Source: an uncultured Chloroflexia bacterium (lineage in GTDB: Bacteria; Chloroflexota; Anaerolineae; CG2-30-64-16). Taken from it: 64,000 nucleotides of DNA. Location: assembly GCA_963810095.1 (NCBI GenBank), contig CAWEMM010000006.1, positions 1,419,353 through 1,483,352 on the forward strand. The letters are read 5' to 3'. Positions 1 through 64,000 of this stretch are shown here, piece after piece. How positions within the stretch are numbered: the stretch's first letter is position 1; every line of letters starts with the position of its first letter. The notes under the pieces are model-generated. The model ran no database searches and was not told where the DNA came from. It saw nothing but the letters and a program-made list of their open reading frames with translations. The position numbers and the translations under genes are program-made.

Positions 1-42
1 GCTTTGACCCGCTTACTGACATAAACTATACTGCGCTTTCGC

Positions 43-1416
43 ATGATGCACCAACCTACGCGCGACCCCCGGCCGCGTAAGTCCGATCCCACGCTCTTGC
101 TGGCGTTCCTGCTGCCTGTTTTCGCCTGGGCCCCGCTGACCTACCCCGGCTATTTTGTGTTCCGCAGCGGCTTCCTCCCCATCTTCAACCTGGCCGACCG
201 GCTCGCGCAATTGGGCAATTTCGCCTGGTTGCCCGCCATCGGGACGGGCTACCACCTGCTGAGCGGGGACGGCGGACTGCCCTACCTGCTGGCGGCGGTG
301 CCGGGCGCGTTGGGCGCGAGCCCGGCGAACGCCGTGAAGCTGCTCTTCGGGCTGGCGTTCGTGGCAGGCAGCGTGGGAGCTTATGCATGGACCCGGCGGC
401 TGCTGCCCGACGCATGGGCTGCGCTCGTCGCCGCCGCGGCGTACGTGTTCAGTCCGATCTGGCTGCCCCTCGTGTACGTGCAGGGGGCCCTTGCCGAGGC
501 GGTTTTGCTCGCCCTGCTGCCGTGGGTGTTGTGGGCGGCGGATTGGGCCGCCGAGGGCCAGCGAGCACGCGTCCTGATTCTCGCGCTGCTTGCAGCGGCG
601 TGCTTGTGGACGCAAAGCGCACTGGCATTGGCGTTCCTGGTCACCGTGTTCGTCTATTTGCTCGTCCTGCTCGCTGCCCGACAGATTGCGCGGCAGGGGT
701 TGGTGGCAGCTGCAAGCGGCCTGCTGCTGGGCCTGCTGCTCGGTGCGGTGGGGTGGCTGCCCGTCCTGATTCAACACGGACTGGGTAGGGCCGAGCCATT
801 CGAAGGCTGGCAGTGGGCGGTGCTCCTGGCGCCGTGGGTCGGGCTCCTGGCCGGCTGGGTTGCGCTGAGGCTCGTCGCGATGCTGCCCCCGGATGCGCCG
901 GGCGTGCGCGGCGCTGCTGCCGAGCGGGCGTCTGCGGAGCGCCACAGCCTGTTCGCCGCCCTGATCGGACTCCTGCTGTTGAGCATGGCCGGCAACCTGC
1001 AGCCTGTCGCGGGCGCTGGCCCGGTCGCGACTGCGCCGCTCGCCGTTTTCGGCGCGAACGAGATCGCGCTGTTGAGCGTCGAAACGGAAGGGACGCCCGG
1101 ACCCGGCGGGACCGTCGCGCTCGACGTTGAGTGGCAGGCGCTGAAGCCGCTGGATCGCGATTACACCGTCTTCTTTCATGTGCTCGCCGCGGACGATCAG
1201 CGATACGGGCAGTTGGACACGATGCCGCAGGCGGGCAAGCTCCCCACGTCGCAGTGGCAGCCGGGCGAGGTGATCCGCGACCGTTACCAGGTGGAAATGG
1301 ACCCGAAAGCGCCCATCCGCAGCGATTACAGCTACTGGCTCGGCTGGTACCTGGGTGAGACGGGGAACGCCTGCCCGCGGTGCAGGCGGGCTCGACCGGC
1401 GATAAATTCGTGGTGA
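43..1416 (+). CDS. polytopic integral membrane protein (GT-C / PTPS-related-like family member)
   Basis: This 457-aa ORF has many hydrophobic segments. Its N-terminal PLTYPGYF resembles PLLQPGYF and PLFAPGYF in the paralogs at 1431 and 13038. The function is only a family-level guess. Confidence 0.7.
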   Translation: MMHQPTRDPRPRKSDPTLLLAFLLPVFAWAPLTYPGYFVFRSGFLPIFNLADRLAQLGNFAWLPAIGTGYHLLSGDGGLPYLLAAVPGALGASPANAVKLLFGLAFVAGSVGAYAWTRRLLPDAWAALVAAAAYVFSPIWLPLVYVQGALAEAVLLALLPWVLWAADWAAEGQRARVLILALLAAACLWTQSALALAFLVTVFVYLLVLLAARQIARQGLVAAASGLLLGLLLGAVGWLPVLIQHGLGRAEPFEGWQWAVLLAPWVGLLAGWVALRLVAMLPPDAPGVRGAAAERASAERHSLFAALIGLLLLSMAGNLQPVAGAGPVATAPLAVFGANEIALLSVETEGTPGPGGTVALDVEWQALKPLDRDYTVFFHVLAADDQRYGQLDTMPQAGKLPTSQWQPGEVIRDRYQVEMDPKAPIRSDYSYWLGWYLGETGNACPRCRRARPAINSW

Positions 1417-1430
1417 AACCGTGATAGGCT

Positions 1431-3364
1431 ATGGTCCCGATGAGCACTGATTCGATGGCCCGGGCCGGGCGGCGTGCGGAGTGGGTCTATGCGGGCCTCG
1501 TACTGCTGTTTGGCTTGGTCGTGATCGCGCCGCTGTTGCAGCCCGGTTACTTCTGGGGCGCGCACGACGCACGGCACGACGTCTACTTTATCCAGCAGTA
1601 CGGCCTCTCGTTCAAAGAAGGCATCCTCTGGCCGCGCTGGTCGCCCGACTGGACGTTCGGCTACGGCTATCCGTTCTTCACCATCTACGCGCCCTTGTCC
1701 ACTTTCGCGGGCGTGTTGTTCAACCAGGTGGCGGGCCTCGGATACGAGGCAAGCGTCAAGGCGGTGCTGGCGCTCTCGGTGCTCGGCTCCGGGCTGGCGA
1801 TGTACGGCTTCGTGCGCTCGTGGCTGGGCCGGCGTGCCGGGCTGGTCGCCGCAGTCGCCTATATGGCGGTGCCGTATCACCTCGTCAACCTGTTTGTGCG
1901 GGCGGCCCTGGCCGAGTCGGTGGCGCTCGCCTTCCTGCCGCTGGCCCTCTGGGCCTTCAGAGAGGCAGTCGTCCGCCCCCGAATCCGGTCCGTCGTCGCG
2001 GCGGGGTTGACGTTTGGCGCAATCATGTGGACCAGCAACCTCGTGGCGCTGGTCTTCACCCCCGGGTTGGCCGCGTACGTCCTCGTGCTGATCTTGCTGG
2101 AGGCGCGCGGGCGCCAGGCAGAAGGCCGGAGTTTTCTGCGCAGCCTGTGGACGCCCGACACGCTGCGCAGCGTCCTGGCGCCCGGGCTTGCGCTCGCGCT
2201 GGGGCTCGGCCTCAGCGCGGCCTTCTTCGTCCCCGCGCTGGTCGAGCAAGGGTCGTACATCAACAAGACGCAGTGGTTCGGCGATTACTACAATCCCGAG
2301 CAGCACTTTGTCTACTTCAACCAGTTGTTCGATCCGCGTTGGGGCTTCGGCATCAGCCAGGCCGGACCGGACGATGCCGCACAGGGCAGCCTGAGCTACC
2401 AGTTGGGCGCGGCCGCGACGTTGTTCTCGATTATCGCGCTGGCGCTGAGCGGGCGCTTTCGGCCGCGCGTGCGGGCCGAGCTGCGCTTCTGGGGCCTCTG
2501 GCTGGTCGTTGCGGTCTTCCTGATGCTGCCCGTTTCGGTGCTGGCCTGGCGCTACGTGCCCATCGTCCCGTACGCGCAGTTCCCATGGCGCTACCTGATG
2601 CTGGCGATCCTCCCCCTGAGCATCCTGCCGGGCGCACTGATTGCGCTGCCCGGGGCTGCCGACCGGCGTCCTTCGACTGCGCTCCCTTCGGTCGCTCCGC
2701 TCAGGATGCCGGAGGGTGCGGGTGGCGCGCTGGGGGCGTCTTCCCCGCCTTCGTGTTGAGCCTTGTGCTGCTGCTCTCCAGCGCGCCCTACCTCCAGGTT
2801 GAGATTCGCGAGCCGACGGCCGAGCAAGGCCCGGTGTCGATGGCCGCCCTGATGCGCTTCCAGCGCACGAGCGACGAGATGACCGGAGTCACCGCCTGGG
2901 TGGACCCGGCCCAGCGGCCCATTTGGTCGACGATGGCCGACCTGTGGGTGCAGGGGCAGGCAGTCACCAGCCGGGTGGACTACTCGCAGGTGCCGCAGAA
3001 CGAGACGCTGGCGATCAACACGGAAGACGTGGGGACCGCCCACGAACAGATCTTCTTCTATGCCAAGGACCCCGGCAAGTCGATCACGTTCAATCGCTTC
3101 TGGTATCCCGGCTGGACGGCGTGGCTGCTGGATGGGAAGAACGGCCGGCCGGTGCGCAAGTTGGATTTGCAGCGTGAGGACGGGCCGCTTGCACGCATCG
3201 TGGTGCCCATCCCCCAGGGTGAGGGCTACATTTTGCTGCGCTTTGAGGATACACCACTGCGGCGGGTGTCCAAGCTGGTGACGCTGGCATTCGTAATTGG
3301 CCTGTTGGCAATACTGGCGGTCGCGTACGTGCTGAGGCGCCGCCGGTCAGGGAGGAGTGCATGA
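1431..3364 (+). pseudogene. polytopic membrane protein, paralog of 13038..14936, with a single frame disruption
   Basis: The N-terminal two thirds lie in ORF 1431..2759. The C-terminal third (FVLSLVLLLSSAPYLQVEIREP... to stop 3364) lies in the frame of ORF 1481..3364. The gene is colinear with the intact 632-aa paralog (HDARH and FPWR motifs). The frames join if the G5 run at 2732-2736 is really G6. Confidence 0.8.
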
Positions 3365-3933
3365 TCTCAGATAATTTGTGGACCGGTCCCAACCTGCGTC
3401 TGACCGGCCTGGAGCGATTCGATGCCCGGGCCTTCTCCATGTGGCACAACGATGCGGGCTTTTTGCGGCTGCTCGATGCGGAATATGCGCGCCCCCGCAG
3501 CGAGGACGAGTGCGTCAAGTGGTTCGAGGATTGGCAGCGAGACGCGAAGATGATTGCCTTTGCCGTGCGCCCGCTGGCCGCCGACGACCTGGTTGGCGTC
3601 GTGATGCTGGAAAGCATCCTCTTCCAGCACGGGGTCGCATGGTTGGGCATGGGCTTTGGCAATCGCGAGCAGTGGGGCAAGGGGTACGGCCGCGAAGCGA
3701 TGTCGCTCATCCTCCGGTATGCCTTCAGCGAGCTGAATTTCCACCGGGTGCAAGCCAGCGTGTTCGAATACAACACGCTTTCCATCGGGATGTGCGAGCG
3801 GGCGGGGTTCCGGCGTGAGGGTGTGTTTCGAGAGTTCCTGCTGCGCGACGGCCGGCGCTACGACATGTACCTTTACGGCGTATTACGTGCAGAGTGGGCG
3901 GCCCTGAACGGCGGAGGAGAAGACATTGGCTGA
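3361..3933 (+). CDS. GNAT family N-acetyltransferase (RimJ/RimL-like)
   Basis: The GNAT core is recognisable: GNREQWGKGYGREAMSLILRYAFSELNFHRVQASVFEYNTLSIGMCERAGFRREG. The ATG overlaps the upstream stop (ATGA at 3361-3364). Confidence 0.85.
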   Translation: MISDNLWTGPNLRLTGLERFDARAFSMWHNDAGFLRLLDAEYARPRSEDECVKWFEDWQRDAKMIAFAVRPLAADDLVGVVMLESILFQHGVAWLGMGFGNREQWGKGYGREAMSLILRYAFSELNFHRVQASVFEYNTLSIGMCERAGFRREGVFREFLLRDGRRYDMYLYGVLRAEWAALNGGGEDIG

Positions 3934-4738
3934 CGAACGGCCGTTGATCCTGTTGACCAACGACGACGGGATTGCTTCGCCCGGGTTGCTGGCGGCAGCG
4001 GAGGCGGTGTGCGACCTGGGCGAACTGCTAATTGTCGCGCCCGCCACCCAACAGACAGGGATGGGTCGCGGCACGCCGCCGATCCTAAACGGGGCGCTGA
4101 CGGTCGAGACGCTGCGGGTCGGGTGCGAGGACGTCCGTGTGTATGCATTGAACGGCTCGCCCGCGCAGACGGTCGTGATTGCGGTGCTTGGCATCGCGGA
4201 GCGGCGGCCGGCGCTGGTGGTCTCAGGCATCAACCACGGCGAGAACCTGGGCACGGCGGTGACCGGGTCGGGCACGGTTGGGGCGGCGCTGCAGGCGGCC
4301 GAAATGGGGATTCCGGGCTTGGCCGTATCGCTCGAGGTCGAGAAGGTCTACCACTACAACCACGCCGAAGACTTGCACTGGAGCGCGGCCGCGCACTTTA
4401 CGCGCTATTTTGCACAGCGCATGCTGGCCCAGACCATGCCGTTCGACGTCGACGTGCTCAAGGTGGACGTGCCGGCCGAGGCGACTGCCGAGACGCCCTG
4501 GCGTATCACAAGACAGGCGCGGCAGTCGTATTACAAGGTCTATCCGCCAAAGATGCGTCTGGCGCCCGGGCCGCTGGCAGAGCTCGACTATGGGATCGAG
4601 ATCGATTGGGATGACCTGCCGCAGGACACGGACGTCTACGTCTTTGCGCGCGAGCGGGTGGTGTCGGTGACGCCGTTGAGCCAGGATCTGACGTCACGTA
4701 CGGACGTTGCCGGCCTGGAGCGCCTGCTGCGGGGCTAG
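3926..4738 (+). CDS. surE: 5'/3'-nucleotidase SurE
   Basis: SurE signatures are present: ILLTNDDGIASPGL, SGINHGENLG and GSGTVGAALQAA. It uses a TTG start preceded by GGAGGAGA. Confidence 0.9.
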   Translation: MADERPLILLTNDDGIASPGLLAAAEAVCDLGELLIVAPATQQTGMGRGTPPILNGALTVETLRVGCEDVRVYALNGSPAQTVVIAVLGIAERRPALVVSGINHGENLGTAVTGSGTVGAALQAAEMGIPGLAVSLEVEKVYHYNHAEDLHWSAAAHFTRYFAQRMLAQTMPFDVDVLKVDVPAEATAETPWRITRQARQSYYKVYPPKMRLAPGPLAELDYGIEIDWDDLPQDTDVYVFARERVVSVTPLSQDLTSRTDVAGLERLLRG

Positions 4739-4784
4739 TGTTTGGTGGGCGACCGGCCAGAGCATGACGGGGCAAATGGTGATG

Positions 4785-5125
4785 TTTGTTGGGGGCCGTC
4801 TGGCCCCCAACGCCCCCGACGGGGGGCTGCGCCCCCTCGTCCCCCAAAGGTTAAGGGGACGCGTGGCTTCCGCCAATTGGCCCATTTGAGCGTCCACATG
4901 GCGGGGCCAGACGGAAGCGGCTTGCGGGAAACCGGCATTTTGTGGAAGCACGGTTCTGATGCCGACTGCCGTGAGCGAGTCCGGCTGCTGCCCGCTGTCA
5001 ACACGGCCGGGGGCGTTGACCTTGGGGGTTTCGGGGGCAAGGCCCCCGAGGCGGGGGCGGCGGGGCAAGCCTGCCCCCGCCAAGACAAGATGTAGCAAGG
5101 GCGGCGGGGCAAGCCGGCCACAACA
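4785..5125. repeat. composite GC-rich hairpin repeat, copy A (full length)
   Basis: It contains ordered modules. First is the hairpin GTTGGGGGCC-gtct-GGCCCCCAAC (4788-4811). Next come GGGGCTGCGCCCCCTCG, GGCTTGCGGGAAACCGGCATTTTGTGGAAGCAC and the hairpin TCGGGGGC-aag-GCCCCCGA (5031-5049). It ends with GGCGGGGCA...TGCCCCCGCC. The same order is seen at 42896-43287. Confidence 0.8.
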
Positions 5126-5141
5126 GTGAGGTTAATTGACA

Positions 5142-6818
5142 ATGTCGAAACGTCTGCTTGCATTATTCCTGATTCTTCTAGTCAGCCTGGTCCTGGCTGC
5201 GTGCGGCGGGCCGGCCACCCAGCCGCTGAGCTACCGCCCCGCGCCGTGGCAGAGCGGGGAGGTCAGCCGGTACGACCTGGTGGACCGCGGCGGCGCCACC
5301 GTTGGCACGGCCGAGTGGACGTGGCAGCGCGCCGGCGATCAGTGGCGCCAAGGCTACACCGTGACCGTCAACGGCGTGCCAGACACGGGCGAGGTCGTGC
5401 TCGACAACAGCTTGAAGTCGTTGAGCTCGTGGCGCGAGGTGGGCGGCAAGCGCTTCGATACCACGTACGGCGCGAAGACCATCGAGGTCAAGACGACGGC
5501 CGCGGACGGCACGGTCACGACGAAGAGCCTGCCCGCACCGGCCGACGCAATCGACAACGACGTCTCGCTGCAGATTCAGCGGGCAATGCCGCTGGCGGCG
5601 GGCTATGCGACCCGCTACACCGACATTATCCCGACCACGGGCGGCGCGGCGCCCATCGTTCTGAGCGTCACCGGCGCCGAAACGATCACGGTTCCCGCGG
5701 GCACGTTCCCGACGTGGAAGGTCAAGATGGCGGTGGGGTCGACCGCGCACGAGGCGTGGTACGCGCAGCAAGCGCCCTACGCGATGGTGAAATACCTCAA
5801 CTCGGGCTCGGGTGCGCAGTTCGTGCTGACCGGCCTGGCAGGTGCCGCATCTGCGACGGCGTCACAGCCGGCGGCCACCCCGGTTCCGGGCGCGGCTGCA
5901 GTTGCTGGCGAACCGGGGGCCATGGCGCCCATCAACTGGCTCTACCTCGCGCTTGTCGTGTTCATCCAATTGCCCTTCCTGCTTGGCTTGCCGATCGTCT
6001 TGGGCTGGTGGATCAAGCGGCGGTATGGCATCGGCTGGGGGGTGTTCGGGTGGGGCGCACTCTCGTTCATCCTGTCGCAGGTCGTCCATATCCCGCTCAA
6101 CATGGCGCTGGGCCTGATCGGCGCGCCGCCCCGGGGCGTGGCCCTGGCGTCCCCCTTCGTGCTCGGCCTGGTCGCCGGCCTGAGCGCGGCGGTGTGCGAG
6201 GAAGGTATGCGGCTGCTCGTGATCACCGTCTTCGCTAAGAAGATTCGCGGCTGGCGCCCCAGTTTGCAGTTCGGCGCGGGGCACGGCGGCGCGGAGAGCA
6301 TCATTCTCGGCCTGCTGGTGGCCGTGAATCTGATCGGCATCCTGGCCTCGCGCAACCTCGGCGCGATTGGACAAGTGCTGCCCCCCGAGGCAGCCGCACA
6401 ACTGCAGGCCGCGCAGGCCGCATTCTGGGGCCAGAGCCCCTGGATTCCATTCGTCAGCGTGATCGAGCGCATTTCGGCTCTCGCCTTGCAGGTGTCGCTG
6501 GCCGTGCTCGTAGTGGCTTCCGTTACGCGGCGCCGGCCGCTCTACTTCGTCGCCGCGCTTGCGCTGCACACCGTGGTCGATGGTTGGACGATCTGGGCGC
6601 AGCCGCTCGGTGTGGCTGCGATCGAAGCCGGGGTGGCGCTGGCGGGACTCCTGGCCCTGTGGATTATCTGGCGGCTGCGTGAGCAACCCGCTGCCCTCCA
6701 ACCCGTATTAACAGGTGAAGCGGGCAGCAGCCCGGTTCCGAACGCAGCCGACCTGTCCGAGCAGGCGCTTTCACCTGATGAGCTGGCCCGGCGGGCCGAG
6801 CGGTCGCGGTACGAGTAA
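5142..6818 (+). CDS. lipoprotein-type N-terminal domain fused to a YhfC-family intramembrane metalloprotease
   Basis: The signal and lipobox read LLALFLILLVSLVLAAC. A soluble domain of about 250 aa follows, then a multi-TM domain with AAVCEEGMRLL and FGAGHGGAESIILG (YhfC/CPBP-like motifs). ATG 5142 lies behind GTGAGG; the track's alternative TTG is at 5136. Confidence 0.75.
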   Translation: MSKRLLALFLILLVSLVLAACGGPATQPLSYRPAPWQSGEVSRYDLVDRGGATVGTAEWTWQRAGDQWRQGYTVTVNGVPDTGEVVLDNSLKSLSSWREVGGKRFDTTYGAKTIEVKTTAADGTVTTKSLPAPADAIDNDVSLQIQRAMPLAAGYATRYTDIIPTTGGAAPIVLSVTGAETITVPAGTFPTWKVKMAVGSTAHEAWYAQQAPYAMVKYLNSGSGAQFVLTGLAGAASATASQPAATPVPGAAAVAGEPGAMAPINWLYLALVVFIQLPFLLGLPIVLGWWIKRRYGIGWGVFGWGALSFILSQVVHIPLNMALGLIGAPPRGVALASPFVLGLVAGLSAAVCEEGMRLLVITVFAKKIRGWRPSLQFGAGHGGAESIILGLLVAVNLIGILASRNLGAIGQVLPPEAAAQLQAAQAAFWGQSPWIPFVSVIERISALALQVSLAVLVVASVTRRRPLYFVAALALHTVVDGWTIWAQPLGVAAIEAGVALAGLLALWIIWRLREQPAALQPVLTGEAGSSPVPNAADLSEQALSPDELARRAERSRYE

Positions 6819-6829
6819 GCGAGGATTCG

Positions 6830-7798
6830 ATGATTCGCACAGAGGCATTATCAAAACACTTCGAGAGCGACGGCCGAACAATCAAGGCCGTCGACGGGCT
6901 GGACCTCCAGGTGCAGGAAGGGGAGGTGTTCGGCTTTCTCGGCCCCAATGGCGCGGGAAAGACGACCAGCGTCCGCCTGCTGACCAGCCTGATTGCGCCA
7001 ACGGGCGGCCGCGCCTGGGTCAACGGCCTGCAGTTGGGCGAGGACGACGCGAAGATCCGGGCCAGCGTCGGCATTCTGACCGAGTCGCCCGGGCTGTACG
7101 AGCGGCTGAGCGCGTTCTATAACCTGCAGATTTTCGGCGAGCTGTACGGGTGCAAGGACCCGAAGGGGCAGGCCGAGAAGTACCTGCGGCTGCTGGAGTT
7201 GTGGGACCGCAAGGACACCGAGGCCGGAACGTTCTCGAAAGGCATGAAGCAGAAGCTGGCCATCGCGCGGGCGTTGCTCCACGAGCCGCCGGTCGTGTTT
7301 CTTGACGAGCCGACCTCGGCGCTTGACCCTGAGTCGGCCAAGACCGTGCGCGAGTTTATCGAGACGCTGCGCGGACAAGGGCGCACCATCTTCCTCTGCA
7401 CCCATAACCTGGACGAGGCGGAGCGACTCTGCGACCGGATCGGCGTGTTCAAGCAGCGGTTGATCGCCGTGGACACGCCCGACGCGCTACGCAAGAAACT
7501 CTTTGGCCGCCAGACCGTGATCCACCTGGCGCCGGGCAGCGAAGCGGGGCGGCTGGCGGGGGCTGTCGAGTGCTTGCCGGGCATCAAGCACGTGGAGACG
7601 CTGCCTGCGGCCGACGGCGAATCGCCCAAGCTGGTGATCAGCCTGAATGAGCCGGCCCAGCAGAACCCTGCCATCGTGCGCGCCCTTATCGAGCAGGGTG
7701 CGGCCATCCAGTTCGTGAATGAGCTTCGGCATTCGTTGGAAGATGTGTACCTGAGCCTGATCCACAGCGGTCCGACCGGAGAAGGGGGCGCCAAGTGA
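6830..7798 (+). CDS. ABC transporter ATP-binding protein (ABC-2 type exporter)
   Basis: It has Walker A GPNGAGKTT, the signature-like FSKGMKQKLAIARAL and Walker B VVFLDEPTSALD. Confidence 0.9.
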   Translation: MIRTEALSKHFESDGRTIKAVDGLDLQVQEGEVFGFLGPNGAGKTTSVRLLTSLIAPTGGRAWVNGLQLGEDDAKIRASVGILTESPGLYERLSAFYNLQIFGELYGCKDPKGQAEKYLRLLELWDRKDTEAGTFSKGMKQKLAIARALLHEPPVVFLDEPTSALDPESAKTVREFIETLRGQGRTIFLCTHNLDEAERLCDRIGVFKQRLIAVDTPDALRKKLFGRQTVIHLAPGSEAGRLAGAVECLPGIKHVETLPAADGESPKLVISLNEPAQQNPAIVRALIEQGAAIQFVNELRHSLEDVYLSLIHSGPTGEGGAK

Positions 7799-8586
7799 GC
7801 GCGATAGGCACAGTGGTTAAGAAAGAGTGGATGGAGGTCCGCCGGAACAAGCTGGTGCTGTCCGTCGTGCTTTTCATCCCACTGCTGATGACGGCGATTC
7901 CGCTCGTGATGATGGGGATTATGGGCCGGGTCGGCGCGAGTGCGAGCGATATGGAAGAAATGAGCATGATGCTCAAGAACCCCATCTTCCAGGGCATGAG
8001 CCCCAACGAAGCCATCCAGGCAACGTTGGCGTCGAACTTCCTTGTGCTCTTCCTGATGATGCCGCTAATGGTGCCGGTGACGATCGCTGCCTACAGCATC
8101 GTGGGCGAGAAGGTTACTCGCTCGCTCGAACCGCTGCTTGCGACGCCCATCAGCACCACCCGGTTGCTGCTGGCAAAGGGGATTGCCGCGGCCGTGCCGG
8201 GCATCCTGGGCGCGTGGATCGCCTACGTGGTTTTCCTGATAGGCGCTCGCTTCCTGGCCGTCAGCGACCAGGTGTTTGCGATCTTTCTGAACCCGATGTG
8301 GTTGGTCGCTATGCTGGTGCTGGCGCCCCTGCTGACGATCATGGCGGTCAACGTTGGCATTATCGTCAGCAGCCGCACGTCAGACCCGCGCGCCGCAGAG
8401 CAGCTCGGCAGCCTGATCATCCTGCCGCTGATGGTGCTGTTTCTCGGCCCGCTGGCCGGCTTCATCCAGCTCAACGTGACCACCTTCATGGTTGCGGCGC
8501 TGATTGCCCTGGCGGCCGACGTCGTACTGGTGTATCTGGGCGTGAAGCTGTTCCAGCGTGAGACGATCCTGACCCGCTGGAAGTAG
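7795..8586 (+). CDS. ABC-2 family transporter permease
   Basis: This 263-aa protein has about 6 hydrophobic spans. Its start overlaps the ATPase stop (GTGA at 7795-7798). Confidence 0.8.
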   Translation: MSAIGTVVKKEWMEVRRNKLVLSVVLFIPLLMTAIPLVMMGIMGRVGASASDMEEMSMMLKNPIFQGMSPNEAIQATLASNFLVLFLMMPLMVPVTIAAYSIVGEKVTRSLEPLLATPISTTRLLLAKGIAAAVPGILGAWIAYVVFLIGARFLAVSDQVFAIFLNPMWLVAMLVLAPLLTIMAVNVGIIVSSRTSDPRAAEQLGSLIILPLMVLFLGPLAGFIQLNVTTFMVAALIALAADVVLVYLGVKLFQRETILTRWK

Positions 8587-8631
8587 GGGCATCGCGCACC
8601 CGGCCGCGCATCTCGGCAGTCGATTGAAACA

Positions 8632-8703
8632 CCAAGAACCGAAGAACCAAAGGTGCACGAAGCCCAAGAGGCTTTGCGGACCTTAGGCTTCTTCGGTTCT
8701 TCG
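8632..8703 (+). other. long imperfect stem-loop downstream of the ABC permease gene
   Basis: AAGAACCGAAGAACC pairs with GGCTTCTTCGGTTCTT, and an inner AAGCC/GGCTT hairpin is present. No T-run follows. Confidence 0.4.
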
Positions 8704-8821
8704 TGTGAACGGCCGTCCGCACAGGGGTCTTGCCCGTGTTGACGATCTCGGCGAGGGAACTTATGCTTGAGTTCCCTCGTTTTGTTGGCGGGGTTTTTTC
8801 CCATTCAGAGGAGGCGGCGTA

Positions 8822-10987
8822 ATGAGCCGTGGCCGTCGGACTTATCTCTACAGCGTGGCCTTGTTTGGCCTCGTGGCTTCGCTGGTCAGCCTGGTATCCT
8901 TCTTGTGGCGGTTTTTCGCCGCCCGCGCCGTGGACCTGCTCGGGGCGTCGCCCCTGACCGGGGTGCTGGACTCGCCCGCGCTGCCCTGGCTGATACTCTT
9001 CCTGCTGACCCTCGCCACGTGGCTCTATCACATCATCGCCGCAAACCGGGCGGCCCGCCCGCTGACCATGGCCGGGGCCGCCGAACGTGCCGCGCCCGAA
9101 CGCAAGATGTACCTCTACATGGGGCGGCTGGCTGTTGTGGCGGTCCTGGCCGGACAGGCCTGGCTGCTGATCCGCCACGTGGCCGTTGCATTTCTCGACA
9201 ACGGCGTTGCCGGCTTACGGGCGGGCAGCGGGTGGACCTTGGCGCTGGCCGCGGGGATCGTCGTCGCCCTGGGTTACTACGTCTACCTGCGCGTCGAGGC
9301 GAGCCGCGATGGTGACTTGGGTCAGGAGCGGGGCAAGGCGGTGCTTTGGCGGAGGGCGTACACGTACGCGGCCGCGCTGGCCGGCGCGCTGCTGACATTC
9401 CTCGGCGGCGGCGAGTTGATCCGTGCGGGGATCCGGGTCTTGATGACGCCGCTGAGCCGCGACGTGACGTGGCATGGTCCTGCCGCGGCTGCGCTTGGGG
9501 CGCTCGTCGTCGGCTTGCCGCTAAGTGCAGCGGCCTGGGGCGCGGCGAACCGGGCCGCGACCATGAACGCGCCCTCGGAGACGAACGCGCTCAGCCGGGT
9601 GCTGCTGCGCTACGGCGGCGTGCTGGTGGCGACGCTCGTCACCCTCGTGGCGTTGGGCTACCTGGTCGAGCAGATCATCCTGACTGCCATCAGCCGGCCG
9701 GTCGGAAATGCAGGCCGGGCCTTATTCGGCATGTTCGACTGGACCTGGGCGCTGGCCTACCTGCCCGTGGCCGCGCTGATGTGGATCAGTTTTTCGGGCG
9801 GCGCGCGGACGGATGCGCTCTGGGGTGGTGAGAAGCCGCGCACGGGCGGCATCCGCCGGGTTGTCCGCTACCTGCTGACGGCGATCTCGCTGGTCGCCTT
9901 CTGGTACGGCTTGACGGAGTTCACGCGGCTGATTCTCCAGGTGTTCCTGGGCGCAGACTCGGCCACGGGCAGCGCGGCCGAATGGGTCCAGCGCTTCGCG
10001 ACCTCGGCGGCGTTCCTTCTGATTGGCGCGCCGGCGTGGTGGGGTCACTGGTGGTCGCAGCAGATGCGCGTGCGTTCGGAGAACTACGAGAGCCGCGGCA
10101 CAGCCGTGAGCGAACGGGGCTCGCGGGTGCGGCGTGTCTACCTGTGGGGGGTTCTGCTGGTGGCTGCCGTGGTGGTCGTCGCCGCGTTTGGGTTCGCCGT
10201 GGTGCTGGCGTTGAACTGGCGGTCGGCCGGCAACCTCGGCGGGGTGCGGGCTGCGGTGGCGGGCGCCGTGGCCGCGGCAGTTGTTGCCGCGTTCTGGGCA
10301 CTCGTCCACGGCCTGGTGTTGAGGAGTGACATGCGTTATCTGTCGCGGGGCCAAGCCGCCGGCGCTGCGGAGCCCGTCATCGTCGCACCGCTCGTGCCGG
10401 CGGCTGCGGCTGCTCCGGCCGGCATCGGGCCTGTCGCAGCGGCCGCGGCCGTCGCCGGTGTAAGCCGGGCGGCGCCGGGCGGGACGCAGCCCCAGCCCCT
10501 TGCCGAGAGCCGCGAGTATCGCCGGGAAGACCTGGCGCCGCTGGCCGCGCAGGCGGGTTTGGACGTCGTGGCAGGAGGGGCAACACCCGCCCTGGTCATC
10601 CTGGACGGTGCCGATGGCGCGCTGGGCGCGCAGCTGACAGCAGCGCTTCGTTCCGCATTCCCGACCGCAGCGCTCTGGCCGGTGGGGTTGAACGAGGTGG
10701 CGCACATGGCTATGCTGGGCGCGCTGGGCCAGGAGCCGCCCGTCCTGCCCGACGATGCCTTCGACCGGGCCGCGGGCATCCTTGCGCCGTCGGACGTGCT
10801 GATCCCCGGTGCGTTGGATGGGCAGGTCACTGCCGAACTGGTCGAGGCGCTCGCGCGGACCACCGCCCGGATCATGCTGCTGCCCCCGCACGACGCCCGG
10901 CTGCGCTGGGTGGCCGCGCCGAATTGGCCGGTGGAGCGCTGGGTGGAAAACGCGGTGATCGAAGCGGGAAACGTGCTTGGGGCGTAA
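8822..10987 (+). CDS. large membrane protein with six repeated TM-hairpin modules plus a C-terminal soluble domain
   Basis: ATG follows GAGGAGG. A module starting R(R/K)xYLY/W recurs: RRTYLYSVALFG, RKMYLYMGRLAV, RRAYTYAAALAG, SRVLLRYGGVLV, RRVVRYLLTAIS and RRVYLWGVLLVA. No enzymatic motif was recognised. Confidence 0.8.
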   Translation: MSRGRRTYLYSVALFGLVASLVSLVSFLWRFFAARAVDLLGASPLTGVLDSPALPWLILFLLTLATWLYHIIAANRAARPLTMAGAAERAAPERKMYLYMGRLAVVAVLAGQAWLLIRHVAVAFLDNGVAGLRAGSGWTLALAAGIVVALGYYVYLRVEASRDGDLGQERGKAVLWRRAYTYAAALAGALLTFLGGGELIRAGIRVLMTPLSRDVTWHGPAAAALGALVVGLPLSAAAWGAANRAATMNAPSETNALSRVLLRYGGVLVATLVTLVALGYLVEQIILTAISRPVGNAGRALFGMFDWTWALAYLPVAALMWISFSGGARTDALWGGEKPRTGGIRRVVRYLLTAISLVAFWYGLTEFTRLILQVFLGADSATGSAAEWVQRFATSAAFLLIGAPAWWGHWWSQQMRVRSENYESRGTAVSERGSRVRRVYLWGVLLVAAVVVVAAFGFAVVLALNWRSAGNLGGVRAAVAGAVAAAVVAAFWALVHGLVLRSDMRYLSRGQAAGAAEPVIVAPLVPAAAAAPAGIGPVAAAAAVAGVSRAAPGGTQPQPLAESREYRREDLAPLAAQAGLDVVAGGATPALVILDGADGALGAQLTAALRSAFPTAALWPVGLNEVAHMAMLGALGQEPPVLPDDAFDRAAGILAPSDVLIPGALDGQVTAELVEALARTTARIMLLPPHDARLRWVAAPNWPVERWVENAVIEAGNVLGA

Positions 10988-11006
10988 CGAGAAATGACAA
11001 GGGCGA

Positions 11007-11048
11007 GGCATTGCGGCCTGCACTGCTCGCAGCGCAGGCCGCAATGCC
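11007..11048. terminator. bidirectional hairpin between convergent genes
   Basis: GGCATTGCGGCCTGC (11007-11021) pairs perfectly with GCAGGCCGCAATGCC (11034-11048). Confidence 0.7.
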
Positions 11049-11055
11049 TACGCCC

Positions 11056-12315
11056 CTACTCCTGCAGGCACTTGAGACAGTAATCCACTTCTTCGCGTGT
11101 GTTGTAGTGCGCCAGGCCCGCGCGCACTACGCCGCCGCTTTCTTCGATCCCCAGGCGCTCGGTGACGGCCAGCGCATAGAAGTTGCCCGACCATACATAC
11201 ACGCCGCGGCGAGCCAGGTGCTCGGCCACCTCGTCCGGATGCTTGCCCGCGAGCCGGAACGCGGCCGTCGGGGTGCGCCGGTCGAACTGGCTTGGATCGG
11301 CGATGCCGTAGAAGGTCAGGCCGGGGATGGCCCGCAGGCCCTGGGCGAAGTGCGCGAACAGGTCCCGCTCATACGCCTTGATGGCGGCCATCGCCTGCTT
11401 CAACGCCAGCCGGCTGCCTGTGAAGCCCGGGAATTGGCCCTCAAACTCGCCTCCGCACATGCTCCCGAGCTCGGCCAGATACTCGACCGCGGCCAGAACG
11501 CCCGCCTGCGCCTCGTGGGCCTGGGTGCCCGTCTCGAACTTGTCGGGCGACGCGTTGCCGGCCGGACGCACCTTGTAGGCCCGCAGCTGCTCCAGAAGCT
11601 CGTGCCGGCCCCACAGCGTGCCCGAGTGCGGGCCGAAAAACTTGTAAGGCGAGCAGATCAGGAAGTCGCAGCCGAGCGCCTGCACGTCGACCGGACCGTG
11701 CGGGACGTAGTGCACCGCATCGACCCATAACCATGCGCCGGCCGCGTGAACCAGGCGGGCAATCTCGGGGATCGGATTGACCGTCCCGACCGCGTTCGAG
11801 GCGTAGCCGACCGCTACGAGCTTGGTCTTGGGGCCGAGCTTGCTCTGCAGGTCGTCGAGGCGCAGCGTGCAGTCTGCCGGGTCGAAGTCGACCTCCTTGA
11901 CCACAACCCCCTTTTCGGCCAGCGCAAGCCAGGGTGCGCGATTTGCGTCGTGGTCGAGCTTCGTGATGAGCACCTCGTCGCCGGGGGCCAGCTCGCGGCC
12001 GATGGCCCGGCTGACGGCAAACGTGAGCGTGGTCATGTTGGCGCCGAAGACGATCTCGGCGGGCGAGGCCGCGTTGAGCAGATCGGCCATGGCCTCATGC
12101 GCGGCGTGCAGCACTGCGTCGCTCTCGCGGGAGGTGCGGAACGCGCCCCCATGGTTGGCGTTCGATCGGATGAGGTAATGCGCCATCGCATCGATCACGC
12201 GCTGGGGCACCTGGGTGCCGCCGGGTCCGTCGAAGTAGACGGCCGGCCGGCCCGCGTCGACCAGGGCGAGCGCGGGGAACTGGGAACGGACGAAGGAAAG
12301 GTCTAGCTGAGACAT
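11056..12315 (-). CDS. class V aminotransferase / cysteine desulfurase-like PLP enzyme
   Basis: The N-terminus reads FPAL...VYFDGPGGTQVPQRVIDAM. The PLP-lysine context is CSPYKFFGPHSG. An AGGAG RBS precedes the ATG. Confidence 0.85.
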   Translation of the reverse strand: MSQLDLSFVRSQFPALALVDAGRPAVYFDGPGGTQVPQRVIDAMAHYLIRSNANHGGAFRTSRESDAVLHAAHEAMADLLNAASPAEIVFGANMTTLTFAVSRAIGRELAPGDEVLITKLDHDANRAPWLALAEKGVVVKEVDFDPADCTLRLDDLQSKLGPKTKLVAVGYASNAVGTVNPIPEIARLVHAAGAWLWVDAVHYVPHGPVDVQALGCDFLICSPYKFFGPHSGTLWGRHELLEQLRAYKVRPAGNASPDKFETGTQAHEAQAGVLAAVEYLAELGSMCGGEFEGQFPGFTGSRLALKQAMAAIKAYERDLFAHFAQGLRAIPGLTFYGIADPSQFDRRTPTAAFRLAGKHPDEVAEHLARRGVYVWSGNFYALAVTERLGIEESGGVVRAGLAHYNTREEVDYCLKCLQE

Positions 12316-12354
12316 GGTTTGCTCCTGAAGGGATAGACCGTCGCATCTTACCCA

Positions 12355-12436
12355 AGAAACCCGCTTTCTGCCAGAACCACCTTTAGGAAACCAGGTTTCT
12401 CCGAGAAACCGGGTTTCTGCTCTCGCATGCTATAAT
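12355..12436 (+). promoter_or_regulatory. three copies of the palindrome (A/G)GAAACCnGGTTTCT upstream of a TATAAT box
   Basis: The copies are AGAAACCCGCTTTCT (12355-12369), GGAAACCAGGTTTCT (12386-12400) and AGAAACCGGGTTTCT (12404-12418). TATAAT lies at 12431-12436. The region sits between divergent genes 12315(-) and 12476(+). Confidence 0.55.
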
Positions 12437-12475
12437 GGCCCGGTCAGACGATTCTCCTGCAAAGAGGTTAACCTC

Positions 12476-13063
12476 GTGGCTACTCAAGTTCGCCTGTTCG
12501 TCAGCGCGGGACCGGCTGAAGAGGGGGCGAGGGAACACCTGGGCCGGGCGCTTGCGGAGCTGCCCATCAGCGTGGGCTGGGTGATCAAGCGCACACCCGA
12601 CGTCGACTCCGTGGCCGAATGCCACCTGTTCGCGGTGCTACTTGGCCGCGATATCGCCGCGCCGGTGGGGCTCGAGCTATGGTGGGCGCGGCGCACGGAG
12701 AAGCCGGTGCTGGCCTATACGGCCGAAGGGCTGCGCACGCCGGCCTGCCAGGTGTTCTTCCAGGACAACTTCTACCTCGACTGGCACCCATTTCCCGATG
12801 CGGTGAGTTTGCGGCGCCTGTTCCTGCTCGACATCTGCCGCTTTCTCCTCGCCCACGACGAGCGGTATGGCGTGACCGTGGTCGAGACGGAGGCGCTGCG
12901 CGGCTTCATGGCGCGATTGGAAAAGCCCGCAGCGGTCGTCCCCGGCCGCGCTCCGGCACGGGAAGGCCCCCTGGCCAGGCCCCAAGGCGCAGGGGGCGGG
13001 GGCGTGATCCTCGCGCCGGGCAAGGACACCCCGCGCGGTGCACGCATCATTGGCGAGGAGTGA
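12476..13063 (+). CDS. hypothetical protein
   Basis: This 195-aa ORF has a GTG start behind AAAGAGG. No family was recognised with confidence. Confidence 0.6.
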   Translation: MATQVRLFVSAGPAEEGAREHLGRALAELPISVGWVIKRTPDVDSVAECHLFAVLLGRDIAAPVGLELWWARRTEKPVLAYTAEGLRTPACQVFFQDNFYLDWHPFPDAVSLRRLFLLDICRFLLAHDERYGVTVVETEALRGFMARLEKPAAVVPGRAPAREGPLARPQGAGGGGVILAPGKDTPRGARIIGEE

Positions 13064-14936
13064 GCCCGCGCAGCCCATGAACCTGTCTCCCAGCGTCCCT
13101 GCCCCGCGCCCTGCGCCCCTCGCACGAGTTACAGCCTGGCTGCGTCGCGATGTGCACCTGTGGTTGGCCCTACTCCTGGTCGTCCCTGCAATGCTGCCGC
13201 TCTTCGCGCCGGGCTACTTCGTGAAAGCCCACGACGCGCGGCACAGCATCTTCTTCCTGGTCGAGTTCGACCGCAGTTTCAGCGAGGGCGCCTTGTGGCC
13301 CGTGTGGGGGCCCGACCATGCCGTCGGATTCGGCTATCCGACGTTCTTGTTGTACGCACCGCTCGCGTTTTACGTGGGCGAGGCATTCCACCTGCTGGGT
13401 CTTGGCTTCGCCGCGGCGACGAAGGCGACCTGGGCGCTCGGCTTCCTGCTGGGCGCGGCGGGCACCTACCGCCTTAGCCGGCGCTGGTTCACCCCCGCAG
13501 TTGCGCTGGTTGCGAGCCTCGCTTTCACGTACGCGCCGTATCACCTGGGGCAGATCTACGTGCGCGCCGCCCTTGCCGAGTTCATGGCGCTTGCCTGGTT
13601 GCCCTGGGCCGTGCTGGCCTTCTTACGACTGTGGGACGAGCCGGGACCGCGCCGGGCGGCGCTGGCCGGGCTGGCGTTGGCGGCGTTGTTGCTGTTTCAC
13701 ACAGTCTCGACGTTGACCTTCGCGCCGCTGATCGGCGCGCTGCTGGCGCTGCTCCTCGTGCGGGACGCGGTGAAGGCGCGCTCGCTCGTGCGGGCGGTGC
13801 GCTCGCCGCAGGCCGGCTGGACGTTCGTGGCGCTGGTCGTGGCGGGCCTGCTCTCCTGCATCTTCTTCGTGCCCATGCTCCTGGAGCGCGGCGGCGTGGC
13901 ACAGTGGCAGTGGGTCAAGGAGACGTACAGCTACCGGCTGCACTTCGTCTATCCGGGTCAATTCCTGCTTCCCACCTGGGGCTATGGCTACTCCGTGGCA
14001 GGCCCGAACGATGGCATGAGTTTTCAGGTCGGCATCCCGATCTTCCTGCTGGCGGTGCTGGGCGCCGGCGTGGCGCTGCTGAGGCGCGCGCGTCCTGAGC
14101 CGACCGCCTTCCAGCTGGAAGGGGTGGAGGCGCCGGTCGCGCCTCCGGCGGGCGGGCGATTAATGGTCCTGTTCCTCACGGCCGTCACGCTGGTGACCCT
14201 GTTCCTGATGACGCCGGCGGCGCAGGGCATCTGGGATGTGCTGCCCCTGGTGGAGTTAATCCAATTTCCGTGGCGTTTGCTGGCGGTGGTCGTGTTTGCG
14301 CTGGCGCTGCTCGCAGGTTGGGGCGCATGGCTGCTCAACTCGCGTGCCTTGCGCCGGGGACCGCAAGGCGTCAGCCCCTTCGTCTACGTTGCCGGGTTGG
14401 CGCTCATCGTGAGCAGCCTGCCGTTCACGCGGCCCGAGATCGTCCCGCTCAGGCCGCAGGATGAGAGCCCGCTCGCGGTGCTCGACTTCGAGATGGCCTT
14501 CCCCGACATGCGCGGGTTGACCGCGTGGGCCGAGCGGCCGCCCGCGGACGCCGACTCGCCGCTGATTGCCCAGTACCTGGCCGGGCAGCCGCTGCAAAAG
14601 GCGGCGATTGCGTCGGGCTCGGGCACGATTCTCGAGCAGTCGTCCGGTGCGCTGTCGGCGCGGGCGAGCGTGCGCGCGACCGGCCCGTTGTCTCTGCGCT
14701 TCTACACGTATTACTTCCCCGGCTGGCGTGCGACGGTCGACGGGCGGCCTGCTGAGTTGCGGGCTGAGGGCCCGAACGGGCTGATGACGGTGGACGTGCC
14801 GGCCGGCGAGCACGAAGTGCGGGTTACGTTTGGGCAGACCCCGGCGAGGATGGCCGGCCGGTTGCTGGCCGCCCTGGGTGCGCTTCTATGCGTGTTTTTG
14901 CTGGTAAAGGGCAAGCGCAAGGCAATTATCGGCTGA
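13038..14936 (+). CDS. polytopic membrane protein (GT-C / PTPS-related-like), the intact paralog
   Basis: This 632-aa protein has PLFAPGYFVKAHDARHSIFF and FPWRLL, with many TM spans. An alternative start ATG 13077 avoids overlap with the upstream gene. Confidence 0.85.
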   Translation: MHASLARSEPAQPMNLSPSVPAPRPAPLARVTAWLRRDVHLWLALLLVVPAMLPLFAPGYFVKAHDARHSIFFLVEFDRSFSEGALWPVWGPDHAVGFGYPTFLLYAPLAFYVGEAFHLLGLGFAAATKATWALGFLLGAAGTYRLSRRWFTPAVALVASLAFTYAPYHLGQIYVRAALAEFMALAWLPWAVLAFLRLWDEPGPRRAALAGLALAALLLFHTVSTLTFAPLIGALLALLLVRDAVKARSLVRAVRSPQAGWTFVALVVAGLLSCIFFVPMLLERGGVAQWQWVKETYSYRLHFVYPGQFLLPTWGYGYSVAGPNDGMSFQVGIPIFLLAVLGAGVALLRRARPEPTAFQLEGVEAPVAPPAGGRLMVLFLTAVTLVTLFLMTPAAQGIWDVLPLVELIQFPWRLLAVVVFALALLAGWGAWLLNSRALRRGPQGVSPFVYVAGLALIVSSLPFTRPEIVPLRPQDESPLAVLDFEMAFPDMRGLTAWAERPPADADSPLIAQYLAGQPLQKAAIASGSGTILEQSSGALSARASVRATGPLSLRFYTYYFPGWRATVDGRPAELRAEGPNGLMTVDVPAGEHEVRVTFGQTPARMAGRLLAALGALLCVFLLVKGKRKAIIG

Positions 14937-15135
14937 CGCCTGATGACTATTTTGCGGGGGCGCTCTTGCCCCCGCCGCCCCGACGCGAGTGGCTGCCCAC
15001 GACCGACTCATTGGCGGGGAGCGCTCTCGCCCCCGACGCGAGGGGTTGCCACGACCGACTCATTGGCGGGAGCGCTCTTGCCCCCGCCGCCCCCGACCAG
15101 GGGCTGCGCCCCTTGGAACCCCAAAGGCAGCGCTG
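14937..15135. repeat. GC-rich hairpin repeat, copy B (tandem sub-units of about 57 bp)
   Basis: The unit CGACCGACTCATTGGCGGG(G)AGCGCTCT(T/C)GCCCCCG occurs about 2.5 times. There is a hairpin GCGGGGGC-gctctt-GCCCCCGC at 14954-14975. The copy ends with the family module CCAGGGGCTGCGCCCCTTGGAACCCCAAAGG. Confidence 0.75.
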
Positions 15136-15322
15136 TAGGTACACGTTCGCCTGGATAAGTCACTGTACGGGGGATGAGCCAGGGCGGCAGGAACCATGCG
15201 TGTGGTTACAACGCCTAACGGGCCACACGGCTGATGAAGGCAGCCGGCCCGCCGTAAGCGTTGCCTTCGGAGGTTCTGGGGGCGGCGGCGGCATGACATT
15301 GGTCGTATCTGCCTGGGCAAAC

Positions 15323-15351
15323 TTGCGTTTGTTCGTGCAGATTATTATAAT
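15323..15351 (+). promoter_or_regulatory. sigma70-like promoter TTGCGT-17-TATAAT, 10 nt before the start codon
   Basis: The -35 box is at 15323-15328 and the -10 box at 15346-15351. The ATG is at 15362, so the leader is very short or absent. Confidence 0.6.
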
Positions 15352-15361
15352 CGGTTAACCT

Positions 15362-16513
15362 ATGAGCCAACCGGATACACCTCGGCCGTCCTACGGCCAA
15401 CTGCGCACTTGTCCCAGCTGCGGGACACGGGTCGCTCAGAAAGCTGAAACCTGTTTCTTCTGCGGCGCCGCGCTCGATTCAGAGCCACGCCGCCGGCTGC
15501 GATTGCCCTGGGCCGACCTTGTCCTTTTCGCTGCGATCGCCGCGGTGCTCGCCGTGTGGTGGCTGCGCGCCCCCGACGCACCGGAGACGCGCGGACCGGG
15601 CACGGTCGAAGCCGTCTTGAGCGCGCAGCGGGCCGCCGCGTCGCCCACTGCTGCGATCGTCGCTGCTTTGCAGCTGGACGACCCGACGAACACCCCGATG
15701 CCAACCCGAACGCCGCTTCCCACGTCGACAGTCGCTCCCACTGCTACGCCTGAAGCGGCCTCACCCACTCCGGCGGCGGGTCCGACCCGTCACAAGGTGC
15801 AAGCGGGCGATTCCGTAGCGGCTATTGCTGCCAAATATGGCTCGACGATCAAGGATATTATCTCGGCCAACAACCTGAGCGCGGACGGCCGCCTGAGCAT
15901 CGGACAAGAGCTGCTGATCCCGGTTGCCGGGCCTATGGGTGGCCCGGGACCGACGGCGACCCCCGGCACCACGGGCCTGATGTACAACACGCGGGCCGGC
16001 GACACGATCAGCGGCATCGCGACCCGTTTCAAGTCGCAGGTCGACTGGATCATGAAGGCCAATAATATCAAGCCGGGCGACACGCTGCGCATCGGCCAGC
16101 CGCTCCTGGTCCCGCTGGTGCCGGCCACCCCCACCCCCATACCGACCGATCCGATCACGCCCCTGCCGCCGACGCCCACGGAAATCCCGGGCTTGTCTGC
16201 GCCCCAGCTGTTGACGCCGGCGGACGGCGCAACGATTGCGGGACAAGACACGCTCCTTCTGAGTTGGACGTCGGTGGGTGTGTTGGCTCCGGAAGAGTAC
16301 TACGTGGTGACATTGAAGTCGCCCGAGAAGGAAACCGCTGTCGCAACGTGGTGGACCAAGAGCACGTCGTGGCGGCTGCCGGTCGATTACCGGCCCACCG
16401 GCAGCGCAGGGCTGGATTACGTCTGGCGGGTGCAGGTGCGGCGGGGCGGGCAAGACAAGCCGGGCGAGGCCACCAGTCCCACCAGCGAACAGCGGCGTTT
16501 CACCTGGCGTTAA
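15362..16513 (+). CDS. zinc-ribbon / TM / Pro-Thr linker / 2x LysM domain protein
   Basis: The zinc ribbon reads CPSCGTRVAQKAETCFFCGA and is followed by one TM span. The two LysM repeats are HKVQAGDSVAAIAAKYGSTIKDIISANNL and YNTRAGDTISGIATRFKSQVDWIMKANNI. Confidence 0.85.
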   Translation: MSQPDTPRPSYGQLRTCPSCGTRVAQKAETCFFCGAALDSEPRRRLRLPWADLVLFAAIAAVLAVWWLRAPDAPETRGPGTVEAVLSAQRAAASPTAAIVAALQLDDPTNTPMPTRTPLPTSTVAPTATPEAASPTPAAGPTRHKVQAGDSVAAIAAKYGSTIKDIISANNLSADGRLSIGQELLIPVAGPMGGPGPTATPGTTGLMYNTRAGDTISGIATRFKSQVDWIMKANNIKPGDTLRIGQPLLVPLVPATPTPIPTDPITPLPPTPTEIPGLSAPQLLTPADGATIAGQDTLLLSWTSVGVLAPEEYYVVTLKSPEKETAVATWWTKSTSWRLPVDYRPTGSAGLDYVWRVQVRRGGQDKPGEATSPTSEQRRFTWR

Positions 16514-16533
16514 CGGGCGACCCCAGTGACTGC

Positions 16534-16566
16534 AAGTGCCGGGCACCTTCAAGGTGCCCGGCACTT
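16534..16566. terminator. bidirectional rho-independent-type hairpin
   Basis: The hairpin is AAGTGCCGGGCACC-ttcaa-GGTGCCCGGCACTT followed by TT. It lies between convergent genes. Confidence 0.75.
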
Positions 16567-16567
16567 T

Positions 16568-17358
16568 TCAGTTTGCGGTGGGAAGATGCAGCACGGCGTA
16601 TAGGTTCAGATTGCCTTCGTGGCCGTCGGAGAAAAAGGTCTCCTGCGCCCCAAGGCCCGCCGCGGCCGCCATTTCTTTGAGCTCCGCCTCGTCGATGTAC
16701 GCGCAATAGCGGGCCCCCGGCGATCCTTCCCCCCACCCCACCAGGTAGTCGTTGCGCTCGACCTCGGCCAGATCGATCCCGACAGAATCCCAGGAGGCGA
16801 TGCGCTTTCTGAGCCGGTCGGAGGCCATGAACTGCCAGGTGGACACGATCAGGGGCGCGCCGGGCGGCAGCAGGGCTGCGCTCCGCCGCGAGAAACTCGA
16901 TGCGGTGACTGCGGCCGGGGATGTGGTGCAGGACCGCCAGGCAGACCGCTGCGTCAAACGGGCCCGCTTGAGACAAGGCGCCGGGCCAGTCGGGCGCGAA
17001 GAGGTCGGCCTCGACGAGCGCGGACGGGATGCGCGGGCGCTGCGCAGCCGTGGCGGCTGCATCTGCCAGCAGGTTCGTGCTGCTGTCCAGCCCCGTGTAG
17101 CGGCCGGTCCAGCCGCTGTCGTCGAGGAAGACGAGGAACCGGGCGTTGCCGCAGCCCAGGTCGAGGACGTTGAACCCGTTTTCCAGATAGGGTAGAATGC
17201 GGCTGAAGCCGGGGGGCCACGAGCGCCGGGTGCGCGAGAACTCGCCGGCGAAGCGCGCATAGAACTGCCTGTTGAGCGCGAGGAGCGCGGCGACCGTCTG
17301 GGGTTGCATTTGATCTTGCGGTTGGCTTTGATCTTGAGGTTGCATGTGTTGAGGTTGC

Positions 17359-17360
<2 letters not shown>
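16568..17360 (-). pseudogene. Trm9-like class I SAM-dependent methyltransferase with one +1 frame disruption near 16888
   Basis: The N-terminal part lies in the ORF 16500..17522 frame: YARFAGEFSRTRRSWPP, VLDLGCGN, AVLHHIPGRSHRIEFL. The C-terminal part lies in ORF 16568..17260: RRSAALLPPGAPLIVSTWQF ... RYCAYIDEAELKEM. Candidate starts are 17360, 17345 and 17309. Confidence 0.8.
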
Positions 17361-19095
<1,735 letters not shown>

Positions 19096-19280
19096 GGAGA
19101 GCTCTCGACTCGCGTGCGCCCACGGCTCCGCATCCTTCGATTACGCTGCGCTCCGCTCGGCCTGTTTTTTCGTTGCGGCCGTGCGGCGTGAGCTGTTTTT
19201 GTCCCGCGGTTGTTCATGCTATACTTGCGCCACTTAGAGAGGCTTGAGGACGGGTTTCCACGCAGACAAGGAGCGCGCAG

Positions 19281-19502
19281 ATGGATTTCGGCAAGTTCTT
19301 GCTGGGGTTGTTGGTGGGTGCGGCCAGTGGCGCCGCTGCCGCGTTGATGCTGACGCCTCAGTCAGGCGAGGCGACGCAGAACTCGATTCGCGAGCGCGTG
19401 CAGCTCGTCATGGACGAGGGGAAGCGCGCGGCTGCCGAGCGGCGGGCCGAACTCGAAGCCCAATTTGCGCAAGCGCGGCAGACGCCTCGGCTAGAGGGCT
19501 GA
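19281..19502 (+). CDS. YtxH domain-containing small membrane-associated protein
   Basis: The sequence MDFGKFLLGLLVGAASGAAAALMLTPQSGEATQ is followed by a coiled, charged tail. Confidence 0.7.
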   Translation: MDFGKFLLGLLVGAASGAAAALMLTPQSGEATQNSIRERVQLVMDEGKRAAAERRAELEAQFAQARQTPRLEG

Positions 19503-19537
19503 CCGAGCGGCGCCGGCATTGTCGAGAGGGGGCTCAG

Positions 19538-20293
19538 GTGCTGACCAGCAAGCTCGAGGCCGCGCAGACCCGTCTCCGCGAACGCTCGTATCCCCATTTT
19601 GCCTGGCTGATCAACAAGGAGATCCCCTGGACCGCCCCCACGCGCCCGCTGCGCGAGTCTTCGGTGGCGCTGCTCAGCACCTGCGGACTGTACTGCCTGG
19701 ATAGCCAAGTGCCGTTTGATGCCTGGAACGACGCCGGCGACCCGTCGTTTCGCGAGATTCATATCGACACTCCGGTCGACCGGCTGGCGATCTCGCATTC
19801 GCATTACGATCATGAGCAGGTCAGGTCCGATCTGAACGTGGCCCTGCCCTTGGCCCGCTTCCGGCAGCTCGTCGAGGAGGGGGTGGTCGGGACGCTGCAT
19901 CCCTGGGCCTACAGCTTCATGGGCTACCTCCCCGAAGCGTTTCAACTGATCAGAAAGACGGCGCCCCAGGTGGCAAAGCGGCTGGCGGGGAGTGGGGTGC
20001 ACGCGGCCTTCCTGACCCCCTGCTGACCGATCTGCCAACAGTCCGTTGGACTGATCGCACGGGCCATCGAAGCGGAGGGCATCCCGACCGTTTGCGTCGT
20101 GATGAATCGCGACATTGCGGAGAACGTGGGCATTCCGCGAGCCTTGCACGTGCATTTTCCGTACGGCGCGCCGCTGGGGCCGGCCGCGCACGTGGAGACG
20201 CAAATGGCCGTGATCCGGGAGGCGCTCGGCCTGCTTGCCACGGCGACTGGCCCGGGGCAGATTCTGGAATCCACGGTCGAGTGGCCGGAGTGA
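19538..20293 (+). CDS. GrdB/PrdB-family (selenoprotein B-like) oxidoreductase with Sec encoded by TGA 20024-20026
   Basis: GTG 19538 follows GAGAGGGGG. ORF 19244..20026 ends ...AAFLTPC-TGA and the same frame continues as ORF 20099..20293. Read-through gives TPC-U-PICQQSVGLIARAIEAEGIPTV. Confidence 0.8.
20028..20057 (+). promoter_or_regulatory. SECIS-like hairpin for TGA 20024
   Basis: The lower stem pairs CGAT (20028-31) with ATCG (20054-57). The upper stem pairs CAGTCC (20039-44) with GGACTG (20048-53). The apical loop is GTT, starting 18 nt after the TGA. Confidence 0.6.
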
Positions 20294-20329
20294 CCGGCTT
20301 TTCTCAGTGATTCTTCAGGAGGAAGACTC

Positions 20330-20593
20330 GTGCGCGTCAGCATCGAATTCTGCGTAGCCTGAAACTACACGCCGCGGGCCGCCAGTTTGGCGGAAACTTT
20401 GGTCAACACCTTCAAGCCTTTCGTGGGCGGGAAACATCCCATCGAGTCCATCACCCTGATCCCCTCGGGCAATGGCCGCTACGAGGTCACGCTTGACGAC
20501 GAGCTGGTCTACTCAAAGGCCGCAACGGGCAAACACACGACAAACGAGTTTATCGTCGACCAGGTGCGAGCAAGACTGAAACTGCAACACTAG
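20330..20593 (+). CDS. SelW/Rdx-family selenoprotein with Sec encoded by TGA 20360-20362
   Basis: GTG 20330 lies 8 nt after AGGAGG. The translation is VRVSIEFCVA-U-NYTPRAASLAETLVNTFKP...LIPSGNGRYEVTLDDELVYSKAATGKH. The track only shows the part after the TGA (20387..20593). Confidence 0.85.
20379..20393 (+). promoter_or_regulatory. SECIS-like hairpin for TGA 20360
   Basis: The hairpin is CCGCCA-GTT-TGGCGG, with the apical loop GTT starting 22 nt after the TGA. Confidence 0.55.
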
Positions 20594-20603
20594 CCAACAA
20601 TCT

Positions 20604-21953
20604 ATGATCGACATCTCGCTGATCATCACCATCGGCGCCATCTTTCTTTTGTCGCTGACGGCCGCATATTTGCGTTCCCGAACGAGAGACCGCTGCCTGA
20701 AGTCTTGGGAAGGATTTCACGTAACGCTGGAGCGCACGAACGGCAAGCTGGTGTGGGGTGAGCTGCACGTGGTGTCGACGGGGATGGAGTTCGTCTATGC
20801 CGGGTCGGTGCAGGACGAACGCCACCTCGAGTCCTCCTATCTTCTATATGCCTCGGAGTACGCCGAGATCCAGGCGCTCTACCGCTACGTCGCCGACCTG
20901 TCGGACCAGAGCAAGCAGCAACGGCTGCGCGACATCGATTCCTCCTTCCACCCGAACCCTGCGCGCCGCCTGCGCCGCGACGCGCAGAACTTCTTCGGCA
21001 CCGCCACCGACTCCCTGAACGAAGTCATCGGCCTCGTCGTCGGCCGGGCGGGCAAAGTGGGCGGCCGCTATATCGCCGCCGACGGCACGTCCTCGATCAA
21101 GAGCCTGAGCGGCAAGGTGCTCGGCCAGGTCGGCTCGATTTACGATCCGCTCCTCGAACGCTATATTGGGAGCCGCGTCGTGATCGAGTTGCTCGAGGGC
21201 CAGGAGGTGCACGAGCATGTGGGGATCTTGCGGAATTACAGCCAGGACTTCATCGAAATTCTCGACGTGCGTTATCCGCAGCGGCGGTCGGTTGCAGTCG
21301 AGGCAGGTGGGCGGGTCGAAGGAGAGGGGTTAATCGTCGAAAAGGTGCCCGGCAGGATCCATCTGCGCAACTGCAATGACTGGCCGGTGCTGGTCCATTC
21401 GCTGGCTTATGCGGACCACGAGGAGATGATTAATGCGGTCGTCGACGGCGACGAGGAAATCGACCTGAACGTGGAAGACGTGTCCGCACAATCCGTTAAG
21501 CTGATCGTGCGCATTCCGGAAGAACTCGACTTTATCGTGCCGCGCAGCCGCTGCGTGGTGCGTCACCGGGCGGAACAGTACCGCCAGGCCGATTTCAAAG
21601 CGCTCGTCGAGGATGTCGTTTTCGACGTGGGAAGGATATTCTCGACCAGCGGCCGCGACAACGGCCACGACAATACCGAGGCGCGGCTGCGTCAAGATGT
21701 GCGCCGGGACCCGATGAACGCGGCGGCCGCGGCTAACCTCGGATTTCTCTTAATGCAGCGGGACGAGTTGGCCGAGGCTGAGAAGTGGCTGCGGCATGCG
21801 CTGCAGTTCGAGTATTCGCTGCCCGACGGCGGCCGCCGGACGCGCATGCAACTGCGCGAGATCGAACGGCGCCGCGAGGGGTTGGATGCCTATGTCCAGG
21901 GTGCGATTCAGTCCTCGCCGACCGTCATTGGAGGCGAAGGCTCGGATTTGTGA
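20604..21953 (+). CDS. hypothetical protein with an N-terminal TM helix and a C-terminal TPR-like segment
   Basis: This is a 449-aa ORF. The TM helix is MIDISLIITIGAIFLLSLTAAYL. The C-terminal segment reads AAAANLGFLLMQRDELAEAEKWLRHALQFE. Confidence 0.7.
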   Translation: MIDISLIITIGAIFLLSLTAAYLRSRTRDRCLKSWEGFHVTLERTNGKLVWGELHVVSTGMEFVYAGSVQDERHLESSYLLYASEYAEIQALYRYVADLSDQSKQQRLRDIDSSFHPNPARRLRRDAQNFFGTATDSLNEVIGLVVGRAGKVGGRYIAADGTSSIKSLSGKVLGQVGSIYDPLLERYIGSRVVIELLEGQEVHEHVGILRNYSQDFIEILDVRYPQRRSVAVEAGGRVEGEGLIVEKVPGRIHLRNCNDWPVLVHSLAYADHEEMINAVVDGDEEIDLNVEDVSAQSVKLIVRIPEELDFIVPRSRCVVRHRAEQYRQADFKALVEDVVFDVGRIFSTSGRDNGHDNTEARLRQDVRRDPMNAAAAANLGFLLMQRDELAEAEKWLRHALQFEYSLPDGGRRTRMQLREIERRREGLDAYVQGAIQSSPTVIGGEGSDL

Positions 21954-21977
21954 TGTGCTATGAGGAGGGATGCTTGT

Positions 21978-22918
21978 ATGGCAGGTGAAACTTGCTGTGT
22001 GTGCGACAAGCCGATCGCCGGCGCGGCAAAGATGCTGGGGGGCCGCGCGTTTTGCGAGGAGCATTATGCCGCGTGTGGGGCAAAGCCGGCGAGGGCTGTG
22101 GCTCGCCACGGTCTTCCTGATCGTCGGGCTGGCGCTGTTCGTCACTGCCGTATTTTTCGCGGCGCCCGCGGTGCGCGACTCGCTGCAGGGTCCGGCCCTG
22201 GTCTTCGCCGGACTGCTGCTGGCGCTCGTTCCGGCGGCCATCTGGATGGTCGTGTTCTACCTGCAAGACCGGGCCGAGCCGGAGCCGAAGCGTTACGTGA
22301 TTGGCGTGTTTTTGCTCGGCGTGCTCCTGGCTGCGGCAATTGGTCAGCCATTGATCCGGGCGTTCGACGTGAACGCATGGGCCGCGCGGCAGCCTGGCAC
22401 TGCGGCTGCTGGCCGGCGTGTGCGTCATCGGCATCACGCAGGAGTTTCTCAAGTACGCGGCGGTGCGCTACACCGTGTTCGGCAGCGCGGAGTTCGACGA
22501 GCGAATTGACGGCATCATCTACGGGGCGGCCGCGGGCCTGGGCTACGCCACCTACCTGAACGTCAATTACGTCATCTCGAACGGCGGCGTGGACATTGGG
22601 ATCGGAGCCGTGCGGATCGCGGTCGTCGCGCTGGCCCAGGCGTCATTCGCCGGCGTCACCGGCTACTTCCTAGGCCGGGCCAAGTTCGAGAATCGGGGGC
22701 CGTTCTGGCTCCCGGTCGGGCTGTTTCTCGCCGCAGTGCTGAACGGGGTCGTCACGACGCTACTCAGCGAGATTACGCGCAGCGGCCTGCAGCCCACGCC
22801 GCTCAATGGCCTGATCTTTGCCGCCGTCGTGGCGGCGCTCACCTTTATCATCCTGTTCACCGTGATCCGCCGGGGTGCGCGGCCGATGCCCGCCGTGGCA
22901 GGAGGAGTGAACTCATGA
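21978..22918 (+). pseudogene. PrsW-family intramembrane protease with an N-terminal Cys-rich zinc-ribbon; two +1 frame disruptions
   Basis: The first frame gives MAGETCCVCDK...FCEEHYA. The second gives VGQSRRGLWLATVFLIVG...YLQDRAEPEPKRYV. The third gives VCVIGITQEFLKYAAVRY...IIYGAAAGLGYATY. The shifts are near 22065 and 22388. Confidence 0.8.
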
Positions 22919-23524
22919 CCGCTGCTGCTGTCAAAATGCCTCGCAGCCGGGGCCGTGCCGAAGAGCCCGAGTGGCTGGTGTGGGCGCTGGTGCTGGTGAT
23001 GCTGGCCATCGGCCTCCTCGCACGGACGGTCGTGCTGGGTCAGACAACCACGTTCACTGCGGGCGGCGTCTCGGTTAAATACCCGGCCGCGTGGATTGCC
23101 CTAACTAAGCAGAATGACGATGACGCTGCTGACTGTGGGCCAGCCTTTTGCGGGCGGGCTTTTCCCGGCGCGTTTCGCGCTGCTGCAGATGCCGGCGAGC
23201 AGCATCAGCCGGAACGCCCAGTCGCTCGGCGACTTTGCGCTGCAGTGGTCGGACCGGGGGGCGCAGGATCTGCTGGGATACAAAGTGCTGAACATCGAGC
23301 CGGTGCAGGTGCGGGGCAAGGACGCGGTGCGGGTCGACTACGTGTACGTCGCCGAGCCGGCCCTTGCCACCCCGAACAGCATCCCCATCGTCGCGCAAGG
23401 GGCCGACATCCTCATTCCGGCGGGCGACAAGATGACGGTTGCCCGGCTCGTGGCTGCGTCCGACGAATTCGACGGCTTGGGCCAAACCTGGGACCGCATT
23501 CTCGGCTCCCTCGAGCTGCAGTAG
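22915..23524 (+). pseudogene. single-TM hypothetical protein with one +1 frame disruption near 23125
   Basis: The N-terminal part with the TM span lies in ORF 22915..23544. The remainder (LLTVGQPFAGGLFPARFALLQ...GSLELQ) lies in ORF 23114..23524. Confidence 0.6.
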
Positions 23525-23533
23525 GAGGCGACG

Positions 23534-25111
23534 ATGAAACGTAACTACCGCACGGCAATTCTCGCCGTCCTGGTGCTGCTGAGCCTGGCGGGCACGCTGG
23601 CGGGCAGTGCGCCGCGTGCCGAGGCCGTGGACAAGGACGTCGCCCAGCGCATCCTGCGCGCATCGGTCAAGCTGCTGACCCCCATGGATGCGGACGAGAA
23701 CTCGGGGAGCCTCTGTTCGGGCAGCATGCTGGACCCGCAGGGCTACATCCTGACGAACTTCCACTGCATCGGCTATCCGACGTCGGGCCCGAAGGACCAG
23801 GAGCTGGAAAGCCTGGGCATGGAGCCCGGCGACCTGTTCAACTCGAAGGGGCTGTCGGTGGTGGCGGTGACGGACGACCCCCGCAAGCTCCCGAAGCCCA
23901 CCTATGTCGCGCAGGTCATGTCTTCCGACCCCGAGCTGGACATTGCCGTGCTTAAGGTGATTGCGTACTACAACAGCAAGCAGAAGTTGACGGACAACCT
24001 GCCGGTGATGACGATGGACGTGGCCGATTCGGAGGCCGTTGAGACGCTGGACGACGTCATCGTCGTTGGCTATCCGGGCATTGCGGGCGACACCGTTACG
24101 GCCACGGAGGGCCGTATCTCCGGCTTCATTGACGAGGACGGCGACGATAACTTCGATTGGTTCAAGACCGACGTGTTGGTGAATCAGGGGAATTCGGGCG
24201 GCTCCGCGCTGAACGCCAAGGGCGAATTGATCGGCGTGCCGACGGCCCGGCTGCAGGACAAGTCGGGCAACGTGATCTACCTGATCCGGCCGGTCAACCG
24301 GGCCGCGGCCTATATTGAAGAAGCGCACAAGGTGGGCGCCAGCGGCGGGCAGGTGGCGACAAAGCCGCCAAGCAAGCCGGCCGCGCCTGCTCAGACGAGC
24401 GGCAAGGGGACGTTCGGCGAGCCCATCTTCGGCACGGGCTTCGACGATAACGATGGGATCACCGGCGAAGCAACCACGTTCAACTCGGGCATCAAGGAAA
24501 TTCACGCGGGTCTGCCTTACGAGAACATGCGGGACGGAACCTCCTGGGGCTACCAGTGGCAGTACGAGGGCCAGGACGTGACGGGCGAGTCGGACCTGGC
24601 GTGGGAGTTCGGCCAGTCTGGCGTGGTCGACTTGAGCCTGACCGGCAAGAAGGGGCTCACGGACGGCGAGTACAGCCTGCAGGTATACCTGCGCGGCGAC
24701 CTCGTGCAAGAGACCGGGTTTACGGTCGGACGCAAGCCGGGCAACAACCGGCCGCCCCAGAAGCCGCAGAAGCCGGTGGACGAGGGTGTGACGATCACCG
24801 GCACGATCATCGACCATGCCACCCGGCGGCCCATCCGCGACGCGATCGTCGTATTCCTGAATCCGGGGCAGACGGTGGACGATTTTGATGCGGACTCGAG
24901 TGACGGCAAGACAGAGACGGTATTCGCCTACGGCGTCAGCGACGCAAAGGGGATTTACACGCTGAACAATCCGCTGCCGCGCGGCGAGGTCTACACCGTG
25001 ATCGTTGGTGCGAAGGGCTACGCCCGCATCGCCGAGGACGACGCGCTGGAGATAACGCAGGATGATCCGGACGTGATCGAGCTTGATCCGCTGGAGTTGG
25101 ACAAGCAGTAG
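23534..25111 (+). CDS. secreted trypsin-like serine protease (S1 family) with C-terminal beta-rich domains
   Basis: A signal peptide is present. The catalytic triad contexts are TNFHCIG, DIAVLKV and GNSGGSALN. The C-terminal part is carboxypeptidase-regulatory-like (VTITGTIIDHATRRPIRDAIV). Confidence 0.85.
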   Translation: MKRNYRTAILAVLVLLSLAGTLAGSAPRAEAVDKDVAQRILRASVKLLTPMDADENSGSLCSGSMLDPQGYILTNFHCIGYPTSGPKDQELESLGMEPGDLFNSKGLSVVAVTDDPRKLPKPTYVAQVMSSDPELDIAVLKVIAYYNSKQKLTDNLPVMTMDVADSEAVETLDDVIVVGYPGIAGDTVTATEGRISGFIDEDGDDNFDWFKTDVLVNQGNSGGSALNAKGELIGVPTARLQDKSGNVIYLIRPVNRAAAYIEEAHKVGASGGQVATKPPSKPAAPAQTSGKGTFGEPIFGTGFDDNDGITGEATTFNSGIKEIHAGLPYENMRDGTSWGYQWQYEGQDVTGESDLAWEFGQSGVVDLSLTGKKGLTDGEYSLQVYLRGDLVQETGFTVGRKPGNNRPPQKPQKPVDEGVTITGTIIDHATRRPIRDAIVVFLNPGQTVDDFDADSSDGKTETVFAYGVSDAKGIYTLNNPLPRGEVYTVIVGAKGYARIAEDDALEITQDDPDVIELDPLELDKQ

Positions 25112-25132
25112 TGCACGCGCTGCTCACATGAG

Positions 25133-25171
25133 AACGACGCCGGGGCGGCCTGAAGCCGCCCCGGCGTCGTT
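25133..25171. terminator. bidirectional terminator hairpin with a 17-bp perfect stem
   Basis: The hairpin is AACGACGCCGGGGCGGC-ctgaa-GCCGCCCCGGCGTCGTT. It lies between convergent genes. Confidence 0.8.
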
Positions 25172-25182
25172 TAAGCCGATCG

Positions 25183-25773
25183 TTACTTAAGCAGCGTGCG
25201 CTTCAGGAACTCAACGATCACATGCGTTGGGATTGCAAACCCCACGTCCGGGCCGTTGATCATGGTGTTGATCCCCAGCAGCCGGCCGCGGACGTCCACC
25301 AGTGGTCCGCCGGAGTGGCCCGGCCGCATGTGAAGGCTGACCACCAGCCAGTCTCGCATGGCCGGCCGCATCTCGGGCCACTGCCGGCCCATGCCGATGA
25401 TGACCCCCCCGGTCGCCGCCCCTGTCACGCCCCACGGGTGGCCCAGCGCCATGACCCACTGGCCGGGCCGCACCGCCCGTGAGTCGGCCAGTTGGATCGT
25501 GGGTAGCGTCTTCGCATCGATCCTCAGCGCGGCCAGGTCACAGTCCCGGTCGACGGCCAGGATCTCCGCATCGAACTCCCGTCCGCCAACCAGCTCGACC
25601 TTTAGCGGGCCGCGGCTTGCCACATGCGCGTTTGTGACAATCAGCCCCTCGGGATGCCAGATGGTCCCCGCCCCTGCGCCACGCCGCCCGTTTCGCACCT
25701 GCACCAGGCTCTTGTACACTTCGTCGACTACGTCCGCCGACTCGACATTCAACGCCTGCACCTGATCCATCAT
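25183..25773 (-). CDS. small trypsin-like serine protease (S1C-like, no PDZ)
   Basis: The triad contexts are TNAHVA, DLAALRI and RPGHSGGPLV. Confidence 0.85.
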   Translation of the reverse strand: MMDQVQALNVESADVVDEVYKSLVQVRNGRRGAGAGTIWHPEGLIVTNAHVASRGPLKVELVGGREFDAEILAVDRDCDLAALRIDAKTLPTIQLADSRAVRPGQWVMALGHPWGVTGAATGGVIIGMGRQWPEMRPAMRDWLVVSLHMRPGHSGGPLVDVRGRLLGINTMINGPDVGFAIPTHVIVEFLKRTLLK

Positions 25774-25797
25774 CTCATCCCCGGTCTTCGATACGCC

Positions 25798-26716
25798 TTA
25801 CCCCTGCTCGCCGACCAAAACGCTAATCTCGGTGACCTGGCCGCCGCGCAACAGGCGAACCGGGACGGCCTTGCCGACGCGGTCACCGCCGAGCGCGGCC
25901 AGCAGGTCGTCGAGGTGCGCGGTGCGCTGGCCGTCGAGCGAGAGCAGCGTGTCGCCCATGAAGAGGCCGCTGCGTTCCGCAGGGCTGCCGGCTTCAACCG
26001 AGCCCAGCAAAAGCCCCGTCTCCTGTCCGACTTGCTCTGCTATAGCCTGCGGCAGGCGCACGGTCTGTGCGCCTACGCCCAGATAGCCCGCGCTTCACCC
26101 GCCCGTGCCGCAGCAGCGCCTCGGCCACCCGCCGGATCGTCTCGGCCGGGATGGTCAGGGTAACGTCGCGCAGCATGGCCGACGTGTTAATGCCGACGAA
26201 CTTGCCCCCGGCACTGACCAGCGGCCCGCCCGAAAAGCCCGGGTACATGAGCGCGTCCGTCTGGAGGTAGTAGTCTAGCTGCCCGCCGGCGGGCGTGCGC
26301 CAGTCCTTTTTGAGCGCGCTGATGATCCCGAGGGTCGCCATAACGCTCTGCCCCGGCCGGCCGAGCGCCAGTGCGAGGTGGCCGACATGGAGGAAGTCAC
26401 CGCCCGCCCAAGCCGGCGCCGCCAGTTCTCCGGCCGCCTGCAGACCGTCGGCGCCGATGCGGAGGAGCGCGAGGTCGGTGGTCGGATCGCGGCCGACGAG
26501 GGTCGCGGTCACCGTGCGCCCGCCGGCCAGGCCAATGCCAATGTTCTCGTCCTGCTCGACGACATGATGCGCGGTAACGATCAACCCGTCCGCAGACCAA
26601 ACGACGCCGGTCGCGGGCAGCCGCCGCCGGCCTTCCACCCGCACGATGCTCGGGCCTGCGATCTCCACTGCCGACGCCAGCGCGTCGGACACTGATGCCA
26701 ATGCTTCGCCAGTCAT
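25798..26716 (-). pseudogene. HtrA-like serine protease with a PDZ domain; one +1 frame disruption near 26085
   Basis: The protease part (VTAHHVV, DLALLRI, PGFSGGPLV) lies in ORF 25994..26716. The PDZ part (GLLLGSVEAGSPAERSGLFMGDTLLSLDG) lies in ORF 25798..26061. Confidence 0.85.
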
Positions 26717-26819
26717 AGTTGCCTCCGGTAATGGTTTACGGCGGCAGCATACCGCTTCCGACGCGCCGGCGCATCGCTCGTTGTGGGGGGAGGGGACCTG
26801 GAAAAAAGGTTAGGGAGGG

Positions 26820-27465
26820 TTACAGGAACACGAGCCCAAGACGGGTGGCGCGAACGACGGCTTCCGTGCGACTTGCCACGCCGAGCTTGCCAAGGAGGGC
26901 GTTAACGTGGAACTTGACCGTGTGCTCGCTGATGTCGAGCCGCTGCGCGATCGTCTTGTTGGGCAGCCCCTCGGCGAGGAGGCGCAGCACTTCGAGCTCG
27001 CGGGGGGTTAGCTCTTCTATCAGGGCCGGCTCGTCGCCGCCGAACGGCGGCGCGGCTGCCGTGACCGGTGCGGCGCTCAGCACGGAGCGGAACGCGGTAT
27101 CGAACAGGGACAGACCTTCGGCTGCAGCATGCAGCCCGGCGGCAATCCGGGCTGGCGGGGCGTCACGGGCCAGGACGCGCGGGCGCGCCGGCGGCCCACG
27201 CGGCCCGGGCGTCCGGCTCGTCGTTCACCAGTGCGACGACGGGGAGGCTCTTTGGGGCCTCGGCGAGGTGGGCCAGCGCGATCTCCGGTTTCCAGCCCAT
27301 ATCCCAGAGCACCACGTCGGGCCGGTGAGCGTCCAGCTCGGCCCCCAGGTCATCGCCGGCAACCCGGCCGGCAATCGACAGATCGGGGAGGTCGGCCAGC
27401 AGGACGGCCAGGCCGGCGCGTGCCAGCGGATCGTCCGCGACGATCAGGACGCGTAGCGCGCTCAT
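26820..27465 (-). pseudogene. NarL/LuxR-family response regulator; one +1 frame disruption near 27180
   Basis: The receiver ([13 protein letters not shown]...DVVLWDMGW) lies at the tail of ORF 27163..28692. The HTH ([35 protein letters not shown]) lies in ORF 26820..27083. Its ATG overlaps the upstream stop (ATGA at 27462-27465). Confidence 0.85.
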
Positions 27466-28533
27466 GCCGGCGCCTCGCCGGGGAGAAAGTCGACGATCAG
27501 CACGTCGGGCGGGCACCAGATGCGGAGGGGCGGCTCGGCCGAGCCGACGCCCGAGGTCACGAAGAGGTGCGTTTGACCGAAGACAAAGTGACCCTGGTCG
27601 AAGAGGCGGCCGTACTTGGAAGGCACGACGAGCGGCCCCAGGCCCGGCACGCGGATTTGGCCGCCATGATAATGGCCAGCGAAGATGGCGTTGAAGCCCT
27701 GGTCGCGCAGCGCATAGACGTTGTCGGGGGTATGCGTCAGGACGAGCTGGAGCTCGCCGGGCATGGGCTGGGGCAAGACCCACCGTTTTTCGCCCCAGGG
27801 ATGCTCGAAGCCGCTCAGCACGACGGCATGGCCGGTTCCGGTTGCCAGGCGCACGGTCTGTCCGCCGATCATGCGGACCCCGGCCGACTCTGCCGTCGCC
27901 CGGACTGCCTCGCTGCCGGCCCAGCGGTCGTGGTTGCCGATGACGCCGAACGAGCCCAGCCGGCCCGTCGCGCGGGGCAGCACGTCGCCCATCAGGGGGA
28001 TGTATTCCCGGTAGGTCACGAAGTCGCCCGTGAAAACGACGACGTCCGGCTCCGCTTCGGCCACCCGGCCCATGGCTTCGCGGAAGTAGCTCAGCGGAAG
28101 ATGGCTGTTCAGATGGAAGTCGCTCAGATGCGCGACGCGCACCGCGCGGCCCGCTCCAGCCCGAGACCGGGACCTCGTAGTGGCGCAGCACGAGGTCAGT
28201 GGTCGTCGCGGGGCGGGCGAGGTCGAGCGCGGGGCCGTGCTGGGCAACGGGCGCGGCGCCGCGGTGACGGCTGCGCACGGCGCGACGGCGGGCTTCGCCG
28301 TAGAGGGTTACGCAGAAACCGGCGGCGGGCAGCAGCACCCAGCGCGACCTGCCGATGCGCCAGCCAACCAGGCCGCTGATCCCGAGGGTGAGCAGTCCGC
28401 CCGCGCGAATCATGAAGCTCTTGAGGCGCTTGCCGCGCATCTGGATCAGGAGGCGATTGAGGACGTACAGATAGCCTGCCGAGGCCGAGACCATCGTCAG
28501 CAGCATGCTTAGGGAGCGGGTGAGGATTGTCAT
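27462..28533 (-). pseudogene. membrane-anchored metallophosphoesterase; one +1 frame disruption near 28160
   Basis: The TM N-terminus (MTILTRSLSMLLTMVSASAGYLYV) lies in the ORF 27163..28692 frame. The catalytic part (HLSDFHL, FTGDF, GNHD, GHYHGG) lies in ORF 27462..28247. Confidence 0.8.
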
Positions 28534-28537
28534 AAGG

Positions 28538-29456
28538 TCAGGCCACGACCGCCCGGTACGATGGGGCAAACTCGAGCGCGGTGCTGATCGTGCGGAACTG
28601 GATGTCGACGGTATCTTCGATGCGACGCGCATAGCCGCCGCCCATGACCACGGCGACGGGGATGCCGGCCTCGCGGCAGCGCTCCAGCACAAGGCAGTCG
28701 CGCCGGGCCAGGCCCTCTTTGGTCAAGGCGAGCCGGCCCAGGGTGTCGCCCGCGAAGGGATCCGCGCCGGCGAGGTAGATGGCGAAGTCTGGGCGGAAGG
28801 TGGGCAGAACGCGGTCCAGAGCGCTCGTCAGCAGGTCGAGGTACAGATTATCGTCGGCCCCGTCGGGCAACTCCACGTCCAGGTCGCTTTGCTCCTTGTG
28901 GTGCGGGAAGTTCTTGGCGCCGTGCATGGAGAAGGTGTAGATGCTCGGGTCGCCGGCCAGGAGGGCGGCCGTCCCGTTCCCCTGGTGTACGTCGCAATCG
29001 ACGATCACCGCCCGGCGCGCCCGGCCCTCGCGCTGCATGGCGCGGCGCGGCCACGACACAATCGTTGAACACGCAGAAGCCCTCGCCGTGATCGGCGAAG
29101 GCGTGGTGCGTGCCGCCGGTCAGGCTGGCGGCCAGCCCCTCTTGCAGCGCGGCCCGGCAGGCCCCCAGCGTGCTGCCCACGGAGCGCCGGCAGCGCTCGA
29201 CCAACTCGGGCGACCAGGGGAGCCCGATACGCCGCACCTCGCGGGCCGACAATTCGCCGGTAACCACCTTGTCCAGGTAACTTTGCTCGTGGGCCAGGAG
29301 CAACTCGTCGTCGGTTGCCGCGTCTGGCACGAGCATCTCGCAGCGGTCGCCCAGCTCGCGGCCGACTCGTTCACGCAGCAACGAGTACTTGGCTGCGGGG
29401 AACCGGTGGCCCTGGGGCAGCGGGTAGGTGAAGTGGTCGCAGTAAAAGACTTTCAC
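28538..29456 (-). pseudogene. histone deacetylase-family (HDAC/acetylpolyamine amidohydrolase-like) enzyme; one +1 frame disruption near 29050
   Basis: GGTHHAF and EGFCVFND lie in the ORF 28848..29729 frame. DCDVHQGNG and AGADPF lie in ORF 28538..29059. Its GTG start overlaps the upstream stop (GTGA at 29453-29456). Confidence 0.85.
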
Positions 29457-31075
29457 TGGGCCTGCGTGCCGCCTTGCTGCTTCGGCGTGTCGGGGCGCAC
29501 CACCTCGCCGCGCGCGACCGGCGCCAGCATCTGATCGACCGGCGCGTACTGGTCGGTGAGCACCGTCGCCCGCCCACTCGCGAGGATGGACCGCACGGTC
29601 GAAGCCGGCAGCGCCAGGTCGGCCAGCAGCGTCTCGCCGTCGCCCGCGTCGATGTTCTTGAAGCGCTCCATGTTGATCGGGGCCCGGGAGGCCAGGATGA
29701 CGAAGGTCACCCGGGGCGAGTCCTGCCAACCCCTGATCGCCGGCACAACCTCGACATGGTCGAACGTCTGCTGCAGCGTGTTGACGTACGCGGCCAGGAA
29801 GTCGCGGCGCGGGCCGTCGATCAGGTTAACCATGTAAATGCCGTCGTCGGCCAACCACGCGCTGACCCGCTCGTTGAACTCGCGGGTCGTCAGGTGGTAT
29901 GGTACCGAGTAGTCGTTGAACGCGTCGCCCATGATGAGGGAGTATTGGCGGTCGGGGCGGCGCTCCAGGAACAAGCGGGCGTCCTCGTTGAACGACCGCA
30001 CGCGGGTGTCGCGTTTGAGCCCCAGCAGATCGTACGCCACTTGGGTTACGCCCGGGTCGATCTCGATGACGTCCAGGTCGCTGTTCGGGTAGAGCGCCTC
30101 CATGTAGCGGGGGAACGTGTAGCCGCCGCCGCCGATGAACAGGGCAGACAGCTTTTCGTGACTCAGCGACTGGTAGCGGGCTACTTCCGCGTAGACTTTC
30201 TCATAGCCATACACCAGCCGCCGGGGGTTATCCAGGTCGCTGTACGAATGAACCAGGCGGTCGAGGATCAGCACCCGCACGTTCTCGCCGCGATTCGTGT
30301 CCTGCCGCACCTTGATGCAGAAGTAGTTGGTTTCGAGCGAGCACTGCGACCTCGTCCAGCCTTGCTGCACCGCCGCATACGTCGCGCCGGCCAGGACGAC
30401 CAGCACCAGCAGCCCCGCGACGACCACCCTGCGGCCGCCGGAGCCGGCGAGCAGGAATCCCAGGGCCATCAGGAACAAGACGACGGCGACGCCCCAGATG
30501 ATGGCGTGGGTGCCGAACCAGGAAATGAGCAGGAAGCCGGTGGCGAAGGTGCCGACAATGCTCCCGACGGTGCCTGCGGCCGAAATCCGGCCGACCGTGC
30601 TGCCCGTTCGCGCGAGATCGTGGAGTGCAAGCTTCGTCACCACCGGCGAGACCGTGCCCAGGACCATGGCCGGGATGAAGAAGACGGTGGAGACGAGCAC
30701 GAGGATGCGCAAGACGATGGGCCAGGCATCGGGCAGGGATTGGCCCACGAGGTCTACGAACAGGACCGCCACGCTCGTCAGGCCGCCCAGGAAGAAGAGC
30801 AGGCTCAGAAGACGGTAGGAGGCCCAGCGGTCGGCCAGCCGGCCACCCAGGTAGTTGCCGAGACTCATGCCGGCCAGGATGACGCCGATGATGGTCGTCC
30901 AGGTGTAGAGCGAGACGCCCACGTAGGGCGCCACGATCCGGCCGGCGACCAACTCGAGCACCATCATGCACGCGCTGGAGACGAAGACGATCAGCATTGC
31001 CGCCCACAGGCGCGGCGCCGGTCGTGCGATTTCGCTTTCCATCGGTCCTCGTGGTTCGTCAGTTAATGTCGCCAT
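29453..31075 (-). CDS. fused multi-TM (MFS-like) / spermidine synthase-like aminopropyltransferase
   Basis: The N-terminal 220 aa or so are hydrophobic. The C-terminal part reads LFIGGGGYTFPRYMEALYPNSDLDVIEIDPGV ... MGDAFND. Confidence 0.85.
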   Translation of the reverse strand: MATLTDEPRGPMESEIARPAPRLWAAMLIVFVSSACMMVLELVAGRIVAPYVGVSLYTWTTIIGVILAGMSLGNYLGGRLADRWASYRLLSLLFFLGGLTSVAVLFVDLVGQSLPDAWPIVLRILVLVSTVFFIPAMVLGTVSPVVTKLALHDLARTGSTVGRISAAGTVGSIVGTFATGFLLISWFGTHAIIWGVAVVLFLMALGFLLAGSGGRRVVVAGLLVLVVLAGATYAAVQQGWTRSQCSLETNYFCIKVRQDTNRGENVRVLILDRLVHSYSDLDNPRRLVYGYEKVYAEVARYQSLSHEKLSALFIGGGGYTFPRYMEALYPNSDLDVIEIDPGVTQVAYDLLGLKRDTRVRSFNEDARLFLERRPDRQYSLIMGDAFNDYSVPYHLTTREFNERVSAWLADDGIYMVNLIDGPRRDFLAAYVNTLQQTFDHVEVVPAIRGWQDSPRVTFVILASRAPINMERFKNIDAGDGETLLADLALPASTVRSILASGRATVLTDQYAPVDQMLAPVARGEVVRPDTPKQQGGTQAQ

Positions 31076-31253
31076 GGTCGCTCATGCCACGGCCCGACGG
31101 CCGGCAAGGACCTTCCACGTCGCCGCAGTCGAAGTAGTGGACGTCGTGGCCGGGGTTGCTCGCACGGGTTTCCGCAACGAGCGCGGCGATCCGGGCCAGG
31201 CCATCGGTCGGGCCATGGGTGTCGTTGGTGTGCAATATGATTACGTGTTGCAT
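31059..31253 (-). pseudogene. N-terminal remnant of a UshA-type 5'-nucleotidase / metallophosphatase
   Basis: This 64-aa ORF reads MQHVIILHTNDTHG...HYFDCGDVEG and then loses similarity. It is wedged between the mutM stop (31254) and the start of the next gene (31075). Confidence 0.45.
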
Positions 31254-32105
31254 CTAGGGCTCGCTTTGTTTCGCAGGCTGACACACGGGGCAGAAGTGGG
31301 TGCTGCGCTGCGTGACCCGAATCCGCTCGATCGGGCCGCCGCACGCGGGGCAGGCTTTCCCGTACTTCCCATAGACCCGCAGGTGGTTCTGAAAGTAGCC
31401 ATCTTCGCCGTACGGCGTGCGGTAGTCGCGCAGAAGCGTGCCGCGCTTGTCGATGGCCTCGTTAAGGACCTCGCGCAGGGAGGCGTAGAGCCGGCCCAGC
31501 TCTTCATCGGTCAGGGTGGAAGACTTGCGCAGCGGGTGAATTCCTGCCCGGTGGAGGGCTTCGTCGGCGTAGATGTTGCCCACCCCGGCGACCGCGGTCT
31601 GGTCGAGCAGTAACGCCTTGATGGCGACCTTTCGCTTGCAGATGCGCGCCGCGAAGTCCTCGGGGCTGAGGTCCCAGGCGAGCGGCTCGGGCCCAAGCTT
31701 GCCGGTCACTTCGTCTACGCTGTTAACCAGCCAGATGCGGCCGAACTTGCGCGAGTCGGTGAACGTCAGCGCGTCCCCGCTCGCACTGCCCAGCGGGGCG
31801 AGCGCGAACCAGGCCCGCAAGTGCTTGTCGTCGAGCAAGGGGCTGTCGGCGGGGACCACGGCCAGCCGGCCCGTCATCCGGAGATGGACGATGAGGGTTT
31901 GCCCGTCGTCGAGGTGCACCAGGATGTACTTGCCGCGGCGGCCCACGTCGACCACCTGGCGGCCGGCCAGCCGCGCTTCGAGCTCGCTCTCCGCGGGCGC
32001 GGCCAGGGTGCGGGCCCAGAGAATATGGGCCTCGCCAAAGCGGCGGCCCGTGATCTGCCCGCGCAGGTCGCCGGCGACGGTTTCGACTTCAGGGAGTTCA
32101 GGCAT
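31254..32105 (-). CDS. mutM: formamidopyrimidine-DNA glycosylase
   Basis: It has the N-terminal MPELPEVETV and a C-terminal zinc finger CPACGGPIERIRVTQRSTHFCPVCQ. Confidence 0.92.
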   Translation of the reverse strand: MPELPEVETVAGDLRGQITGRRFGEAHILWARTLAAPAESELEARLAGRQVVDVGRRGKYILVHLDDGQTLIVHLRMTGRLAVVPADSPLLDDKHLRAWFALAPLGSASGDALTFTDSRKFGRIWLVNSVDEVTGKLGPEPLAWDLSPEDFAARICKRKVAIKALLLDQTAVAGVGNIYADEALHRAGIHPLRKSSTLTDEELGRLYASLREVLNEAIDKRGTLLRDYRTPYGEDGYFQNHLRVYGKYGKACPACGGPIERIRVTQRSTHFCPVCQPAKQSEP

Positions 32106-32133
32106 CTGCAGGCTTTTTCTTCATGGTTCCTGT

Positions 32134-32163
32134 TGCACAAAAAGGCGGGCATAGCCCGCCTTT
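32134..32163 (-). terminator. rho-independent terminator after the anti-sigma gene
   Basis: On the minus strand it reads AAAGGCGGGC-tat-GCCCGCCTTT followed by TTGTG. Confidence 0.7.
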
Positions 32164-32188
32164 GCATCGTAAGAGAGGACCGGGTCCT

Positions 32189-34164
32189 TCAGTTCGATCG
32201 GGCGTCCCACATGGCTTCTCGGGTCAGGGGCAGGAGCCCCACGGCCTTGCCGTCGACATCGGTCAGAGTCAGCAGCCAGCCGGTTCCGGTATCGTGTGCG
32301 GCGAGGATCTGGCTCTCGGACACCCACCGCGGGCCAACGATGCTCGTTGCGTTTGCAAGCCGCGCCGGCTCGCGGCCAGGCGCACCGGCGAATATCTGGA
32401 AATTATCCTGGTAAATGAACTCGTTTCCCTGAGGCGACCAGCTGATGAATTCGCCCTGGTTTGTCGACGCGTAGAGCTCAGATTGGGTGCCATCAGCCTT
32501 CGCCAGGTACAACTCCTTTGTCGCCAGCGTATCGTCAGTCCACCGAGTGTATGCCATCGCGTTGCCAACCGGCGACCAATAGACCTCCGACGCATCGACC
32601 TGGCCGGCTTCCTTGGCGTCGCCGTTGGCCGTCACCCGGTACAGCTTCGTCCCGTTTGGCGGCACAGGCGTCCCGTAGTCTGCTGTCGGGATAGCGACCC
32701 AAGCTTGCTTGCCGTCGGGCGCCCAGACAACCTGGTTGTCGTAGCCGTTCTTCCCCGGGCTGGCCGGGAAGGTCAGCACCGTCTTGCTCTTCCCGTCTTT
32801 TGCGTCCACAAGGTTCAGGGTGCCTTCGGGGTTTTCCACGGTGCCGTACTGCAGGACCAGGTACTGCTTACCGTCCGGCGAAAAATAGGGCCGCCACGCC
32901 GCGCCCAACTCGCCGACACGCCGCAGCTTGCCCGTCTCAACATCGACTTGCCAAACCTCGGTCTTGACCTGCAGCGAGGTCTGGGGGTCGGGGACCACCG
33001 CCATCGTGACGGTGAGCGTGTTCGGTTCCGCGCCCCAGCGCGTGTCGCTGATTGCCCGCCGCACGTAGCCCGTGGGTAGTCCCTCGGTTGGCAGCTTGTT
33101 GTCGTCGAGCAGCAGCTTGGGCTGGCCGCCTTCCCAGCGGACCGCCCATACTTGCAGGCCCTGCTCGGCGTAGATCCGATAGACGACCCAACGCTGGTTC
33201 GGCGAGAGCTGGGGCGTGTTGATGCCGCGGCCCTGCACGAGCTGGCGCAGCCCGCCGTCCCGGTCGATGGCCCACAAGGCGTTCAGGTCCGAATACGCCA
33301 TGCGCACGCCCGGGGGCAGCGCTTCGGCCAGCGGCCGGCCGGGCGGGGTTGCCTCGGGCGTCAGGAACTCGGGCGGAATGCCGACCGGCGACGACGGCCC
33401 GCCGCCGCCGCGACCCATCGCGGCCGCACCCATTTCCGGAGCAGCTGCGGCAGCGGCCGCACCTGCCGCCCCGATGCCGGGCGTCTCGGTCGCAGGCGCG
33501 GCCTTGGCCATCAGCGGCGCTTCGACGGTGGGTGAAGGCTCAGGTTGGGCCGGAGTCGCAGCGGGCGCGGGCGCCGGTGCAACGTCCGCCGCTGCATCGG
33601 TGGGCGGGGCAGACATCAGGGCGGGCTGGGGCGCCTCGGTTGCAGCCGGCGGCGCGTTTTCCGCGCTCGACTGGGCTGCGGACGCGGCGGCTGCGGCGGG
33701 AGGCGCTTCAGTGGGGGCGGCGGCAGAAACCGGCTGCGTCTCCGCGAGTTGTGCGACGGGCGCTGGGCTTGGGACCGCGCGGGCGACAGTCTGCGGCGGG
33801 TTCCACGGCGCCTTGTCCGGCTCGCAGCAGGCTGAAGGCGACGAACGCAACCACCAGGACGGCCGCGACCGCGCCGAGGCCGCGCGCGAGCCCGCCCATC
33901 CAGCCGGGCGAGGCGGCGGGCCGGCGAATGCCGACCTGTGCCTCTGAGAGTGTGAATGCGCGAGGCACCGCGACGCGAGGCAGGGTTTGCAGCAGGTACA
34001 CGGTGCGGCGCAGGCTGTCCAGCTCTGCCGCGGCACTCCATGCACTGCTGCAGGTGCGCGTCGATGTACGCTCGCTCGGCCGGCGCAGCCTGTTGATCCA
34101 GGTACGCGGAAAGCTGCTCGACCTGGACGTGGCCCCGGACCGGGCCTCCGAAAAGTGATTTCAT
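32189..34164 (-). pseudogene. anti-sigma factor (zinc-finger N-terminus, one TM, Ala/Pro-rich linker, TolB-like beta-propeller); two +1 frame disruptions
   Basis: The first part reads MKSLFGG...HLQQCMEC (frame of ORF 33616..34248). The second reads AELDSLRRTVYLLQTLPRV plus a TM (ORF 33708..34001). The third holds the linker and propeller repeats (ORF 32189..34045). The shifts are near 34025 and 33805. Confidence 0.75.
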
Positions 34165-34320
34165 GGAAAACTCACGACCAAAAAGAATACAAACTGTAGC
34201 ATGCGCCAGGTTGGCGACGAGTGGGGAGCGGGTAGAGCAGTTGCCCACCGCCTTGGGCCGCTCCGCCTGGCCTCCGGCCTCGCCGGCGCCTCACCAGCCG
34301 TGCTGGTGCCCGCTCTTATG

Positions 34321-35089
34321 CTAACTGTCAGTGAGACGGTAGCTTGCGGGCAAAAGTTCCTGGTGCTCCAGGAGCAGGTCGCGCACCTTGGCGCGCGCGC
34401 GAGAGCCGCGATTTGACGGTGCCCAGCGCCGCACCGGTCGCATCGGCGATCTCCTGGTAGTCCAGGCCCTCGACATCAGACAGCACGAGTGCGGTGCGCT
34501 GGTCGGGGGGCAGCTGGCTGATCGCCGCCTGGATGGCGACGGCCAGCTCCTGGCGCATCGCATGATCCTCGGGGCGCTCGCCGCCGTCGATCAGCCGGGA
34601 GTCGTACTCGGGATCGTCCTCGTCCTCTTCGCTTTCGAGCGGAGTGGTGGGCCGGCGCTTGCGTGCGCGCAGCGCGTCGTAGCAGGTGTTGGTAACGATC
34701 CGTAGCACCCACGACTTGAACGAGCCCCCGCGGTACTGGCCGAGCCGTTGATAGGCTTTAATGAAGGCGTCCTGCGTGGCGTCTGCCGCAAGGTCGGCAT
34801 CGTTTGTGAGCCGGTACGCGATGTTGTAGGCCAGGCTCTGATAATGGAGGATCAGTTGGTTAAATGCCGGAAGGTCGCCGCGCTGGGCCGCGGCCAGCAG
34901 TGCGGCTTCGTCGTATTCCTGCCGTCCGGGTCCGCGGCCGCGCGGACCGCCCGGCCACGCGTCGTGGTAGCCCTCGTCGCGCACCGATGTGGTCAGCACG
35001 ACGAAAGATGCCCTGGCGGGCCAGGCTAACGCCTGCCACAGCCAGGCTGGCGCTCCTATGATATTCCGGGCCAGATCCGTTCGCGCCAC
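34321..35089 (-). pseudogene. ECF-type RNA polymerase sigma-70 family factor; one +1 disruption near 34395 in a (GC)n run
   Basis: Region 2 reads AFNQLILHYQSLAYNIAYRL...DATQDAFIKAY. Region 4 reads ALVLSDVEGLDYQEIADATGAALGTVKSRLSRAR. The tail AKVRDLLLEHQEL lies in ORF 34321..34563. The N-terminal extent is uncertain. Confidence 0.85.
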
Positions 35090-35230
35090 GCTCGGGAATC
35101 CGGCCTAAAAAGCTCAGACATTCACCCCACCAGTTACCACAACATGCTGCAATGGGTGCTGCAGACTGCCGGCACTCGCCCGCAATTCACATCACCGGGA
35201 AAGCCGTGATCAGTTACAAGACGAACAAAC

Positions 35231-35259
35231 TTGACCTAAGCACTGCGTTAGATTATACT
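35231..35259 (+). promoter_or_regulatory. sigma70-like promoter TTGACC-17-TATACT upstream of the tRNA
   Basis: The -35 box is at 35231-35236 and the -10 box at 35254-35259. The tRNA starts 40 nt downstream. Confidence 0.6.
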
Positions 35260-35298
35260 CTGGACTTGCATTGCCGGATGCAACGGCTAGCTATGCTT

Positions 35299-35381
35299 GC
35301 CGAAGTGGCGGAACGGTAGACGCGACGGTCTCAAACACCGTTGGGGGTTGCCCCATGTGGGTTCGATTCCCACCTTCGGCA
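35299..35381 (+). tRNA. tRNA-Leu (anticodon CAA), class II with a long variable arm
   Basis: The acceptor pairs GCCGAAG with CTTCGGC plus discriminator A. The anticodon stem pairs ACGGT with ACCGT and the loop is CTCAAAC. The T-arm is GTGGGTTCGATTCCCAC. No CCA is encoded. Confidence 0.9.
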
Positions 35382-35677
35382 CTTCTGATCCCGTCCGGGT
35401 GCTTTTACACCCGCGACGCCCTCGCTTTCTTCTTTTGTCCTGTTTGTTGCGAGGGACCTTGCCCTTCGTGTGAGCCGCAGTTGCCAGCGCAATTGCTCAT
35501 TGCACGTGCGGCGCCATTATAGCAGTCTTGCGGGTTCGGAAGCAAAGGCTGCGTCCCAAAATCTCAAACGGGGATCTGTCCCAGATGCATGACGCTTCGG
35601 GCAGAGCGTCTGAACCGTCCTGCATAGACCACAGGACGCAAAGGGCGCAAAGCCCTGATTCCCTGCGCGAAAGCCAC

Positions 35678-37009
35678 ATGACAACACACCACCGTCACAT
35701 CCGCGGCCCCCAAGGCCAGCGGCCGGTTCCATTCCGCTTGGTTACGTTCCTCGTGCTGATTGTGCTTGCTCTGCTGGCCGCTGCTTGCGGCGGGCGTGGC
35801 GCCTCCGGCACTTCGGAGAGCCGCGACGTGTCACTGCGCCAGATCGCGGCCCAGTACGCGCAGACGGGCGATCTTCAGCAGGCGCAAACGGCGCTCGACA
35901 AGCTCAATCTGGCCAATCCGGGCCAACTGCTGTTGGCCCTCGGCGAGTCGGACATGAGTGCTGGCGCCCCACGGGATGACGTGCAGGCCGTCGCGAACCT
36001 GGCCGGCGCCCTCGGCGCACGCAGCCAGAAGCTGGTGGCCTACTTGGCGCCGCCGGCGAGCGCCGCGCCGACGAAAGATGCAGGCGCGCCACTGGCAGTG
36101 GAAACCGTCTTGGCGGTCACCCTCGAGGCGCCGACCGTCGCTCCGTCGCCCACTGCTCCACCGCCGACGGCCGCCCCTACGGCGACCGCCGAACCTGCGA
36201 CCGCGACCTCGGCCCCGCCGACGAATAGTCCGACGCCCGAGCCACAGAACCCGCGGGTGGTGGCGAGCAGCGACGTGAACCTGCGCGGCGGCCCCGGCAA
36301 GGCGTATCCCGTCGTGGCACGGCTGCGCAACGGCCAGGAAGTCGCCATCGTCGGCCGCAATGCCTCAGGCGACTGGTGGCAGCTCGAGATGCCCGGCGTC
36401 AAGCAGGCTTGGGTAGCGGGCACCGTGGTCAAGGTGCTTGGGGCCATCGACACGGTCAAAGTGGCCCAGAACATCCCGCCCGTGCCCACCGCTGCACCCC
36501 GACCCACGGCTGCGCCGCAGCCACCGGCCGCCGCAGCACCTGCGCCTGCGCCTGCCCCTTCCGGACCGCATTTCACGCTCGTTGGGCGCCGCCTGTGGAC
36601 GGTCGAGGAAACCGGCGGCGTGGTGGCCGGGGGCCTGTCGGTTAACTGCGGCGGCCAGCACACGCTGCACGTCTATGTCAAAGACGCCGCCGGCAACCTG
36701 CTGAACGGCGTGACCATTAAGGAGACGGGCGGGGTGCAACAGGAGTTAGTGTCGGGCAGCAAGGGGCCTGGCATGGCCGAGTACGATCTGTACCCTCCGG
36801 GCAAGGACGTGGCCATCGCACGGGACGCGGATGGTCGCCAGGCAACGAGCGATACGGGCGCTGCGCCGAGTGTTGTCACTGCCATCCCATTTGATATTCT
36901 ACGCAGTGGGCACTATTGTACGTCTGATGACGACTGCGCTCATCTGGTACGGGAGAACGGCTGCACCGGTCATTACTCGTGGGACCTGGTTTTCCAGCGC
37001 AACTATTAG
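35678..37009 (+). CDS. lipoprotein with an SH3b domain and an uncharacterised Cys-containing C-terminal domain
   Basis: The lipobox is LALLAAAC. The SH3b region reads VNLRGGPGKAYPVVARLRNGQEVAIVGRNASGDWWQLE. The C-terminal domain, ...GSKGPGMAEYDLY...GHYSWDLVFQRNY, is shared with the next gene. Confidence 0.8.
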   Translation: MTTHHRHIRGPQGQRPVPFRLVTFLVLIVLALLAAACGGRGASGTSESRDVSLRQIAAQYAQTGDLQQAQTALDKLNLANPGQLLLALGESDMSAGAPRDDVQAVANLAGALGARSQKLVAYLAPPASAAPTKDAGAPLAVETVLAVTLEAPTVAPSPTAPPPTAAPTATAEPATATSAPPTNSPTPEPQNPRVVASSDVNLRGGPGKAYPVVARLRNGQEVAIVGRNASGDWWQLEMPGVKQAWVAGTVVKVLGAIDTVKVAQNIPPVPTAAPRPTAAPQPPAAAAPAPAPAPSGPHFTLVGRRLWTVEETGGVVAGGLSVNCGGQHTLHVYVKDAAGNLLNGVTIKETGGVQQELVSGSKGPGMAEYDLYPPGKDVAIARDADGRQATSDTGAAPSVVTAIPFDILRSGHYCTSDDDCAHLVRENGCTGHYSWDLVFQRNY

Positions 37010-37068
37010 CGCACCTACTGATGCCGAGCTGCGCTGACGTGTGTCTCGGCAGACAGGGAGATTAGCCT

Positions 37069-38812
37069 GTGAAAGAATCCATGATGGAAAACACCCCGCT
37101 CTTCTCGGTGCTCACCGAGGAGCAGCGGTCAGTCATCGCAGACCGCATGACGGAGGAAAAGCGCCGGGCGGGCGAGATCATCTACCAGCAAGGCCGGCCC
37201 GCGGGGGCGCTGTTCCTGATTCGCTCGGGCTGGGCGCGGCTCCTGAGCGACCAGATGGGCGTGCTCAGCAACGTGGGCGCCGGTTCGCTGCTGGGCGAGA
37301 CCGACCTGATCCTGGGCCGGGCCTACAGCGTATCGGCCGAGGCCGCCTCTGACGTGTCGCTCTGGGCGCTGCGCGAGGCTGATCTCAAGGTGATTTTCCA
37401 GGAGCAGCCGGCCATCGCGCGTGCGCTGAAGGTGGCGATGGGCGTCAGCGAGGACCAGACGCTGGAGCGGCACCTGCGGAAGCTCGAGATCATGCAGGGG
37501 CTGAGCGCGGCCGACCTGCACGATATCGCGGCGCATCTGCGACCCGAGCGCTTTGTCGCGGGCCAGACGATCTACCGCCAGGGCACGGATGGCGAGTCGA
37601 TGTACCTGATCGACGAGGGCCAGGTGCAGCTGACGGGCACGTCGGGCCTCGTCGCCAGCGTGGGGCCGGGCGACGAGTTCGGCGACGGCGCGTTTCTGAC
37701 GGGCGAGCCCCGCAGCGTGACCGCAATCGCACTGACCGATGTCATCGCCTGGTCGTTCGGCCGGGCCGACTTCGAGCAACTGGCGCTGCGCTACCCGATC
37801 ATGGCGCTCAATCTCAGCCGGGGCGTCTCACGGCGCCTGCGCGAACGCAACCTGCGGGGCGCGGCAGTGGTTTCCGCGGCAGTGCCGCCACCGCCTTCGC
37901 CTGCAGTCACGACCGCGGAGACGGCCGGGGCCCTCACCGCGCTCTATAAGGCATCGACGACCCCCAAAGCCTCCTGGTGGAGCCAGAGCAGCTACGGGCG
38001 CGAAGATCCGCCTGGTGGCCGTGGTGGTCCTCCTGCTCTGGGTGCTGGGCGCCGCTGCGGTTGCGGTCATCAACTCGCTTGTGTCGCAGAACACGGGCGT
38101 CAGCCGGACGGCCCCCATGGCCGCCGGCTTCCAGGAGCGGGCGGTCCTCGTCGCCCTCGCCGCCGACCTGCCGGTCGACATGACGGCCACCTATACACCG
38201 TGGCCCACCGAGACGCCGCTGCCCACGCCGACCTTCACGCCGACGGCAACGCCGACCAACACGCCCATCCCGACGGCCACGTTTACCCCAATGCCGACCG
38301 ACACCCCGGTGCCGCCGACCAAGACGCCTGTGCCGACGCGCGTGCCGGTCAAGGCGGTTGCCCGTGCCGCGGCTGCGCCGGTGGCCGCCGCTGCGCCGGC
38401 CGTCCAAGCGGCAAAGGCCGTTGCCGCACCGAGCGTGCAGTTCAGCCTGGCCGAGATGCGCCACCTCACGCCTTGTGAGAACCACGGCATGCACAATATC
38501 TTCGTCAAGATTGTGGATGCCGGCGGCAACCCCGTCGACGGCGTAACCCTGGCGCAGACCCCCAAGGGGGAATACGGGAATGCCGTGGATCGGCAGGTGA
38601 CCGGTTCCAAGGGCCCGGGCATGGCCGAGTTCGTGATGTGGAAGGGTGCGGAGTATTCCGTGTACATCACCGGGGATGGCGCAAATCCGGGCAACACCGA
38701 TATCGCATCGGGCCTGCATCCCAACTTCCCGGACGAGCCATCGGCCGAGTGTCCCATGGGCAACACGCTATTCCACAATTCCTGGAGCGTGGTGTTCCGC
38801 AAGAACTTCTAG
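37069..38812 (+). pseudogene. dual cyclic-nucleotide-binding-domain protein with a TM, Pro-Thr linker and shared C-terminal domain; one +1 disruption near 37985
   Basis: There are two cNMP-binding domains (AGEIIYQQGRPAGALFLIRSG; AGQTIYRQGTDGESMYLIDEG...GDGAFLTGEPRSVT) in ORF 37069..38478. The TM, PT-rich linker and domain ...GSKGPGMAEFVMW...HNSWSVVFRKNF lie in ORF 37739..38812. Confidence 0.8.
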
Positions 38813-38838
38813 GCCGCAAGTTGCCGTCGGGCAACGCC

Positions 38839-38892
38839 AACCTCCGAGGTCGCCTCAGCGTCGCTGAGGGTCAGGACCCCGGAGGTTTTTTG
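38839..38892 (+). terminator. rho-independent terminator (nested hairpins plus a T-run)
   Basis: AACCTCCG (38839-46) pairs with CGGAGGTT (38880-87). An inner CCTCAGC/GCTGAGG hairpin is present, and TTTTGTTG follows. Confidence 0.75.
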
Positions 38893-38895
38893 TTG

Positions 38896-38928
38896 CGATT
38901 GACACAATCGATCTGCGGGGAGTAAACT
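38896..38928 (+). promoter_or_regulatory. putative promoter TTGACA-18-TAAACT with the palindrome CGATTG-aca-CAATCG across the -35 box
   Basis: The palindrome is at 38896-38910, the -35 box at 38899-38904 and the -10 box at 38923-38928. It lies upstream of the acyl-CoA dehydrogenase gene. Confidence 0.5.
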
Positions 38929-39037
38929 GGCTTTGCCCTCGCGAATCGGAAGTGGGCATGCGGTTAGATGACGCACCGCGCATTTACAATAACGGCGATA
39001 CTGTGCCCCGATCGAGCAAAGGACGGAGGTTGTACCC

Positions 39038-40180
39038 ATGCTGAGCTACAAGCTGACCGACGAACAGGAAATGATCCGGGACATGGCCCGGAGTTTTGCA
39101 AAGAAGGAAATTCTCCCCGTCGCCGAGCACTACGACACGAGTGAAGAGTACCCCTGGCCGATCATCAAGAAGGCCAATCCGCTCGGCTTGATCAGCTCCA
39201 ACATTCCCGAAGCCTACGGTGGGCCGGGCTTTGGCGTCCTCGAAGAGTGCATCATCAACGAGGAACTGGCGTGGGGTTGCTCGGGCATCCAGACCGCGCT
39301 CATGCTGAACAACCTGGCCGCCTGGCCCATCATTTTGGCCGGGAACGAGGCGCAGAAGCAGAAGTACCTCACCCGGCTGACGGCAGGCGGCGAGCTGGCA
39401 TCGTACGGGCTGACCGAGCCGGCGGCCGGGTCAGACGTGGCAGGCATTCTGACGACCGCGGTCAAGAAGGGCGACGAGTATTATCTGAACGGCACCAAGA
39501 CGTGGATCACGAACGCACCCGTCGCGAGTTTCTTCATCATTTTTGCCAAGACCGACCCCGCGGGCCGGCACCGCGGCATGACCGCCTTCATCGTCGAGCG
39601 CAACTGGCCGGGGGTCAGCGTCGGCAAGCCCATCCGCAAGCTGGGGCAGCACGCGGCCTGGACGGGCGAAATCGTGATGGAGGACGTGTGCGTACCGGCC
39701 GAGAACCGGCTGGGCAACGACGGCGACGGGTTCATGATCGCGATGAAGGTCTTCGATCGCTCGCGGCCGCCCGTGGCAGCCGCCGCGGTGGGGGTGGCGA
39801 GGCGGGCGCTGGACGAGGCAACGAAGTATGCCATGGAGCGCAAGGCATTCGGCAAGCCGATTGCTGTGAACCAGGCGATCAGTTTCATGCTGGCCGACAT
39901 GGCGATGAACATCGAGGCGTCGGAGCACCTGACCCGGCACGCCGCGTGGCTGATCGACCAGGGCAAGTCGAACGTGAAGGAAGCGGCCATGGCCAAGGCC
40001 TTTGCGGCCGACACGGTAATGAAGGCGACGACGGACGCGGTACAGGTCTTCGGCGGCTACGGCTACAGCGCTGAATACCCTGTCGAGAAGCTGATGCGCG
40101 ACGCCAAGATTTACCAGATTTACGAGGGCACGAGCCAGATCCAGCGGGTAATCATCGCACGCGAGCTGACAAAGGGCTGA
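39038..40180 (+). CDS. acyl-CoA dehydrogenase
   Basis: This 380-aa protein reads [20 protein letters not shown], and [16 protein letters not shown] at the C-terminus. A GGACGGAGG RBS is present. Confidence 0.92.
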
Positions 40181-40188
40181 GACGAATT

Positions 40189-40267
40189 AGGACACTGATT
40201 GAACTGTTGAGACGGATGCACCTGATCTCTTTCGCAAAGACAGGGCAGATCAGTTCAATATGCGTCC
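40189..40267. repeat. hairpin element of the GGACACTGAT family (second copy at 46670-46781)
   Basis: It starts 9 nt after the stop codon. GGACACTGATTGAACTG pairs imperfectly with CAGTTCAATATGCGTCC. Confidence 0.45.
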
Positions 40268-40336
40268 CATTCCAGGTCAAAACGCTGACCGCGCCGATGG
40301 TCATGACGGTCGCGGGGCCGGGCGCGTACCAAACCC

Positions 40337-40369
40337 AGACCTCGGAGGTTTTCAAAACCTCCGAGGTCT
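40337..40369 (+). terminator. perfect 16-bp palindromic hairpin
   Basis: The hairpin is AGACCTCGGAGGTTTT-c-AAAACCTCCGAGGTCT followed by TT. It shares the CCTCCGAGG core with the terminator at 38839. Confidence 0.7.
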
Positions 40370-40391
40370 TTGATCGTTTCACGGAGGAAGC

Positions 40392-42888
40392 ATGCCGCCA
40401 TTGGTGAAAGCAACCGCCGCCACGCTAAGCGCCACCCTGACCGGCGTTGGTCGCGCCCGCCGGCCCACGCTGAAAGGCCATCTGCGACTCCCCGAGTTGA
40501 GCGGCCCGGTCGAGGTCTTTCGGGATGCGTGGGGGGTGCCCCATCTCTACGCCGGCAGCGCGGCGGATCTCTGTTTCGCGCAGGGCTTTGTCCATGCCCA
40601 GGACCGGCTTTGGCAGATGGATTTCCAGCGCCGCCTCGTCGCCGGCCGGCTGGCCGAGGTATTGGGGCCGGCGGTGGTGGGCGTGGACCGCAGCCTGCGG
40701 GTGCTCGGCATGTACCGGGTGGCAGAGGCGGAGGTAAGCCTCCTGAGCGCGGAGGCGCGGCGAGAGGCTGAGGCCTACGCCTCGGGCGTCAACGCGGCCA
40801 TCGAACGGCAGCCGCTGCCGGTCGAGTTCACCTTGCTGCGCTACCGGCCTTACCCTTGGCGAGCGGCGGACTCGCTGTGCTGGGCGAAGATGATGTCATG
40901 GGCGCTGTCGGTCAACTGGGAGAGCGAGCTGCTGCGCGCGAGGCTGATCGAAGTGCTGGGCGTAGAGCGGGCCGCGCAGCTCGAGCCGCTGCTGGCAAGC
41001 CCGATTGTAACGGGGGGCGAGCGGCGTCCCGCGCACCCCTACGGGCCGCTGCCGCCGCGGAATGCGGCGCAAGGACGTGAAGGGGCCGCTCAAGCCGACA
41101 GCGCACCAGAAATCCACATGCCTTCCACGCCGGGCACCCCCGGCAGCAATAACTGGGTCATTGCTGGCGCGCACACGGCCAGCGGCAAGCCCCTTCTGGC
41201 GAACGATATGCACCTGTTGGTCTCCGCGCCGGCCATCTGGTACGAGAACCACCTTGTCTGCACCGATCCCGGCAGCCCGGTCGACGTCACCGGCGTTTCA
41301 TTTCCCGGGATTCCTTTTGTGGTCGCCGGGCATAATGACCGCGTGGCCTGGGGCTTTACCAACGGCTTCCCCGACGTGCAGGACCTGTTTGTCGAGCACC
41401 TCCGCCGGACCGAGCGCGGGGTGGAGTACGAGCACCGGGGCCAATGGCTGCCCGCCGAGGTGCGGCGGGAGGAAATCCGGGTCAAGGGCGAGGCCGCGGT
41501 AACGGAAGAAGTCATCGTCACGGTCCACGGGCCGGTCATCAACCGGCTGGCGGTGGGACTGGCGATGCAGCCCGGCGCGGACGGTCTGCCTGAGCAGCCG
41601 CTCGCGTTGTGCTGGACCTCGCTGACGCCCCACCCAATGGTGGAGTCGCTGCGGGCCATGAACCGGGCGAGTTCGTGCGCCGAGTTCCGGGAAGCCTTGC
41701 GCGGCTGGGTCGCGCCGACCCAGAACGTGGTCTATGCGGACACGGACGGCAACATCGGCTACACCTTCGCCGGTCGAGTGCCGATCCGCCCGCGGGGCGA
41801 AGGCCGCGTGCCCGCGCCGGGCTGGACCGGCGAGTATGACTGGGCAGGCTGGATTCCTTTTGAGGAATTGCCGCACCAACAGAACCCGGCCGAGGGCTAC
41901 ATCGTGTCGGCCAACAACCAGCCGGTCGACGAGAGTTATCCGTACTTCATCGGGCGGGAGTTTGCCCTGGGCGACCGGGCCGGCCGGATTGCCGAGCTCA
42001 TCCGCTCGGGTTCCGCCATCAAGCCGAGCGACATCCGGATCATGCAGCTGGACCAGGAGGCGTCGTCGCTGAAGCGGCTCGCGAGTGTCTTGGGCGGGCT
42101 GGAGCCCTCCGAGCCGGAGCTGCGGGGCTTGGTGACCCTGGTCAGGGCATGGGACGGCCGGCTGACGGCGGAAACCCCTGCGGGCACGATCTGCGAGATC
42201 AGCGGCCCGCGAGGTGCAGATGCTGGTGATGAGGGCCGTGTTGGGCGAAGCCGGCGTTAGCGTGACGCCTGAGAACCCGATTCCCCTCGTCGAACGGGTG
42301 TTGGGTCGCGGGCCCACCCCTGGGATCCAGGACTTTAGCGCTTTCTATCACCGAGTTTGGGAGTGGCTGTACTCGGTGTTGGAGGAGCCGGCGTCGGAGT
42401 GGTGGGATCTGGGGGGCGGCGAGACGCGCGACGACGTGCTGCTGGTTGCGCTCCGGCGCACCTACGACTACCTCGCCGACCGACTGGGCCAGCCTGACCT
42501 GCCCGGCTACGCACAATGGGCGTGGGGCCGGCTTCATACCGTGACGTTCGGGCACGTTGCCGGGCAGGCCCCCACGGTGGCGCGCCATTTCAATCGCGGC
42601 CCGTACCCGGTCGGTGGAGATGAAAACACGGTGTTTGCGACCGGCGGCGGTGTGACCCCCGAAGCCAGCCGGGCCGTGGTCGCGCCGCCCTTCCGCTTCA
42701 TCGCGGACCTGTCCGACTTGTCGCGCTGCTACGGCTTGCTGGCCCCGGGCAACTCGGGGCGACCTGACAGCCCGCACTATGATGACCAGGTTGAGGCGTG
42801 GTTCAAGGGAAAGTATCATCCGATGCTGTACAAGCGGGAGGATGTGGAGCGGGGCGCCCGGCGCAAGCTCATTTTGGCGCCGGCATAG
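40392..42888 (+). pseudogene. penicillin acylase (S45 Ntn-hydrolase) family protein; one +1 disruption near 42200
   Basis: The nucleophile context is GSNNWVIAGAHTASGKPLLANDMHL. The N-terminal 600 aa or so lie in ORF 40392..42260 and the C-terminal 224 aa in ORF 42214..42888. Confidence 0.88.
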
Positions 42889-42895
42889 GGGGGCT

Positions 42896-43287
42896 TTCTT
42901 TTGTTGGGGGCCGCCGGCCCCATCCATTGGATATGTCTTCTGTTGGGGGCCGCCGGCCCCCAACGCCCCGGCCGAGGGGCTGCGCCCCCTCGACCCCCAA
43001 ACTTACTCGGGGAACAGTTCATTTGTGGAGCAACGGCTGGGGCCCACGGACCGCTGCGGGGCTGCCAGTTGCGGGCTTGCACGAGGCCGGCATTTTAGGA
43101 AATGCGCGAGCAATAGCCTCCTCGGGGACATGCAGACGCCGATCTCTTTGGCGATAACTACGCCAGGAGCGTAGCAATTGGGGGTCTCGGGGGCAACGCC
43201 CCCGAGGCGGGGTTGGCAGGGGCCGGCCGGCCCCTGCCAAAAGACCGGAACCTCGAAGCGGGGTGGACGGAGGCCGCCGGCCCCTGC
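42896..43287. repeat. composite GC-rich hairpin repeat, copy D (full length)
   Basis: It begins with two GTTGGGGGCCGCCGGCCCC(C)A hairpins. These are followed by CGAGGGGCTGCGCCCCCTCG, GGCTTGCACGAGGCCGGCATTTTAGGAAATGCGC and CTCGGGGGCAACGCCCCCGAG. It ends with two GGCAGGGGCCGGCCGGCCCCTGCC-type hairpins. Confidence 0.8.
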
Positions 43288-45061
43288 CTAACGCCGCGTC
43301 AAGCCCCACACGAATGCGGCGCCGGCCGCGACGAACAGCCCCGTCGTCAGCCCGGACGACCCACTCGACGTCTGGAACATCATTCCCGCCAGGAATAGCC
43401 CGCCCGCTAGCACGGCCCAGGTGAGCCGGTCGACCGAGCGTTCGAGACGGCGGATCGCCTTCGCCGCATCGGGCGCGAGGGCGGTCTGCTGCACCAACTC
43501 GCCGCGCTCGGCCGCGGTGAGGAACCGGTCGAGTCGCACGGGCAGCCGGAGCGCCAGCTGCATGATGCTGCCCAGCTCGTCTAGCACGCCCCGCCAATCG
43601 CGCGCTAGTTCCTGCGATGCGAGACGCTCGGCGAAGGGCAGCGTCGCAGCCCACGGGTCGAAGTGCGGGTCGAGCGTGGTCGCCATGCCCGACAAGATCG
43701 CGACGGCCCGGATCGCGAAGAGCACGTCGGTGGGGAACTGGAAGGGCAGGTCGTACACCAGGTCCCGGTACTCTCGTATGAGGAACGCGGCCTGCTGCAT
43801 GGCCACGCCGGTGAGTTGGCCCATGCGCACGCCGCCGAAGCGGGCGAACAGAACGTCGTGCAACTCCTCGATCCGCTGCCTGTCTGCCCCCGGCAGCAGC
43901 ACGCCCGCGTCGTAATAAGCCTGCACCAGCCGGCGGGCGTCGCGCGTGCCCACCGCGATCGCCACGTCACGCATCGCACCGCGCATGCTCTCCGGGATCA
44001 CCGCCACCATGCCGAAATCCACGAAGATCAGCCAGAACGGCCGCGGACTGCCGGGCGGTGCCGCGGGATCGCGCGGCAGGGGGTGTACGAACAGGTTGCC
44101 GGGATGCGGGTCGGCGTGGACGAAGCTGTGAACGAAGATTTGCTCGAGGTAGGTGTCGTACAGGCGGCGCGCGACTTCGGCCCCGCTGATCCCCGCAGCA
44201 TCCATGGCCGCCACGTCGTCGATCTTGATGCTGGCGACGTTCTCCAGCGTCAAGACGCGGCGGGTGGTGTATTCCCAGAAGACATCCGCAATGTAGATGC
44301 CGGGATCGCCGGCGAAGTCGTCGGCAAACCGGTCCGCGTTGCGGCCCTCTTCGATGAAATCGAGCTCGGCGCGTGTGGTGCGTGCGAACTCGTCGTAGAG
44401 CCGGTCGAGGTCCGCATGCCGGTTGATGGGGGGGTAGAGCTTTAGCCAGTTGGTCGCCAGGCGCAGTGCGGCGAGGTCGGTTTCGACGAGGAGCTCGATG
44501 CGCTTCCGCTGCACCTTCACCACCACTTCCTCGCCGTCCAAGAGCCGCGCCAGGTGCACTTGTGCCAGCGACGCGGCGGCCTGTGGGGTGGGCGAGAGCC
44601 AGGCATAGACCTCTTCGACCGGCCGCTTGAACTCGCCTTCGATCACGGCGCGGACGTCTTCGAGCGTTTCGGCGGGCACCTCGTCCTGCAGACCGCGCAG
44701 CTCAGACGTGACTTCCGGCGGCAGCATGTCGACGCGAATGCTGAGGAACTGCCCCAGCTTGATCAGAACGCCGCCATAGCGAACCGCCAGGGCCCGATAC
44801 CGCTGTGCATGAGCACGCCAGCGCGCGAGGTTGGTTGCCCGCACGTAGGAGCGGAAGCCGGGCAGGTGGCCCAGCACGAGGTTCCAGCCGATGAAGGAGA
44901 GAAAGACACGCGGCGAAGTAGAACGCGACGCGCAAGTAACGCACGCGGTCGAGCGGCGCGCCGGCCGAAGCTGCCGGCTGTACGAAGTTGGAGAGTTCGC
45001 CCAGCGCAACCTGGCTGGCAGGCGCCGTTCTGGGGCGACGGAAGCGGCGCCCAATACTCAT
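43288..45061 (-). pseudogene. ABC1/UbiB-family atypical kinase; one +1 disruption near 44905
   Basis: The N-terminal 50 aa (MSIGRRF...RYLRVAFYFAA) lie in ORF 44702..45061. The rest (VFLSFIGWNLVL...IKLGQFLSIRVDMLPPEVTSELRGLQDEVP...HADPHPGN) lies in ORF 43288..45054. Confidence 0.85.
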
Positions 45062-45132
45062 GCGTCAATTGTACCGCGGTTCATAAGCATGTCAATACGT
45101 GCGGCGTCTCTCCCCCAACTCCCGGGCTGAGG

Positions 45133-45161
45133 TTGACCCGGCGCGACATGCCCTTTATAAT
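45133..45161 (+). promoter_or_regulatory. near-consensus promoter TTGACC-17-TATAAT
   Basis: The -35 box is at 45133-45138 and the -10 box at 45156-45161. This places the likely TSS downstream of the track's ATG 45148, which favours ATG 45235 as the start. Confidence 0.65.
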
Positions 45162-45234
45162 CATTGCGATACAACTATACGCGTTATCCCTGGCGCTCGT
45201 CCTCGGTGCGGCGAGTCACACCACATTGTTGGCA

Positions 45235-45927
45235 ATGATCGAAACGTTCAAGCTGCTATTTTCGAACAATGCAGGCATCCTGGAGATTGTGGCGCTCTCG
45301 CTGAAAGTGTCGGGCATCGCGCTGCTCTTCAGCACGCTAATCGGGATCCCGCTCGGCGCGGCCCTGGGGCTGGGCCGGTTCTTCGGCCGGCGGTTGATGG
45401 TGGCCTTCATGTACACGGGCATGGGGTTTCCACCCGTGGTCGTGGGCCTGTTCGTCTACCTGCTGCTGTCGCGCAGCGGCCCGCTGGGCGGCCTAAACTC
45501 GCCGTACCTGCCGAGCCTCTTCACGCCGGGCGCCATGATCCTCGCGCAGTCGATCATCGCGTTTCCCCTGGTCGCCGGCTTCACGATGGCTGCGGTGATG
45601 GGGGTCGACAAGGCGCTGCGCCAGCAGGTGCGCTCGCTGGGCGCCACGAACTGGCAGACGACGCTGACCGTGCTGCAGGAAGCGCGGATCGGCGTCATCG
45701 TCGCCGTCATCGCGGGTTTCGGCGGGATCATATCAGAGGTGGGCGCGGTGATGCTGGTGGGAGGAAATATCGAGGGCCGGACGCGGGTGATGACGACGGC
45801 CATCGTGCTGGAGACGCGGCAGGGGAACTTCGAGATGGCGCTGGCGCTCGGCGCAATTCTCCTGGCGATCACGTTTGTGGTCAATGTAGTCATGCTGCGC
45901 TTGCAGGGGAAGGCCTTCACGGAATGA
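45235..45927 (+). CDS. ABC transporter permease (TupB/anion-uptake type)
   Basis: The sequence is MIETFKLLFSNNAGILEIVALSLKVSG...LGATNWQTTLTVLQEARIG..., which is TupB-like. An alternative upstream start lies at 45148. Confidence 0.75.
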   Translation: MIETFKLLFSNNAGILEIVALSLKVSGIALLFSTLIGIPLGAALGLGRFFGRRLMVAFMYTGMGFPPVVVGLFVYLLLSRSGPLGGLNSPYLPSLFTPGAMILAQSIIAFPLVAGFTMAAVMGVDKALRQQVRSLGATNWQTTLTVLQEARIGVIVAVIAGFGGIISEVGAVMLVGGNIEGRTRVMTTAIVLETRQGNFEMALALGAILLAITFVVNVVMLRLQGKAFTE

Positions 45928-46664
45928 ACCATGATCTTCGTGCCGCTTATGCCATTGAAGACCTGACGAAGGTTTACCAGAACCGGCAGGTGTTGGGCAT
46001 CGAGCAGTTGGATATTCGCCCCGGCGAGATCCTGGCTGTGGTTGGGCCGAGCGGGTCGGGCAAGAGCACGCTGCTGCGCCTGCTCAATTTCCTCGAATCG
46101 CCCACCGGAGGCCGCATCACGTACCGGGGCGCGCAATTCGATCCCCAGCACGACGTCGCGCTTGACGTGCGCCGTACGGTGACCACGGTCAGCCAACGCC
46201 CCGTGCTGCTGAATCGCTCAGTGCGGGCCAACGTCGAGTATGGACTGCGGCTGCGGGGCCAGCGTGATCGGGGTGGTGAAGTGCGGGCCGCGCTGGAAAA
46301 TGTAGGCCTGGCCGAGCTTGAGCGGCAGGACGCGCGGACGCTCTCGGGGGGTGAGGCGCAGCGGGTGGCGCTGGCCCGCGCGATGGTGATCCGGCCCGAC
46401 GTGCTCCTGCTCGACGAGCCGACCGCGAACCTGGACCCCTATAACGTGGCCGTGATTGAGGATGCTGTGCGGCGGCTCAACGCGGAGCGGGGGACGACCG
46501 TGGTCCTGGTGACCCACAATGTTTTCCAGGCGCACCGCCTTGCGCACCGGGTGGTATTCATCCTCGAAGGCAAGGTGGTGGAGGTGGCCGACACCCAGAC
46601 GTTCTTCGAGCGCCCGGCCGATCCCCGGACGGGCGCATTCGTGCGGGGGGAGATGATTTGCTGA
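45924..46664 (+). CDS. ABC transporter ATP-binding protein (TupC-like)
   Basis: It has Walker A GPSGSGKST, the signature LSGGEAQRVALARA and Walker B LLLDEPTANLD. Its ATG overlaps the permease stop (ATGA). Confidence 0.88.
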   Translation: MNHDLRAAYAIEDLTKVYQNRQVLGIEQLDIRPGEILAVVGPSGSGKSTLLRLLNFLESPTGGRITYRGAQFDPQHDVALDVRRTVTTVSQRPVLLNRSVRANVEYGLRLRGQRDRGGEVRAALENVGLAELERQDARTLSGGEAQRVALARAMVIRPDVLLLDEPTANLDPYNVAVIEDAVRRLNAERGTTVVLVTHNVFQAHRLAHRVVFILEGKVVEVADTQTFFERPADPRTGAFVRGEMIC

Positions 46665-46669
46665 GCGTC

Positions 46670-46781
46670 TGAAATGGGACACTGATGCAACCGGATCTGA
46701 GACCGATCTATCGTTGCTGCGCTGCCTGCGGGAAAAGATCGTGACAATCAGTCCGATCGGTTCGATCAGTGTCCTATTTCA
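46670..46781. repeat. long hairpin element of the GGACACTGAT family
   Basis: TGAAATGGGACACTGAT (46670-86) pairs with ATCAGTGTCCTATTTCA (46765-81), and the arms show further imperfect pairing. It starts 6 nt after the stop codon, between convergent genes. Confidence 0.5.
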
Positions 46782-46812
46782 TCAGCGTTGACCAGCCCTG
46801 CGGGGTGAATGT

Positions 46813-47814
46813 CTATTTGCGCTTCCCGGGGTCTGCCTGTTTTTGTCCGCCGGGCAGCCTGAGCCTCCCGAAGAACATCTCGCGCAGGGACGAGCCCGCA
46901 CTGGGCACCTCGGTCATCTGGTTGGGCGCCGCGTCCCAATTGCCCGTATAAGTGGCATTAAGCCACCGGTAGCCCTCGGCCAGCCCCCGGTCGATCCGAG
47001 CGACCAGTTCATCGGTCTCGCCCGCGGCCAGTTGATCGCGGTACGACGTCAATTCGGCCACCAGCGCGTCCAGCCAATGAATCACATTGTCCCGGTTTGC
47101 CAGTGGCGCCGCGACCGCCTCCTTGCCCGAACGGGCGACCATCAGGGTGCTGGCGAAGAACTGGTTTGCGGCCAGCTTGCGCATGTCCTGCCACCCTGCG
47201 CTGTCCGACGTGGCCGACATCAGTGCGGCGGCCATCAGCGAAGGTAGCTGCTCGACCCCTGCGACGAGCCCGTCATGCTCCTCGGCGTTCAGGAAGAAAG
47301 GTTTTGCACCCATGGCCTCGGCGAGGTCGGCGGCGAGTTGGACCGCGGTCCCGTCGGTGTTAGGGCCCGGGGTCAGGCAGAACAACTTGCCCTCGAAGAG
47401 ATTCGCCCGCGCGCCTTCGGTCTCCAGGGAGTCGGACAACACGACGGGGTGGCCGCCGACGAAATGGACTTCTGGCGGCAGCAGCTCGGCGGCCCACGCC
47501 ATCACCGGTTCCTTCACATCCGCCGTGTCCACGATCACGCAACCGGGGCGCAACTCGCCCTTGATCGCGTCGAGCGTGGACCGGATTTCGCTGACGGGCA
47601 GCGCAAGGATGACGCGGTCCGCGGGCGCCACGGCGTTGATGAGGTTCCACTCCGTGCGGTCGACCGCGCCGGCCCGCTTCGCCTTACTCGAAATCTCGGG
47701 GCTGGGATCGTGGCCGACCACGGTCACCTTTTCGGCGTATTTATGGAGGGCCAGGCCGGCCGATGTTCCGATGATGCCAAGGCCAACGATGGCCACATGC
47801 AGCTTGTCGGGCAT
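46813..47814 (-). CDS. tyrA: prephenate dehydrogenase
   Basis: The sequence is MPDKLHVAIVGLGIIGTSAGLAL (GxGxxG) with HFVGGHPV. The start is taken at ATG 47814, because the 72 aa further upstream in the ORF look non-coding. Confidence 0.85.
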   Translation of the reverse strand: MPDKLHVAIVGLGIIGTSAGLALHKYAEKVTVVGHDPSPEISSKAKRAGAVDRTEWNLINAVAPADRVILALPVSEIRSTLDAIKGELRPGCVIVDTADVKEPVMAWAAELLPPEVHFVGGHPVVLSDSLETEGARANLFEGKLFCLTPGPNTDGTAVQLAADLAEAMGAKPFFLNAEEHDGLVAGVEQLPSLMAAALMSATSDSAGWQDMRKLAANQFFASTLMVARSGKEAVAAPLANRDNVIHWLDALVAELTSYRDQLAAGETDELVARIDRGLAEGYRWLNATYTGNWDAAPNQMTEVPSAGSSLREMFFGRLRLPGGQKQADPGKRK

Positions 47815-47884
47815 AGGGGGTCTCTTTCTTGTTGTTGGGCCGGCAGACGAACGCGCCGGACGGCGCTCGTGGCTCCGCGCTAGA

Positions 47885-48440
47885 TCAGTTGTCGTCGTCG
47901 GCACGCTGCAGCGCAAGCAGCAGCGCGTCTTCGCGCGACGGCGCCGAACCGGCGGGCACGGCGTCCTGGTGCCGGCGCATGAGGCTGACGGCCAGCGGCG
48001 CGCAGCCGGCATCGGATGCGAGACGGGCACTCGTCGCCGGATGATTGGCGTGGGCCCAGAGCGGATAGCGCATGCTGCGCCGGCGCGGCTCGGGCGACGT
48101 CTTCAGCCGCTGCCACGCCCCCGGTGCGAACGCCTTGATCAGGACCACCGCAACCCGGTGAAACAAGGTGACGCCGCCCAGATGCTTGGCCACGTCGTGC
48201 AGCAGCGCGGCCTGGGCGAGGGCCGGGTCGTCAAAGCCGCCCGCCCGCAGCGCAGCCCATACTTTCAGCGCGTGCACCTGGTCAGAGCGGGGCATCCCTC
48301 TGAACAACCGCCAACCTGCCTCGGGCAGCGCCCGCCGGGCACGTGCGAGGTCCTGTTCGTCGGGTCCGCGCCTGCCGCGCCCCCAGTGCCTGCCCGAACT
48401 GGCGCACCCGGTAGGCTACACGCCCGCCAAACCCGGCCAT
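47885..48440 (-). pseudogene. HD-domain protein; one +1 disruption near 48370
   Basis: The first frame reads MAGFGGRVAYRVRQFGQALG. The second reads PDEQDLARARRALPEAGWRLFRGMPRSDQVHAL...ALLHDVAKHLGG. Its ATG shares one base with the upstream stop (TGATG). Confidence 0.7.
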
Positions 48441-49075
48441 CAAATGCCGAGCAGCAGATCGGAAACCTTCGCCGCGCCGACGCTCAGAAAGCCGCCGATG
48501 CTCAATTGGGGCAGCACGAGCGGCACCAGGAAGATCGCCATGAGGATCATCGGGCCGTAGGCCTGCAAGGGAAGCAGCACCGACGAGATACGCTCGCCGA
48601 CAAGCCCGTTCAGCACGGCGAAGCCATCGAGCGGCGGAAGCGGGATCAGGTTGAACAGGAATAGCGTGGCATTGATCAGGATGAACATGTAGACGAAGTC
48701 GAGCACGTTTTGCGACGCGCCCTGCAGCAGGCCCAGGCGATACGCGAGCGCCATCAGGGTTGCCATCAACAGGTTGCTGACCGGACCGGCGGCCGAGACG
48801 AGCGCGTGGCCGACGCGCGGCCCGTACCGCAAGTGATAAGGATTCACCGGCACCGGTTTCGCCCAGCCGAAATGTGCGACCAGCAGGAGGATCGATCCGA
48901 GCGGGTCGAGATGCTTGAGCGGGTTAAGCGTCAGGCGACCCTGCTGCTTGGCCGTGTTGTCTCCCAGCCGGTAGGCCACGAAGGCATGCGCGAGCTCATG
49001 AATAGGGAACCCGACCAGCAGGATCACGAGCAGTGCCGCGAGGGTCGGGAGATCGAGTCCTAAGACGTTTGACAA
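48440..49075 (-). CDS. site-2 protease family (M50) zinc metalloprotease
   Basis: It has HELAHAFVAYRLGD (HExxH) and NLIPLPPLDG, in a multi-TM protein. Confidence 0.85.
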   Translation of the reverse strand: MSNVLGLDLPTLAALLVILLVGFPIHELAHAFVAYRLGDNTAKQQGRLTLNPLKHLDPLGSILLLVAHFGWAKPVPVNPYHLRYGPRVGHALVSAAGPVSNLLMATLMALAYRLGLLQGASQNVLDFVYMFILINATLFLFNLIPLPPLDGFAVLNGLVGERISSVLLPLQAYGPMILMAIFLVPLVLPQLSIGGFLSVGAAKVSDLLLGI

Positions 49076-49104
49076 GGGGTGCTCCGTTCACGTACTTCGG
49101 GCGG

Positions 49105-49133
49105 ATTATAGCATACGGTCCGACGCCCACCAA
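49105..49133 (-). promoter_or_regulatory. putative promoter TTGGTG-17-TATAAT (minus strand) for the M50 operon
   Basis: The -10 box is the reverse complement of 49105-49110 and the -35 box the reverse complement of 49128-49133. Confidence 0.5.
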
Positions 49134-49179
49134 GGCATCTTCATTCCGTTTCGCGTGTGTGTTATGATGATTGCTCCCT

Positions 49180-51416
49180 ATGGCACGCAGCATCGTCGAT
49201 CTAAGCACCCTTCCATGGCGTTTCGGCCAGGTCGCCCGCCAGGGCTTTTCGCACGCGGCCGAGCGACGACCGGCGCGCGGTCGCCAACTGGGAACCCGCG
49301 TCAGTCCCCGGCGACGTGCGAGCGGATCTGCTGGCGACGGGATATCTGCGCGGCCTGGATACACCGGAGGATCTTCCGCGGTCAGGCTGGGTGGACAGCG
49401 TCGACTGGTGGTATCGGGTCGATATCGATCCGGTCGAACCGGGAACCACGGTGGTTCTCGAAGCCGACGGGATCGACTACCTCAGCAGCGTGTGGCTGGA
49501 TGGAGAGTTTCTGGCCGCGCACCAGGGCATGTTTGCGCGGCAGGCACTCGTGCTCCCGCCGCCGCATGGAGGCGCCCGGGAAGCACGAGCTGGCGGTGCG
49601 GATTTGGGGCGCGGGTGCGCTGCCGCGCCTCCCCAACCCTCCGCTGCGCCGGGGCCTGCGCCGGCTGATCTGCGGCCTGGGTGTCGTCGACGAATACTTC
49701 CCCGATCGCCTCGCCACCCCCAAAGCGCAATACAGCTTCGGGTGGGACTTCGCGCCGCGCGTGCTGAGCACGGGCATCTGGGACGGCATCCGCCTGGTCC
49801 ACTGCCGGGGCGCCTATCTTTCCGACGTGCAGGTGCTTGCCGAGCCGCTGAGCGAGGGCGACCCGACCCCTGTCCGCTGGACCGTGCGGCTTACGACCCG
49901 GCGATTCGAGGAGCAGCGGCTCACTGCGCGGGTCGAGCTGCGCACGCTCGAAGGTGAACGGATCCCGCTGGCGCGCGATACCTTCGCGTTGGGCGAGGGC
50001 AATGCGGCGGACCTGGTCTTTGATTCGCCGCGACTGGCCCGCTGGTGGCCGTGGGACCAGGGTGAGCCGGCCCTCTACCGCCTTTCAGTTCGACTGTTCG
50101 ACGAGCGCGGGCCGGCCGACGAGGCGGAGACGGTGGTCGGGCGTGCGCACGGTGGGCCGCGAGCGCTTCAAGAACGGGCAGCCCTGGCGTTTCACGGTCA
50201 ACGGCCGCTCGGTCTTCCTGCGCGGGGCGAACTGGGTGCCCGCCGACATCCTGCCCGGCCGGGTGGCCGAGAATGACTATGCCGGCCTGATCGGGCAGGC
50301 GCGGGCCGGGGGGGTCAACTTCCTGCGGGTGTGGGGCGGCGGCATCCGCGAGAAGCCCGCGTTCTGGGAGCTGTGCAACCGGCAGGGCATCCTGGTCATG
50401 CAGGAGTTCCCCCTCGCTTGCACGTTCCTCGATCACTACCCGCGCGATCCGGGCTACCTCTCCGTGCTCGAGTCTGAGGCGCAAGGCATCGTCCGCGGCT
50501 TGCGCAACCACCCAAGTCTGATCGCCTGGTGCGGGGGCAACGAGATCAGCCCGCAACGTGAGCGGCTTCCTCTGCGTACTATTGAGCGGGTGCTGGCGCG
50601 CGAAGACCCCGGCCGGCCCTGGATTCCGGCTTCTCCGTCGACAGGGCGACATCCACAACTGGGACGTGTGGCATGGCGGCGCGCCCTGGCAGTCGTTGGC
50701 GCGGGTTCGCGCCCCGTTCATGAGCGAGTTCGGCGTGCAGGCGCTGCCCCATGCCGACACCATCGCCGAGATGTTTCCGTCGGGCCCGCCCACGCGGCTG
50801 GACGATGCCGGGTGGGCCGCGCGCAAGCTGCAGGCCGACAAGCTGCGTCACTACTGTGGGCCCTTGCCCGAAGAGGACCTGGTAGCCACGATTGAGGCTA
50901 CTCAGAGGACGCAGGCCGCGGCTCTGCAGGCGGGGATCGAGGCGTGCCGGCTCCGCCGCGAGGGCTCGGGCAGCCCGCGCCCATGCGGCGGGCGTGGCCT
51001 TCTGGCAGTTCAATGAGCCGTGGCCCGCGGTCTCCTGGTCCCTGGTCGACCGGCGCGGCCGGCCAAAGGCGGCCTACAGTATGCTCATGCGCAGCTACCA
51101 ACCCCTGCTCGTGGCGGCCGTGTTCGAGCGGCGGGCATGGCGGGCGGGCGACCGGTTCGACGCCGAGATCTGGGTGGTGAACGACGGGGCGGAAGAAGCA
51201 GCAGAGGGCGAAGTCGAGGCGCTGTTGGACGGGCGCAGCGTCTGCCCACGCAGCCGCGTCGCGGCGCCTCCCGCGTCTGCCCGGCAGGTTGGGGCATTCG
51301 GCGTGCAGTTGGCGGGGCCCCCGGCCACCCTCGCGTTGGCGTGGCGGGCAGGCGGTGCGGTTCTTGCCGCCAACGAGTATGACCTGCAGGTCTACTTGCC
51401 GCCGCCGCAGCCCTGA
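49180..51416 (+). pseudogene. glycoside hydrolase family 2 (beta-mannosidase-like) with five +1 frame disruptions
   Basis: The segments run in frame order 1>2>0>1>2>0. They read MARSIVDLSTLPWRF; WEPASVPGDVRADLLATGYL...LEADGIDYLSSVWLDG; HELAVRIWGAG...YSFGWDFAP; FTVNGRSVFLRGANWVP...NHPSLIAWCGGNE; DIHNWDVWHGG...SEFGVQALP; VAFWQFNEPWPAVSWSLVD. Confidence 0.85.
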
Positions 51417-51507
51417 TGGGTTGGCTGATGCGCCGCGCCGGCGAACTGCTGCTGCAAATTGGTTGACACATCGGGGTCGTTTCGGATATCCTCGCAAGCA
51501 GATAAAA

Positions 51508-52547
51508 ATGCGGATAGTCGTCAACGGCTGGTTCTGGGACCGGATGACCGCCGGCAGCGGGCAGTACCTGGCCGCGCTCGGCAGCCGTCTTGCCGCGCGC
51601 CGGCTCGGCGCACGAGTTCATTCTGGCGCTGCCGGCGGCGCACGAAGGAGCCGGCGACGCTCGCTCGAGGGTGGCGCACCGTGCGGCGCGGGACGCCGTT
51701 CGACGCGGCTGCAGCGCAGAACCTGGCCAAGCTGTGGTTCGAGCAGGTCACGTTTCCCGAGCTTGTGCCGCCGTCTGGGGGCGGACGTGGGTTTCGTGCC
51801 CTACTGGGGCTCGCCCTGGGCGCGGCCCTGCCCGATGGTCGTCACGGTGCACGACCTGATCCCGCTGCTGCTGCCGCTGTACCGGGGCGGAAGGCTGCAG
51901 CGGATGTACACCGCGTCTCGTCGGCGCGTACGGCTCGGCGGGCCGCGGCGGTCGTGACGGATTCAGAGGCCAGCCGCCGGGACATCGTGGCCCATCTCCG
52001 CGTGCCGGCAGAACGCGTGCATGCGGTCTATCTGGCGGCGGGCCGGCTGCGAGCTGGGCGCGGACGCCGGACGAGCGCGGCCTTCGCGGCGCGCTTGAAC
52101 CTGCCCGGCGGGCCGTTTTTGCTGTACCTGGGCGGCTTTGACGCACGCAAGAATGTGCTGCGGACGCATCGAAGGCTATGCGAAGCTGGCTCGAGCGGCG
52201 TGGCCGCCGAGGGGGCCGAAGCGCCGGCTTCTGGTCGATTGCGGGCCGGCTGCCCGCGGTCGACTCGGACTTTGCGCCGGATCCGCGGCCGGTGGTCCGC
52301 TCGGCTCGGGCGTGGCGGACCGTGTTCATTTTGCCGGCTGGGTGGACGAGGCAGACAAGGCCGCGCTGTACCGGCATGGCAGCAGGCGTCCTGTTTCGTC
52401 AGCGAGTATGAGGGGTTTGGCCTGCCGGTGCTGGAAGCGATGGCCTGCGACCGGGAAAAGAGATCCACGAGACCTGGTAGGTTCAAGCAACCAGGTCACC
52501 AGCTGCGAGATTGGGGAGTCCTGGTGACTGAACCGTGCGAAGACTGA
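51508..52547 (+). pseudogene. GT4-family glycosyltransferase with many +1 frame disruptions
   Basis: Fragments are spread over all three frames. They read MRIVVNGWFW, NLAKLWFEQVTFP, VVTVHDLIPLLLP, VVTDSEASRRDIVAHL, FLLYLGGFDARKNV, VHFAGWVDEADKAALYR and FVSEYEGFGLPVLEAMAC. Confidence 0.8.
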
Positions 52548-53927
52548 ATCGCGCGGGCCCACAACATCCTGACGCGCACGTTCAGCCTGCGGCGCGACCA
52601 GAACCTGCTGATTTTCGCCGACGTCGCGTCGCTGGAAGTGGTGGAAGTGGTGGCGCGGGTGGCGCGCGAGCTCGGCATCAACGACGACCGCGTTTTTCGT
52701 GCCCGCGGGTGCTCCAGCTCGAGATGGGGCCTAACGAAAGCCTGCCGCTGCCTGCCGAGGCCGCGGTGCGTGAAGCCGACGCGATCCTGAGCTGCCTGTC
52801 CGACCAGCCAGAACACCTGCACTATCGGATGCGCGTGCTGCACGCCAGCTGGGGCCGGCGGGCGCAGGCTCGGCCCACGCGCCCGGCATGACGCTCGAGA
52901 TCGCTGCAGCACGCATCGACACCGACTACGCGGCGATCAGCCGAGCAGGCCCAGCTGCTGAGCCTCGCGCTGATCCTGGGCAAGCGGGTCGAGATCGTCA
53001 CGACGGACAGCCAGCGCCGCGAGCACCGGCTGAACGTGCGGGTCGGCGGCTGGGACTATCCGCCCGGCATCAACGACGGGACGATTCGCGAGGGCGCGTG
53101 GAGCAACCTGCCGCCCGGCGAAGTCTACATCGTGCCGCGCGATGGGGACGGCCAGATCGTCGTCAACGGCTCGATTCCCGGCAAGGTGCTGGGGCCGGCG
53201 GAGGAGCTGATCCTGACTTTCCGCGAGGGCCGGTTGGTCGACGTGGAGCCGGAGGATGTGCCCGCCGCGCGTCATCTGCACGAGACGCAGATCGCCTACG
53301 CGGAGCGCCGCGGCGACACCAACTGGTCGAACCTGGCCGAGGTCGGCTTCGGGCTGAATCCCGCGGTGCAAGACCTGACCGGCCTGGGCGATCGTGGACG
53401 AGAAGAAGGCGCACACGGTTCATGTCGCGGTTGGGCACAGCGCCGGGCTGGGCGGCGACGTAGATTCGGTCATCCACTGCGACATGATCGCCAAGAAGCC
53501 GACTGTCTACGTCAACGGCCGGCTCGATCATGAAGCGGGGCGACTGGCGCATCAACGAGGCGGACTGGCGGCTGGATCACCGCACGGTGACGGTGCCGGT
53601 CGGCTGGTGGGAAAGCATGGGGCAGATTGGCGCGGAGCGGCGCCGCGCACCGAGCGTGAGTCGGGCCGGCTGACATGCGTGTGGAATGCGGGCCGGGGCC
53701 GGTGGGACAGCGCGCCGGTTGGCGTGGAGCAGACGGCGCGCCTGGCCGCTCGCGGTGTACGACCTGCTGCCCGAGAACGGCGTCCCGGTGGGCAAGGCGC
53801 GCGTGGTCGCGCTGGCCGAGCAGGCCGGGCATCCCGTGCGAAGCGCTGCCGCGGCCTGTTCTGGATCATGCTTCAGTTCGACCTGGTCCGGATGTCGCGG
53901 CGCGGTGCCGAGCCAATGCCGACGTAG
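52548..53927 (+). pseudogene. aminopeptidase (M29/AmpS-like) with a C-terminal extension; many +1 frame disruptions and no clear start codon
   Basis: Fragments across the frames read ILTRTFSLRRDQNLLIFAD, LEMGPNESLPLPAEAAVREADAIL, GHAPGMTLE, REGAWSNLPPGEVYIVP...VNGSIPG and VDEKKAHTVHVAVGHS...VIHCDMI. Confidence 0.6.
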
Positions 53928-53976
53928 ACCGGAGACGTCGAAGAACGAGGGGTCGTGGATAGCTGGGGAGAGCATC

Positions 53977-55530
53977 ATGACCGCAGTCAAGACCCCGTGG
54001 CGTCAATCGATGCCGGATTTCCTCCAGTTTCTGGATGGAACGCTGGGACACAAGGTCAAGCTCCACAAGGAAGTGCTCGGCTATGACCTGTATCTCGTCG
54101 ATCTTTCGGACTGGAAGCTGCGCTTCTCCGACCGCACGCCCTTGATCATCGTCAAGGAAGCGCGATCTGGCGTCGATGAGTGCCCGCGAGCTCGCGCAGA
54201 GCCTCGCCGAGGTGGTCCGCGGCCAGTCGCTGGCAGAGCGCAACCCCATCGTCGTCGTGCAGGGACCCGGCAGAGCGAACTCAAGGAGCAGCTGCACGCC
54301 GACGTACCAGCCGCTGCTGGTGCTGGACGAGGCGGACGTGCAGGCCGTGCGCGAGTCGCGGCGGCCCTCGGGCGAATTGCTCGACCGGCTCGCGCCGCAG
54401 CTCGACCTGTCGCTCCTGACGCCCTACGAGACGAGCAAGCCCGTCACCGGCTCGCGCTTCTTCGGCCGGGAGTTCGAGGTGCGCCGCATCCTGCAGACGC
54501 GGCGACAGCAATTTCGCCATTATGGGCATCCGGCGCATCGGCAAGACGTCGCTGATGCGCGAGATCGAGCGCCAGCTGAAGGAGCAGGCGCAGGAGGCCG
54601 AGAGCGAAGAGACGCTGGAGCGCATCATCTTTATGGATTGCAGCGCCATCGCGTCGCCCGAACAACTTCATCCAGGAAGTCGTGCGCAAGCTGCGGCCGC
54701 AGGAGCTGACGCGGCTGTCGTCCAAGCAGTACCCGATCTTCTTCCCCGATTTCCTCGAGCGGATGGCGCAGCGCTACGGCGGCCCGATCATGTTCTTCCT
54801 CGACGAGTTCGACAAGGTGCTTACCTGGCACTACGAGGACGACTCGCTGCTCAACGCGCTGCGGGCGTCGAGCAACCAGGGTCACTCGCGCTATATCGTC
54901 GGCGGCTTCCGCGATGTGATGCGTGCGTTCAGCGACCTGGAATCGCCCCTGTACAACTTCGCGCGGCCCATCCGCCTCAAGGAGTTCAGCCGGGAGCAGG
55001 CCGCGGCGATGATTCTCGGCCCGCTGGAGAAGTTGGGCGTGCAGTTCGAGCGCCGCAACGACGTGGTCAACCGCATCTTCGACGAGACCGCCGGCCAGCC
55101 GAACCTGATCCAGTTCTACTGCAGCATCCTGGTCGAGCGGCTGGACCGCGAGGGCAGCCGGCGCATCGCATCGCTCGCCCGAGAGCCTGTTCGACGTCTA
55201 CGGCAACGACGATTTCCGCGCGTTCGTGCTCAGCACCTTCATGGATAACACGACGCACCTGGAGAAGGCGATCGTGTTTGCGGTGATGGCGGACCTGGGC
55301 GCGGAGCATCCATTCGGCGTCCAGCAGATCGACGGCGCGCTCGAACGTCGCGGGCGTCGAAATCCCGCTGTCCGACCTGGACCTTGCCTGCCGCAACCTG
55401 GAGCTTGGCGGGCACCTTCACCTCGCGCGGGCCGATGTTCCGCTTCGCGACGCCGGTTTTCCCGCGCATGCTGAGCGAGAACTACGACGTAGACTACCTG
55501 TTCCGCAAAGTGCTGCAAGAGGGCATCTGA
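53977..55530 (+). pseudogene. AAA+ ATPase (Arch_ATPase/ORC-like P-loop) with an unknown N-terminal domain; six +1 frame disruptions
   Basis: The frame order is 1>2>0>1>2>0>1. It starts with MTAVKTPWRQSMPDFLQFLDG, followed by FFGREFEVRRIL. The Walker A-like motif is MGIRRIGKTSL and the Walker B-like motif is IMFFLDEFD. Later fragments read AGQPNLIQFYC and ...YLFRKVLQEGI-stop. Confidence 0.7.
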
Positions 55531-55532
55531 CA

Positions 55533-58386
55533 ATGAGCGCTAGCATCGAAGCCTGGCGGATCGTTCCCTACGAAGGAGGCGCATCGCCCGTTCAAGAAGG
55601 TGCGGGTGCGCGACGAGGCCGCGGGTGCGCGCGGTCGTGCGGCACCTGATGAACGACGAGTGCGTCGCCTTGCTCGGTCCGCCCATGAGCGAGAAGAGCC
55701 ACCTGCTGCGGGACGTGGCGGAGGCGCTGGAGCAGGGCGGTCGCTTCCGGCCGCTGCATATCGACTTGTGGCGCACACGATCGAACGATGAGGCCGCCTT
55801 CTTCACCAGCCTTGCCGAGTCTGCTGGCCGACGAGCTGCGGGACGCCGGCGCCGCGAGTCCCGACGAGCCGGCCGAGCACGCGCGGTTCCAGGGTTATCT
55901 CGCCGCTTGCGAATGCGAGCGGCCGCAGCCTTGCGCTGCTGATCGATCACCTGCAGGCGCTGCCGCACGACCTCGTCCACAGCCTGCTGCGTCGCCCTGC
56001 GCGCGGCCTACATGGAGCGCGAGGCCGACGCGCCGCACAGCCTGGTCGCGGTGGTCACCGGCGGCATCAACCTCGTCGGTCTGTCCGTCCGGCCCGACCT
56101 CGCCGTTCAACATCGCCAAACCCGTGGTCGCGACACCGCTGACCCTCGAACAGAGCCGCGCGCTGGCCGAGGCGACGCTCAAGCGCTGGAGTGCTCGGCA
56201 TCCGCCAACGGCATGGACCGCTTGCTGAGCCTGGGCGCAGGCGACCGGTACCTGATTCCGCGGCTCTGCGCCGACAGCTCCGAACTGGTCAGCTTGCACC
56301 GCCTGCACCGCGTGACGTCGGCCATTGCGGATCGCGCCGGCGCGGGCGCTCGTCGCCCGCGGACGCGGCCGCCGCCCGTTCGCGCCGCCATCCGCATGAT
56401 CGAGGAAGACCCGGACACGGTGCTGGACGTGCTGCACCTGCTCGACCACGGCTCGCTGCCGCGCTCACGCTCGCGCCAGATGCCGACGCGCACCGGCACG
56501 GACCGGCTGCAGCTCTCGGGCGCGGTGGTCCTGGTCGGATGGGTGCTACGGCTTTATGAACGAGGCGTACCGCGAGGCGTTGGCCGCGCACTTCACCACC
56601 GACCGGGTCGGGCACATGTTGCGGATTGCCGGGCCGGTGGAGCGAGGCGATCGCCTATCTCGCGCCGCAGCGGGCGCGCGTCGCGCGTCCGCAGCTGCTC
56701 GAAGCCATCGTCCAGATCGATCTATGCGAGCTGACTCGTCCGAACAGGCGTATCGGGCTGCTGGCCGACGGCCTGCGGCTCGGCTTCGGCCTGTCGGACA
56801 TCGGCATCTACTGCGGCGCTGCCGGCCGACTGCTCAGCTCGACCGCGTCTATCCGCCCAAGGACGGCGGCCCGAGGAGCACGTCGACCTGCGCGATCCCG
56901 GGTGCGTCGAGGCCCAGACCTTCAACCTGGGCAACTATGCGCTGCGCGGCACCGCGGATGAGGCGCGCCTGGTCGTCGCGCTGGCATCGGCCAGCCGGCC
57001 GCTCGGCGTCGTGACGATCGAACGCTATGTGCAGAACCGCGATCCGCACGAGCTGCCCGACGAACTGCCCGACCTGCTGCGTTTCCTGCAGCACGCAGTC
57101 CGGGGCGCTGGAAAACGTCATCACTCGGGCTGCCTACCGCGCCATCGGACAGGCCGTGCTGGATGCCAAGGCCATGCAGCCGACCGTGGAGCGGGTGCTC
57201 GAGACGGTAGCGGAGGCGCTTGGGCTGCGACTACGGCGCCCTGTATCTGCGGGATGAGACCGCCGCCAGCTGGAGATGGCCGCAGCAGTCGGCAGGGTGG
57301 TGACGGAGGAGTGGCAGGCGCAGGCGCGCTTTCCCCTCGACGGCCGACACCCCGCGGTCACCGCGCTGCTGGAGGGGCGGATGTTGACGGCGCGAGGGGG
57401 CGAGGACGCAGAGGACCGCGTGCTGCACGACCGTTTCGGCCTGCACCGCTACCTGCGCGTCTTCCTGCCTCTGCTCGCCGGCGGCGAACAGCTCGGCACG
57501 CTCGAACTGGGCTACGCGAGCCGGCCGCATGCGCATGTCGGATGAGCTACAAGCGGACGCTGGTCGAGTTCGCCGACCAGGTGGCGATCGCGGTGCATAA
57601 CATGCTGCTGCTGCGGCGGACGGACGAGGCGCTGGCACGCGCAAGCTGGCCGAGCTTGTCGGTGGGCCGCGAGATTCAGCTCAGCCTGCTGCCGAAGGTC
57701 ACGCCGACCGTTCCCGGCTGGCAGTTCGCGGCCATGTACGAGGCCGCCCGCACCGTCGGCGGCGACTTCTACGACTTCTGCGAATTGCCGGGTCCGCCCG
57801 CATCGGCTGGGCGTCGTCATTGCCGATGTGGCGGACAAGGGCGTGCCGGCCGCGCTGTTCATGGCGGTCAGCCGGACGATCATTCGCAGCGTCGCGCTTC
57901 ACCGGCCGCGGCCCGGCCGTCTGCCCTGATGCGAGCGAACCAACTGATTCTCGCCGACAGCCAGGCCGACCTGTTCCTGAGCGCGATCTACCTGGTGCTC
58001 GAGACCGACAACGGGCGCGGATTTCGTTCAGCAACGCGGGGCACAACCGGCCGCTGCTGGTACCGCGCTGCGGACCGCGCAGCTCACGCGAGCTGACCCA
58101 GCGCGGCATCATCCTGGGCGCGTTCGACGAGATCACGCTGCAGGACGACACGGCTGGACCTGGCCGCCGGCGACGTGCTGGTGCTGTACACGGACGGCGT
58201 CACGGACGCGCTCAACGCGGACGGGCGAGGAGTTCGGCGAGCAGCGCCTGTTCGACGTGGTGCGGGGCAGCGCCGCACGGCAGCGCGCAGGAGATCCTGT
58301 GGGCGATCACGGGCGCGCTGGCGGGCTTCATCGGCGACACGGAGCAGGCGGACGACGTGACCTGCGTCGTGATCAAGAAGGACTAG
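55533..58386 (+). pseudogene. STAND-like ATPase fused to two GAF domains and a PP2C/SpoIIE phosphatase; at least 12 +1 frame disruptions
   Basis: The fragments begin with VALLGPPMSEKSHLL (P-loop) and LALLIDHLQALPHD. The GAF-like fragments are LETVAEALG..GALYLRD and FLPLLAGGEQLGTLELGY. The SpoIIE fragments are [53 protein letters not shown] and DDVTCVVIKKD-stop. Confidence 0.7.
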
Positions 58387-58475
58387 GCCTTTGTTTGTTG
58401 GGGCCCGGATGACCCTCAACACCTGGTTGCATGGGCCGCCTTGCTGTTGGGGGCCGTCGGGCCCCCAACGCCCCC
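58387..58475. repeat. GC-rich hairpin repeat, copy E, left part (interrupted by the IS)
   Basis: It contains GTTGGGGCCCGGATGACCCTCAAC and GTTGGGGGCCGTCGGGCCCCCAACGCCCCC, ending exactly at the IS481 left end. Confidence 0.7.
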
Positions 58476-58562
58476 GTGTATAGACCGGGGACATAGTAGA
58501 CAGTCGTTCGGAGACATGGTAGACGCTAGAATGGGAATAACTGCCACCGGAAGGAGGCTGAT

Positions 58563-59705
58563 ATGCCCTGGCGAGAGGCAAATGCCATGTCCTTACGACT
58601 TGATTTCGTGACCCGAGCTGGTCACGAAGCTGCTAACGTGCGGGCCCTGTGCCGCGAGTTCGGTATCAGCCCGAACACTGCGTACAAGTGGCTTGTGCGC
58701 TACCAGGCGGCGGGGCCCGCGGGGCTGGCCGATCGCTCACGGCGCCCGAACGCAGTCCGAGCCGACACGCCGCCCGGCCGCGAACAGTTGGTGCTGGCGA
58801 CGCGCCAGGCCCACCCGGCCTGGGGCGGCCGCAAGCTCAAGGCCTACCTGGAGCAGGCCGGCTATGCGGACGTGCCGGCAGCTTCCACCATCACAGCCAT
58901 TCTGCGCCGGCACGGGGCGCTGGATGACCAGGAGGGCGCTCAGCATCGCGCCTTTCAGCGTTTCGAACGTGAGGCGCCCAACGAGCTGTGGCAGATGGAC
59001 TTCAAGGGCCATTTTGCGCTCGGGGATGGTACGCGCTGCGACCCCTTGACGGTCCTCGACGACCATGCGCGCTTCCTGTTGGCGCTGGACGCCTGTGCCG
59101 ACGAGACCCGCCGCACGGTGCAGGCCGCGCTGACCGGCGTCTTCGAGCGCTACGGCTTGCCCGAGCGCATCCTGTGCGATCATGGGCCACCGTGGGGCGC
59201 CCCCAATGCCGGCGACGTGTACACGACGTTGAGTGCGTGGCTCTTGCGGCTGGGCATCGGGGTCGTGCACGGGCGGCCCAAGCATCCGCAGACGCAAGGC
59301 AAGGACGAGCGATTGCATCGCACGTTGCGGGCCGAGTTGCTGCGCCGGCAGACGTTCGCCGATCTGCCGGCCTGTCAGCCCGCCTTCGATACCTGGCGGC
59401 AGATGTATAATGAACAGCGCCCGCATGAGGCGCTAGCCATGCAGGTGCCGGCGGCCCGCTATCGGCCCAGCCCGCGCCCGTGGCCCGCCCGCCTGCCCGC
59501 GATCGAGTATCCGGCCAGCGACCGAGTGCGCCGGGTGCAAGATAAGGGCCAGATCAAAGTCGGCGGCCACGAGTTTCGCATCGGCAAAGCCTTCATCGGC
59601 TACCCGGTGGGCCTCCGGCCCACGAACCAGGACGGCTGCTATGACGTTTACTTCTGCGCCCAGCGCATTGGCCAAATTCAACTATCCGCCGGGCAACGGA
59701 TTTAG
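58563..59705 (+). CDS. IS481-family transposase (DDE integrase core), intact
   Basis: The N-terminal HTH reads MPWREANAMSLRLDFV...LCREFGISPNTAYKWLVRY...DRSRRP. The rve-type core reads ELWQMDFKG...DHGPPWG...KHPQTQGKDERLHRTL. Confidence 0.9.
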   Translation: MPWREANAMSLRLDFVTRAGHEAANVRALCREFGISPNTAYKWLVRYQAAGPAGLADRSRRPNAVRADTPPGREQLVLATRQAHPAWGGRKLKAYLEQAGYADVPAASTITAILRRHGALDDQEGAQHRAFQRFEREAPNELWQMDFKGHFALGDGTRCDPLTVLDDHARFLLALDACADETRRTVQAALTGVFERYGLPERILCDHGPPWGAPNAGDVYTTLSAWLLRLGIGVVHGRPKHPQTQGKDERLHRTLRAELLRRQTFADLPACQPAFDTWRQMYNEQRPHEALAMQVPAARYRPSPRPWPARLPAIEYPASDRVRRVQDKGQIKVGGHEFRIGKAFIGYPVGLRPTNQDGCYDVYFCAQRIGQIQLSAGQRI

Positions 59706-59709
59706 CTCA

Positions 59710-61518
59710 GCCTGTGGGTAAGGGGCTGTCCGAAAAGTAATCGGGCGGCCCCTTTTTTGCGTGCTTTTCTCGCGTTCTTTAAGGATTCATGGTTTAATGG
59801 GGGCATGAAACGCAAACCTGCTGCCCCCGTCTTCAAGCCCTACACGATGGCTCAGCCGCAGTTGCTGCCGCCGAGCCTGGATGAGTTGATCGAGCCGGAC
59901 CACCTGGTGCGGGTGGTAAATGCGGCGATCGACCAGTTGGATTTGCGGCCGCTGCTGGCGCAGTACCCCGGCGGCGGGACGTCCAGCTATCATCCGCAGA
60001 TGCTGCTGAAGGTGTTGGTGTACGCCTATTGCAGCAAGATCTACTCGTCGCGGCGGATTGCGGCGGCGCTGCGGGAGAACATTCACTTCATGTGGTTGAG
60101 TGGCGGGAACCGGCCGGACTTTCGCACGATCAACGACTTTCGCGGGCAGCGGATGAAGGGCGTGATCGACGCGGTGTTCGCCGAGGTGCTGCAGTACCTG
60201 GTCGAGGCGGGGTACGTGCAGTTGGAGCACTACTTCGTCGACGGGACGAAGATCGCCGCCGATGCGAACCAGCACAAGGTGGTGTGGGCCAAGCGCACGG
60301 CGCGTTACCAGCAGCGGGTGCGGGAGCAGATCGCGTGAGTTGCTGCGGCAGATCGAGCAGGTGAATGCTGACGAGCAGGCCGAGTACGGCGATGCCGATC
60401 TGGAAGAGCGGGGCCGGCGGTGGGGGTGGCGAGATCGACTCGGACGCAACTCAAGGAGCGCATCGACCAACTCAACCAGCGGCTCCGCGAGCGTCAGCAC
60501 CCCAAGCCCGAAGCCCAGGCAGCCGAGAAGGCGCTGAAGAAACTGGCGACGGATTGTCTGCCGCGGTTGGAGAAGTACGAGCAGCAGACCGCGACGCTGG
60601 CGGGGCGGTCGAGCTATGCCCAGACCGACCCGGACGCCACGTGCATGCGGATGAAGGAAGACCGCGGCGCCGAGCGGCCCTGGCCCAAGCCGGCCTACAA
60701 CGTGCAGGTGGGCACGGAAGGGCAATTCATCGTCGGGTTCAGCGTGCACGACCAGGCGGGCGACACCGGGTGCCTGATCCCGCATCTGGAGCAGGTGCGC
60801 CAGAACACCGGCGGCCGCTTACCGCAGAACGTGGTGGCGGATGCGGGGTACGGCAGCGAAGAGAACTACGCCTATCTGGAACAGCAGCAGGTGGGCAACT
60901 ACCTCAAGTACAACACCTTCTACCAGGACACGCATCATTACCGCGACCCGGCCGTGCTGCGGGCGCACCAGTTCCGGGCCGAGAACTTCGCCTACGACGC
61001 GGCCACCGACACCTTCGTCTGCCCGGCCGGCCAGCGGCTGCACTTCCAGTACACCACCCGCTACACCAGCGACAACGGCTACCTGAGCGACCGCCGCATC
61101 TACGAATGCTTCGCGTGTGCCGACTGCCCGCTGCGCAGCCAGTGCACCCGGGCCAAAGGCAACCGCCAGATTCGCATCAGTTTCCGCTTGCTCGCCTACC
61201 GCAAGCAAGCCCGCGACAACCTGACCAGCGCCGACAGGTGAGCGCTTACGCGCCGCGCGCTCCGTCGAGGTGGAAACCGTCTTCGGGCATATCAAACAGA
61301 ATATGGGCTTCCGGAGATTTCACTTACGCGGGCGGGCGAAAGTGAAGACCGAATGGGGGCTCGTGAGCATCGCTCACAACCTGAAGAAGGTGGCGGCCGC
61401 ATAGGCCGCTTTTTTTCTCCGCTTTCCGCGAGCTCCAACTCATCTCCCGCTGACTCCGAATCGGCACAAGAAAGGGGCTGCCTGGATGTTCTTTCCAGAC
61501 AGCCCCTTACCCACAGGC
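59710..61518 (+). mobile_element. IS1182-family insertion sequence, nested 5 nt after the IS481 transposase stop
   Basis: The terminal inverted repeats are 28 bp with 2 mismatches. The left one is GCCTGTGGGTAAGGGGCTGTCCGAAAAG (59710-59737). The right one is the reverse complement of CTTTCCAGACAGCCCCTTACCCACAGGC (61491-61518). I saw no clear target duplication. Confidence 0.8.
59805..61404 (+). pseudogene. IS1182-family transposase with four +1 frame disruptions
   Basis: The frame order is 0>1>2>0>1. The fragments are MKRKPAAPVFKPYTMAQPQLLPPSLDELIEPDHLVR..., ELLRQIEQVNADEQAEY, QLKERIDQLNQRL...DAGYGSEENYAYLE...CPLRSQCTRAKGNRQI and the tail VEVETVFGHIKQNMGFRRFHLRG...NLKKVAAA-stop. Confidence 0.85.
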
Positions 61519-61603
61519 CCGACGCGACGACACCATTCTTTAAGGTGTTCAGGTGTCTACGATGTCCCCGAACACCTGTCTACGATGTATTCGGTCCATA
61601 CAC

Positions 61604-61760
61604 CCCGACGAAGGGCTGCGCCGCTTCGACCCCCTAATTTGCTCGGGCAGCACCGCATCCGCCGTCTAACGCGCACGGCTGCCGGCCGGGACGGGGCCGA
61701 CAGTGGCAGGCTTGCACGAACCGACGCGATGGAAAATGTACGTCAGGCGGTTTCGCTTTG
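61604..61760. repeat. GC-rich hairpin repeat, copy E, right part
   Basis: CCCGACGAAGGGCTGCGCCGCTTCGACCCCCTAA and GGCAGGCTTGCACGAACCGACGCGATGGAAAATGTACG are colinear with modules 2-3 of copies A and D. Confidence 0.6.
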
Positions 61761-61762
61761 CA

Positions 61763-64000
61763 TCAAGGGCGGCGGGGGCCCGCGGGACCGGGCCAAAGCG
61801 GGAAACCGCCGCCCGTCACAGGCAGGGTGCCGGGCCCACGCAGGACGTCCGACTTGAAGCGCGGGATGATACGGTAGCCCGCGTCGGGCGTCTTCTCGCC
61901 CACGGACTGCCCCAGGACGCCCTGCCGCGGCCCACATCTGCCCGATCTGCACGTAGGGGCGGCGCCAGGGCAGGCTCTCGGGGAAGTAGATGCGGATCAG
62001 CCCGGCCCTGTCTTTCAAGACCAGGCCGCGCGTCTCGTACTTGACCACCGCACCCACGACCTGCACGAGCCTCCCCTCGTTCGCTTCTGCCAGGTCCGCC
62101 GAGGTGACCGGCTGCGGCGCGACAGCCTTGCCTTCGCCCAGCACTGTTAAGTAACCGGCATCGGGGACAGATAACTCGGTTTCTCCGTAGAAGTCGCGGG
62201 TCCAGCCCGTGACCCGCACCCGGCTGCCCGGCTTCAGCGTGGGATAGTCGCCTTTGCGCAGGTAGACCTTGATGCCCCCTGTCTCGTCCTGCAAGTAGAT
62301 CGTCTTCGCAATCAGCCCGGGCGGGAAAGTCACGGTGCCGCTGACGACGGCGCGACTGTCTACCTTCGCCGAGCGGGCCGCCGCGACGGTTTGCGGAACC
62401 GGCGGGGGCGTGGCTTGGGGCGGAGCAGGCGCCGCGGGCGCAGGAGGCGGCAGCAGGCGGTTCGGCTGGCCCGGCGTCGCCTCGCAGTCGGACGTCCACC
62501 CGCCTACGCCGTCGGTGTTCCGACAGTAACTGCGGTCTGCGCCCGGCCCATGGTCATAGGCGAAGCGGTCTGCCAACGTCCCGTCGCTCCTGGTGAGGGT
62601 CACCGAGTCGCGCCAGTCGCTCAGCGAGAGACGGGTCTGGCCGCGGAAGAACAGCATGAAGCTGTGGGGCCAGATCACGGCGCCCGCGGGAATGCGGTAG
62701 CTCGCGGCCTCATCGCCGATCTGCCAGCCCTCCAGGGGGACGGCGCTGCCCGTCGGATTATGCAACTCGATCCATTCGTCCGAGAAGTTCGCCGTGCCGT
62801 CGCGATCCCAGTCGACCGAGCGCGGGTCAGGGAGGATTTCATTCAGCTTGACCTTCAGCGCATCGGGCGGGAGCGGGGTGGGGGTCGGCGTCTGCGTGGA
62901 CGTGGGCGAGGCCGTGACGGTGCCGGTGGGAGTGCGCGTTGGCGTGACAGTGCGCGTGGGTGTGGAGGTGCGCGTGGGCGTGACGGTACGCGTGGGTGTG
63001 GAGGTGCGGGTGGGCGTCGGCGTGGCGGCGGGATCGCGGGTTGGGGTCGCGGTCGGCGTTGCGGTGGGCACGAGGGTCGTGCGCTCGCCTGGGTTGGGCG
63101 CTTGGCGGGTCCAGTCCGCCGCGCTGTCACTGTCCTGGAGGTTCCAGCGGCCTAGTGACTCGCCGGCACGCACTTTCTCGCAGGGCGGCTCGTTAATGCT
63201 CGTGTCCGAGCCGTAGCTCATGGCGTCGACGACGGTGGCGTCGGGTGCGAGGAGGCGGACCGCGTCGCCGGTGTTGCTCAGCCCGTTGCCAATGGCGCCC
63301 TCGAGGCTGACGAGCAGGCCCGAGAAGCCGGGGAAACTGGCGCGGAACGCGGCTTCTTTGGCGGCAACAACGGCATATTCGCCGGGCAGCAGGCTGAACT
63401 CGGGCAGCGCGTCCTGGCCCGTGTTGTCGCCGATGCGCCAGCCCGAGAGCAGGACCGCGTCGCCCGTGGGGTTCACGATCTCGACGAACTCCCAATCGGC
63501 ATCCGCGCCGTCTTGGATAGGGTCGTACAGCACTTCACTTAGGAGCAGCTTCGGCCAAGCCGCCGGATACGGGAGAGTTGGCGAAGGCGTCGGCGTGGCT
63601 GTGCGGGTGGAGGCGGGCGTGCGCGTGACTGTAGGCGTGCGGGTGACCGTGGGACTTGGGCCGGCCGTTCGCGTCGCAGCCGGCGTGCGGGTTGCGCTCG
63701 CGGTCCGAGTCGGAGTCCGCGTGAGGGTTGCAGTCCGCGTGATTGCGGTCCGCGTTGGGCTCGCGGTGCGGGTTGGGCTGGGGGTGCGGGTCGGCGTCGG
63801 AGTGGGCGTGCTTTCGATCGTCCCGCTCACGCCGGGATTGGGGACCGATTGCCCATACCAGTCTTCTGCCGTGCCGGTGTCCATGTCGCTGGGGATACGC
63901 GACAAGGACTCGCCGGCCGCTACCCCGGGGCACGCCGGGTCGAACGCCGTCGTATCTGAGCCATAGCTCATCGCATCTGCCAGCACGCCGTTCGGCGCCA
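61763..64000 (-). pseudogene. secreted multi-LTD (lamin-tail-domain) / OB-fold protein; 5' end outside the window, with one +1 disruption near 61935
   Basis: There are three LTD-like repeats (SEVLYDPIQDGADADWEFVEIVNPTGDAVLLSGWRIGD; NEILPDPRSVDWDRDGTANFSDEWIELHNPTGSAVPLEGWQIGD; a partial one at the window edge). They are separated by TPTRT-type linkers. An OB-like region follows (VVSGTVTFPPGLIAKTIYLQDETGGIKVYL). The tail GVLGQSVGEKTPDAGYRIIPRFKSDV lies in the next frame. Confidence 0.8.
62932..63020 (-). repeat. 36-bp tandem repeat (about 2.5 copies) encoding the Pro-Thr-Arg linker
   Basis: Unit 62932-62967 and unit 62968-63003 differ at 3 positions. They encode STPTRTVTPTRT repeats within the LTD protein. 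Confidence 0.8.

Follow-up and report, generated by a model that had tools for sequence, protein, structure and literature searches.

Frame breaks in a Chloroflexia metagenome contig are best read as uncorrected long-read consensus errors

Why conserved genes along one stretch of an uncultured Chloroflexia genome can be read only by hopping between reading frames is the question raised by this locus. The window, a stretch of 64,000 nucleotides considered at its full length, had been credited in an earlier note with at least 50 disruptions, essentially all in the +1 direction and each equal to one extra base. We aligned orthologous proteins from syntenic relatives (loci L001-L016, L029, L081-L083, L084, and L085), together with IS1182 homologs (P0122-P0125), to the window with a local protein-to-DNA aligner (DP) that allows frameshifts and was written for this analysis. 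Approximately 93 frame-breaking indels were found in 21 genes, and thus the disruptions are real and their number had been understated. The primary references alone gave 71 "+1," 10 "+2," 5 "-1," and 2 "-2" events, to which four +1-class events in an IS1182 transposase gene and one event in a cNMP-binding protein gene were added. Insertions outnumber deletions by about 86 to 7 (binomial P = 2e-18) and divide into roughly 76 of 1 nt and 10 of 2 nt. By frame direction only, 78 of the 93 events (84%) are +1. The bias is therefore strong, but 7 deletions are among the events, and a step mostly corresponds to one extra base except at ten 2-nt insertions and near 34405, where a CT repeat has lost 2 nt.

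The density of events along the window is strongly nonuniform. A single event lies within the first 16 kb, and 66 are packed into 51.45 to 58.4 kb. The stretch from 3400 to 16510, made up of ortholog-aligned genes (6806 to 16510) and long intact ORFs (3926 to 6818), contains no frameshifts and serves as an internal control. When the rate of the 16- to 35-kb region (0.7 per kb) is applied to 14 kb, the Poisson probability of finding no events there is 5.5e-5, and CGCG density is the same in the control stretch as at 16 to 35 kb. To the left of the control, a PMT_2/PTPS-related membrane protein gene (1431 to 3364, plus strand) carries one -1-class shift (1 nt lost or 2 nt gained), at which four orthologs change from frame 3 to frame 2. 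This gene had been named the only exception to the +1 rule, reparable by adding a G to the G5 run at 2732 to 2736. The -1-class shift is real and the G5 run is present, but four further 1-nt deletions exist, and the shift can be placed only to approximately 2646 to 2759 because the linker there varies in length.

To the right of the control, events are sparse and can be assigned gene by gene. All 16 junctions listed in the earlier note were recovered within approximately 15 nt, each by ortholog alignment except one at 37993; in the parentheses below, its position is followed by ours. A SAM-dependent methyltransferase gene, previously called Trm9-like (16592 to 17309, minus strand; 16888, 16889), has an extra base at 16889/16890 within CCGCGAG by 4 of 4 references, and Methyltransf_23 is unbroken in the corrected protein. 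A PrsW-family protease gene (21960 to 22903, plus strand; 22065, 22071 and 22388, 22387) showed both steps of its reported progression, with extra bases at 22069 to 22071 and at 22385, the latter a C between two G's (4 of 4 references and Pfam). One extra base at about 23126 interrupts a hypothetical membrane protein gene (22903 to 23521, plus strand; 23125, 23125; 4 of 4 references). Six genes on the minus strand follow. The gene for an HtrA-like serine protease with Trypsin_2 and PDZ (25804 to 26716; 26085, 26089) has an extra base in 26086 to 26090, in the context GCCCGCGC (3 of 3 references and Pfam); that for a LuxR-type response regulator (26823 to 27465; 27180, 27177) has an extra G at 27179 between two C's (3 of 3 references and Pfam); and that for a calcineurin-like phosphoesterase (27480 to 28560; 28160, 28146) has an extra base at 28146/28147, in the context CCGCGCGG (4 of 4 references and Pfam). 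A histone-deacetylase-family gene (28565 to 29468; 29050, 29045) has an extra base at 29044 to 29046 by 2 of 2 references, and after correction Hist_deacetyl runs unbroken over residues 19 to 277. Orthologs and Pfam support two extra bases, at 33821/33822 and 34026/34027, in an anti-sigma factor gene with zf-HC2 (32204 to 34176; 33805, 33821 and 34025, 34026). Finally, the +1-class shift near 34405 in an ECF sigma factor gene (34324 to 34921; 34395, 34405) is the 2-nt deletion, a Leu codon cut to C within CTCTCT, as indicated by two references (one 93% identical) and Pfam.

Farther right, a cNMP-binding protein gene (37069 to 38812, plus strand; 37985, 37993) has a putative +1-class shift adjoining GGGCGCGAAG that was placed solely by codon-usage Viterbi and by the overlap of ORFs 37069 to 38478 and 37739 to 38812; its ortholog, in L082, covers the C-terminal part only. 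A penicillin amidase gene (40392 to 42888, plus strand; 42200, 42207) has an extra C in CCC at 42206 to 42208, adjoining GCG (3 of 3 references). An ABC1/UbiB kinase gene (43291 to 45061, minus strand; 44905, 44911) has an extra base at 44911 to 44913, in the context ACGCGGCG, and is 90% identical to its L083 ortholog once corrected. Extra C's occur at 48371/48372 in a gene for a conserved 185-aa hypothetical protein, previously labeled HD (47888 to 48458, minus strand; 48370, 48371), and, beyond the dense block, at 61925/61926 in a lamin-tail-domain protein gene (61811 to 63989, minus strand; 61935, 61925; context GCCGCGG). The five +1 steps reported for a GH2 beta-mannosidase-like gene (49180 to 51463, plus strand) were found as 1-nt insertions at 49253, 49561 to 49563, 50138 to 50142, 50640/50641, and 50989 to 50993; a 1-nt deletion at 51415 had escaped the earlier list. 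The corrected GH2 gene matches 760-aa orthologs at 70% identity without gaps.

The error-dense block (51450 to 58400) has 66 indels over 6.9 kb, one per 104 nt, as 62 insertions and 4 deletions whose spacing is random (exponential fit, Kolmogorov-Smirnov P = 0.23). A GT4 glycosyltransferase gene (51480 to 52457, plus strand) has about 14 events (10 +1 and 4 +2) totaling 18 extra nt. The gene for an M29-like 466-aa protein (52515 to 53897, plus strand) has 13 events (11 +1 and 2 +2), spends 1,383 nt on 456 codons (15 nt extra), and is 89% identical to L081 after correction. For an nSTAND/AAA ATPase gene (53962 to 55527, plus strand; corrected identity, 93%), six steps were visible in the earlier progression, but protein and DNA alignments reveal eight events (7 +1 and 1 +2), two of which, the +2 at 54273 and the +1 at 54301, offset each other. 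A GAF-SpoIIE phosphatase gene (55533 to 58383, plus strand) has about 31 events (24 +1, 3 +2, 3 -1, and 1 -2) at positions that agree among four independent references. The 66-event cluster had been overlooked in the earlier note, and most of its events are in the GT4 (14), M29-like (13), and GAF-SpoIIE (31) genes. Two IS elements adjoin the block. The IS1182-family transposase gene (59805 to 61401, plus strand) is 93 to 94% identical to 531- to 532-aa homologs and is 1,597 nt long where 1,593 to 1,596 nt are expected; the four steps reported for it correspond to +1-class events near 60336, 60415, 60443, and 61233.

Whether the frame breaks accompany any other sign of gene decay bears on their origin. 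After indel correction, gap-free, full-length ortholog matches were obtained for each of the 20 genes that had a full-length reference, and each corrected protein tested gave single continuous Pfam matches spanning the shift sites. In approximately 45 kb of aligned coding sequence, no in-frame stops remained after correction, and nonsense mutations, larger deletions, and loss of collinearity were likewise absent. Thus, in the comparison with orthologous loci that had been proposed, corrected genes are full length and collinear and the indels, 86 insertions to 7 deletions, are not balanced. Moreover, a four-taxon singleton test counted 179 unique nucleotide changes for the window, 249 for L081, and 267 for L083 in the dense block, and 529, 509, and 472, respectively, elsewhere. 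Identity between the window and L081 is also close to that between L083 and L081 for nSTAND (93 versus 94%), GAF (83 versus 85%), M29-like (89 versus 87%), and GT4 (74 versus 73%). The lack of a substitution excess despite 66 indels counts against neutral decay, in which substitutions should far outnumber indels.

Genuine pseudogenization, in which the frameshifts are real mutations of a lineage in gene decay after a host-restricted or relaxed-selection shift, could account for the many genes affected, for IS transposases among them, which are often real pseudogenes, and for the IS elements beside the dense block. Reductive, pseudogene-rich genomes, such as those of Mycobacterium leprae and recent symbionts, likewise have serial broken conserved genes and IS elements, but the window lacks their deletion bias, nonsense mutations, erosion, and substitution excess, and its genes, once corrected, equal intact orthologs in conservation. 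Bacterial pseudogene decay is known to be deletion biased (reported by Mira, Ochman and Moran in 2001 and by Kuo and Ochman in 2009), the opposite of the spectrum here. Moreover, 31 indels in a gene still 83% matched from end to end are impossible under neutrality, and the genes hit include broadly conserved ones (for the ECF sigma factor, HtrA, and UbiB), with PrsW also affected. Finally, the signature recurs in unrelated contigs of Nanopore-only metagenome-assembled genomes (MAGs) and not in same-clade short-read MAGs (see below). We consider genuine pseudogenization very unlikely and close to refuted.

The extra bases favor a particular context. At 11 of the 20 sparse sites, those outside the dense block, CGCG is no more than 3 nt away (1.4 expected), a count that none of 2,000 random placements reached, and CCGCG occurs at 10 of 20 (1.0 expected). 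Of 19 sparse sites, 11 fit an extra base at the center of GCG or CGC, where 3.2 are expected. A methylation-motif-linked Nanopore basecalling error would fall at a fixed motif already in the true sequence, with a matching methyltransferase present. CGCG and CCGCG are strongly enriched at the sites; however, at sites 22385, 27179, and 57517, which have a unique solution, it is the insertion that creates CGCG, and the corrected sequence lacks it. No shared motif beyond CG-richness was found across the shift contexts, and a literature search found no paper on a CGG-to-CGCG error mode. For 33 of 70 located insertions (at least 47%), the extra base is unlike both neighbors and every candidate base has a run length of 1. 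Homopolymer-length error was considered and rejected, as only 1 of 167 runs of at least 5 nt carries an event (A5 at 51504 to 51508).

The CGCG context of the sparse events is also what mutational hotspots would give, and insertion-biased hypermutation, due to mismatch-repair loss or to a polymerase prone to slip on CG-rich sequence and seen as population heterogeneity in the metagenome, might produce it. Loss of mismatch repair chiefly alters homopolymer length, however, and here long runs are nearly untouched and extra bases often differ from both neighbors. Moreover, substitutions are not raised alongside, the signature follows assembly technology across relatives, and the 6.9-kb block with 1% insertions adjoins clean sequence, for which we know of no biological precedent. 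Hypermutation thus appears exceedingly improbable.

Proteins readable only by a change of frame are also made by programmed frameshifting, as in prfB, dnaX, and IS3-family transposases, and some IS elements use it. Ribosomal +1/-1 frameshifting or transcriptional slippage could in principle restore the frame here, but nothing specific favors it. In prfB, dnaX, and the IS3 family there is one frameshift site, which is conserved and linked to a motif, whereas the sites of the window number up to 31 per gene, are randomly spaced, share no slippery motif, and lie in heterogeneous, CG-rich contexts. Moreover, the orthologs in L081, L083, L084, L085, L002, and L003 read through every shift site in one frame, and as orthologs of all affected genes are single-frame, the sites are not conserved. 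Programmed recoding is refuted by this result, and its probability is practically nil.

How the relatives were sequenced also bears on the origin of the frame breaks. With the same aligner, the nearest Nanopore-only MAGs, MFD05942.bin.2.46 (L001 and L082) and MFD04716.bin.2.35 (L015), together gave 16 insertions and 2 deletions (L082, six +1 and one -1; L001, four +1; L015, six +1 and one -1), and all six L082 insertions are at CGCG-containing runs. No events were found in L083 (13 genes) and six short-read-style loci (approximately 86 kb in total), and further short-read-style loci gave one event in 118 kb, short-read status being read from contig names (NODE_ and k141_). Across the wider family, most loci from long-read MAGs have almost no events, and thus the signature appears MAG and depth dependent and is not universal. 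No same-species contig was found in the collections searched. The MFD MAGs were produced with Guppy, Flye, and one round of Medaka, without short-read polishing, and the authors of the catalogue themselves note both Nanopore-associated errors and a low coding density in MAGs of low coverage (PMC12313526). These Nanopore-only Microflora Danica MAGs resemble the window in their gene-fragmenting 1-nt indels, whose density would depend on depth, and the sister MAGs share its insertion bias and the placement of many events at CGCG. The dense block is about 25 times denser than the sister MAGs, however, and the published concern over Nanopore MAGs is long homopolymers, whereas the errors of the window, whose own platform is judged from its likeness to them, sit elsewhere.

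We conclude, with a probability of roughly 0.93, that the frame breaks arose as consensus errors left uncorrected in a long-read metagenome assembly, most likely Nanopore-only, and not as mutations of the organism. The consensus or polishing artefact proposed in the earlier note is thus strongly supported by intact corrected genes, by the absence of a substitution excess, and by the same bias in Nanopore-only MAGs. Two components of the artefact can be seen. A sparse one, at about 0.3 to 0.7 per kb over 16 to 49 kb and again at 61925 to the right of the block, adds a single C or G in a CG-rich context, typically turning CGG or CCG into CGCG. A dense one, at about 1 per 104 nt from 51.45 to 58.4 kb, is made up of randomly spaced 1- and 2-nt insertions of any base. 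We speculate that in the dense block, which adjoins a nested IS repeat, read depth was very low or polishing was skipped, and that the consensus step there retained extra bases. Raw Nanopore reads are not almost purely insertions, and substitution and deletion noise would be expected of them; the near-pure insertion spectrum therefore suggests that the dense block reflects a bias of the consensus step. As nearly all of the frame breaks appear to be extra bases left by the assembly, the window needs repolishing, and they are uninformative on biology.

Some other artefact is unlikely but deserves mention, whether low-depth PacBio CLR, a hybrid assembly with a raw long-read bridge between accurate contigs, or deliberate or simulated corruption. 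PacBio CLR errors are mainly insertions, and the dense block has sharp edges, as a bridge that was poorly polished would. The sparse CGCG-linked insertions, however, match the documented Nanopore-only MFD MAGs; a raw-read bridge should bring mismatches and deletions too, which were not seen; and uniform simulated corruption would give neither CGCG enrichment nor a clean 16-kb stretch. Classical homopolymer errors (454, Ion Torrent, Nanopore R9, and PacBio) are likewise frame-breaking single-base indels, but in Nanopore and PacBio data they usually shorten runs (PMC11649196), whereas the events of the window are insertions. The lone -1 exception of the earlier note may nevertheless be a shortened G5/G6 run at 2732 to 2736, as in homopolymer errors.

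Frame breaks in the window are numerous and biased toward extra bases. Same-strand frame switches were already abundant in a GC3 frame plot and in a codon-usage Viterbi segmentation. For the homology test, we wrote a local protein-to-DNA aligner in which DNA indels of 1 or 2 nt are allowed but penalized, and applied it to every gene against two to four orthologs. Against the primary reference for each gene, there were 71 events of one extra nucleotide, 10 of two extra nucleotides, 5 of one missing nucleotide and 2 of two missing nucleotides. A further five +1-class events, four of them in the IS1182 transposase and the other in the cNMP-binding gene, raise the count to about 93. Insertions thus outnumber deletions by about 86 to 7 (binomial p = 2e-18). 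The +2 events are true 2-nt excesses by gene length, as the M29-like gene spends 1383 nt on 456 codons and so carries 15 extra bases, or 11 single and 2 double insertions. Events at 1357-1442, 12322-12461, 19277, 25771 and 26717-26764 were discarded, either because they lay in noncoding sequence at the upstream ends of stop-to-stop reference ORFs or because a single reference supported them. The aligner is specific: it found no events in a total of ~86 kb from the syntenic locus L083 and six relatives whose contig names indicate short-read assembly, and one event in a further 118 kb of such short-read-style loci.

An earlier note, made from the sequence alone, had listed 16 frame junctions, and frameshift-aware alignment recovered every one with an offset of at most ~15 nt. 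The aligner also reproduced the frame progressions described for the GH2, ATPase, IS1182, PrsW and single-step genes. The breaks are therefore real, but the proposed count of at least 50 was too low. Likewise, the statement that each step is one extra base holds for most events but fails at the ten 2-nt insertions, at clean 1-nt deletions (51415, 56182, 56878 and 57260), and in the sigma-factor gene at 34405, where a Leu codon is cut to a single C within CTCTCT by a 2-nt deletion. The one exception that the note allowed, at 1431-3364, is a real shift; its repair by adding a base to the G5 run at 2732-2736 is plausible, although the variable length of the linker that holds the shift precludes proof. 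The gene at 1431-3364 is one of three PTPS-related/PMT_2-like membrane protein paralogs within 15 kb (with 43-1416 and 13038-14936), probably glycosyltransferase-39-like enzymes.

The references came from several searches. The window has a G+C content of 67%, and its gene order is syntenic with Anaerolineae/Chloroflexota MAGs. Querying genomes with the ELP3-like radical-SAM protein (17359-19095) returned 80 loci, the nearest at 76-77% amino-acid identity. A GH2 search followed by contig look-up gave three further syntenic loci spanning ~38-62 kb of the window (L081 to L083), and L084 and L085 came from a subsequent metagenome scan. Contigs from the metagenome scan with an alignment query were all at most 93% identical, and a same-species contig for a base-by-base check was not found among them.

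The frame breaks could be genuine mutational decay or an artefact of the data, and the evidence supports the latter, as the earlier note had proposed; the feature is a matter of data quality and has little biological interest. Once corrected, the genes contain no in-frame stops, their ortholog alignments are essentially gap-free, and each Pfam match in the corrected proteins tested runs as one unbroken hit through the shift sites. The lengths of the most affected genes in L081 and L083 are ~760 aa for GH2, ~312 aa for GT4, 466 aa for M29-like, ~512 aa for the ATPase and 944 aa for GAF-SpoIIE. Moreover, the window is as similar to its orthologs as they are to one another; for the nSTAND ATPase, the window and L081 are 93% identical, and L083 and L081 are 94% identical. 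A four-taxon count of unique nucleotide changes revealed no surplus of substitutions on the window's branch, either in the region of densest breaks (window, 179; L081, 249; L083, 267) or in flanking genes (529, 509 and 472, respectively). Neutral decay of that region is argued against, as its 66 indels would have been accompanied by several hundred substitutions. Real bacterial pseudogenes have a deletion-biased indel spectrum, and the opposite bias here favors an artefact, as does the presence of conserved housekeeping-type genes among those affected.

The error signature also tracks sequencing technology, which again favors an artefact. Loci L001 and L082 come from MFD05942.bin.2.46, the nearest relative, and L015 from MFD04716.bin.2.35; both are Nanopore-only MAGs of the Microflora Danica set, produced with Guppy, Flye and one round of Medaka (PMC12313526). 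Like the window, these loci are insertion biased, with 16 insertions and 2 deletions jointly, and thus the error mode is not unique to the window. In L082 (4282-16241), the insertions split genes such as ABC1 (into 369 and 237 aa) and the nSTAND ATPase (into 77 and 399 aa). With the same aligner, short-read-style MAGs of the clade showed none of these frameshifts. A broader comparison of long-read and short-read MAG loci from Caldilineaceae showed that the signature is confined to particular MAGs and is not general to long-read assemblies.

The events are spread very unevenly, a feature that the earlier note had missed. Their density is ~0.06 per kb at 1-16 kb, where the single event is the −1-class exception, ~0.7 per kb at 16-35 kb, ~0.3 per kb at 35-49 kb, ~2.5 per kb in the GH2 gene (49.2-51.4 kb), and ~9.5 per kb at 51.45-58.4 kb. 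The last interval is a dense block in which four genes in succession hold 66 events (GT4, 14; M29-like, 13; nSTAND ATPase, 8; GAF-SpoIIE, ~31), and the gaps between events, averaging 104 nt, fit an exponential distribution (KS p = 0.23). The lack of insertions in the first 16 kb is significant (Poisson p = 5.5e-5), and its CGCG density equals that of 16-35 kb. The edge of the dense block lies ~100 nt to the left of a nested IS481/IS1182 insertion (58486-61570) that relatives lack; in L082, L084 and L085, the SpoIIE and LTD genes directly abut there. The IS481-family element, which carries 17-nt inverted repeats (58486-58502 and 61554-61570) and encodes an intact 380-aa transposase (58563-59705), is interrupted by an IS1182-family element (59710-61518), whose own 28-nt inverted repeats show 93% complementarity.

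How the extra bases are distributed among sequence contexts was determined by deleting each base around a 1-nt junction singly and scoring the outcome against the references. For 33 of the 70 located 1-nt insertions, every acceptable solution was a base unlike both of its neighbors, and an event fell in just 1 of the 167 homopolymers of at least 5 nt in the window. Classical homopolymer errors were rejected on these grounds. The sparse sites, those outside the dense block, are strongly dependent on CG context: of 20 sites, 11 have CGCG no more than 3 nt away (1.4 expected) and 10 have CCGCG (1.0 expected), and an extra central base in GCG or CGC fits 11 of 19 (3.2 expected). All six L082 insertions and about half of those in L001 and L015 fall at CGCG-containing runs. 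Dense-block insertions involve all four bases in contexts nearer to random; CGATC, considered as a GATC/Dam-type motif, was weakly enriched (5 versus 1.6 expected; p of ~0.02 before multiple-testing correction).

The CGCG-linked insertions shared with the two sister MAGs might mark bases modified in a lineage-specific way, with the basecaller or polisher consistently misled, but we consider this unlikely. Candidates would be m4C or m5C within a CG-rich motif of this Anaerolineae clade, in which case error positions would map an epigenetic motif. Where just one solution exists (22385, 27179 and 57517), however, the insertion itself creates CGCG from CGG or CCG, which makes a preexisting methylation motif less likely. 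A literature search for a published CGCG error mode of Nanopore sequencing found nothing specific. With or without a modification, the insertions constitute a reproducible nonhomopolymer Nanopore error mode in high-GC genomes, the reading of CGG or CCG as CGCG, which is missed by current homopolymer-focused quality checks.

Whatever the source of the CG dependence, the error process is insertion biased, partly context specific and free of accompanying substitutions, and it matches that of the sister Nanopore-only MAGs. The window probably derives from a comparable long-read metagenome assembly, in which the 6.9-kb block next to the nested IS elements would have had very low depth or been missed by polishing, such that the consensus step would have kept its extra bases. 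Raw Nanopore noise also includes mismatches and deletions, and thus the bias would have to arise in consensus or polishing; that putative origin is the remaining weakness of the explanation.

Annotation of the deposited sequence would render 21 of the window's genes as fragments or pseudogenes, the 6.9-kb stretch is readable only with orthologs, and any gene loss, pseudogenization or odd mutational bias inferred from this genome would be false. Long-read MAG catalogues should flag errors that are insertion biased, mostly nonhomopolymer and CG-context dependent, and that can pile up in blocks next to repeats while adjoining sequence is clean. Because errors concentrate in blocks, locally ruined regions can escape genome-wide metrics such as coding density and CheckM scores.

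Several further features merit mention. The conserved gene pair at 53962-58383, an nSTAND/AAA ATPase (~512 aa) with a GAF-SpoIIE (PP2C) phosphatase (944 aa) downstream of it, is syntenic in all relatives at 83-94% identity, unusually high against ~70% for neighboring genes. At 55124-55175, the window is 7 nt longer than three orthologs (CGCATCGCATCGCTCG versus the shorter GCCGTCTCG), which looks like either a short CATCG tandem duplication plus an error or a genuine two-codon insertion plus one extra base. A single intact tRNA-Leu(CAA) (35299-35382; 60 bits against Rfam RF00005) sits in 0.7 kb of noncoding DNA flanked by the sigma-factor gene and the gene for an SH3-domain protein. Finally, L083 (GCA_050262095.1, JBLNDY010000167.1) shares 13 syntenic genes with the window at 70-94% identity, and as NCBI labels its GH2 protein "Nitrososphaerales archaeon," it is probably a misbinned contig in an archaeal MAG.

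What the first reader, a model, noticed from the sequence alone, without database searches (positions are those of the whole stretch)
42896..43287. Dispersed modular GC-rich hairpin repeat family occupying the 3' intergenic regions of at least four genes
Copies lie at 4785-5125, 14937-15135, 42896-43287 and 58387-58475 plus 61604-61760. A miniature relative, GTTGCCGTCGGGCAACGCC, lies at 38819-38837.

The full copies A and D share the same order of modules:
1. GTTGGGGGCCG..CGGCCCCCAAC hairpin
2. GGGGCTGCGCCCC(C)TCG..CCCCCAAA
3. GGCTTGC..GA..CCGGCATTTT..GGAA
4. CTCGGGGGCAA(C/G)GCCCCCGAG hairpin
5. GGC(A/G)GGGGC...GCCCCTGCC-type hairpins

All copies lie directly downstream of stop codons: surE, the 13038 membrane protein, penicillin acylase/UbiB, and the PP2C gene/LTD gene. 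One copy is an IS target.

They could act as REP/BIME-like elements, meaning terminators, mRNA stabilisers, or binding sites for a nucleoid protein or REP-associated transposase. I do not recognise the family.
Basis: seen in the sequence. Interest (0 to 1): 0.55.

Follow-up and report, generated by a model that had tools for sequence, protein, structure and literature searches.

The report
Mobile GC-rich hairpin repeat family
Four intergenic spots in this Chloroflexota genome carry copies of a previously undescribed ~400-bp non-coding mobile element, built from two inverted copies of a two-hairpin unit and inserted right after stop codons; it is a new family of a well-known kind (REP/REPIN/MITE-like), not a new kind of biology.

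Summary
The repeat family is real. A and D match at BLAST E 4e-18 and 7e-15, while the best of 50 shuffles scores 33 bits. A profile of the unit hits only the four reported loci.

It consists of a T-rich lead, hairpin 1, a GCCCCCG linker, hairpin 2 (GGGGC-TGC-GCCCC core) and an ACCCCCAA tail. Modules 4-5 are the inverted copy of modules 1-2. A and D are therefore ~390-410-bp inverted doublets around a ~170-nt core. B is a tandem variant. E is a half element split by a nested IS.

All four loci are empty in sister genomes (UbiB 87-90% identical). D is flanked by a direct repeat of at least 5 bp. Stems are kept by compensatory changes and have almost no G-U pairs. Intact termini abut TAG stop codons.

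There is no Rfam match, no terminator-like site in the one copy scanned (D), no plasmid match, and no cognate transposase in the window. A homologous doublet exists in a Chloroflexaceae MAG.

Verdict: a new family of non-autonomous REP/REPIN/MITE-like mobile elements. The mobilising enzyme and any RNA-level role are still inferred.

The parts
4739..5126 (+). Element A, a full inverted doublet (~388 bp). It starts directly after the surE TAG stop (4736-4738). Candidate degenerate 9-bp flanking repeat: CGGGGCTAG (4730-4738) and TGAGGTTAA (5127-5135).
   Evidence: No element follows surE in relative L122.
4782..4850 (+). A left unit. Hairpin 1 is GTTGGGGGCC-GTCT-GGCCCCCAAC, followed by linker GCCCCCG, hairpin 2 GACGGGGGGC-TGC-GCCCCCTCGTC and tail CCCCCAAAGG.
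   Evidence: nhmmer E = 1e-17; fold.
5021..5089 (-). A right unit, in inverted orientation. Hairpin 1 is the GGCGGGGGCA..TGCCCCGCC type. Hairpin 2 is TCGGGGGC-CTT-GCCCCCGA.
   Evidence: nhmmer E = 4e-13 on the minus strand; fold.
4919..4945 (.). Conserved central segment of A (GGCTTGCGGGAAACCGGCATTTTGTGG). It lies at the geometric centre of the element.
14948..15292 (+). Element B, a variant. It has three tandem units (14948-15004, 15005-15062 and the full unit 15057-15129) followed by ~160 nt without similarity to A or D. Candidate 5-bp flanking repeat ATGAC at 14943-14947 and 15293-15297.
   Evidence: (D15). In relative L122 the conserved downstream promoter/start lies ~30 nt after the stop codon. 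In the window it lies ~390 nt after it.
42883..43291 (+). Element D, a full inverted doublet (409 bp) inserted between the convergent amidase and UbiB genes. It supplies the amidase TAG stop (42886-42888). Its right end abuts the UbiB stop (43288-43290, minus strand).
   Evidence: Empty site TTAGCGCCGCGTCAGG in L120, L121 and L151. Self-symmetry z ~4.7.
42878..42882 (.). Left copy of the direct repeat CGCCG flanking D. The right copy is at 43292-43296. As a 9-mer it reads TTGGCGCCG against CTAACGCCG, with 6 of 9 identical and all mismatches transitions. The relatives have a single TTAGCGCCG.
42935..43003 (+). D left unit. Hairpin 1 is GTTGGGGGCCG-C-CGGCCCCCAAC. Hairpin 2 is CGAGGGGC-TGC-GCCCC(C)TCG. 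It is preceded by a degenerate outer hairpin at 42903-42925.
   Evidence: nhmmer E = 5e-15.
43177..43246 (-). D right unit, inverted. Hairpin 2 is CTCGGGGGC-GTT-GCCCCCGAG. Hairpin 1 is GGCAGGGGCCGG/CCGGCCCCTGCC. It is followed by an outer hairpin remnant at 43264-43288.
   Evidence: nhmmer E = 5e-14 on the minus strand; (I1, I2, I12).
43074..43103 (.). Conserved central segment of D (GGCTTGCACGAGGCCGGCATTTTAGGAAATG). It contains the small palindrome GCATTT-TAGG-AAATGC at the centre of the element.
58387..58476 (+). Element E, left part. It starts directly after the PP2C/SpoIIE TAG stop (58384-58386). It holds the outer degenerate hairpin (58397-58420), hairpin 1 (58446-58469) and the linker up to the IS insertion point.
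   Evidence: Relatives L148 and L149 have only 58-74 nt here, with a different hairpin.
61603..61742 (+). Element E, right part. It holds hairpin 2 (CGAAGGGC-TGC-GCCGCTTCG), a spacer and part of the central segment. It ends at the stop of the LTD gene, and the right arm is missing.
   Evidence: (69% identity over 118 nt to D).
58477..61602 (+). IS481-family insertion sequence inside the unit of E. Its inverted repeats are TGTATAGACCGG.. and ..CCATACA, and its target duplication is CCCCG (58472-58476 and 61603-61607). It carries a second, DUF772/IS1182-type IS at ~59711-61517. It is not part of the family but marks E as an IS target.

Best explanation
These are copies of one family of small, non-coding, non-autonomous mobile elements.

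Structure (shown):
- The building block is a ~65-nt REP-like unit. It has a T-rich lead, GC-rich hairpin 1, linker GCCCCCG, hairpin 2 (core GGGGC-TGC-GCCCC) and tail ACCCCCAA.
- The transposing entity is a ~390-410-bp inverted doublet. Each ~120-nt arm consists of an outer degenerate hairpin, a spacer and a unit. The two arms are inverted and flank a ~170-nt core with a conserved centre.
- A and D are full copies. B is a tandem-unit variant. E is a half element, probably made by deletion of one arm at the palindrome centre (inferred).

History (shown): the elements entered the window's lineage after its split from genomes whose UbiB is 87-90% identical. Each one landed immediately 3' of a stop codon.

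Mechanism (inferred):
- A transposase encoded elsewhere recognises the hairpin-bearing arms and moves the element in trans.
- Because D carries a flanking duplication of at least 5 bp, I favour staggered-cut (DDE-type) insertion, as in a MITE (about 0.45). The alternative is a single-strand Y1/RAYT route, as in a REPIN (about 0.3).
- Once inserted, the hairpin clusters are transcribed as 3' ends of the upstream genes. There they probably act as passive 3' protective or insulating structures, not as canonical terminators.
For: Repeat family is real.

Inverted-doublet architecture:
- I1 and I2 are 35-nt arms, 71-74% complementary.
- Searches show plus-strand and minus-strand unit hits in A and D.
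- One search gives self-symmetry z of 4.0-4.7, confined to the outer ~120 nt.

Mobility:
- All four loci lack the element in sister genomes (D; A and B; E).
- There are no unit hits in 96 kb of relatives, against 6 full units in the 64-kb window.
- D has a direct repeat CGCCG where the relatives have a single copy.

Hairpins are the conserved feature:
- In hairpin 1, 98.3% of cells are paired and 4 of 10 pairs are changed on both sides. 0 of 500 shuffles reach the observed score, and slid controls reach at most 59% paired.
- Every unit folds into the same two hairpins, with 0-1 G-U pairs in the five canonical units.
- The arms of one element pair with each other at only ~74%, while each local stem is ~100% paired.

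A and D share the same heterodimer arrangement (GTTG-type left, GGCG/GGCA-type right) and the same centre. They therefore descend from one ~400-bp ancestor.

A homologous inverted doublet exists in a Chloroflexaceae MAG (L013).

The family is not a described RNA family.
Against: - No autonomous partner was found. The two IS elements in the window have unrelated ends. None of the 30 scanned proteins is a Y1 or another candidate transposase.
- Only D has a cleanly defined duplication. Its length (5 or 9 bp) is ambiguous. The candidates for A and B are weak, and a 5-bp junction homology could also arise by microhomology-mediated insertion.
- Termini are heterogeneous between copies.
- DDE transposases do not need hairpins, so the compensatory changes fit a single-strand (Y1) mechanism or RNA-level selection better.
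- Genome-wide copy number is unknown, because the source genome could not be retrieved.
- The covariation rests on few independent events (two or three stem types).
Confidence: 0.7

Rival explanations
1. REPIN/BIME-type elements are moved on single-stranded DNA by a domesticated Y1 (HUH) transposase, a RAYT encoded once in the genome. The enzyme recognises the hairpins together with a short flanking tag.
For: - Inverted doublets of palindromic units, with local stems kept by compensatory change and no G-U pairs, so both strands fold.
- Heterodimers of two stem types, as in enterobacterial and Pseudomonas REP dimers (PMC3733652).
- Termini abut or supply TAG stop codons, as reported for GTAG REPs (PMC3733652).
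- All single or half units are on the plus strand in a window with uniformly positive GC skew.
- An IS is inserted in a unit, as with the REP-targeting IS elements (my own knowledge: IS1397, ISPa11).
Against: - There is no conserved GTAG or CGTC tag.
- D has a flanking duplication of at least 5 bp, which Y1 transposition does not make.
- The unit (65 nt, two hairpins) and the spacer (~170-180 nt, not self-complementary) are far larger than in described REPINs.
- No RAYT was found among the scanned window genes.
- The orientation bias rests on n = 4 and is confounded with gene direction.
Confidence: 0.3
2. The elements are primarily host-selected RNA-level 3'-end elements (terminators, mRNA stabilisers or insulators between convergent genes). 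They are kept for that function, and mobility is incidental.
For: - All copies lie directly 3' of stop codons.
- In the relatives the same positions hold other strong hairpins (L122 after surE, L148 between PP2C and LTD), so a hairpin is 'expected' there.
- The elements fold better than shuffles, z = -4.2 to -4.3.
Against: - The only copy scanned (D) has no terminator-like site with a hairpin plus T-run.
- The structure is symmetric and lacks wobble pairs, which argues against strand-specific RNA selection.
- 400 bp is far more than a 3' hairpin needs.
- The insertions are lineage-specific, and one is interrupted by an IS without an obvious consequence.
Confidence: 0.2
3. The copies form a family of structured non-coding RNA genes (~400 nt) that are expressed independently.
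For: Conserved patches are separated by variable stretches, and the predicted structure is strong.
Against: - There is no Rfam match at gathering score, and only noise at E <= 10.
- No promoter-like or terminator-like sites lie inside D.
- Conservation is palindromic (arm against arm), which is typical of DNA elements.
- The copies are absent from close relatives.
Confidence: 0.04
4. The similarity is chance resemblance of GC-rich, low-complexity intergenic sequence.
For: The genome is 67% GC. The bare GGGGCTGCGCCCC core also occurs in unrelated contexts.
Against: - BLAST E-values of 1e-15 to 1e-18 against a shuffle maximum of 33 bits.
- Pattern expectations of ~0.
- Collinear organisation over 400 bp.
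Confidence: 0.01

Closest known systems
REP / BIME elements (Enterobacteria, Pseudomonas) and the GTAG/CGTC-tagged REP superfamilies (Di Nocera et al. 2013, PMC3733652)
   Same: - Short GC-rich imperfect palindromes, repeated and extragenic.
- Mostly 3' of ORFs, between co-directional or convergent genes.
- Arranged as inverted dimers of two stem types (heterodimers) and as tandem clusters.
- Termini can supply the TAG stop of the flanking ORF.
- Used as targets by IS elements.
   Different: - No conserved GTAG or CGTC tag.
- The unit is a fixed pair of two different hairpins with C-rich linkers (~65 nt), not one 20-40-nt palindrome.
- The dimer spacer is ~170-180 nt with a conserved centre, against 20-100 nt.
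- At least one copy has a flanking direct repeat.
- No RAYT has been identified.
REPINs of Pseudomonas fluorescens (Bertels & Rainey 2011, PMC3116915)
   Same: - The replicating entity is a doublet of inverted REP units, not a single unit.
- Compensatory changes keep the hairpins.
- Singletons or half elements look like decayed doublets.
- Presence or absence differs between related genomes.
   Different: - REPINs are ~100 nt and fold into one long hairpin. Here the arms pair at only ~74% and the ~170-nt core is not self-complementary.
- RAYT association is unknown here.
- A target duplication is seen at D.
Bacterial MITEs, e.g. Correia elements (Neisseria), Nezha (cyanobacteria), Tn3-derived TIMEs (my own knowledge)
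   Same: - 100-600-bp non-coding elements with terminal inverted repeats.
- Flanking duplication and insertion polymorphism.
- Located close to gene ends and co-transcribed as hairpins.
   Different: - No parent IS with matching ends has been found.
- The arms are ~120 nt and made of structured GC-rich palindromes kept by covariation, not simple 20-40-bp transposase-binding TIRs.
- Duplication length is not settled. TA duplication was considered and rejected for D.
GTAG-23 REPs and CCGSSCC(n3-4)GGSSCGG palindromes of Thermomicrobium roseum, the only Chloroflexi REP family listed in PMC3733652
   Same: The same phylum, a GC-rich genome and hundreds of small GC-rich palindromes of the GGCC..GGCC type.
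   Different: [quoted passage not shown]
- Sequence relatedness to the present unit could not be tested, because the consensus is given only in a figure.

Membership tests
REP / BIME (GTAG- or CGTC-tagged REP superfamilies) | Short imperfect palindromes, repeated and extragenic | tested here: met
   Each unit holds two hairpins, with stems of 8-12 bp. There are six full units plus partial ones, all intergenic.
REP / BIME (GTAG- or CGTC-tagged REP superfamilies) | Conserved unpaired GTAG or CGTC tetranucleotide at one end of the palindrome | tested here: not met
   The unit alignment shows no conserved GTAG or CGTC. CGTC occurs only in A-left. Element termini read TAGG or TAGT.
REP / BIME (GTAG- or CGTC-tagged REP superfamilies) | Units organised as inverted dimers and/or clusters, located 3' of ORFs | tested here: met
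   A and D are inverted dimers, and B is a tandem cluster. All copies directly follow stop codons.
REP / BIME (GTAG- or CGTC-tagged REP superfamilies) | Tens to hundreds of copies genome-wide | not testable with these tools
   Only the 64-kb window is available.
REPIN | Two inverted REPs with a short, length-conserved spacer that fold into one hairpin | tested here: inconclusive
   An inverted doublet is present and the spacer length is conserved between A and D (~170-180 nt). However, the spacer is long and not self-complementary, and the arms pair at only ~74%.
REPIN | A cognate single-copy RAYT gene flanked by the repeats | not testable with these tools
   No PF01797 hit among the 30 window proteins scanned.
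MITE | Small non-coding element with terminal inverted repeats | tested here: met
   Size is 388-409 bp. The outer ~120 nt are inverted repeats, with self-symmetry z of 4.0-4.7. No conserved ORF is shared by A and D.
MITE | Target-site duplication of fixed length | tested here: inconclusive
   - D: CGCCG 5 of 5, or 6 of 9 as a 9-mer, where the relatives have a single copy.
- B: candidate ATGAC.
- A: only a degenerate 9-mer, 5 of 9 identical.
- E: right end missing.
MITE | Presence/absence polymorphism between related genomes | tested here: met
   4 of 4 loci are empty in relatives. There are no unit hits in 96 kb of relatives.
MITE | A parent IS with the same termini | not testable with these tools
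   The two IS elements in the window (IS481-type and DUF772/IS1182-type) have unrelated inverted repeats.
Intrinsic (Rho-independent) terminator | GC-rich hairpin followed by a T/U run | tested here: not met
   The scan of the D locus finds 0 terminator-like sites, against 0.7 expected. The T-rich tracts precede the hairpins instead of following them.
Any Rfam RNA family | Match at the family gathering score | tested here: not met
   Only tRNA-Leu is found in the window. Only noise appears at E <= 10 on D. Nothing is found on 14 related or other loci except a tmRNA.

The most novel reading that the evidence does not exclude
The hairpin-2 motif, 5'-C-N-A-GGGG-C-TGC-G-CCCC-T-N'-G-A-(A/C)-CCCC with N and N' covarying, may mark a very widely distributed and so far undescribed superfamily of REP-like repeats. 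It would be analogous to the GTAG and CGTC superfamilies.

The motif occurs in lineage-specific multi-copy intergenic repeats of:
- Streptomyces
- Amycolatopsis, where the full two-hairpin unit sits next to the tmRNA gene
- Ruminococcus, Oscillospiraceae and Anaerotruncus
- Desulfovibrionaceae
- Thermoanaerobaculaceae
- Chloroflexota

That distribution would imply a shared mobilising enzyme or host factor across phyla.
Probability: 0.15. Interest if true: 0.65.

Novelty: new member of a known kind. Interest (0 to 1): 0.4.

Why it matters
- It documents an active or recently active miniature mobile element family in uncultured Chloroflexota, a phylum where only one REP family (in Thermomicrobium) has been catalogued.
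- It shows how the insertions reshape gene ends. They supply a new stop codon to the amidase gene and separate the 3' ends of two convergent genes that overlap in relatives.
- Practically, such elements break short-read assemblies. The 95% relative's contig ends 27 nt into the element. They also seed spurious ORF calls.
- If the cross-phylum hairpin motif proves to be a genuine superfamily, it would point to an unrecognised, widely shared mobilisation or recognition mechanism.

Tried and rejected
It was too permissive.
2. The metagenome scan with GGGGCTGCGCCCCNNNNNNCCCCAAA gave only 25 hits in mixed contexts, including low-GC contigs. None had the full unit, so the bare core is not diagnostic.
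3. The source contig could not be fetched by exact protein look-up.
4. I considered a TA (IS630/mariner-type) duplication, because A, D and E read TA|G at the left end and A and D read TA|A at the right end. I rejected it for D. It would require an extra 11 nt in the ancestor, and UbiB's stop codon would have to be recreated by the insertion exactly where the relatives already have theirs.
5. The promoter idea for the central segment failed. No sigma-70-like site lies inside D.
6. The 'miniature relative' at 38819 has no profile support. The region is unalignable in the relatives.
7. No similarity was found in 72,556 plasmid records.
8. No paper contains the core string.
9. A covariance model of the whole unit was not built. 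MAFFT puts hairpin 2 of the inverted units one column out of register. I used an nhmmer profile and per-unit folds instead.

Full report
OBSERVATION

The window is ~67% GC with positive GC skew throughout. It comes from a Chloroflexota, Anaerolineae-like genome. Its UbiB protein is identical to P0001, which sits on a 1.92-Mb NCBI/ENA contig, and named relatives are Anaerolineae or Chloroflexi MAGs.

The repeat is not a GC-richness artefact:
- Each module pattern (up to 3 mismatches) matches only at the reported loci, with a chance expectation of 0.00-0.05.
- The repeat finder recovers the family without guidance.
- blastn of A against D gives E = 4e-18 and 7e-15. The best of 50 dinucleotide shuffles of D against the window is 32.8 bits.
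- 7 of the 21 strongest perfect hairpins in the window fall in the 2.2% of sequence occupied by the family.

ANATOMY

The five 'modules' reduce to one unit. Inverted-repeat detection shows that modules 4-5 are the reverse complement of modules 1-2 (arms 42966-43000 and 43178-43212, and 42945-42979 and 43200-43234, 71-74% complementary).

Put in one orientation, six units align over ~70 nt. The unit has these parts:
- a T-rich lead (TTTG or TCTG)
- hairpin 1 (xxxGGGGGCC-loop-GGCCCCCxxx)
- linker GCCCCCG
- hairpin 2 (CNAGGGGC-TGC-GCCCCTN'G)
- tail ACCCCCAA

An nhmmer profile of the unit finds full copies only at these places:
- A-left (+), E = 1e-17
- A-right (-), E = 4e-13
- B-last (+), E = 2e-16
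- D-left (+), E = 5e-15
- D-right (-), E = 5e-14
- E-left (+), cut into profile positions 4-39 and 35-70 by the IS

Weaker partial copies exist (two further tandem units in B and the outer degenerate hairpins of A, D and E). Nothing else in the 64 kb matches.

A (about 4739-5126) and D (42883-43291) are inverted doublets. Each outer ~120 nt holds an outer hairpin, a spacer and a unit, and the two ends are inverted repeats of each other. They flank a ~170-nt core that is not self-complementary (self-symmetry z = 4.0 and 4.7). E shares the left arm and the centre and then stops at the LTD gene, so it is a half element. B has three tandem units and then ~160 nt with no similarity to A or D.

HAIRPINS ARE WHAT IS CONSERVED

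Every unit folds into the same two hairpins. The five canonical units have 0-1 G-U pairs out of 20-24 pairs.

For hairpin 1, across the six units:
- 98.3% of cells are paired.
- 4 of 10 pairs are changed on both sides (GTTG/CAAC against GGCG/CGCC against GGCA/TGCC).
- 0 of 500 shuffles reach the observed covariation.
- Slid controls reach at most 59% paired.

Hairpin 2 shows CGA/TCG, CCA/TGG, CTC/GAG and CGAA/TTCG variants.

Within one element the two arms pair with each other at only ~74%, while each local stem is essentially perfect. Selection, or a copy-correction process, therefore acts on the local palindromes and not on a long arm-to-arm hairpin. The lack of wobble pairs and the equal conservation of both orientations point to DNA-level or strand-independent function. 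The caveat is that the covariation reflects only two or three stem types, so few independent events.

MOBILITY

I fetched syntenic loci from sister genomes: GCA_964572645.1 (L120, L148), ERZ25039554 contig_84171 (L121, L122), SRR14932638 (L149) and GCA_054404035.1 (L151). Their UbiB is 87-90% identical. All four sites are empty in these genomes.

- D. In the relatives the convergent amidase and UbiB genes abut or overlap, reading ...TTAGCGCCGCGTCAGGCCCCACA... The window reads ...TTGGCGCCG[409 bp]CGCCGCGTCAAGCCCCACA.... The insert is flanked by CGCCG (5 of 5). Read as 9-mers, the flanks are TTGGCGCCG and CTAACGCCG, with 6 of 9 identical and all mismatches transitions. The insert supplies the amidase TAG stop. 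Its other end abuts the UbiB stop.
- A. Relative L122 has a different hairpin after the surE stop. It also lacks the next gene, 5136-6818.
- B. A nearly identical promoter-like and start region lies ~30 nt after the stop codon in L122 but ~390 nt after it in the window.
- E. The relatives have 58-74 nt with their own bidirectional hairpin. The window has ~230 nt of element plus the IS.

The unit profile finds nothing (E <= 1) in 96 kb of these relatives, against six full units in 64 kb here.

A closer relative (L150, UbiB 95% identical) has, right after its UbiB TAG stop, 27 nt resembling the centre of E (17 of 20 identical). Its short-read contig then ends. An element was therefore probably already at this junction in the common ancestor of the two, and its structure differs between them.

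STOP-CODON ADJACENCY

The intact termini of A (surE), D-left (amidase), D-right (UbiB) and E (PP2C) each abut a TAG stop. The relatives have TAA at the same codon for surE, PP2C and UbiB. In a crude gene set, TAG makes up 16 of 45 stops, so 4 of 4 is suggestive (about 0.015, computed post hoc). The L013 doublet also ends at a TAG stop. Di Nocera et al. report the same trait for GTAG REPs (PMC3733652).

WHAT IT IS NOT

- There is no Rfam family at gathering score, and only noise at E <= 10.
- The D locus has no terminator-like site and no internal promoter-like site.
- There is no match in PLSDB plasmids.
- No paper contains the core string.
- The two IS elements in the window are an IS481-family element at 58477-61602 (duplication CCCCG) and a DUF772/IS1182-type element nested at ~59711-61517. 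Their ends are unrelated to the family.
- None of the 30 window proteins scanned is a Y1 or another candidate transposase.

RELATIVES ELSEWHERE

Among 146 other loci, the full unit matches only two:
- L013, a Chloroflexaceae MAG. It has two units in opposite orientation ~270 nt apart, which is the same doublet architecture.
- L049, Amycolatopsis. It has a single unit next to the tmRNA gene.

The bare hairpin-2 core with its C-rich tail recurs in lineage-specific multi-copy repeats of Streptomyces, Ruminococcus/Oscillospiraceae/Anaerotruncus, Desulfovibrionaceae and Thermoanaerobaculaceae. Some 27-mers are identical across phyla. Of 122 pattern hits, 78 extend to stems of at least 6 bp and 28 to at least 8 bp, although the pattern itself forces only 4 bp. 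The pattern selected these hits and no decoy scan was possible, so I treat this as a lead and not a result.

INTERPRETATION

Shown:
- A real, structured repeat family.
- An inverted-doublet architecture.
- Lineage-specific insertion at four of four sites.
- A flanking duplication at D.
- Hairpins kept by compensatory change.

Inferred:
- The family is mobilised in trans by an enzyme encoded elsewhere.
- The duplication at D favours staggered-cut (DDE, MITE-like) insertion, about 0.45.
- The hairpin covariation, the heterodimer organisation and the TAG-abutting termini favour a single-strand Y1/RAYT (REPIN-like) route, about 0.3.
- Half elements (E and L150) plausibly arise by deletion at the palindrome centre.
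- Any role at the RNA 3' end is untested and is not of the canonical terminator type.

COMPARISON AND NOVELTY

The closest known elements are REP/BIME elements and REPINs (PMC3733652, PMC3116915) and bacterial MITEs. The family fails the defining GTAG/CGTC tag of the described REP superfamilies. Its unit and spacer are much larger than in REPINs. It lacks an identified parent IS, as a MITE would have. It is best filed as a new family of a known kind.

LIMITS

- Copy number in the source genome is unknown.
- The mobilising enzyme is unknown.
- Termini and the length of the duplication are not settled.
- The assembly shows several split genes, so homopolymer errors in G or C runs cannot be excluded.

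Noticed in passing
window 40392-42888; ~55540-58386; 59757-61345: Several genes are split into two or more ORFs although their orthologs in relatives are intact. The penicillin amidase is 870-873 aa in L120/L121. The GAF-SpoIIE/PP2C protein is 939-944 aa in L148/L149. The DUF772 transposase is also split. These are either true pseudogenes or indel errors of a long-read assembly.
   Followed up: partly
window 58477-61602 (outer) and ~59711-61517 (inner): Nested insertion sequences. The outer one is an IS481-family element with IRs TGTATAGACCGG.. and a 5-bp duplication CCCCG. It carries a DUF772/IS1182-type element with IRs CCTGTGGGTAAGGGGCTGTC. The outer IS sits exactly in the linker between hairpins 1 and 2 of element E.
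   Followed up: partly
window 40337-40369 and 38839-38887; L122 7939-7975: A second, unrelated hairpin type, AGACCTCGGAGGTTT..AAACCTCCGAGGTCT, recurs in the window. It has a perfect 15-bp stem at 40337. In relative L122 it lies directly after surE, the position occupied by element A in the window. There are 5 matches in the window against 0.22 expected. It may be a small family of bidirectional terminator-like palindromes.
   Followed up: partly
window 5136-6818: A 560-aa gene (DUF3108 plus a YhfC intramembrane metalloprotease domain) lies between surE and the ABC-transporter ATPase. Relative L122 has no gene at that position, so a gene gain or loss sits next to element A.
   Followed up: partly
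window ~15319-15364; L122 ~16299-16345: A promoter-like stretch (TTGCGT-17 nt-TATAAT) plus the start of the LysM-domain gene is almost identical to the relative over ~45 nt, although the flanking intergenic DNA is unalignable. This suggests a strongly constrained regulatory region.
   Followed up: no
L001-L119 (genome scan), e.g. L062, L016, L006, L001, L007, L030, L037, L049 and many Streptomyces loci: The core C-N-A-GGGGC-TGC-GCCCC-T-N'-G followed by A(A/C)CCCC occurs in lineage-specific multi-copy intergenic repeats of very distant phyla. Some 27-mers are identical between Ruminococcus, Desulfovibrionaceae and window copy B. The middle stem pair covaries. No Rfam family covers these loci.
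   Followed up: partly
L150 1988-2014 (SRR31245145 contig end): In the closest relative found (UbiB 95% identical), the UbiB TAG stop is followed by ACCGAACGCGAGATGAAAATGCCCGCC. This resembles the central segment of elements E and D. The contig then ends, as expected if a repeat broke a short-read assembly.
   Followed up: partly
L013 ~765-850 (minus-strand reading): Three tandem ~27-nt repeats (CCCTGCTCTTTGTGGGGCGCTGCCCCA) lie directly next to the homologous inverted doublet in the Chloroflexaceae MAG, between it and the start of the neighbouring gene.
   Followed up: no
window 16534-16566 and 25133-25171: Two very long perfect hairpins (15-bp and 17-bp stems) lie in intergenic DNA and are unrelated to the family. 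They are probably bidirectional terminators.
   Followed up: no
It has only a 6-bp stem and no profile support. The relatives have unrelated sequence at this position.
   Followed up: yes

Follow-up and report, generated by a model that had tools for sequence, protein, structure and literature searches.

Dense frame disruption across five conserved genes of a Chloroflexota contig is very probably a consensus artefact

The 64 kb window (the whole stretch of DNA that was analysed) contains five consecutive genes at 49180-58386, each of which uses all three reading frames according to the frame plot, Pfam searches of stop-masked frames and frameshift-aware alignment. Are these genes decaying, or is their sequence at fault? 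The earlier note had counted at least 35 disruptions at 49.2-58.4 kb and allowed two readings, one of low-accuracy or low-coverage long-read sequence and one of a decaying accessory island. Frame changes were counted by frameshift-aware alignment of intact orthologous proteins from two related metagenome-assembled genomes (MAGs), L002 and L003, to the DNA. Within 49.25-58.28 kb the five genes contained at least 68 net frame changes, a number that surpasses the earlier count, and all five loci proved to be multiply disrupted, as had been claimed (Table 1). Indel positions are good to a few bases only, with no intact copy from the same species as a guide. The island is almost certainly an artefact and not a real feature of the genome.

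Table 1. Features of the disrupted stretch and its surroundings, with positions in the window.
Feature	Position	Strand	Frame changes, domains and remarks
Isolated +1 frameshift in a flanking gene	44911	-	Seen with both L002 and L004 alignments; example of background error
M50-family peptidase-like gene	48440..49075	-	Pfam Peptidase_M50
GH2 glycoside hydrolase	49180..51463	+	6 frame changes (~49264, 49562, 50139, 50641, 50990, 51415)
GT4 glycosyltransferase	51477..52451	+	8-11 frame changes; Pfam Glyco_transf_4 and Glycos_transf_1
M29-like aminopeptidase homologue	52541..53897	+	11-12 frame changes
AAA/STAND-type ATPase	53926..55530	+	7-8 frame changes; Pfam AAA_22 and nSTAND1
ATPase-like N-terminus, GAF and SpoIIE/PP2C phosphatase (RsbU-like)	55533..58386	+	31-32 frame changes
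GC-rich REP-like hairpin	58449..58475	+	Downstream of PP2C gene; IS481 target site
IS481-family element, composite with nested IS1182	58477..61602	+	Alignment to uninterrupted 98%-identical copy in L009
IS481 transposase, open 380-aa ORF	58563..59705	+	Pfam rve, HTH_32 and LZ_Tnp_IS481
IS1182-family element	59727..61501	+	Inserted in 3' hairpin of IS481; Pfam DUF772
LTD/OB-fold protein gene	61743..63986	-	Pfam LTD and tRNA_anti-codon

The 7 kb left flank contained 2 frame changes, and the density there was 0.28/kb (42.15-49.2 kb). It was 2.65/kb at 49.2-51.46 kb, 8.96/kb at 51.47-58.39 kb and 0.42/kb beyond 61.6 kb. The rate ratio between the island and the left flank was 26 (p = 1e-14), and the median spacing of the 68 changes was 97 nt. 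An abrupt change had been described near 49.1 kb. A rise does begin at ~49.25 kb, but "abrupt" overstates it, as the density climbs in two steps, being moderate from ~49.25 kb and high from ~51.5 kb. Nor does the noisy zone end at the IS cluster, as had been supposed: it extends past the five genes and through the cluster, at lower density within IS481/IS1182, up to a single +1 frameshift at ~61925 in the LTD/OB-fold gene, its last event in alignments to L002 and L003. In the relatives, the LTD/OB-fold gene is convergent with the PP2C gene. On the left, the M50-like gene is the last with low noise; it is divergent to GH2 and showed no credible internal frameshift against its L002 and L004 orthologues.

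With the frame changes removed, the five genes aligned end to end with intact orthologues at 60-92% identity, covering 98-100% of the orthologue length except in GT4 (about 95%). Start and stop positions were conserved in all five, which argues against decay. GH2 (753 codons) was 60% identical to L002, and its corrected protein matched Glyco_hydro_2_N2, Glyco_hydro_2 and Glyco_hydro_2_C in that order in Pfam. GT4 was 64% identical; its Glycos_transf_1 match spanned profile positions 14-113 of 172, and the short C-terminus recurs in all relatives. The M29-like gene (445 codons) was 85% identical to L002 with a dN/dS of 0.12, and gave a weak Pfam Peptidase_M29 match (22 bits versus a cut-off of 27). 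The AAA/STAND ATPase (528 codons) was 92% identical to L002 in amino acids and 87.6% in nucleotides, with a dN/dS of 0.08. For the GAF-PP2C gene (975 codons) the identity was 85.5% and the dN/dS 0.12; the corrected protein matched a family whose intact members are 937-944 aa long, with 100% coverage, and its SpoIIE match improved from 6e-8 before correction to 1e-43 after. A protein database search with this one gene returned no relative above 87% identity, the best being 85% over the full length and 87% over a partial one.

Counting stops and substitutions against intact orthologues, as the earlier note had suggested, gave 0 in-frame stops in the 3033 codons of the five corrected genes, each being free of them, versus the 9-19 expected with 68 indels at a neutral substitution:indel ratio of 5-10 (P = 8e-5 to 6e-9). 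Against L002, dN/dS was 0.08-0.30 for the island genes and 0.11-0.44 for the flanking genes; the island values are not above those of the flanks, and selection is not relaxed. Both results speak against decay. Purifying selection acts on all five genes, which are also conserved and syntenic.

The order of the five-gene block is identical in four related Chloroflexota MAGs (L001-L004), whose collinearity with the window spans both borders: it runs from 42.3 to 58.4 kb and resumes at 61.8 kb. Because of this conserved synteny the block is not accessory, contrary to what the decay reading holds. In L002, a short-read MAG that served as reference, the five genes are single intact ORFs, and L004, a short-read SPAdes MAG, has 0 internal frameshifts in the same genes. 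Two Nanopore-only Microflora Danica MAGs, L001 and L003, had 11 (8 of them +1) and 3 frameshifts in the five genes, respectively, with no stops in either. Microflora Danica MAGs are metaFlye assemblies that received one Medaka round (PMC12313526). Frameshift counts in the relatives thus track sequencing technology, which again disfavours decay.

By direction, 55 of the frame changes were +1 and 13 were +2/-1 (p = 3e-7), about half of the "+2" events being two separate 1-nt insertions, and single-base insertions made up at least 80% of all events. Each frame change could be accounted for by 1-2 nt at most, and deletions longer than 5 nt were absent from the three genes aligned at the nucleotide level. 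Bacterial pseudogenes are normally deletion-biased, and indels that are nearly all 1 nt, biased towards insertion and without a range of sizes argue against decay. At 54 inserted bases, run lengths of 1/2/3/4 occurred at 59/30/9/2%, compared with 61/30/7/1.5% in the background, and a homopolymer-driven error model was rejected on this match. Genuine slippage mutations are expected mainly in runs, and the lack of a homopolymer association is a further point against decay. The textbook Nanopore error is the homopolymer deletion; random non-homopolymer insertions are closer to a PacBio CLR profile.

About 16 disruptions had also been reported at 0-49 kb. Background disruptions do exist there, although the figure of 16 was checked only roughly: four were confirmed by a Pfam domain across the junction (16881, 22393, 27178 and 29062), two more are likely (26093 and 28153), and two were confirmed against orthologues (44911 and about 48370, at 48365-48377). 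Positions 13100, 20640 and 37996 are candidates only, from a reference-free HMM scan that cannot separate gene junctions from frameshifts. Nine other HMM switches, at 2735, 3335, 3910, 7795, 23114, 27473, 28540, 29456 and 42204, are ordinary gene boundaries and were rejected. The shift was +1 in 9/9 background frameshifts found outside the island within the window, as it mostly is inside, and this agreement indicates a single error process. The contig elsewhere shows the +1 error type too, at ~1/25 of the island's density (7 kb left flank, firm counts).

The IS481 element has 27-nt terminal inverted repeats that start with TGT (TGTATAGACCGGGGACATAGTAGACAG and TGTATGGACCGAATACATCGTAGACAG), and a 5-bp direct repeat, CCCCG, lies on either side of it (58472-58476 and 61603-61607). 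These ends and the target duplication, together with an rve DDE transposase with an HTH/leucine-zipper N-terminus, place it in the IS481 family. The syntenic site in L001-L004 lacks the element. The REP-like hairpin has a second copy at 4791-4817 with 1 mismatch (0 expected by chance), and related short repeats also occur in L009. Comparison with the uninterrupted L009 copy confirmed that IS1182 is nested inside IS481. The nested element belongs to the IS1182 family by its DUF772 N-terminus, its short ends (TGTCCGAAAAG and TGTCTGGAAAG) and its collinearity with annotated transposases, such as the Paenibacillus IS1182 transposase WP_174812429.1 (504 codons, 48% identity); no target duplication was seen at its ends. 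Its transposase gene carries 3-5 frame changes (60333, about 60389-60446 and 61236) and no in-frame stop, consistent with the four breaks noted before. The IS481 transposase had been called completely intact, which goes too far: the ORF is open, but a compensated -1/+1 pair at ~58750/58765 leaves residues 63-68 out of frame. It also carries H160D, where all six aligned relatives (P0241 and five homologues) have His. Because both transposase genes contain indels, transposase activity cannot be judged from the window sequence. That IS481 is multi-copy is partly supported by the 98%-identical copy, which lies in another genomic context in another assembly (L009); no second copy was found within the 64-kb window.

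Some 70 or more single-base indels at 49.25-58.3 kb are spurious, and no fewer than 80% of these are insertions. Judged from the sequence, the 9 kb island is very probably a poorly polished stretch of a long-read metagenome contig in which the underlying genes are functional. Of the two readings first proposed, the one that invokes long-read sequence of low accuracy or low coverage agrees with all the tests run. The cause may be that effective read depth was low, or that polishing failed, beside the IS cluster. Depth could be low if the IS insertion or the adjoining segment were polymorphic in the population, or alternatively if the path were bridged by few reads only, and IS481 may be cleaner since reads from its other copies would add depth. 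Two observations count against the consensus-error explanation: the unique 9 kb segment is noisier than the adjoining repeats, and non-homopolymer insertions are atypical for Nanopore.

An artefact could also have a cause other than low depth, namely a misjoin or the collapse of co-existing strains into one consensus. The polisher would then have put spurious bases where two diverged haplotypes mix. The source is apparently a metagenome assembly, the error zone lies beside an IS insertion that the relatives lack and that could be polymorphic, and the error density rises in steps and declines gradually rather than forming a simple dip, all of which would suit such an origin. Mixed haplotypes should, however, give substitution mosaics, and substitutions are not in excess in the corrected proteins; the window also remains closest to L002 (85.5% identity, versus 78-81% for L001, L003 and L004). 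We regard this origin as unlikely.

Real pseudogenes in a degenerating island beside the IS cluster are very improbable. The many disruptions in each gene, the adjoining IS481/IS1182 cluster and the disruptions elsewhere in the window, as in a pseudogene-rich genome, are what such an island would show, yet the decaying accessory island fails on synteny, stops, dN/dS, deletion bias, indel sizes and the homopolymer link. We give a slightly slimmer chance to a real recent burst of single-base insertions over ~12 kb, for example by error-prone repair synthesis from the IS481/IS1182 site before substitutions accumulated, or to the milder variant in which the errors mark a real polymorphism, for instance loss of the 9 kb block from most cells by an IS-mediated deletion that starved it of reads. 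Foreign or chimeric DNA, whether an island gained by horizontal transfer or a chimeric contig, is the least credible origin, since the slightly higher GC at 50-54 and 56-58 kb (0.69-0.705, against neighbouring stretches) is equalled in other parts of the window, the codon periodicity is the same as in the training genes, and L001-L004 are collinear over both borders. Repeats marking a rearrangement were looked for on the flanks of the noisy zone, and none was found.

The consensus-error explanation matters mainly for quality control and brings no new biology. Spurious indels make gene callers see shattered genes, and uncorrected annotation would turn five conserved genes into about 40 fragments or pseudogenes, which could be mistaken for genome decay or an accessory island. 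None of the tests applied (frameshift-aware orthologue alignment, in-frame stops, dN/dS, indel direction and context, and comparison of relatives by sequencing technology) requires reads, and they could flag similar stretches in other long-read MAGs.

Among known systems, the IS481 element resembles its family in its rve transposase, IS481 leucine-zipper/HTH N-terminus, 27-nt repeats starting with TGT and 5-bp duplication, and the nested element resembles known IS1182 transposases in DUF772 and a collinear C-terminal region. Both differ from known IS elements in that their transposase genes carry small indels like those of the neighbouring genes. Pseudogene-rich decaying genomes and islands (Mycobacterium leprae, recent host-restricted symbionts) are alike in having many consecutive disrupted genes with IS elements nearby. 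The window differs from genomes of the Mycobacterium leprae type in having no stops, relaxed dN/dS, deletion bias, large deletions or slippage context, and in its fully conserved synteny and gene ends. Long-read assemblies are known to contain artefactual indels that fragment genes (PMC12007338). Compared with such Nanopore/PacBio artefacts, the errors in the window are concentrated (9/kb over 7 kb versus 0.3/kb in the left flank), and they depart from the usual Nanopore profile in being insertion-dominated and homopolymer-independent. The likeness to the artefacts addressed by IDEEL- or Kastor-type checks (PMC12007338) lies in single-base indels that split ORFs, in full-length proteins free of nonsense substitutions once the frame is restored, in a frequency that tracks technology among the relatives, and in the same error type occurring sparsely along the contig.

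Between 49.2 and 58.4 kb the reading frame switched every few hundred bases in a GC3 frame plot, and Pfam searches of stop-masked translations found the GH2 and SpoIIE domains scattered over all three frames. Frame changes were counted with a purpose-written protein-to-DNA aligner that models 1-nt and 2-nt frameshifts as states of their own, using as queries the intact proteins of two related loci, L002 and L003; positions were nearly identical with either reference. With L002, 68 frame changes were found in the five genes (median spacing 97 nt), about twice the minimum of 35 counted in the earlier note, which had rightly put the breaks at five to more than 12 per gene (6 to 31-32 by alignment). 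The frame-corrected proteins gave clean Pfam domains in order (SpoIIE improving to E = 1e-43), and the gene identifications of the earlier note were right. The GT4 gene stops immediately past the EYEGFGLPVLEAM motif (Glycos_transf_1 profile position 113/172), with the M29-like gene directly behind it; since the short C-terminus is common to all relatives (L002-L004), it is a conserved feature outside the artefact.

Features of the window and of L009, with frame changes and their density
Feature	Coordinates	Length	Frame changes	Per kb
Left flank	42.15-49.2 kb		2 (44911, about 48370)	0.28
GH2	49180-51463		6	
GT4	51477-52451		8-11	
M29-like	52541-53897		11-12	
AAA/STAND ATPase	53926-55530		7-8	
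ATPase-GAF-PP2C	55533-58386		31-32	
Island, first part	49.2-51.46 kb		6	2.65
Island, core	51.47-58.39 kb		62	8.96
IS481	58477-61602 (limits include the nested IS1182)		2	1.6
IS481-family transposase	58563-59705	380 aa		
IS481 3' stem-loop	59706-59726 / 61502-61518; L009 8281-8329			
IS1182-family element	59727-61501	1775 bp	3	1.7
Right flank	61.6-64 kb		1 (61925)	0.42
REP-like hairpin repeats	58449-58475, 4791-4817, 42937-43012, 43162-43216, 15068-15126; L009 8408-8678			

Eight related loci turned up when species-representative genomes were searched with part of the M29-like gene; all come from Chloroflexota MAGs (labelled Chloroflexia, Anaerolineales or Anaerolineae). The nearest by M29-like identity were L001 (89%, over a 150-aa query fragment), L002 (85%), L003 (84%) and L004 (80%). 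When all ORFs of the loci were compared with the window (GC ~67%) by tblastn, it was collinear with the relatives over 42.3-58.4 kb and again from ~61.8 kb; the island is therefore conserved core synteny, and the IS cluster (58.4-61.8 kb) is a window-specific insertion between two convergent genes.

Six independent properties set sequencing error apart from decay in the island. The comparison with intact orthologues that had been proposed, counting indels, stops and substitutions, gave no in-frame stops in the 3033 frame-corrected codons of the five genes. Stop-creating changes make up 2.8% of all possible single substitutions in these codons, and 9-19 stops would be expected if the 68 indels were real and accompanied by 5-10 times as many substitutions, the usual ratio in bacterial mutation spectra (P(0) = 8e-5 to 6e-9). 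Against L002, dN/dS was 0.30 for GH2, 0.29 for GT4, 0.12 for M29-like, 0.08 for the AAA/STAND ATPase and 0.12 for ATPase-GAF-PP2C, and 0.11-0.44 for flanking genes; judged by these sequence ratios, selection on the five genes is not relaxed. No closer relatives of the L002 proteins are known than the frame-corrected proteins of the window, and gene starts and stops match the orthologue positions. The events were also directional, with +1 base in 55 and +2 or -1 in 13 (p = 3e-7). In nucleotide alignments to L002 (82-88% identity), about half of the "+2" events resolved into two nearby single-base insertions, and only ~6 single-base deletions coincided with a frame change. In bacterial pseudogenes that arise naturally, indels vary in size and deletions predominate. 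Inserted bases fell in runs of length 1/2/3/4 at 59/30/9/2% against a per-base background of 61/30/7/1.5%; the insertions show no preference for homopolymers, as replication slippage would.

Frameshift counts in the relatives track sequencing technology, as seen when L002 proteins were aligned to the orthologous loci. ORFs are intact in L002, which like L004 carries SPAdes-style short-read contig names, and L004 had no internal frameshifts in the five genes. Both L001 and L003 belong to the Microflora Danica MAGs, which were assembled with metaFlye from Nanopore reads only and given a single round of Medaka polishing (PMC12313526). Frameshifts in these two were mostly +1, numbering 11 in L001 (eight of them +1, six in GH2; locus 6290-15455) and three in L003 (locus 8600-12550), without in-frame stops. 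Indels that fragment genes are a well-described artefact of long-read assembly (PMC12007338).

Frame-change density in the island was 26-fold above the left flank (p = 1e-14), so the excess of breaks described earlier stands; its right limit at the IS cluster does not. Disruptions were significantly sparser in IS481 and in IS1182 than the rate in the 51.5-58.4 kb core predicts (P = 0.001 for either element) and denser than in the flanks, which places the low-quality zone at ~49.25-61.93 kb, with its peak adjoining the IS cluster. Disruptions outside the island, sought by HMM scan and then by Pfam on peptides fused over each suspected junction, do exist: four were confirmed (methyltransferase, 16881; PrsW protease, 22393; response regulator, 27178; histone-deacetylase-like gene, 29062), and those in an HtrA gene (26093) and a metallophosphoesterase gene (28153) are likely. 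The window thus does have a background noise level, at roughly one break per 3-8 kb, and +1 in all nine background frameshifts of known direction marks one process across the contig. The coding HMM also left long apparently non-coding gaps at 33528-34412 and 35006-35732, with a comparable one at 14935-15836; a single tRNA-Leu(CAA) gene (35299-35382) lies inside the 32-36 kb stretch.

A second IS481 copy, 98% identical and in another genomic context, was found in an ENA metagenome assembly (L009, ERZ25039545 contig_118187), and aligning the two copies gave the element's limits. Its ends are 27-nt terminal inverted repeats, flanked by a CCCCG target duplication, and its target site is a REP-like hairpin lying 3' of the PP2C gene. 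Such hairpins belong to a family of short GC-rich intergenic repeats (e.g. GGGGGCCGTCGGGCCCCCAACGCCCCC) that are found beside the L009 copy too, a hint that L009 derives from the window's own organism or a very close one. The IS1182-family element sits exactly in the loop of the stem-loop just past the IS481 transposase stop codon, in place of 13 nt, and no target duplication is seen there; L009 keeps this hairpin uninterrupted, confirming the proposed nesting. The IS1182 transposase (504 codons aligned, 48% identity to a Paenibacillus IS1182 transposase) had 3-5 frame changes and no stops, in line with the four breaks first counted. The IS481 transposase, earlier called completely intact, is open and yet not clean: by comparison with L009 and five homologues, residues 63-68 are out of frame because of a -1/+1 pair at 58750/58765 (RRPNAVRADT vs RRPTRSPSHT; family consensus RRPAxSPGQT), and position 160 is Asp where the six other aligned sequences have His. 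An ORF at 39038-40180 is also exactly 380 aa long; a blastn search with the IS cluster gave no match to it, which rules it out as a further IS copy. In L009, HSP33 and glutamine synthetase genes are split (319-845, 1077-2494), probably by the same kind of indel noise.

The disruptions are error-like and the underlying genes are conserved. We interpret 49.25-61.93 kb, with high confidence, as a part of a long-read metagenome contig where polishing or depth was locally poor, its dense breaks being no biological feature; error-like indels over conserved, syntenic genes bear out the low-accuracy assembly stretch that the earlier note had offered as one reading. A collapsed-strain consensus is a variant of this artefact reading and may be the cause. 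The other reading, a decaying accessory island, fails on core synteny and maintained selection, and genuine decay of the five genes is very improbable given the lack of stops, the unrelaxed dN/dS, the +1 bias, the missing homopolymer link and the technology-dependent frameshifts in relatives. Still less credible is a chimeric or foreign segment, which the tests run contradict. Low depth could lie behind the under-polished stretch, as could a shortage of bridging reads or a polymorphism of strains or of the IS, and IS481 may be cleaner since reads from other copies would add depth. The sequencing platform is one that we infer: the window's insertions are random, whereas homopolymer deletion is the classical Nanopore error profile, and their +1 predominance is like that in Nanopore-only L001.

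Follow-up and report, generated by a model that had tools for sequence, protein, structure and literature searches.

A co-conserved pair of paralogous STAND-type ATPase genes with exchangeable signalling outputs in Anaerolineae and Caldilineae

The gene pair and its domains

The window, i.e. the whole stretch of 64,000 nucleotides analysed here, comes from a filamentous Chloroflexi bacterium and contains two adjacent forward-strand genes, neither of which is covered by an intact open reading frame. Both were therefore rebuilt by frameshift-aware protein-to-DNA alignment using the intact orthologues on the metagenome contig L001 as reference. Gene 1 (53977..55530, 8 frame breaks) encodes a protein of 512–514 aa with a restriction-endonuclease-like (REase-like) N-domain, an Arch_ATPase/nSTAND1-type NTPase and a winged helix, and shares 92% identity with the intact orthologue P0003. 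Gene 2 (55533..58386, 31 frame breaks) encodes ~945 aa with an NTPase and winged helix, a helical linker, the two GAF domains GAF-A and GAF-B and a PP2C phosphatase, and is 80% identical to L001:11543-14404. The start and stop positions given for both genes in an earlier note on this DNA agree with the repaired frames. The spacing of 3 nt reported there applies if one counts to the A of the ATG; the gap itself between the TGA stop of gene 1 and the ATG of gene 2 is 2 nt (TGAcaATG). All motifs quoted there (GIRRIGKTSL, FFLDEFD, LLGPPMSEKS and LLIDHLQ) were found again.

The N-domain of gene 1 (aa 1–148, 53977..54421, forward strand) had been described as unrecognised. It indeed matches no housekeeping family, and it can now be tentatively assigned to the PD-(D/E)xK (restriction-endonuclease-like) alpha/beta fold with Can2, Card1, HamA and FokI as top fold matches. 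The catalytic D...(D/E)xK is not conserved among 77 family representatives; residues conserved in the Anaerolineae clade are D42, S44, W46, K47 and R49 together with an SRRP motif. The following P-loop NTPase core (54422..55173, forward strand) shows a Walker A motif GIRRIGKTS from 54525, a Walker B motif FFLDEFD from 54793 and the GxP motif GQPNLIQFY from 55093. As both Walker motifs are invariant in 75 homologues (invariant columns G182, R184, R185, G187, K188, S190, D274 and E275), gene 1 looks like an active ATPase. Its winged-helix-like C-terminal domain (55174..55527, forward strand) is defined by an hhalign alignment to the corresponding segment of gene 2, and the previously suggested winged-helix tail is backed by the homologous archaeal ATPases 2fna and 2qen.

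Gene 1 has more than 700 homologues (best E=0), most of which carry nSTAND1 as their precomputed Pfam assignment. Gene 1 itself matches Pfam nSTAND1 (PF20703) with 43.9 bits and E 3.3e-11 against a gathering cut-off of 27.1, covering profile positions 14–224 of 379. The match to ATPase_2/Arch_ATPase (PF01637; 30.9 bits, 3e-7) stays just under the cut-off of 33.2 bits, TniB (9.5e-8, 32.1 bits) exceeds its cut-off of 22.4 bits, and AAA_22 is matched as well. In a profile search the sole sequence-level PDB match was 2fna (archaeal ATPase SSO1545, 3.6e-8). Top structural matches include NB-ARC NLRs, CED-4, Apaf-1 and ORC/Cdc6. NTPase core, GxP motif and C-terminal winged-helix segment together give the classical STAND layout. 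A C-terminal repeat sensor of the TPR, WD40 or LRR type was not found in gene 1, which stops after the winged helix at aa 512, nor does gene 2 contain superstructure-forming repeats, its winged helix being followed by the GAF domains.

The N-module of gene 2 (55533..56620, forward strand) consists of an ATPase_2/AAA_35-type NTPase and a winged helix, with a deviant Walker A motif GPPMSEKS from 55670 and a Walker B motif LLIDHLQ from 55936. It matches Pfam AAA_16 (3e-4), and 2qen and 2fna are matched by its model. The P-loop reads GxPxSEK[ST] in clades A and B, whereas clade C shows the canonical GPRLSGKT. The gene 1 core and the gene 2 N-module are paralogous (hhalign probability 94.4% over 335 columns) and have the motifs SPLYNFA/SPFNIA and GQPNLI/GDRYLI in common. 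The helical linker and GAF-A (56622..57064, forward strand) belong to the module that is kept in all relatives, while GAF-B (57156..57583, forward strand; Pfam GAF_2 1.4e-10, GAF 1.2e-9) is optional and missing from the clade C relatives; the GAF assignments of gene 2 are backed by HMM or fold matches. The C-terminal SpoIIE/RsbU-type PP2C domain (57665..58383, forward strand) covers positions 1–190 of the 192 of Pfam SpoIIE (PF07228; 1.2e-40, 140 bits) and shows the metal-binding Asp motifs GGDFYD, ADVADKG, YTDGVTD and ADDVT. The best NCBIfam match of gene 2 is SiaA with 8e-12, far under its cut-off.

Directly upstream lies a gene for an M29-like metallopeptidase (52524..53928, forward strand) of ~462 aa with a C-terminal extension of ~130 aa and 15 single-base insertions, which is 78% identical to L001:8585-9973 in the frameshift-aware alignment. 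Its match to Pfam Peptidase_M29 (2.8e-5, 23.6 bits) lies under the 27-bit cut-off. Across 29 orthologues E269, H296, H314 and D316 hardly vary, and motif similarity suggests that they probably correspond to the metal ligands of M29. Of the 71 loci with enough upstream sequence, 28 have the gene next to gene 1 in the same direction, and these cover all three clades, making it a probable third operon member. In the mechanism proposed below this frequent partner plays no role.

Frame breaks in the window

The M29-like gene, gene 1 and gene 2 carry 54 frame breaks, 48 of them +1 insertions, and two genes further upstream carry more. The affected block comprises five consecutive unrelated genes (49.2–58.4 kb, ~9 kb) and is sharply bounded, the flanking genes including those directly upstream (45.2–49.1 kb) being intact. 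No in-frame stop occurs in the ~1,920 repaired codons, and GC3 phase switches number 13–17 per 4 kb in the block compared to 2–8 elsewhere. Many homologues of gene 2 in the databases, including several on very long contigs, are fragmented likewise. Because almost all breaks are +1 insertions, are confined to a sharp block of five genes and come without in-frame stops, they are most likely sequencing or assembly errors, and the module is therefore probably functional in the organism, a conclusion that hinges on the breaks being errors.

The earlier note had suggested that the locus may be inactive. A decaying pseudogene block in this genome, with real frameshifts and an inactive module, would fit the large number of breaks, the end of the block at two IS elements and the lack in the window of the genes by which L001 separates gene 2 from the LTD gene. 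Bacterial pseudogenes mostly accumulate deletions, however, which is opposite to the predominance of single-base insertions found here, and dN/dS is still 0.04–0.14. With the repaired codons free of nonsense codons, the genes immediately upstream of the block edge intact and the same fragmentation in many gene 2 homologues pointing to a technical problem with such sequence, we regard gene decay as clearly unlikely and a sequence-quality artefact as the better explanation.

Conservation of the pair and exchange of its output

We compiled a set of 80 loci, each from a different Chloroflexota assembly. The pair is kept in about 70 Anaerolineae and Caldilineae loci. Where the sequence extends far enough, the gene 1 orthologue is in nearly all cases followed directly by a gene with the ~520-aa N-module of gene 2, whose open reading frame begins −14 to +3 nt from the stop of gene 1. 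The pairwise protein distances of gene 1 and gene 2 correlate with r=0.98 (58 loci). The two genes are strictly co-conserved and translationally coupled and do not look like chance neighbours. Co-conservation elsewhere was the test that the earlier note had named for its own proposal, and the result supports its view of the two genes as one module of the STAND kind that belongs to no named system. Compared to L001, gene 1 has a dN/dS of 0.038 and gene 2 one of 0.11, both at dS ~1; neither exceeds the values of the neighbouring ABC transporter genes. Gene 1, with 92–94% protein identity at this dS, is under very strong purifying selection. The common synteny in clade A is GH2, GT4, M29-like gene, gene 1 and gene 2, and clustering of the neighbours in 81 loci revealed no further conserved neighbour.

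The output domain of gene 2 is exchanged between relatives: in this clade it is either PP2C or a DHp + HATPase histidine kinase and never a toxin. A receiver/TCAD9 kinase-like gene follows immediately downstream in 11/11 distinct kinase-type loci (85 loci surveyed), while only two PP2C-type loci have a TCAD9-like match, located at a distance and on the other strand. Next to the PP2C forms neither a STAS protein nor any other phosphoprotein partner is conserved. Signalling parts also occur in other fusions of the N-domain and ATPase unit, namely a Ser/Thr kinase, two GAF domains or beta-propellers.

A proposed signalling switch and competing readings

We propose, with a probability of roughly 0.57, that the two proteins are the subunits of a cytoplasmic signalling switch of the STAND/archaeal-ATPase type that is specific to the lineage and often accompanied by the M29-like peptidase gene. 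Gene 1 would be the catalytically competent ATPase subunit, with its constant N-domain serving as a probably non-catalytic binding or docking domain, and gene 2 a paralogue turned into the output subunit, with a P-loop that is deviant in this clade, one or two GAF domains and PP2C. RsbU/SpoIIE-type PP2C phosphatases and histidine kinases both act as dimers. Nucleotide-dependent co-assembly of the paralogous cores, and hence hetero-oligomerisation, may bring the output domains together and switch them on by induced proximity. The signals modulating this co-assembly may be ligands of the GAF domains and the N-domain, and the outcome would be an altered Ser/Thr phosphorylation of a target as the presumed substrate. 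In the sister lineages the same core would drive the histidine kinase, which in turn may act on the adjacent receiver + kinase-like protein. The module would then be an unnamed signalling system and not a typical phage-defence gene.

Between the two roles suggested earlier, signal-transducing or defence-type, the low dN/dS, the synteny, the PADLOC search and the lack of phage or plasmid copies favour signalling in this clade. A STAND/NLR-kind conflict or anti-phage system, with gene 1 as invader sensor or nuclease and gene 2 giving a phosphorylation response, is unlikely. In its favour, gene 1 scores above the nSTAND1 threshold, and this clade was defined from systems predicted to act against invaders (PMC8195603); the N-domain of gene 1 probably has a nuclease-type fold. 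Some relatives also point in this direction. A distant one consists of a Pkinase-N-domain-ATPase protein paired with an AAA_35-SIR2-caspase protein and adjoins a DEAD helicase and TGT, another sits among nSTAND1-FGE, NACHT-FGE and RE_endonuc genes, a CHAT protease gene follows one kinase-type relative, and in Ca. Amarolinea the pair adjoins an MmeI-type restriction-modification gene and PIN/BrnT toxin-antitoxin genes. Since some distant relatives carry SIR2-caspase or adjoin nSTAND, FGE or CHAT genes, the architecture includes immune-type members, and a conflict role is conceivable for this clade as well. Against it stands that a search of PADLOC-DB v2 gave no significant match, with only marginal hits for gene 1 (E 4.5e-4 and 6.7e-4, ~17 bits) and none for gene 2, the M29-like protein, the kinase form or the TCAD9 protein. 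The slow evolution of gene 1 is contrary to that of fast-evolving immune sensors, glycosidase and glycosyltransferase genes remain syntenic with the pair, and the 80 listed loci represent 80 assemblies. No relatives were found in IMG/VR or phage records, and those on plasmids showed only 24% identity. The outputs in this clade, the lack of a conserved catalytic (D/E)xK in the N-domain and the lack of a repeat-type sensor domain in gene 1 argue in the same direction.

Two further readings treat the genes separately. Gene 2 could be an ordinary RsbU/SpoIIE-type partner-switching phosphatase with gene 1 as an unrelated neighbour, as its PP2C domain belongs to the SpoIIE family, SiaA is its best NCBIfam match despite the low score and one source labels homologue fragments as 'sigma-B regulation protein RsbU'. 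This is very unlikely, because gene 1 is co-conserved with, coupled to and paralogous with the N-module of gene 2 and because a histidine kinase can replace PP2C while the pair persists. Furthermore, STAS/RsbV or RsbW-type genes are absent from the Pfam-annotated neighbourhoods L001–L005, L090, L093 and L094; at the seven Pfam-annotated loci with a gene 1 homologue of ~500–520 aa no STAS or RsbW gene was found, so that the partner-switching context that would have spoken against the earlier proposal is missing there. Gene 1 as a TniB/TnsC-like transposition ATPase of the adjacent insertion sequences has next to no probability. Its TniB match lies above the cut-off, and IS481-family and IS5/IS1182-like transposase genes are located 0.2–3 kb downstream, so that the module does lie beside mobile elements in the window as noted before. 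This neighbourhood is incidental, however: the IS elements occur in this window only, clustering of the neighbours at 81 related loci shows no recurrent transposase gene, and ATPase_2 and nSTAND1 match better than TniB, which contradicts a role in transposition.

The preferred reading, a signalling switch, can be compared with several known systems. With the nSTAND1 clade (Kaur, Iyer, Burroughs & Aravind 2021, eLife 10:e70394), a family enriched in filamentous, multicellular bacteria, gene 1 shares the P-loop NTPase, the helical GxP segment and the winged helix as well as the principle of a variable accessory domain on a constant NTPase core. It differs in matching only part of the profile, and the pair lacks TPR, WD40 or FGE C-terminal sensors and EAD or Death-like adaptor domains, consists of paralogous NTPases with PP2C or histidine kinase as output and shows very high sequence conservation and chromosomal synteny. 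PAB2304 (PDB 2qen) and SSO1545 (PDB 2fna) show the same layout of NTPase and winged helix, but they are stand-alone proteins of ~350 aa without REase-like N-domain, GAF, PP2C or known paired arrangement, and their function is not named in the PDB entries. As in RsbT-RsbU, RsbQ-RsbP and SpoIIE, a SpoIIE-family PP2C with an N-terminal regulatory region is expected to be controlled by a partner from the same operon, and partner-induced dimerisation is the established activation model for RsbU. Here, in contrast, a STAND-type ATPase, itself a paralogue of the N-module of the phosphatase, takes the place of the small kinase or hydrolase as partner, GAF sensors are present and RsbV, RsbW and STAS genes are missing nearby. 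Avs proteins also have a STAND-type core, some with an N-terminal nuclease-fold domain, but each is one large polypeptide with TPR-like sensors at the C-terminus and a catalytic effector, and they occur patchily in defence islands, whereas the pair has no significant PADLOC matches, sensor repeats or conserved nuclease motif and its inheritance follows the lineage.

A similar logic is seen in the plant sensor/helper NLRs and in heteromeric AAA+ assemblies with degenerate subunits such as ORC and clamp loaders, in which adjacent paralogous STAND/AAA+ genes are inherited together and one subunit is canonical while the other combines a deviant P-loop with an effector; plant NLRs and ORC/Cdc6 rank among the top structural matches. 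The likeness goes no further than this logic, with no evidence of a common descent of the pairing, and the pair has no LRR, integrated decoy or, in this clade, cell-death effector. Tentatively, and with less weight than the switch itself, the pair might belong, as its signalling branch, to a wider 'paired STAND' architecture of two genes that is so far undescribed and has an effector-swapping gene B, domesticated in Anaerolineae into a highly conserved regulator. Gene A of this architecture would combine a variable input with the constant REase-fold domain and an Arch_ATPase-type NTPase, and gene B would be its translationally coupled paralogue with an AAA_35-type NTPase and winged helix, whose exchangeable C-terminus is either a signalling enzyme (PP2C, histidine kinase) or a death effector (SIR2-caspase). 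If true, bacteria would have an equivalent of the plant sensor/helper NLR pairs, with a domesticated regulator in Anaerolineae that is possibly tied to an M29-type peptidase.

Reconstruction of the genes in a frame-broken block

The window has a G+C content of 65–70%, and between 53977 and 58386 no single-frame ORF exceeds about 290 aa, with long plausible protein stretches alternating among the three forward frames. The genes were repaired by frameshift-tolerant alignment of the intact orthologues from L001, a JGI metagenome contig, to the window DNA; as the closest DNA relative of the window is only 79% identical, the indel positions come from this protein-guided alignment. Three consecutive genes were rebuilt, an M29-like peptidase gene at 52524–53928 (462 aa, 78% identity to L001, 15 frame breaks), gene 1 at 53977–55530 (512–514 aa, 92% identity, 8 frame breaks) and gene 2 at 55533–58386 (about 945 aa, 80% identity, 31 frame breaks); the intact gene 2 product of L001 has 953 aa. 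Gene 1 stops with TGA and gene 2 starts two bases downstream. The coordinates, lengths and motifs that an earlier note had given for both genes all proved correct in this frameshift-aware rebuild.

Single extra bases make up 48 of the 54 breaks in these three genes, and not one in-frame stop was found in the repaired genes across about 1,920 codons. In the DNA alignment of 49.1–58.4 kb to L001 the window shows 59 single-base insertions and 8 single-base deletions, which are not limited to homopolymers. The GH2 glycosidase and GT4 glycosyltransferase genes further upstream are broken in the same way, and the genes at 45.2–49.1 kb are single in-frame matches. Five consecutive genes (GH2, GT4, M29-like, gene 1 and gene 2) are thus broken in a block of about 9.2 kb (49180–58386) that has sharp edges, about 60 single-base insertions (about 1 per 150 nt) and intact genes on both sides. 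A homologue-free test following the GC-richest codon phase counted 13–17 switches per 4 kb at 52–60 kb versus 2–8 elsewhere. As the near-exclusive +1 insertions, the nonsense-free repaired codons and the sharp edge are unlike real decay, the frame breaks are, judged from the sequence, probably a low-quality stretch of the assembly and not biology, and the earlier suspicion that the locus may be inactive would then probably stem from these errors. Automatic annotation of the block would yield five pseudogenes. Many gene 2 homologues in the databases are fragmented like the window copy, several of them on very long contigs (the contig of the window has 1.92 Mb); this gene of high GC content is often frameshifted in public assemblies, and its family is under-annotated. 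Among the gene 2 homologues P0122–P0144, many public calls are truncated with out-of-frame tails, and several derive from very long contigs.

Architecture and conservation of the pair

The core of gene 1 matches the Pfam family nSTAND1 with 43.9 bits, exceeding the cut-off, and also AAA_22 and TniB, with ATPase_2 slightly under the cut-off. The only solved structure matched by a profile of 75 homologues was that of the archaeal ATPase SSO1545 (2fna, 3.6e-8). Neither Walker A (GIRRIGKTS) nor Walker B (LDEFD) varies among 75 homologues; after them come a motif of GxP type (GQPNLIQFYC) and, at the C-terminus, a winged-helix segment, in agreement with the tail described before. The first 145 or so residues match no Pfam family and had been called unrecognised, but a fold can now be proposed for them. 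They are strongly conserved in the family (WKLRFSDRTP, SRRPxGELLDRL), and an AlphaFold2 model of this domain, taken from the orthologue P0003 (93% identical), is confident with a pLDDT of 83.6. Foldseek against the PDB gave nothing significant for the N-domain; its top sub-significant hits Eme1, EcoO109I and EndoMS all have the restriction-endonuclease-like fold. Since no conserved acidic/lysine catalytic set is present across 77 representatives of the wider family, we regard the N-domain as a putative restriction-endonuclease-like domain, probably without catalytic activity.

Residues 1 to about 365 of gene 2 are paralogous to the core of gene 1 (hhalign probability 94.4%, E 9e-8, 335 columns) with common motifs such as SPLYNFA/SPFNIA. 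In the clade of the window and in Caldilineae its Walker A reads GxPxSEK[ST], with glutamate in place of the second glycine, and a more distant clade has the canonical sequence GPRLSGKT; Walker B follows hhhhD-H/P-L-[QE]. The output part differs between clades, with GAF-B and PP2C in the clade of the window, PP2C straight after GAF-A in the distant clade C (775–790 aa), and a DHp and HATPase histidine kinase in Ca. Amarolinea, Caldilineae and a few others.

More than 700 full-length homologues of gene 1 were found, every named one being from Chloroflexota. Scanning one genome per species resulted in 80 loci from 80 different assemblies (the window's own genome is not among them), including Anaerolineae and Caldilineae MAGs, Ca. 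Amarolinea and Litorilinea. Nearly all loci that extend far enough have a large ORF whose start lies at −14 to +3 nt relative to the stop of gene 1 and whose first 520 or so residues match the gene 2 N-module including GAF-A. Pairwise protein distances of gene 1 and gene 2 correlate with r=0.98 over 58 loci, so that the pair is indeed kept elsewhere, which the earlier note had proposed to check.

One downstream partner gene follows the output type. In a survey of 85 loci a gene for a receiver and a TCAD9/APH kinase-like domain lies directly downstream in all 11 distinct kinase-type loci (L003:14956–16521, L005, L021, L028–L031, L035, L079, L082 and L093), the partner having about 520 aa and being split over two genes in L093; a TCAD9-like match occurs in only two of the PP2C-type loci, at a distance and on the opposite strand. 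The kinase-type locus L028 comes from a MAG of Litorilinea aerophila. This correlation suggests a cascade from the histidine kinase through the receiver to the kinase-like protein. The 'ternary systems' from which TCAD9 takes its name were rejected as a match, as they are MoxR-vWA systems of unrelated composition. The M29-like gene, whose product conserves the putative metal ligands, is found directly upstream and co-directional in 28 of the 71 loci with enough sequence and in all clades, and the common synteny of clade A, to which the window belongs, is GH2, GT4, M29-like, gene 1, gene 2. A short AAA_16/AAA_22/nSTAND1-like ATPase gene (309–345 aa) recurs a few kb downstream of kinase-type loci (L003:17565–18602, L005:17712–18737 and, on the opposite strand, L093:15210–16139) and may represent a second, related system; its neighbours in L005 are an additional GAF-histidine-kinase gene and an additional APH/TCAD9 gene.

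When 1.84 billion proteins were searched with a profile of the N-domain, only 379 cluster representatives were retrieved. Most have about 500–530 aa, and a few are extended N-terminally by a Ser/Thr kinase, by two GAF domains or by propellers of the BNR/Sortilin type. In all four relatives whose context was read the next gene is a paralogue of the gene 2 N-module, as judged by hhalign (94–98.6%) for three and by Pfam AAA_35/AAA_16 labels only for the fourth. This downstream gene encodes an AAA_35-type NTPase alone, without output domain, in L088, GAF and a histidine kinase in L090, where a receiver and then a CHAT protease come next, a short AAA_35/AAA_16 protein among nSTAND1-FGE and NACHT-FGE genes in L089, and AAA_35, SIR2 and caspase domains in L086. 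These relatives show a general plan in which gene A has input, endonuclease-like domain and ATPase and gene B has the paralogous NTPase and an output, the latter ranging from signalling enzymes to death effectors. In L086:1–14445 (Logan SRR10872584) and in L087 a Ser/Thr kinase is fused N-terminally to the endonuclease-like domain and the ATPase, and the AAA_35-SIR2-caspase gene overlaps this gene by 4 nt. The pair is flanked there by NUDIX, a 1783-aa DEAD helicase gene and a TGT-family gene, the latter two adjoining the downstream gene in L086, and the neighbourhood looks like a conflict-type island.

Signalling or defence

The literature on nSTAND1, TCAD9, PF14516 and paired STAND systems that was searched holds no description of the pair, in line with the former remark that the combination is not a named system. 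The parts themselves, namely nSTAND1/Arch_ATPase NTPases, GAF, PP2C and the PD-(D/E)xK fold, are already known. As far as this literature shows, what is new is their combination, in which two paralogous STAND-type NTPases are translationally coupled, one subunit having a constant endonuclease-fold domain and the other a swappable PP2C, kinase or SIR2-caspase output. The pair does not fit RsbU partner switching, as the Pfam-annotated loci have no STAS or RsbW-type genes, and is very unlikely to be the ordinary RsbU-type regulator considered before; it fits neither Avs-type defence nor TniB transposition ATPases nor ORC/Cdc6 (TIGR02928 reached 32.7 bits, far under the cut-off of 181). We file it among the STAND-type signalling NTPases.

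The earlier note had left the choice between a signal-transducing and a defence-type STAND module. For the clade of the window we favour a signalling switch, with a probability of roughly 0.55–0.6, because the outputs in this clade are PP2C and histidine kinase only, gene 1 is under stronger purifying selection (dN/dS) than the neighbouring ABC transporter genes, the synteny of clade A is shared, the 80 loci come from 80 assemblies, a PADLOC search of the pair gave nothing significant and no relatives were found in IMG/VR and phage records. In comparison to L001, with silent sites near saturation (dS about 1), the dN/dS values of gene 1, gene 2 and the M29-like gene are 0.038, 0.11 and 0.14, respectively. 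Plasmids gave relatives of 24% identity only, and these hits (Streptomyces, Brasilonema) were set aside as giant multidomain proteins. That the pair is a conflict or defence system appears unlikely to us against this evidence, even if gene 1 is labelled nSTAND1, its N-domain seems to have a fold of nuclease type, distant members have immune-type outputs or neighbours and the locus of Ca. Amarolinea lies amid restriction-modification and toxin-antitoxin genes. In this locus (L003:1–9720, Ca. Amarolinea aalborgensis) the neighbours are an MmeI-type restriction-modification enzyme, the toxin-antitoxin pairs PIN/DUF2281 and BrnT/CopG, TumE and two transposases, a neighbourhood of defence and mobile-element type unlike the sugar-enzyme synteny conserved in the clade of the window.

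As a signalling switch, the two paralogous cores would co-assemble in a nucleotide-dependent manner, as STAND/AAA+ proteins do, with gene 1 providing the competent ATPase site and gene 2 the deviant site and the output, comparable to heteromeric AAA+ assemblies with degenerate subunits. GAF ligands and whatever the endonuclease-like domain binds could bias this assembly, which would bring together two PP2C or two kinase domains. This would fit both enzyme types, as RsbU-type PP2Cs and histidine kinases act as dimers. Since the kinase forms would feed the receiver and kinase-like protein and the PP2C forms would remove phosphate directly, both versions might set the Ser/Thr phosphorylation of some target.

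In bacteria as in plants and animals, STAND/NLR-type ATPases have a central part in immunity and cell death, and the bacterial proteins are known almost only as single, self-contained polypeptides. If the reading as a signalling switch is true, the strictly co-inherited paralogous pair, in this clade with a canonical ATPase subunit and an output subunit with deviant P-loop, would be a simple system to study hetero-oligomeric STAND activation. Because a phosphatase, a histidine kinase and, among the distant relatives, SIR2-caspase replace each other as output, the family also bears on the interconversion of immune-type and ordinary signalling machines. Very few characterised regulators are known from Chloroflexota, and with a dN/dS of 0.04 the pair would rank among the best conserved regulatory modules specific to this lineage and is a target for study.

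The region downstream of gene 2

Gene 2 is followed by an intact IS481-family transposase gene (58563–59705, 380 aa; rve, HTH_32, LZ_Tnp_IS481) and an IS5/IS1182-like transposase gene split into two ORFs (59757–61241; DUF772, then DDE_Tnp_1_6). The mobile elements noticed before are peculiar to the window; L001 has at their position a SnoaL-like gene and a gene for a 1186-aa BTAD-AAA_16-TPR regulator. The IS481 element is not duplicated in the window, the other 380-aa ORF at 39038 being an acyl-CoA dehydrogenase. The stretch that separates gene 2 from the IS481 transposase gene contains an inverted repeat with perfect 10-bp arms, GTTGGGGGCC gtcg GGCCCCCAAC (58446–58469), with no T-run 3' of it and with a related 'TTGTTGGGGCCCGG' at 58396–58409; the repeat may represent either an IS end or a structure of the target site. 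Behind the elements the synteny with L001 resumes at the same LTD-domain gene, in the window at 61743–63986 on the minus strand (747 aa as listed), whose product has two Lamin Tail Domains, a segment resembling an OB fold, and long Thr/Pro linkers of TPTPTRT type.
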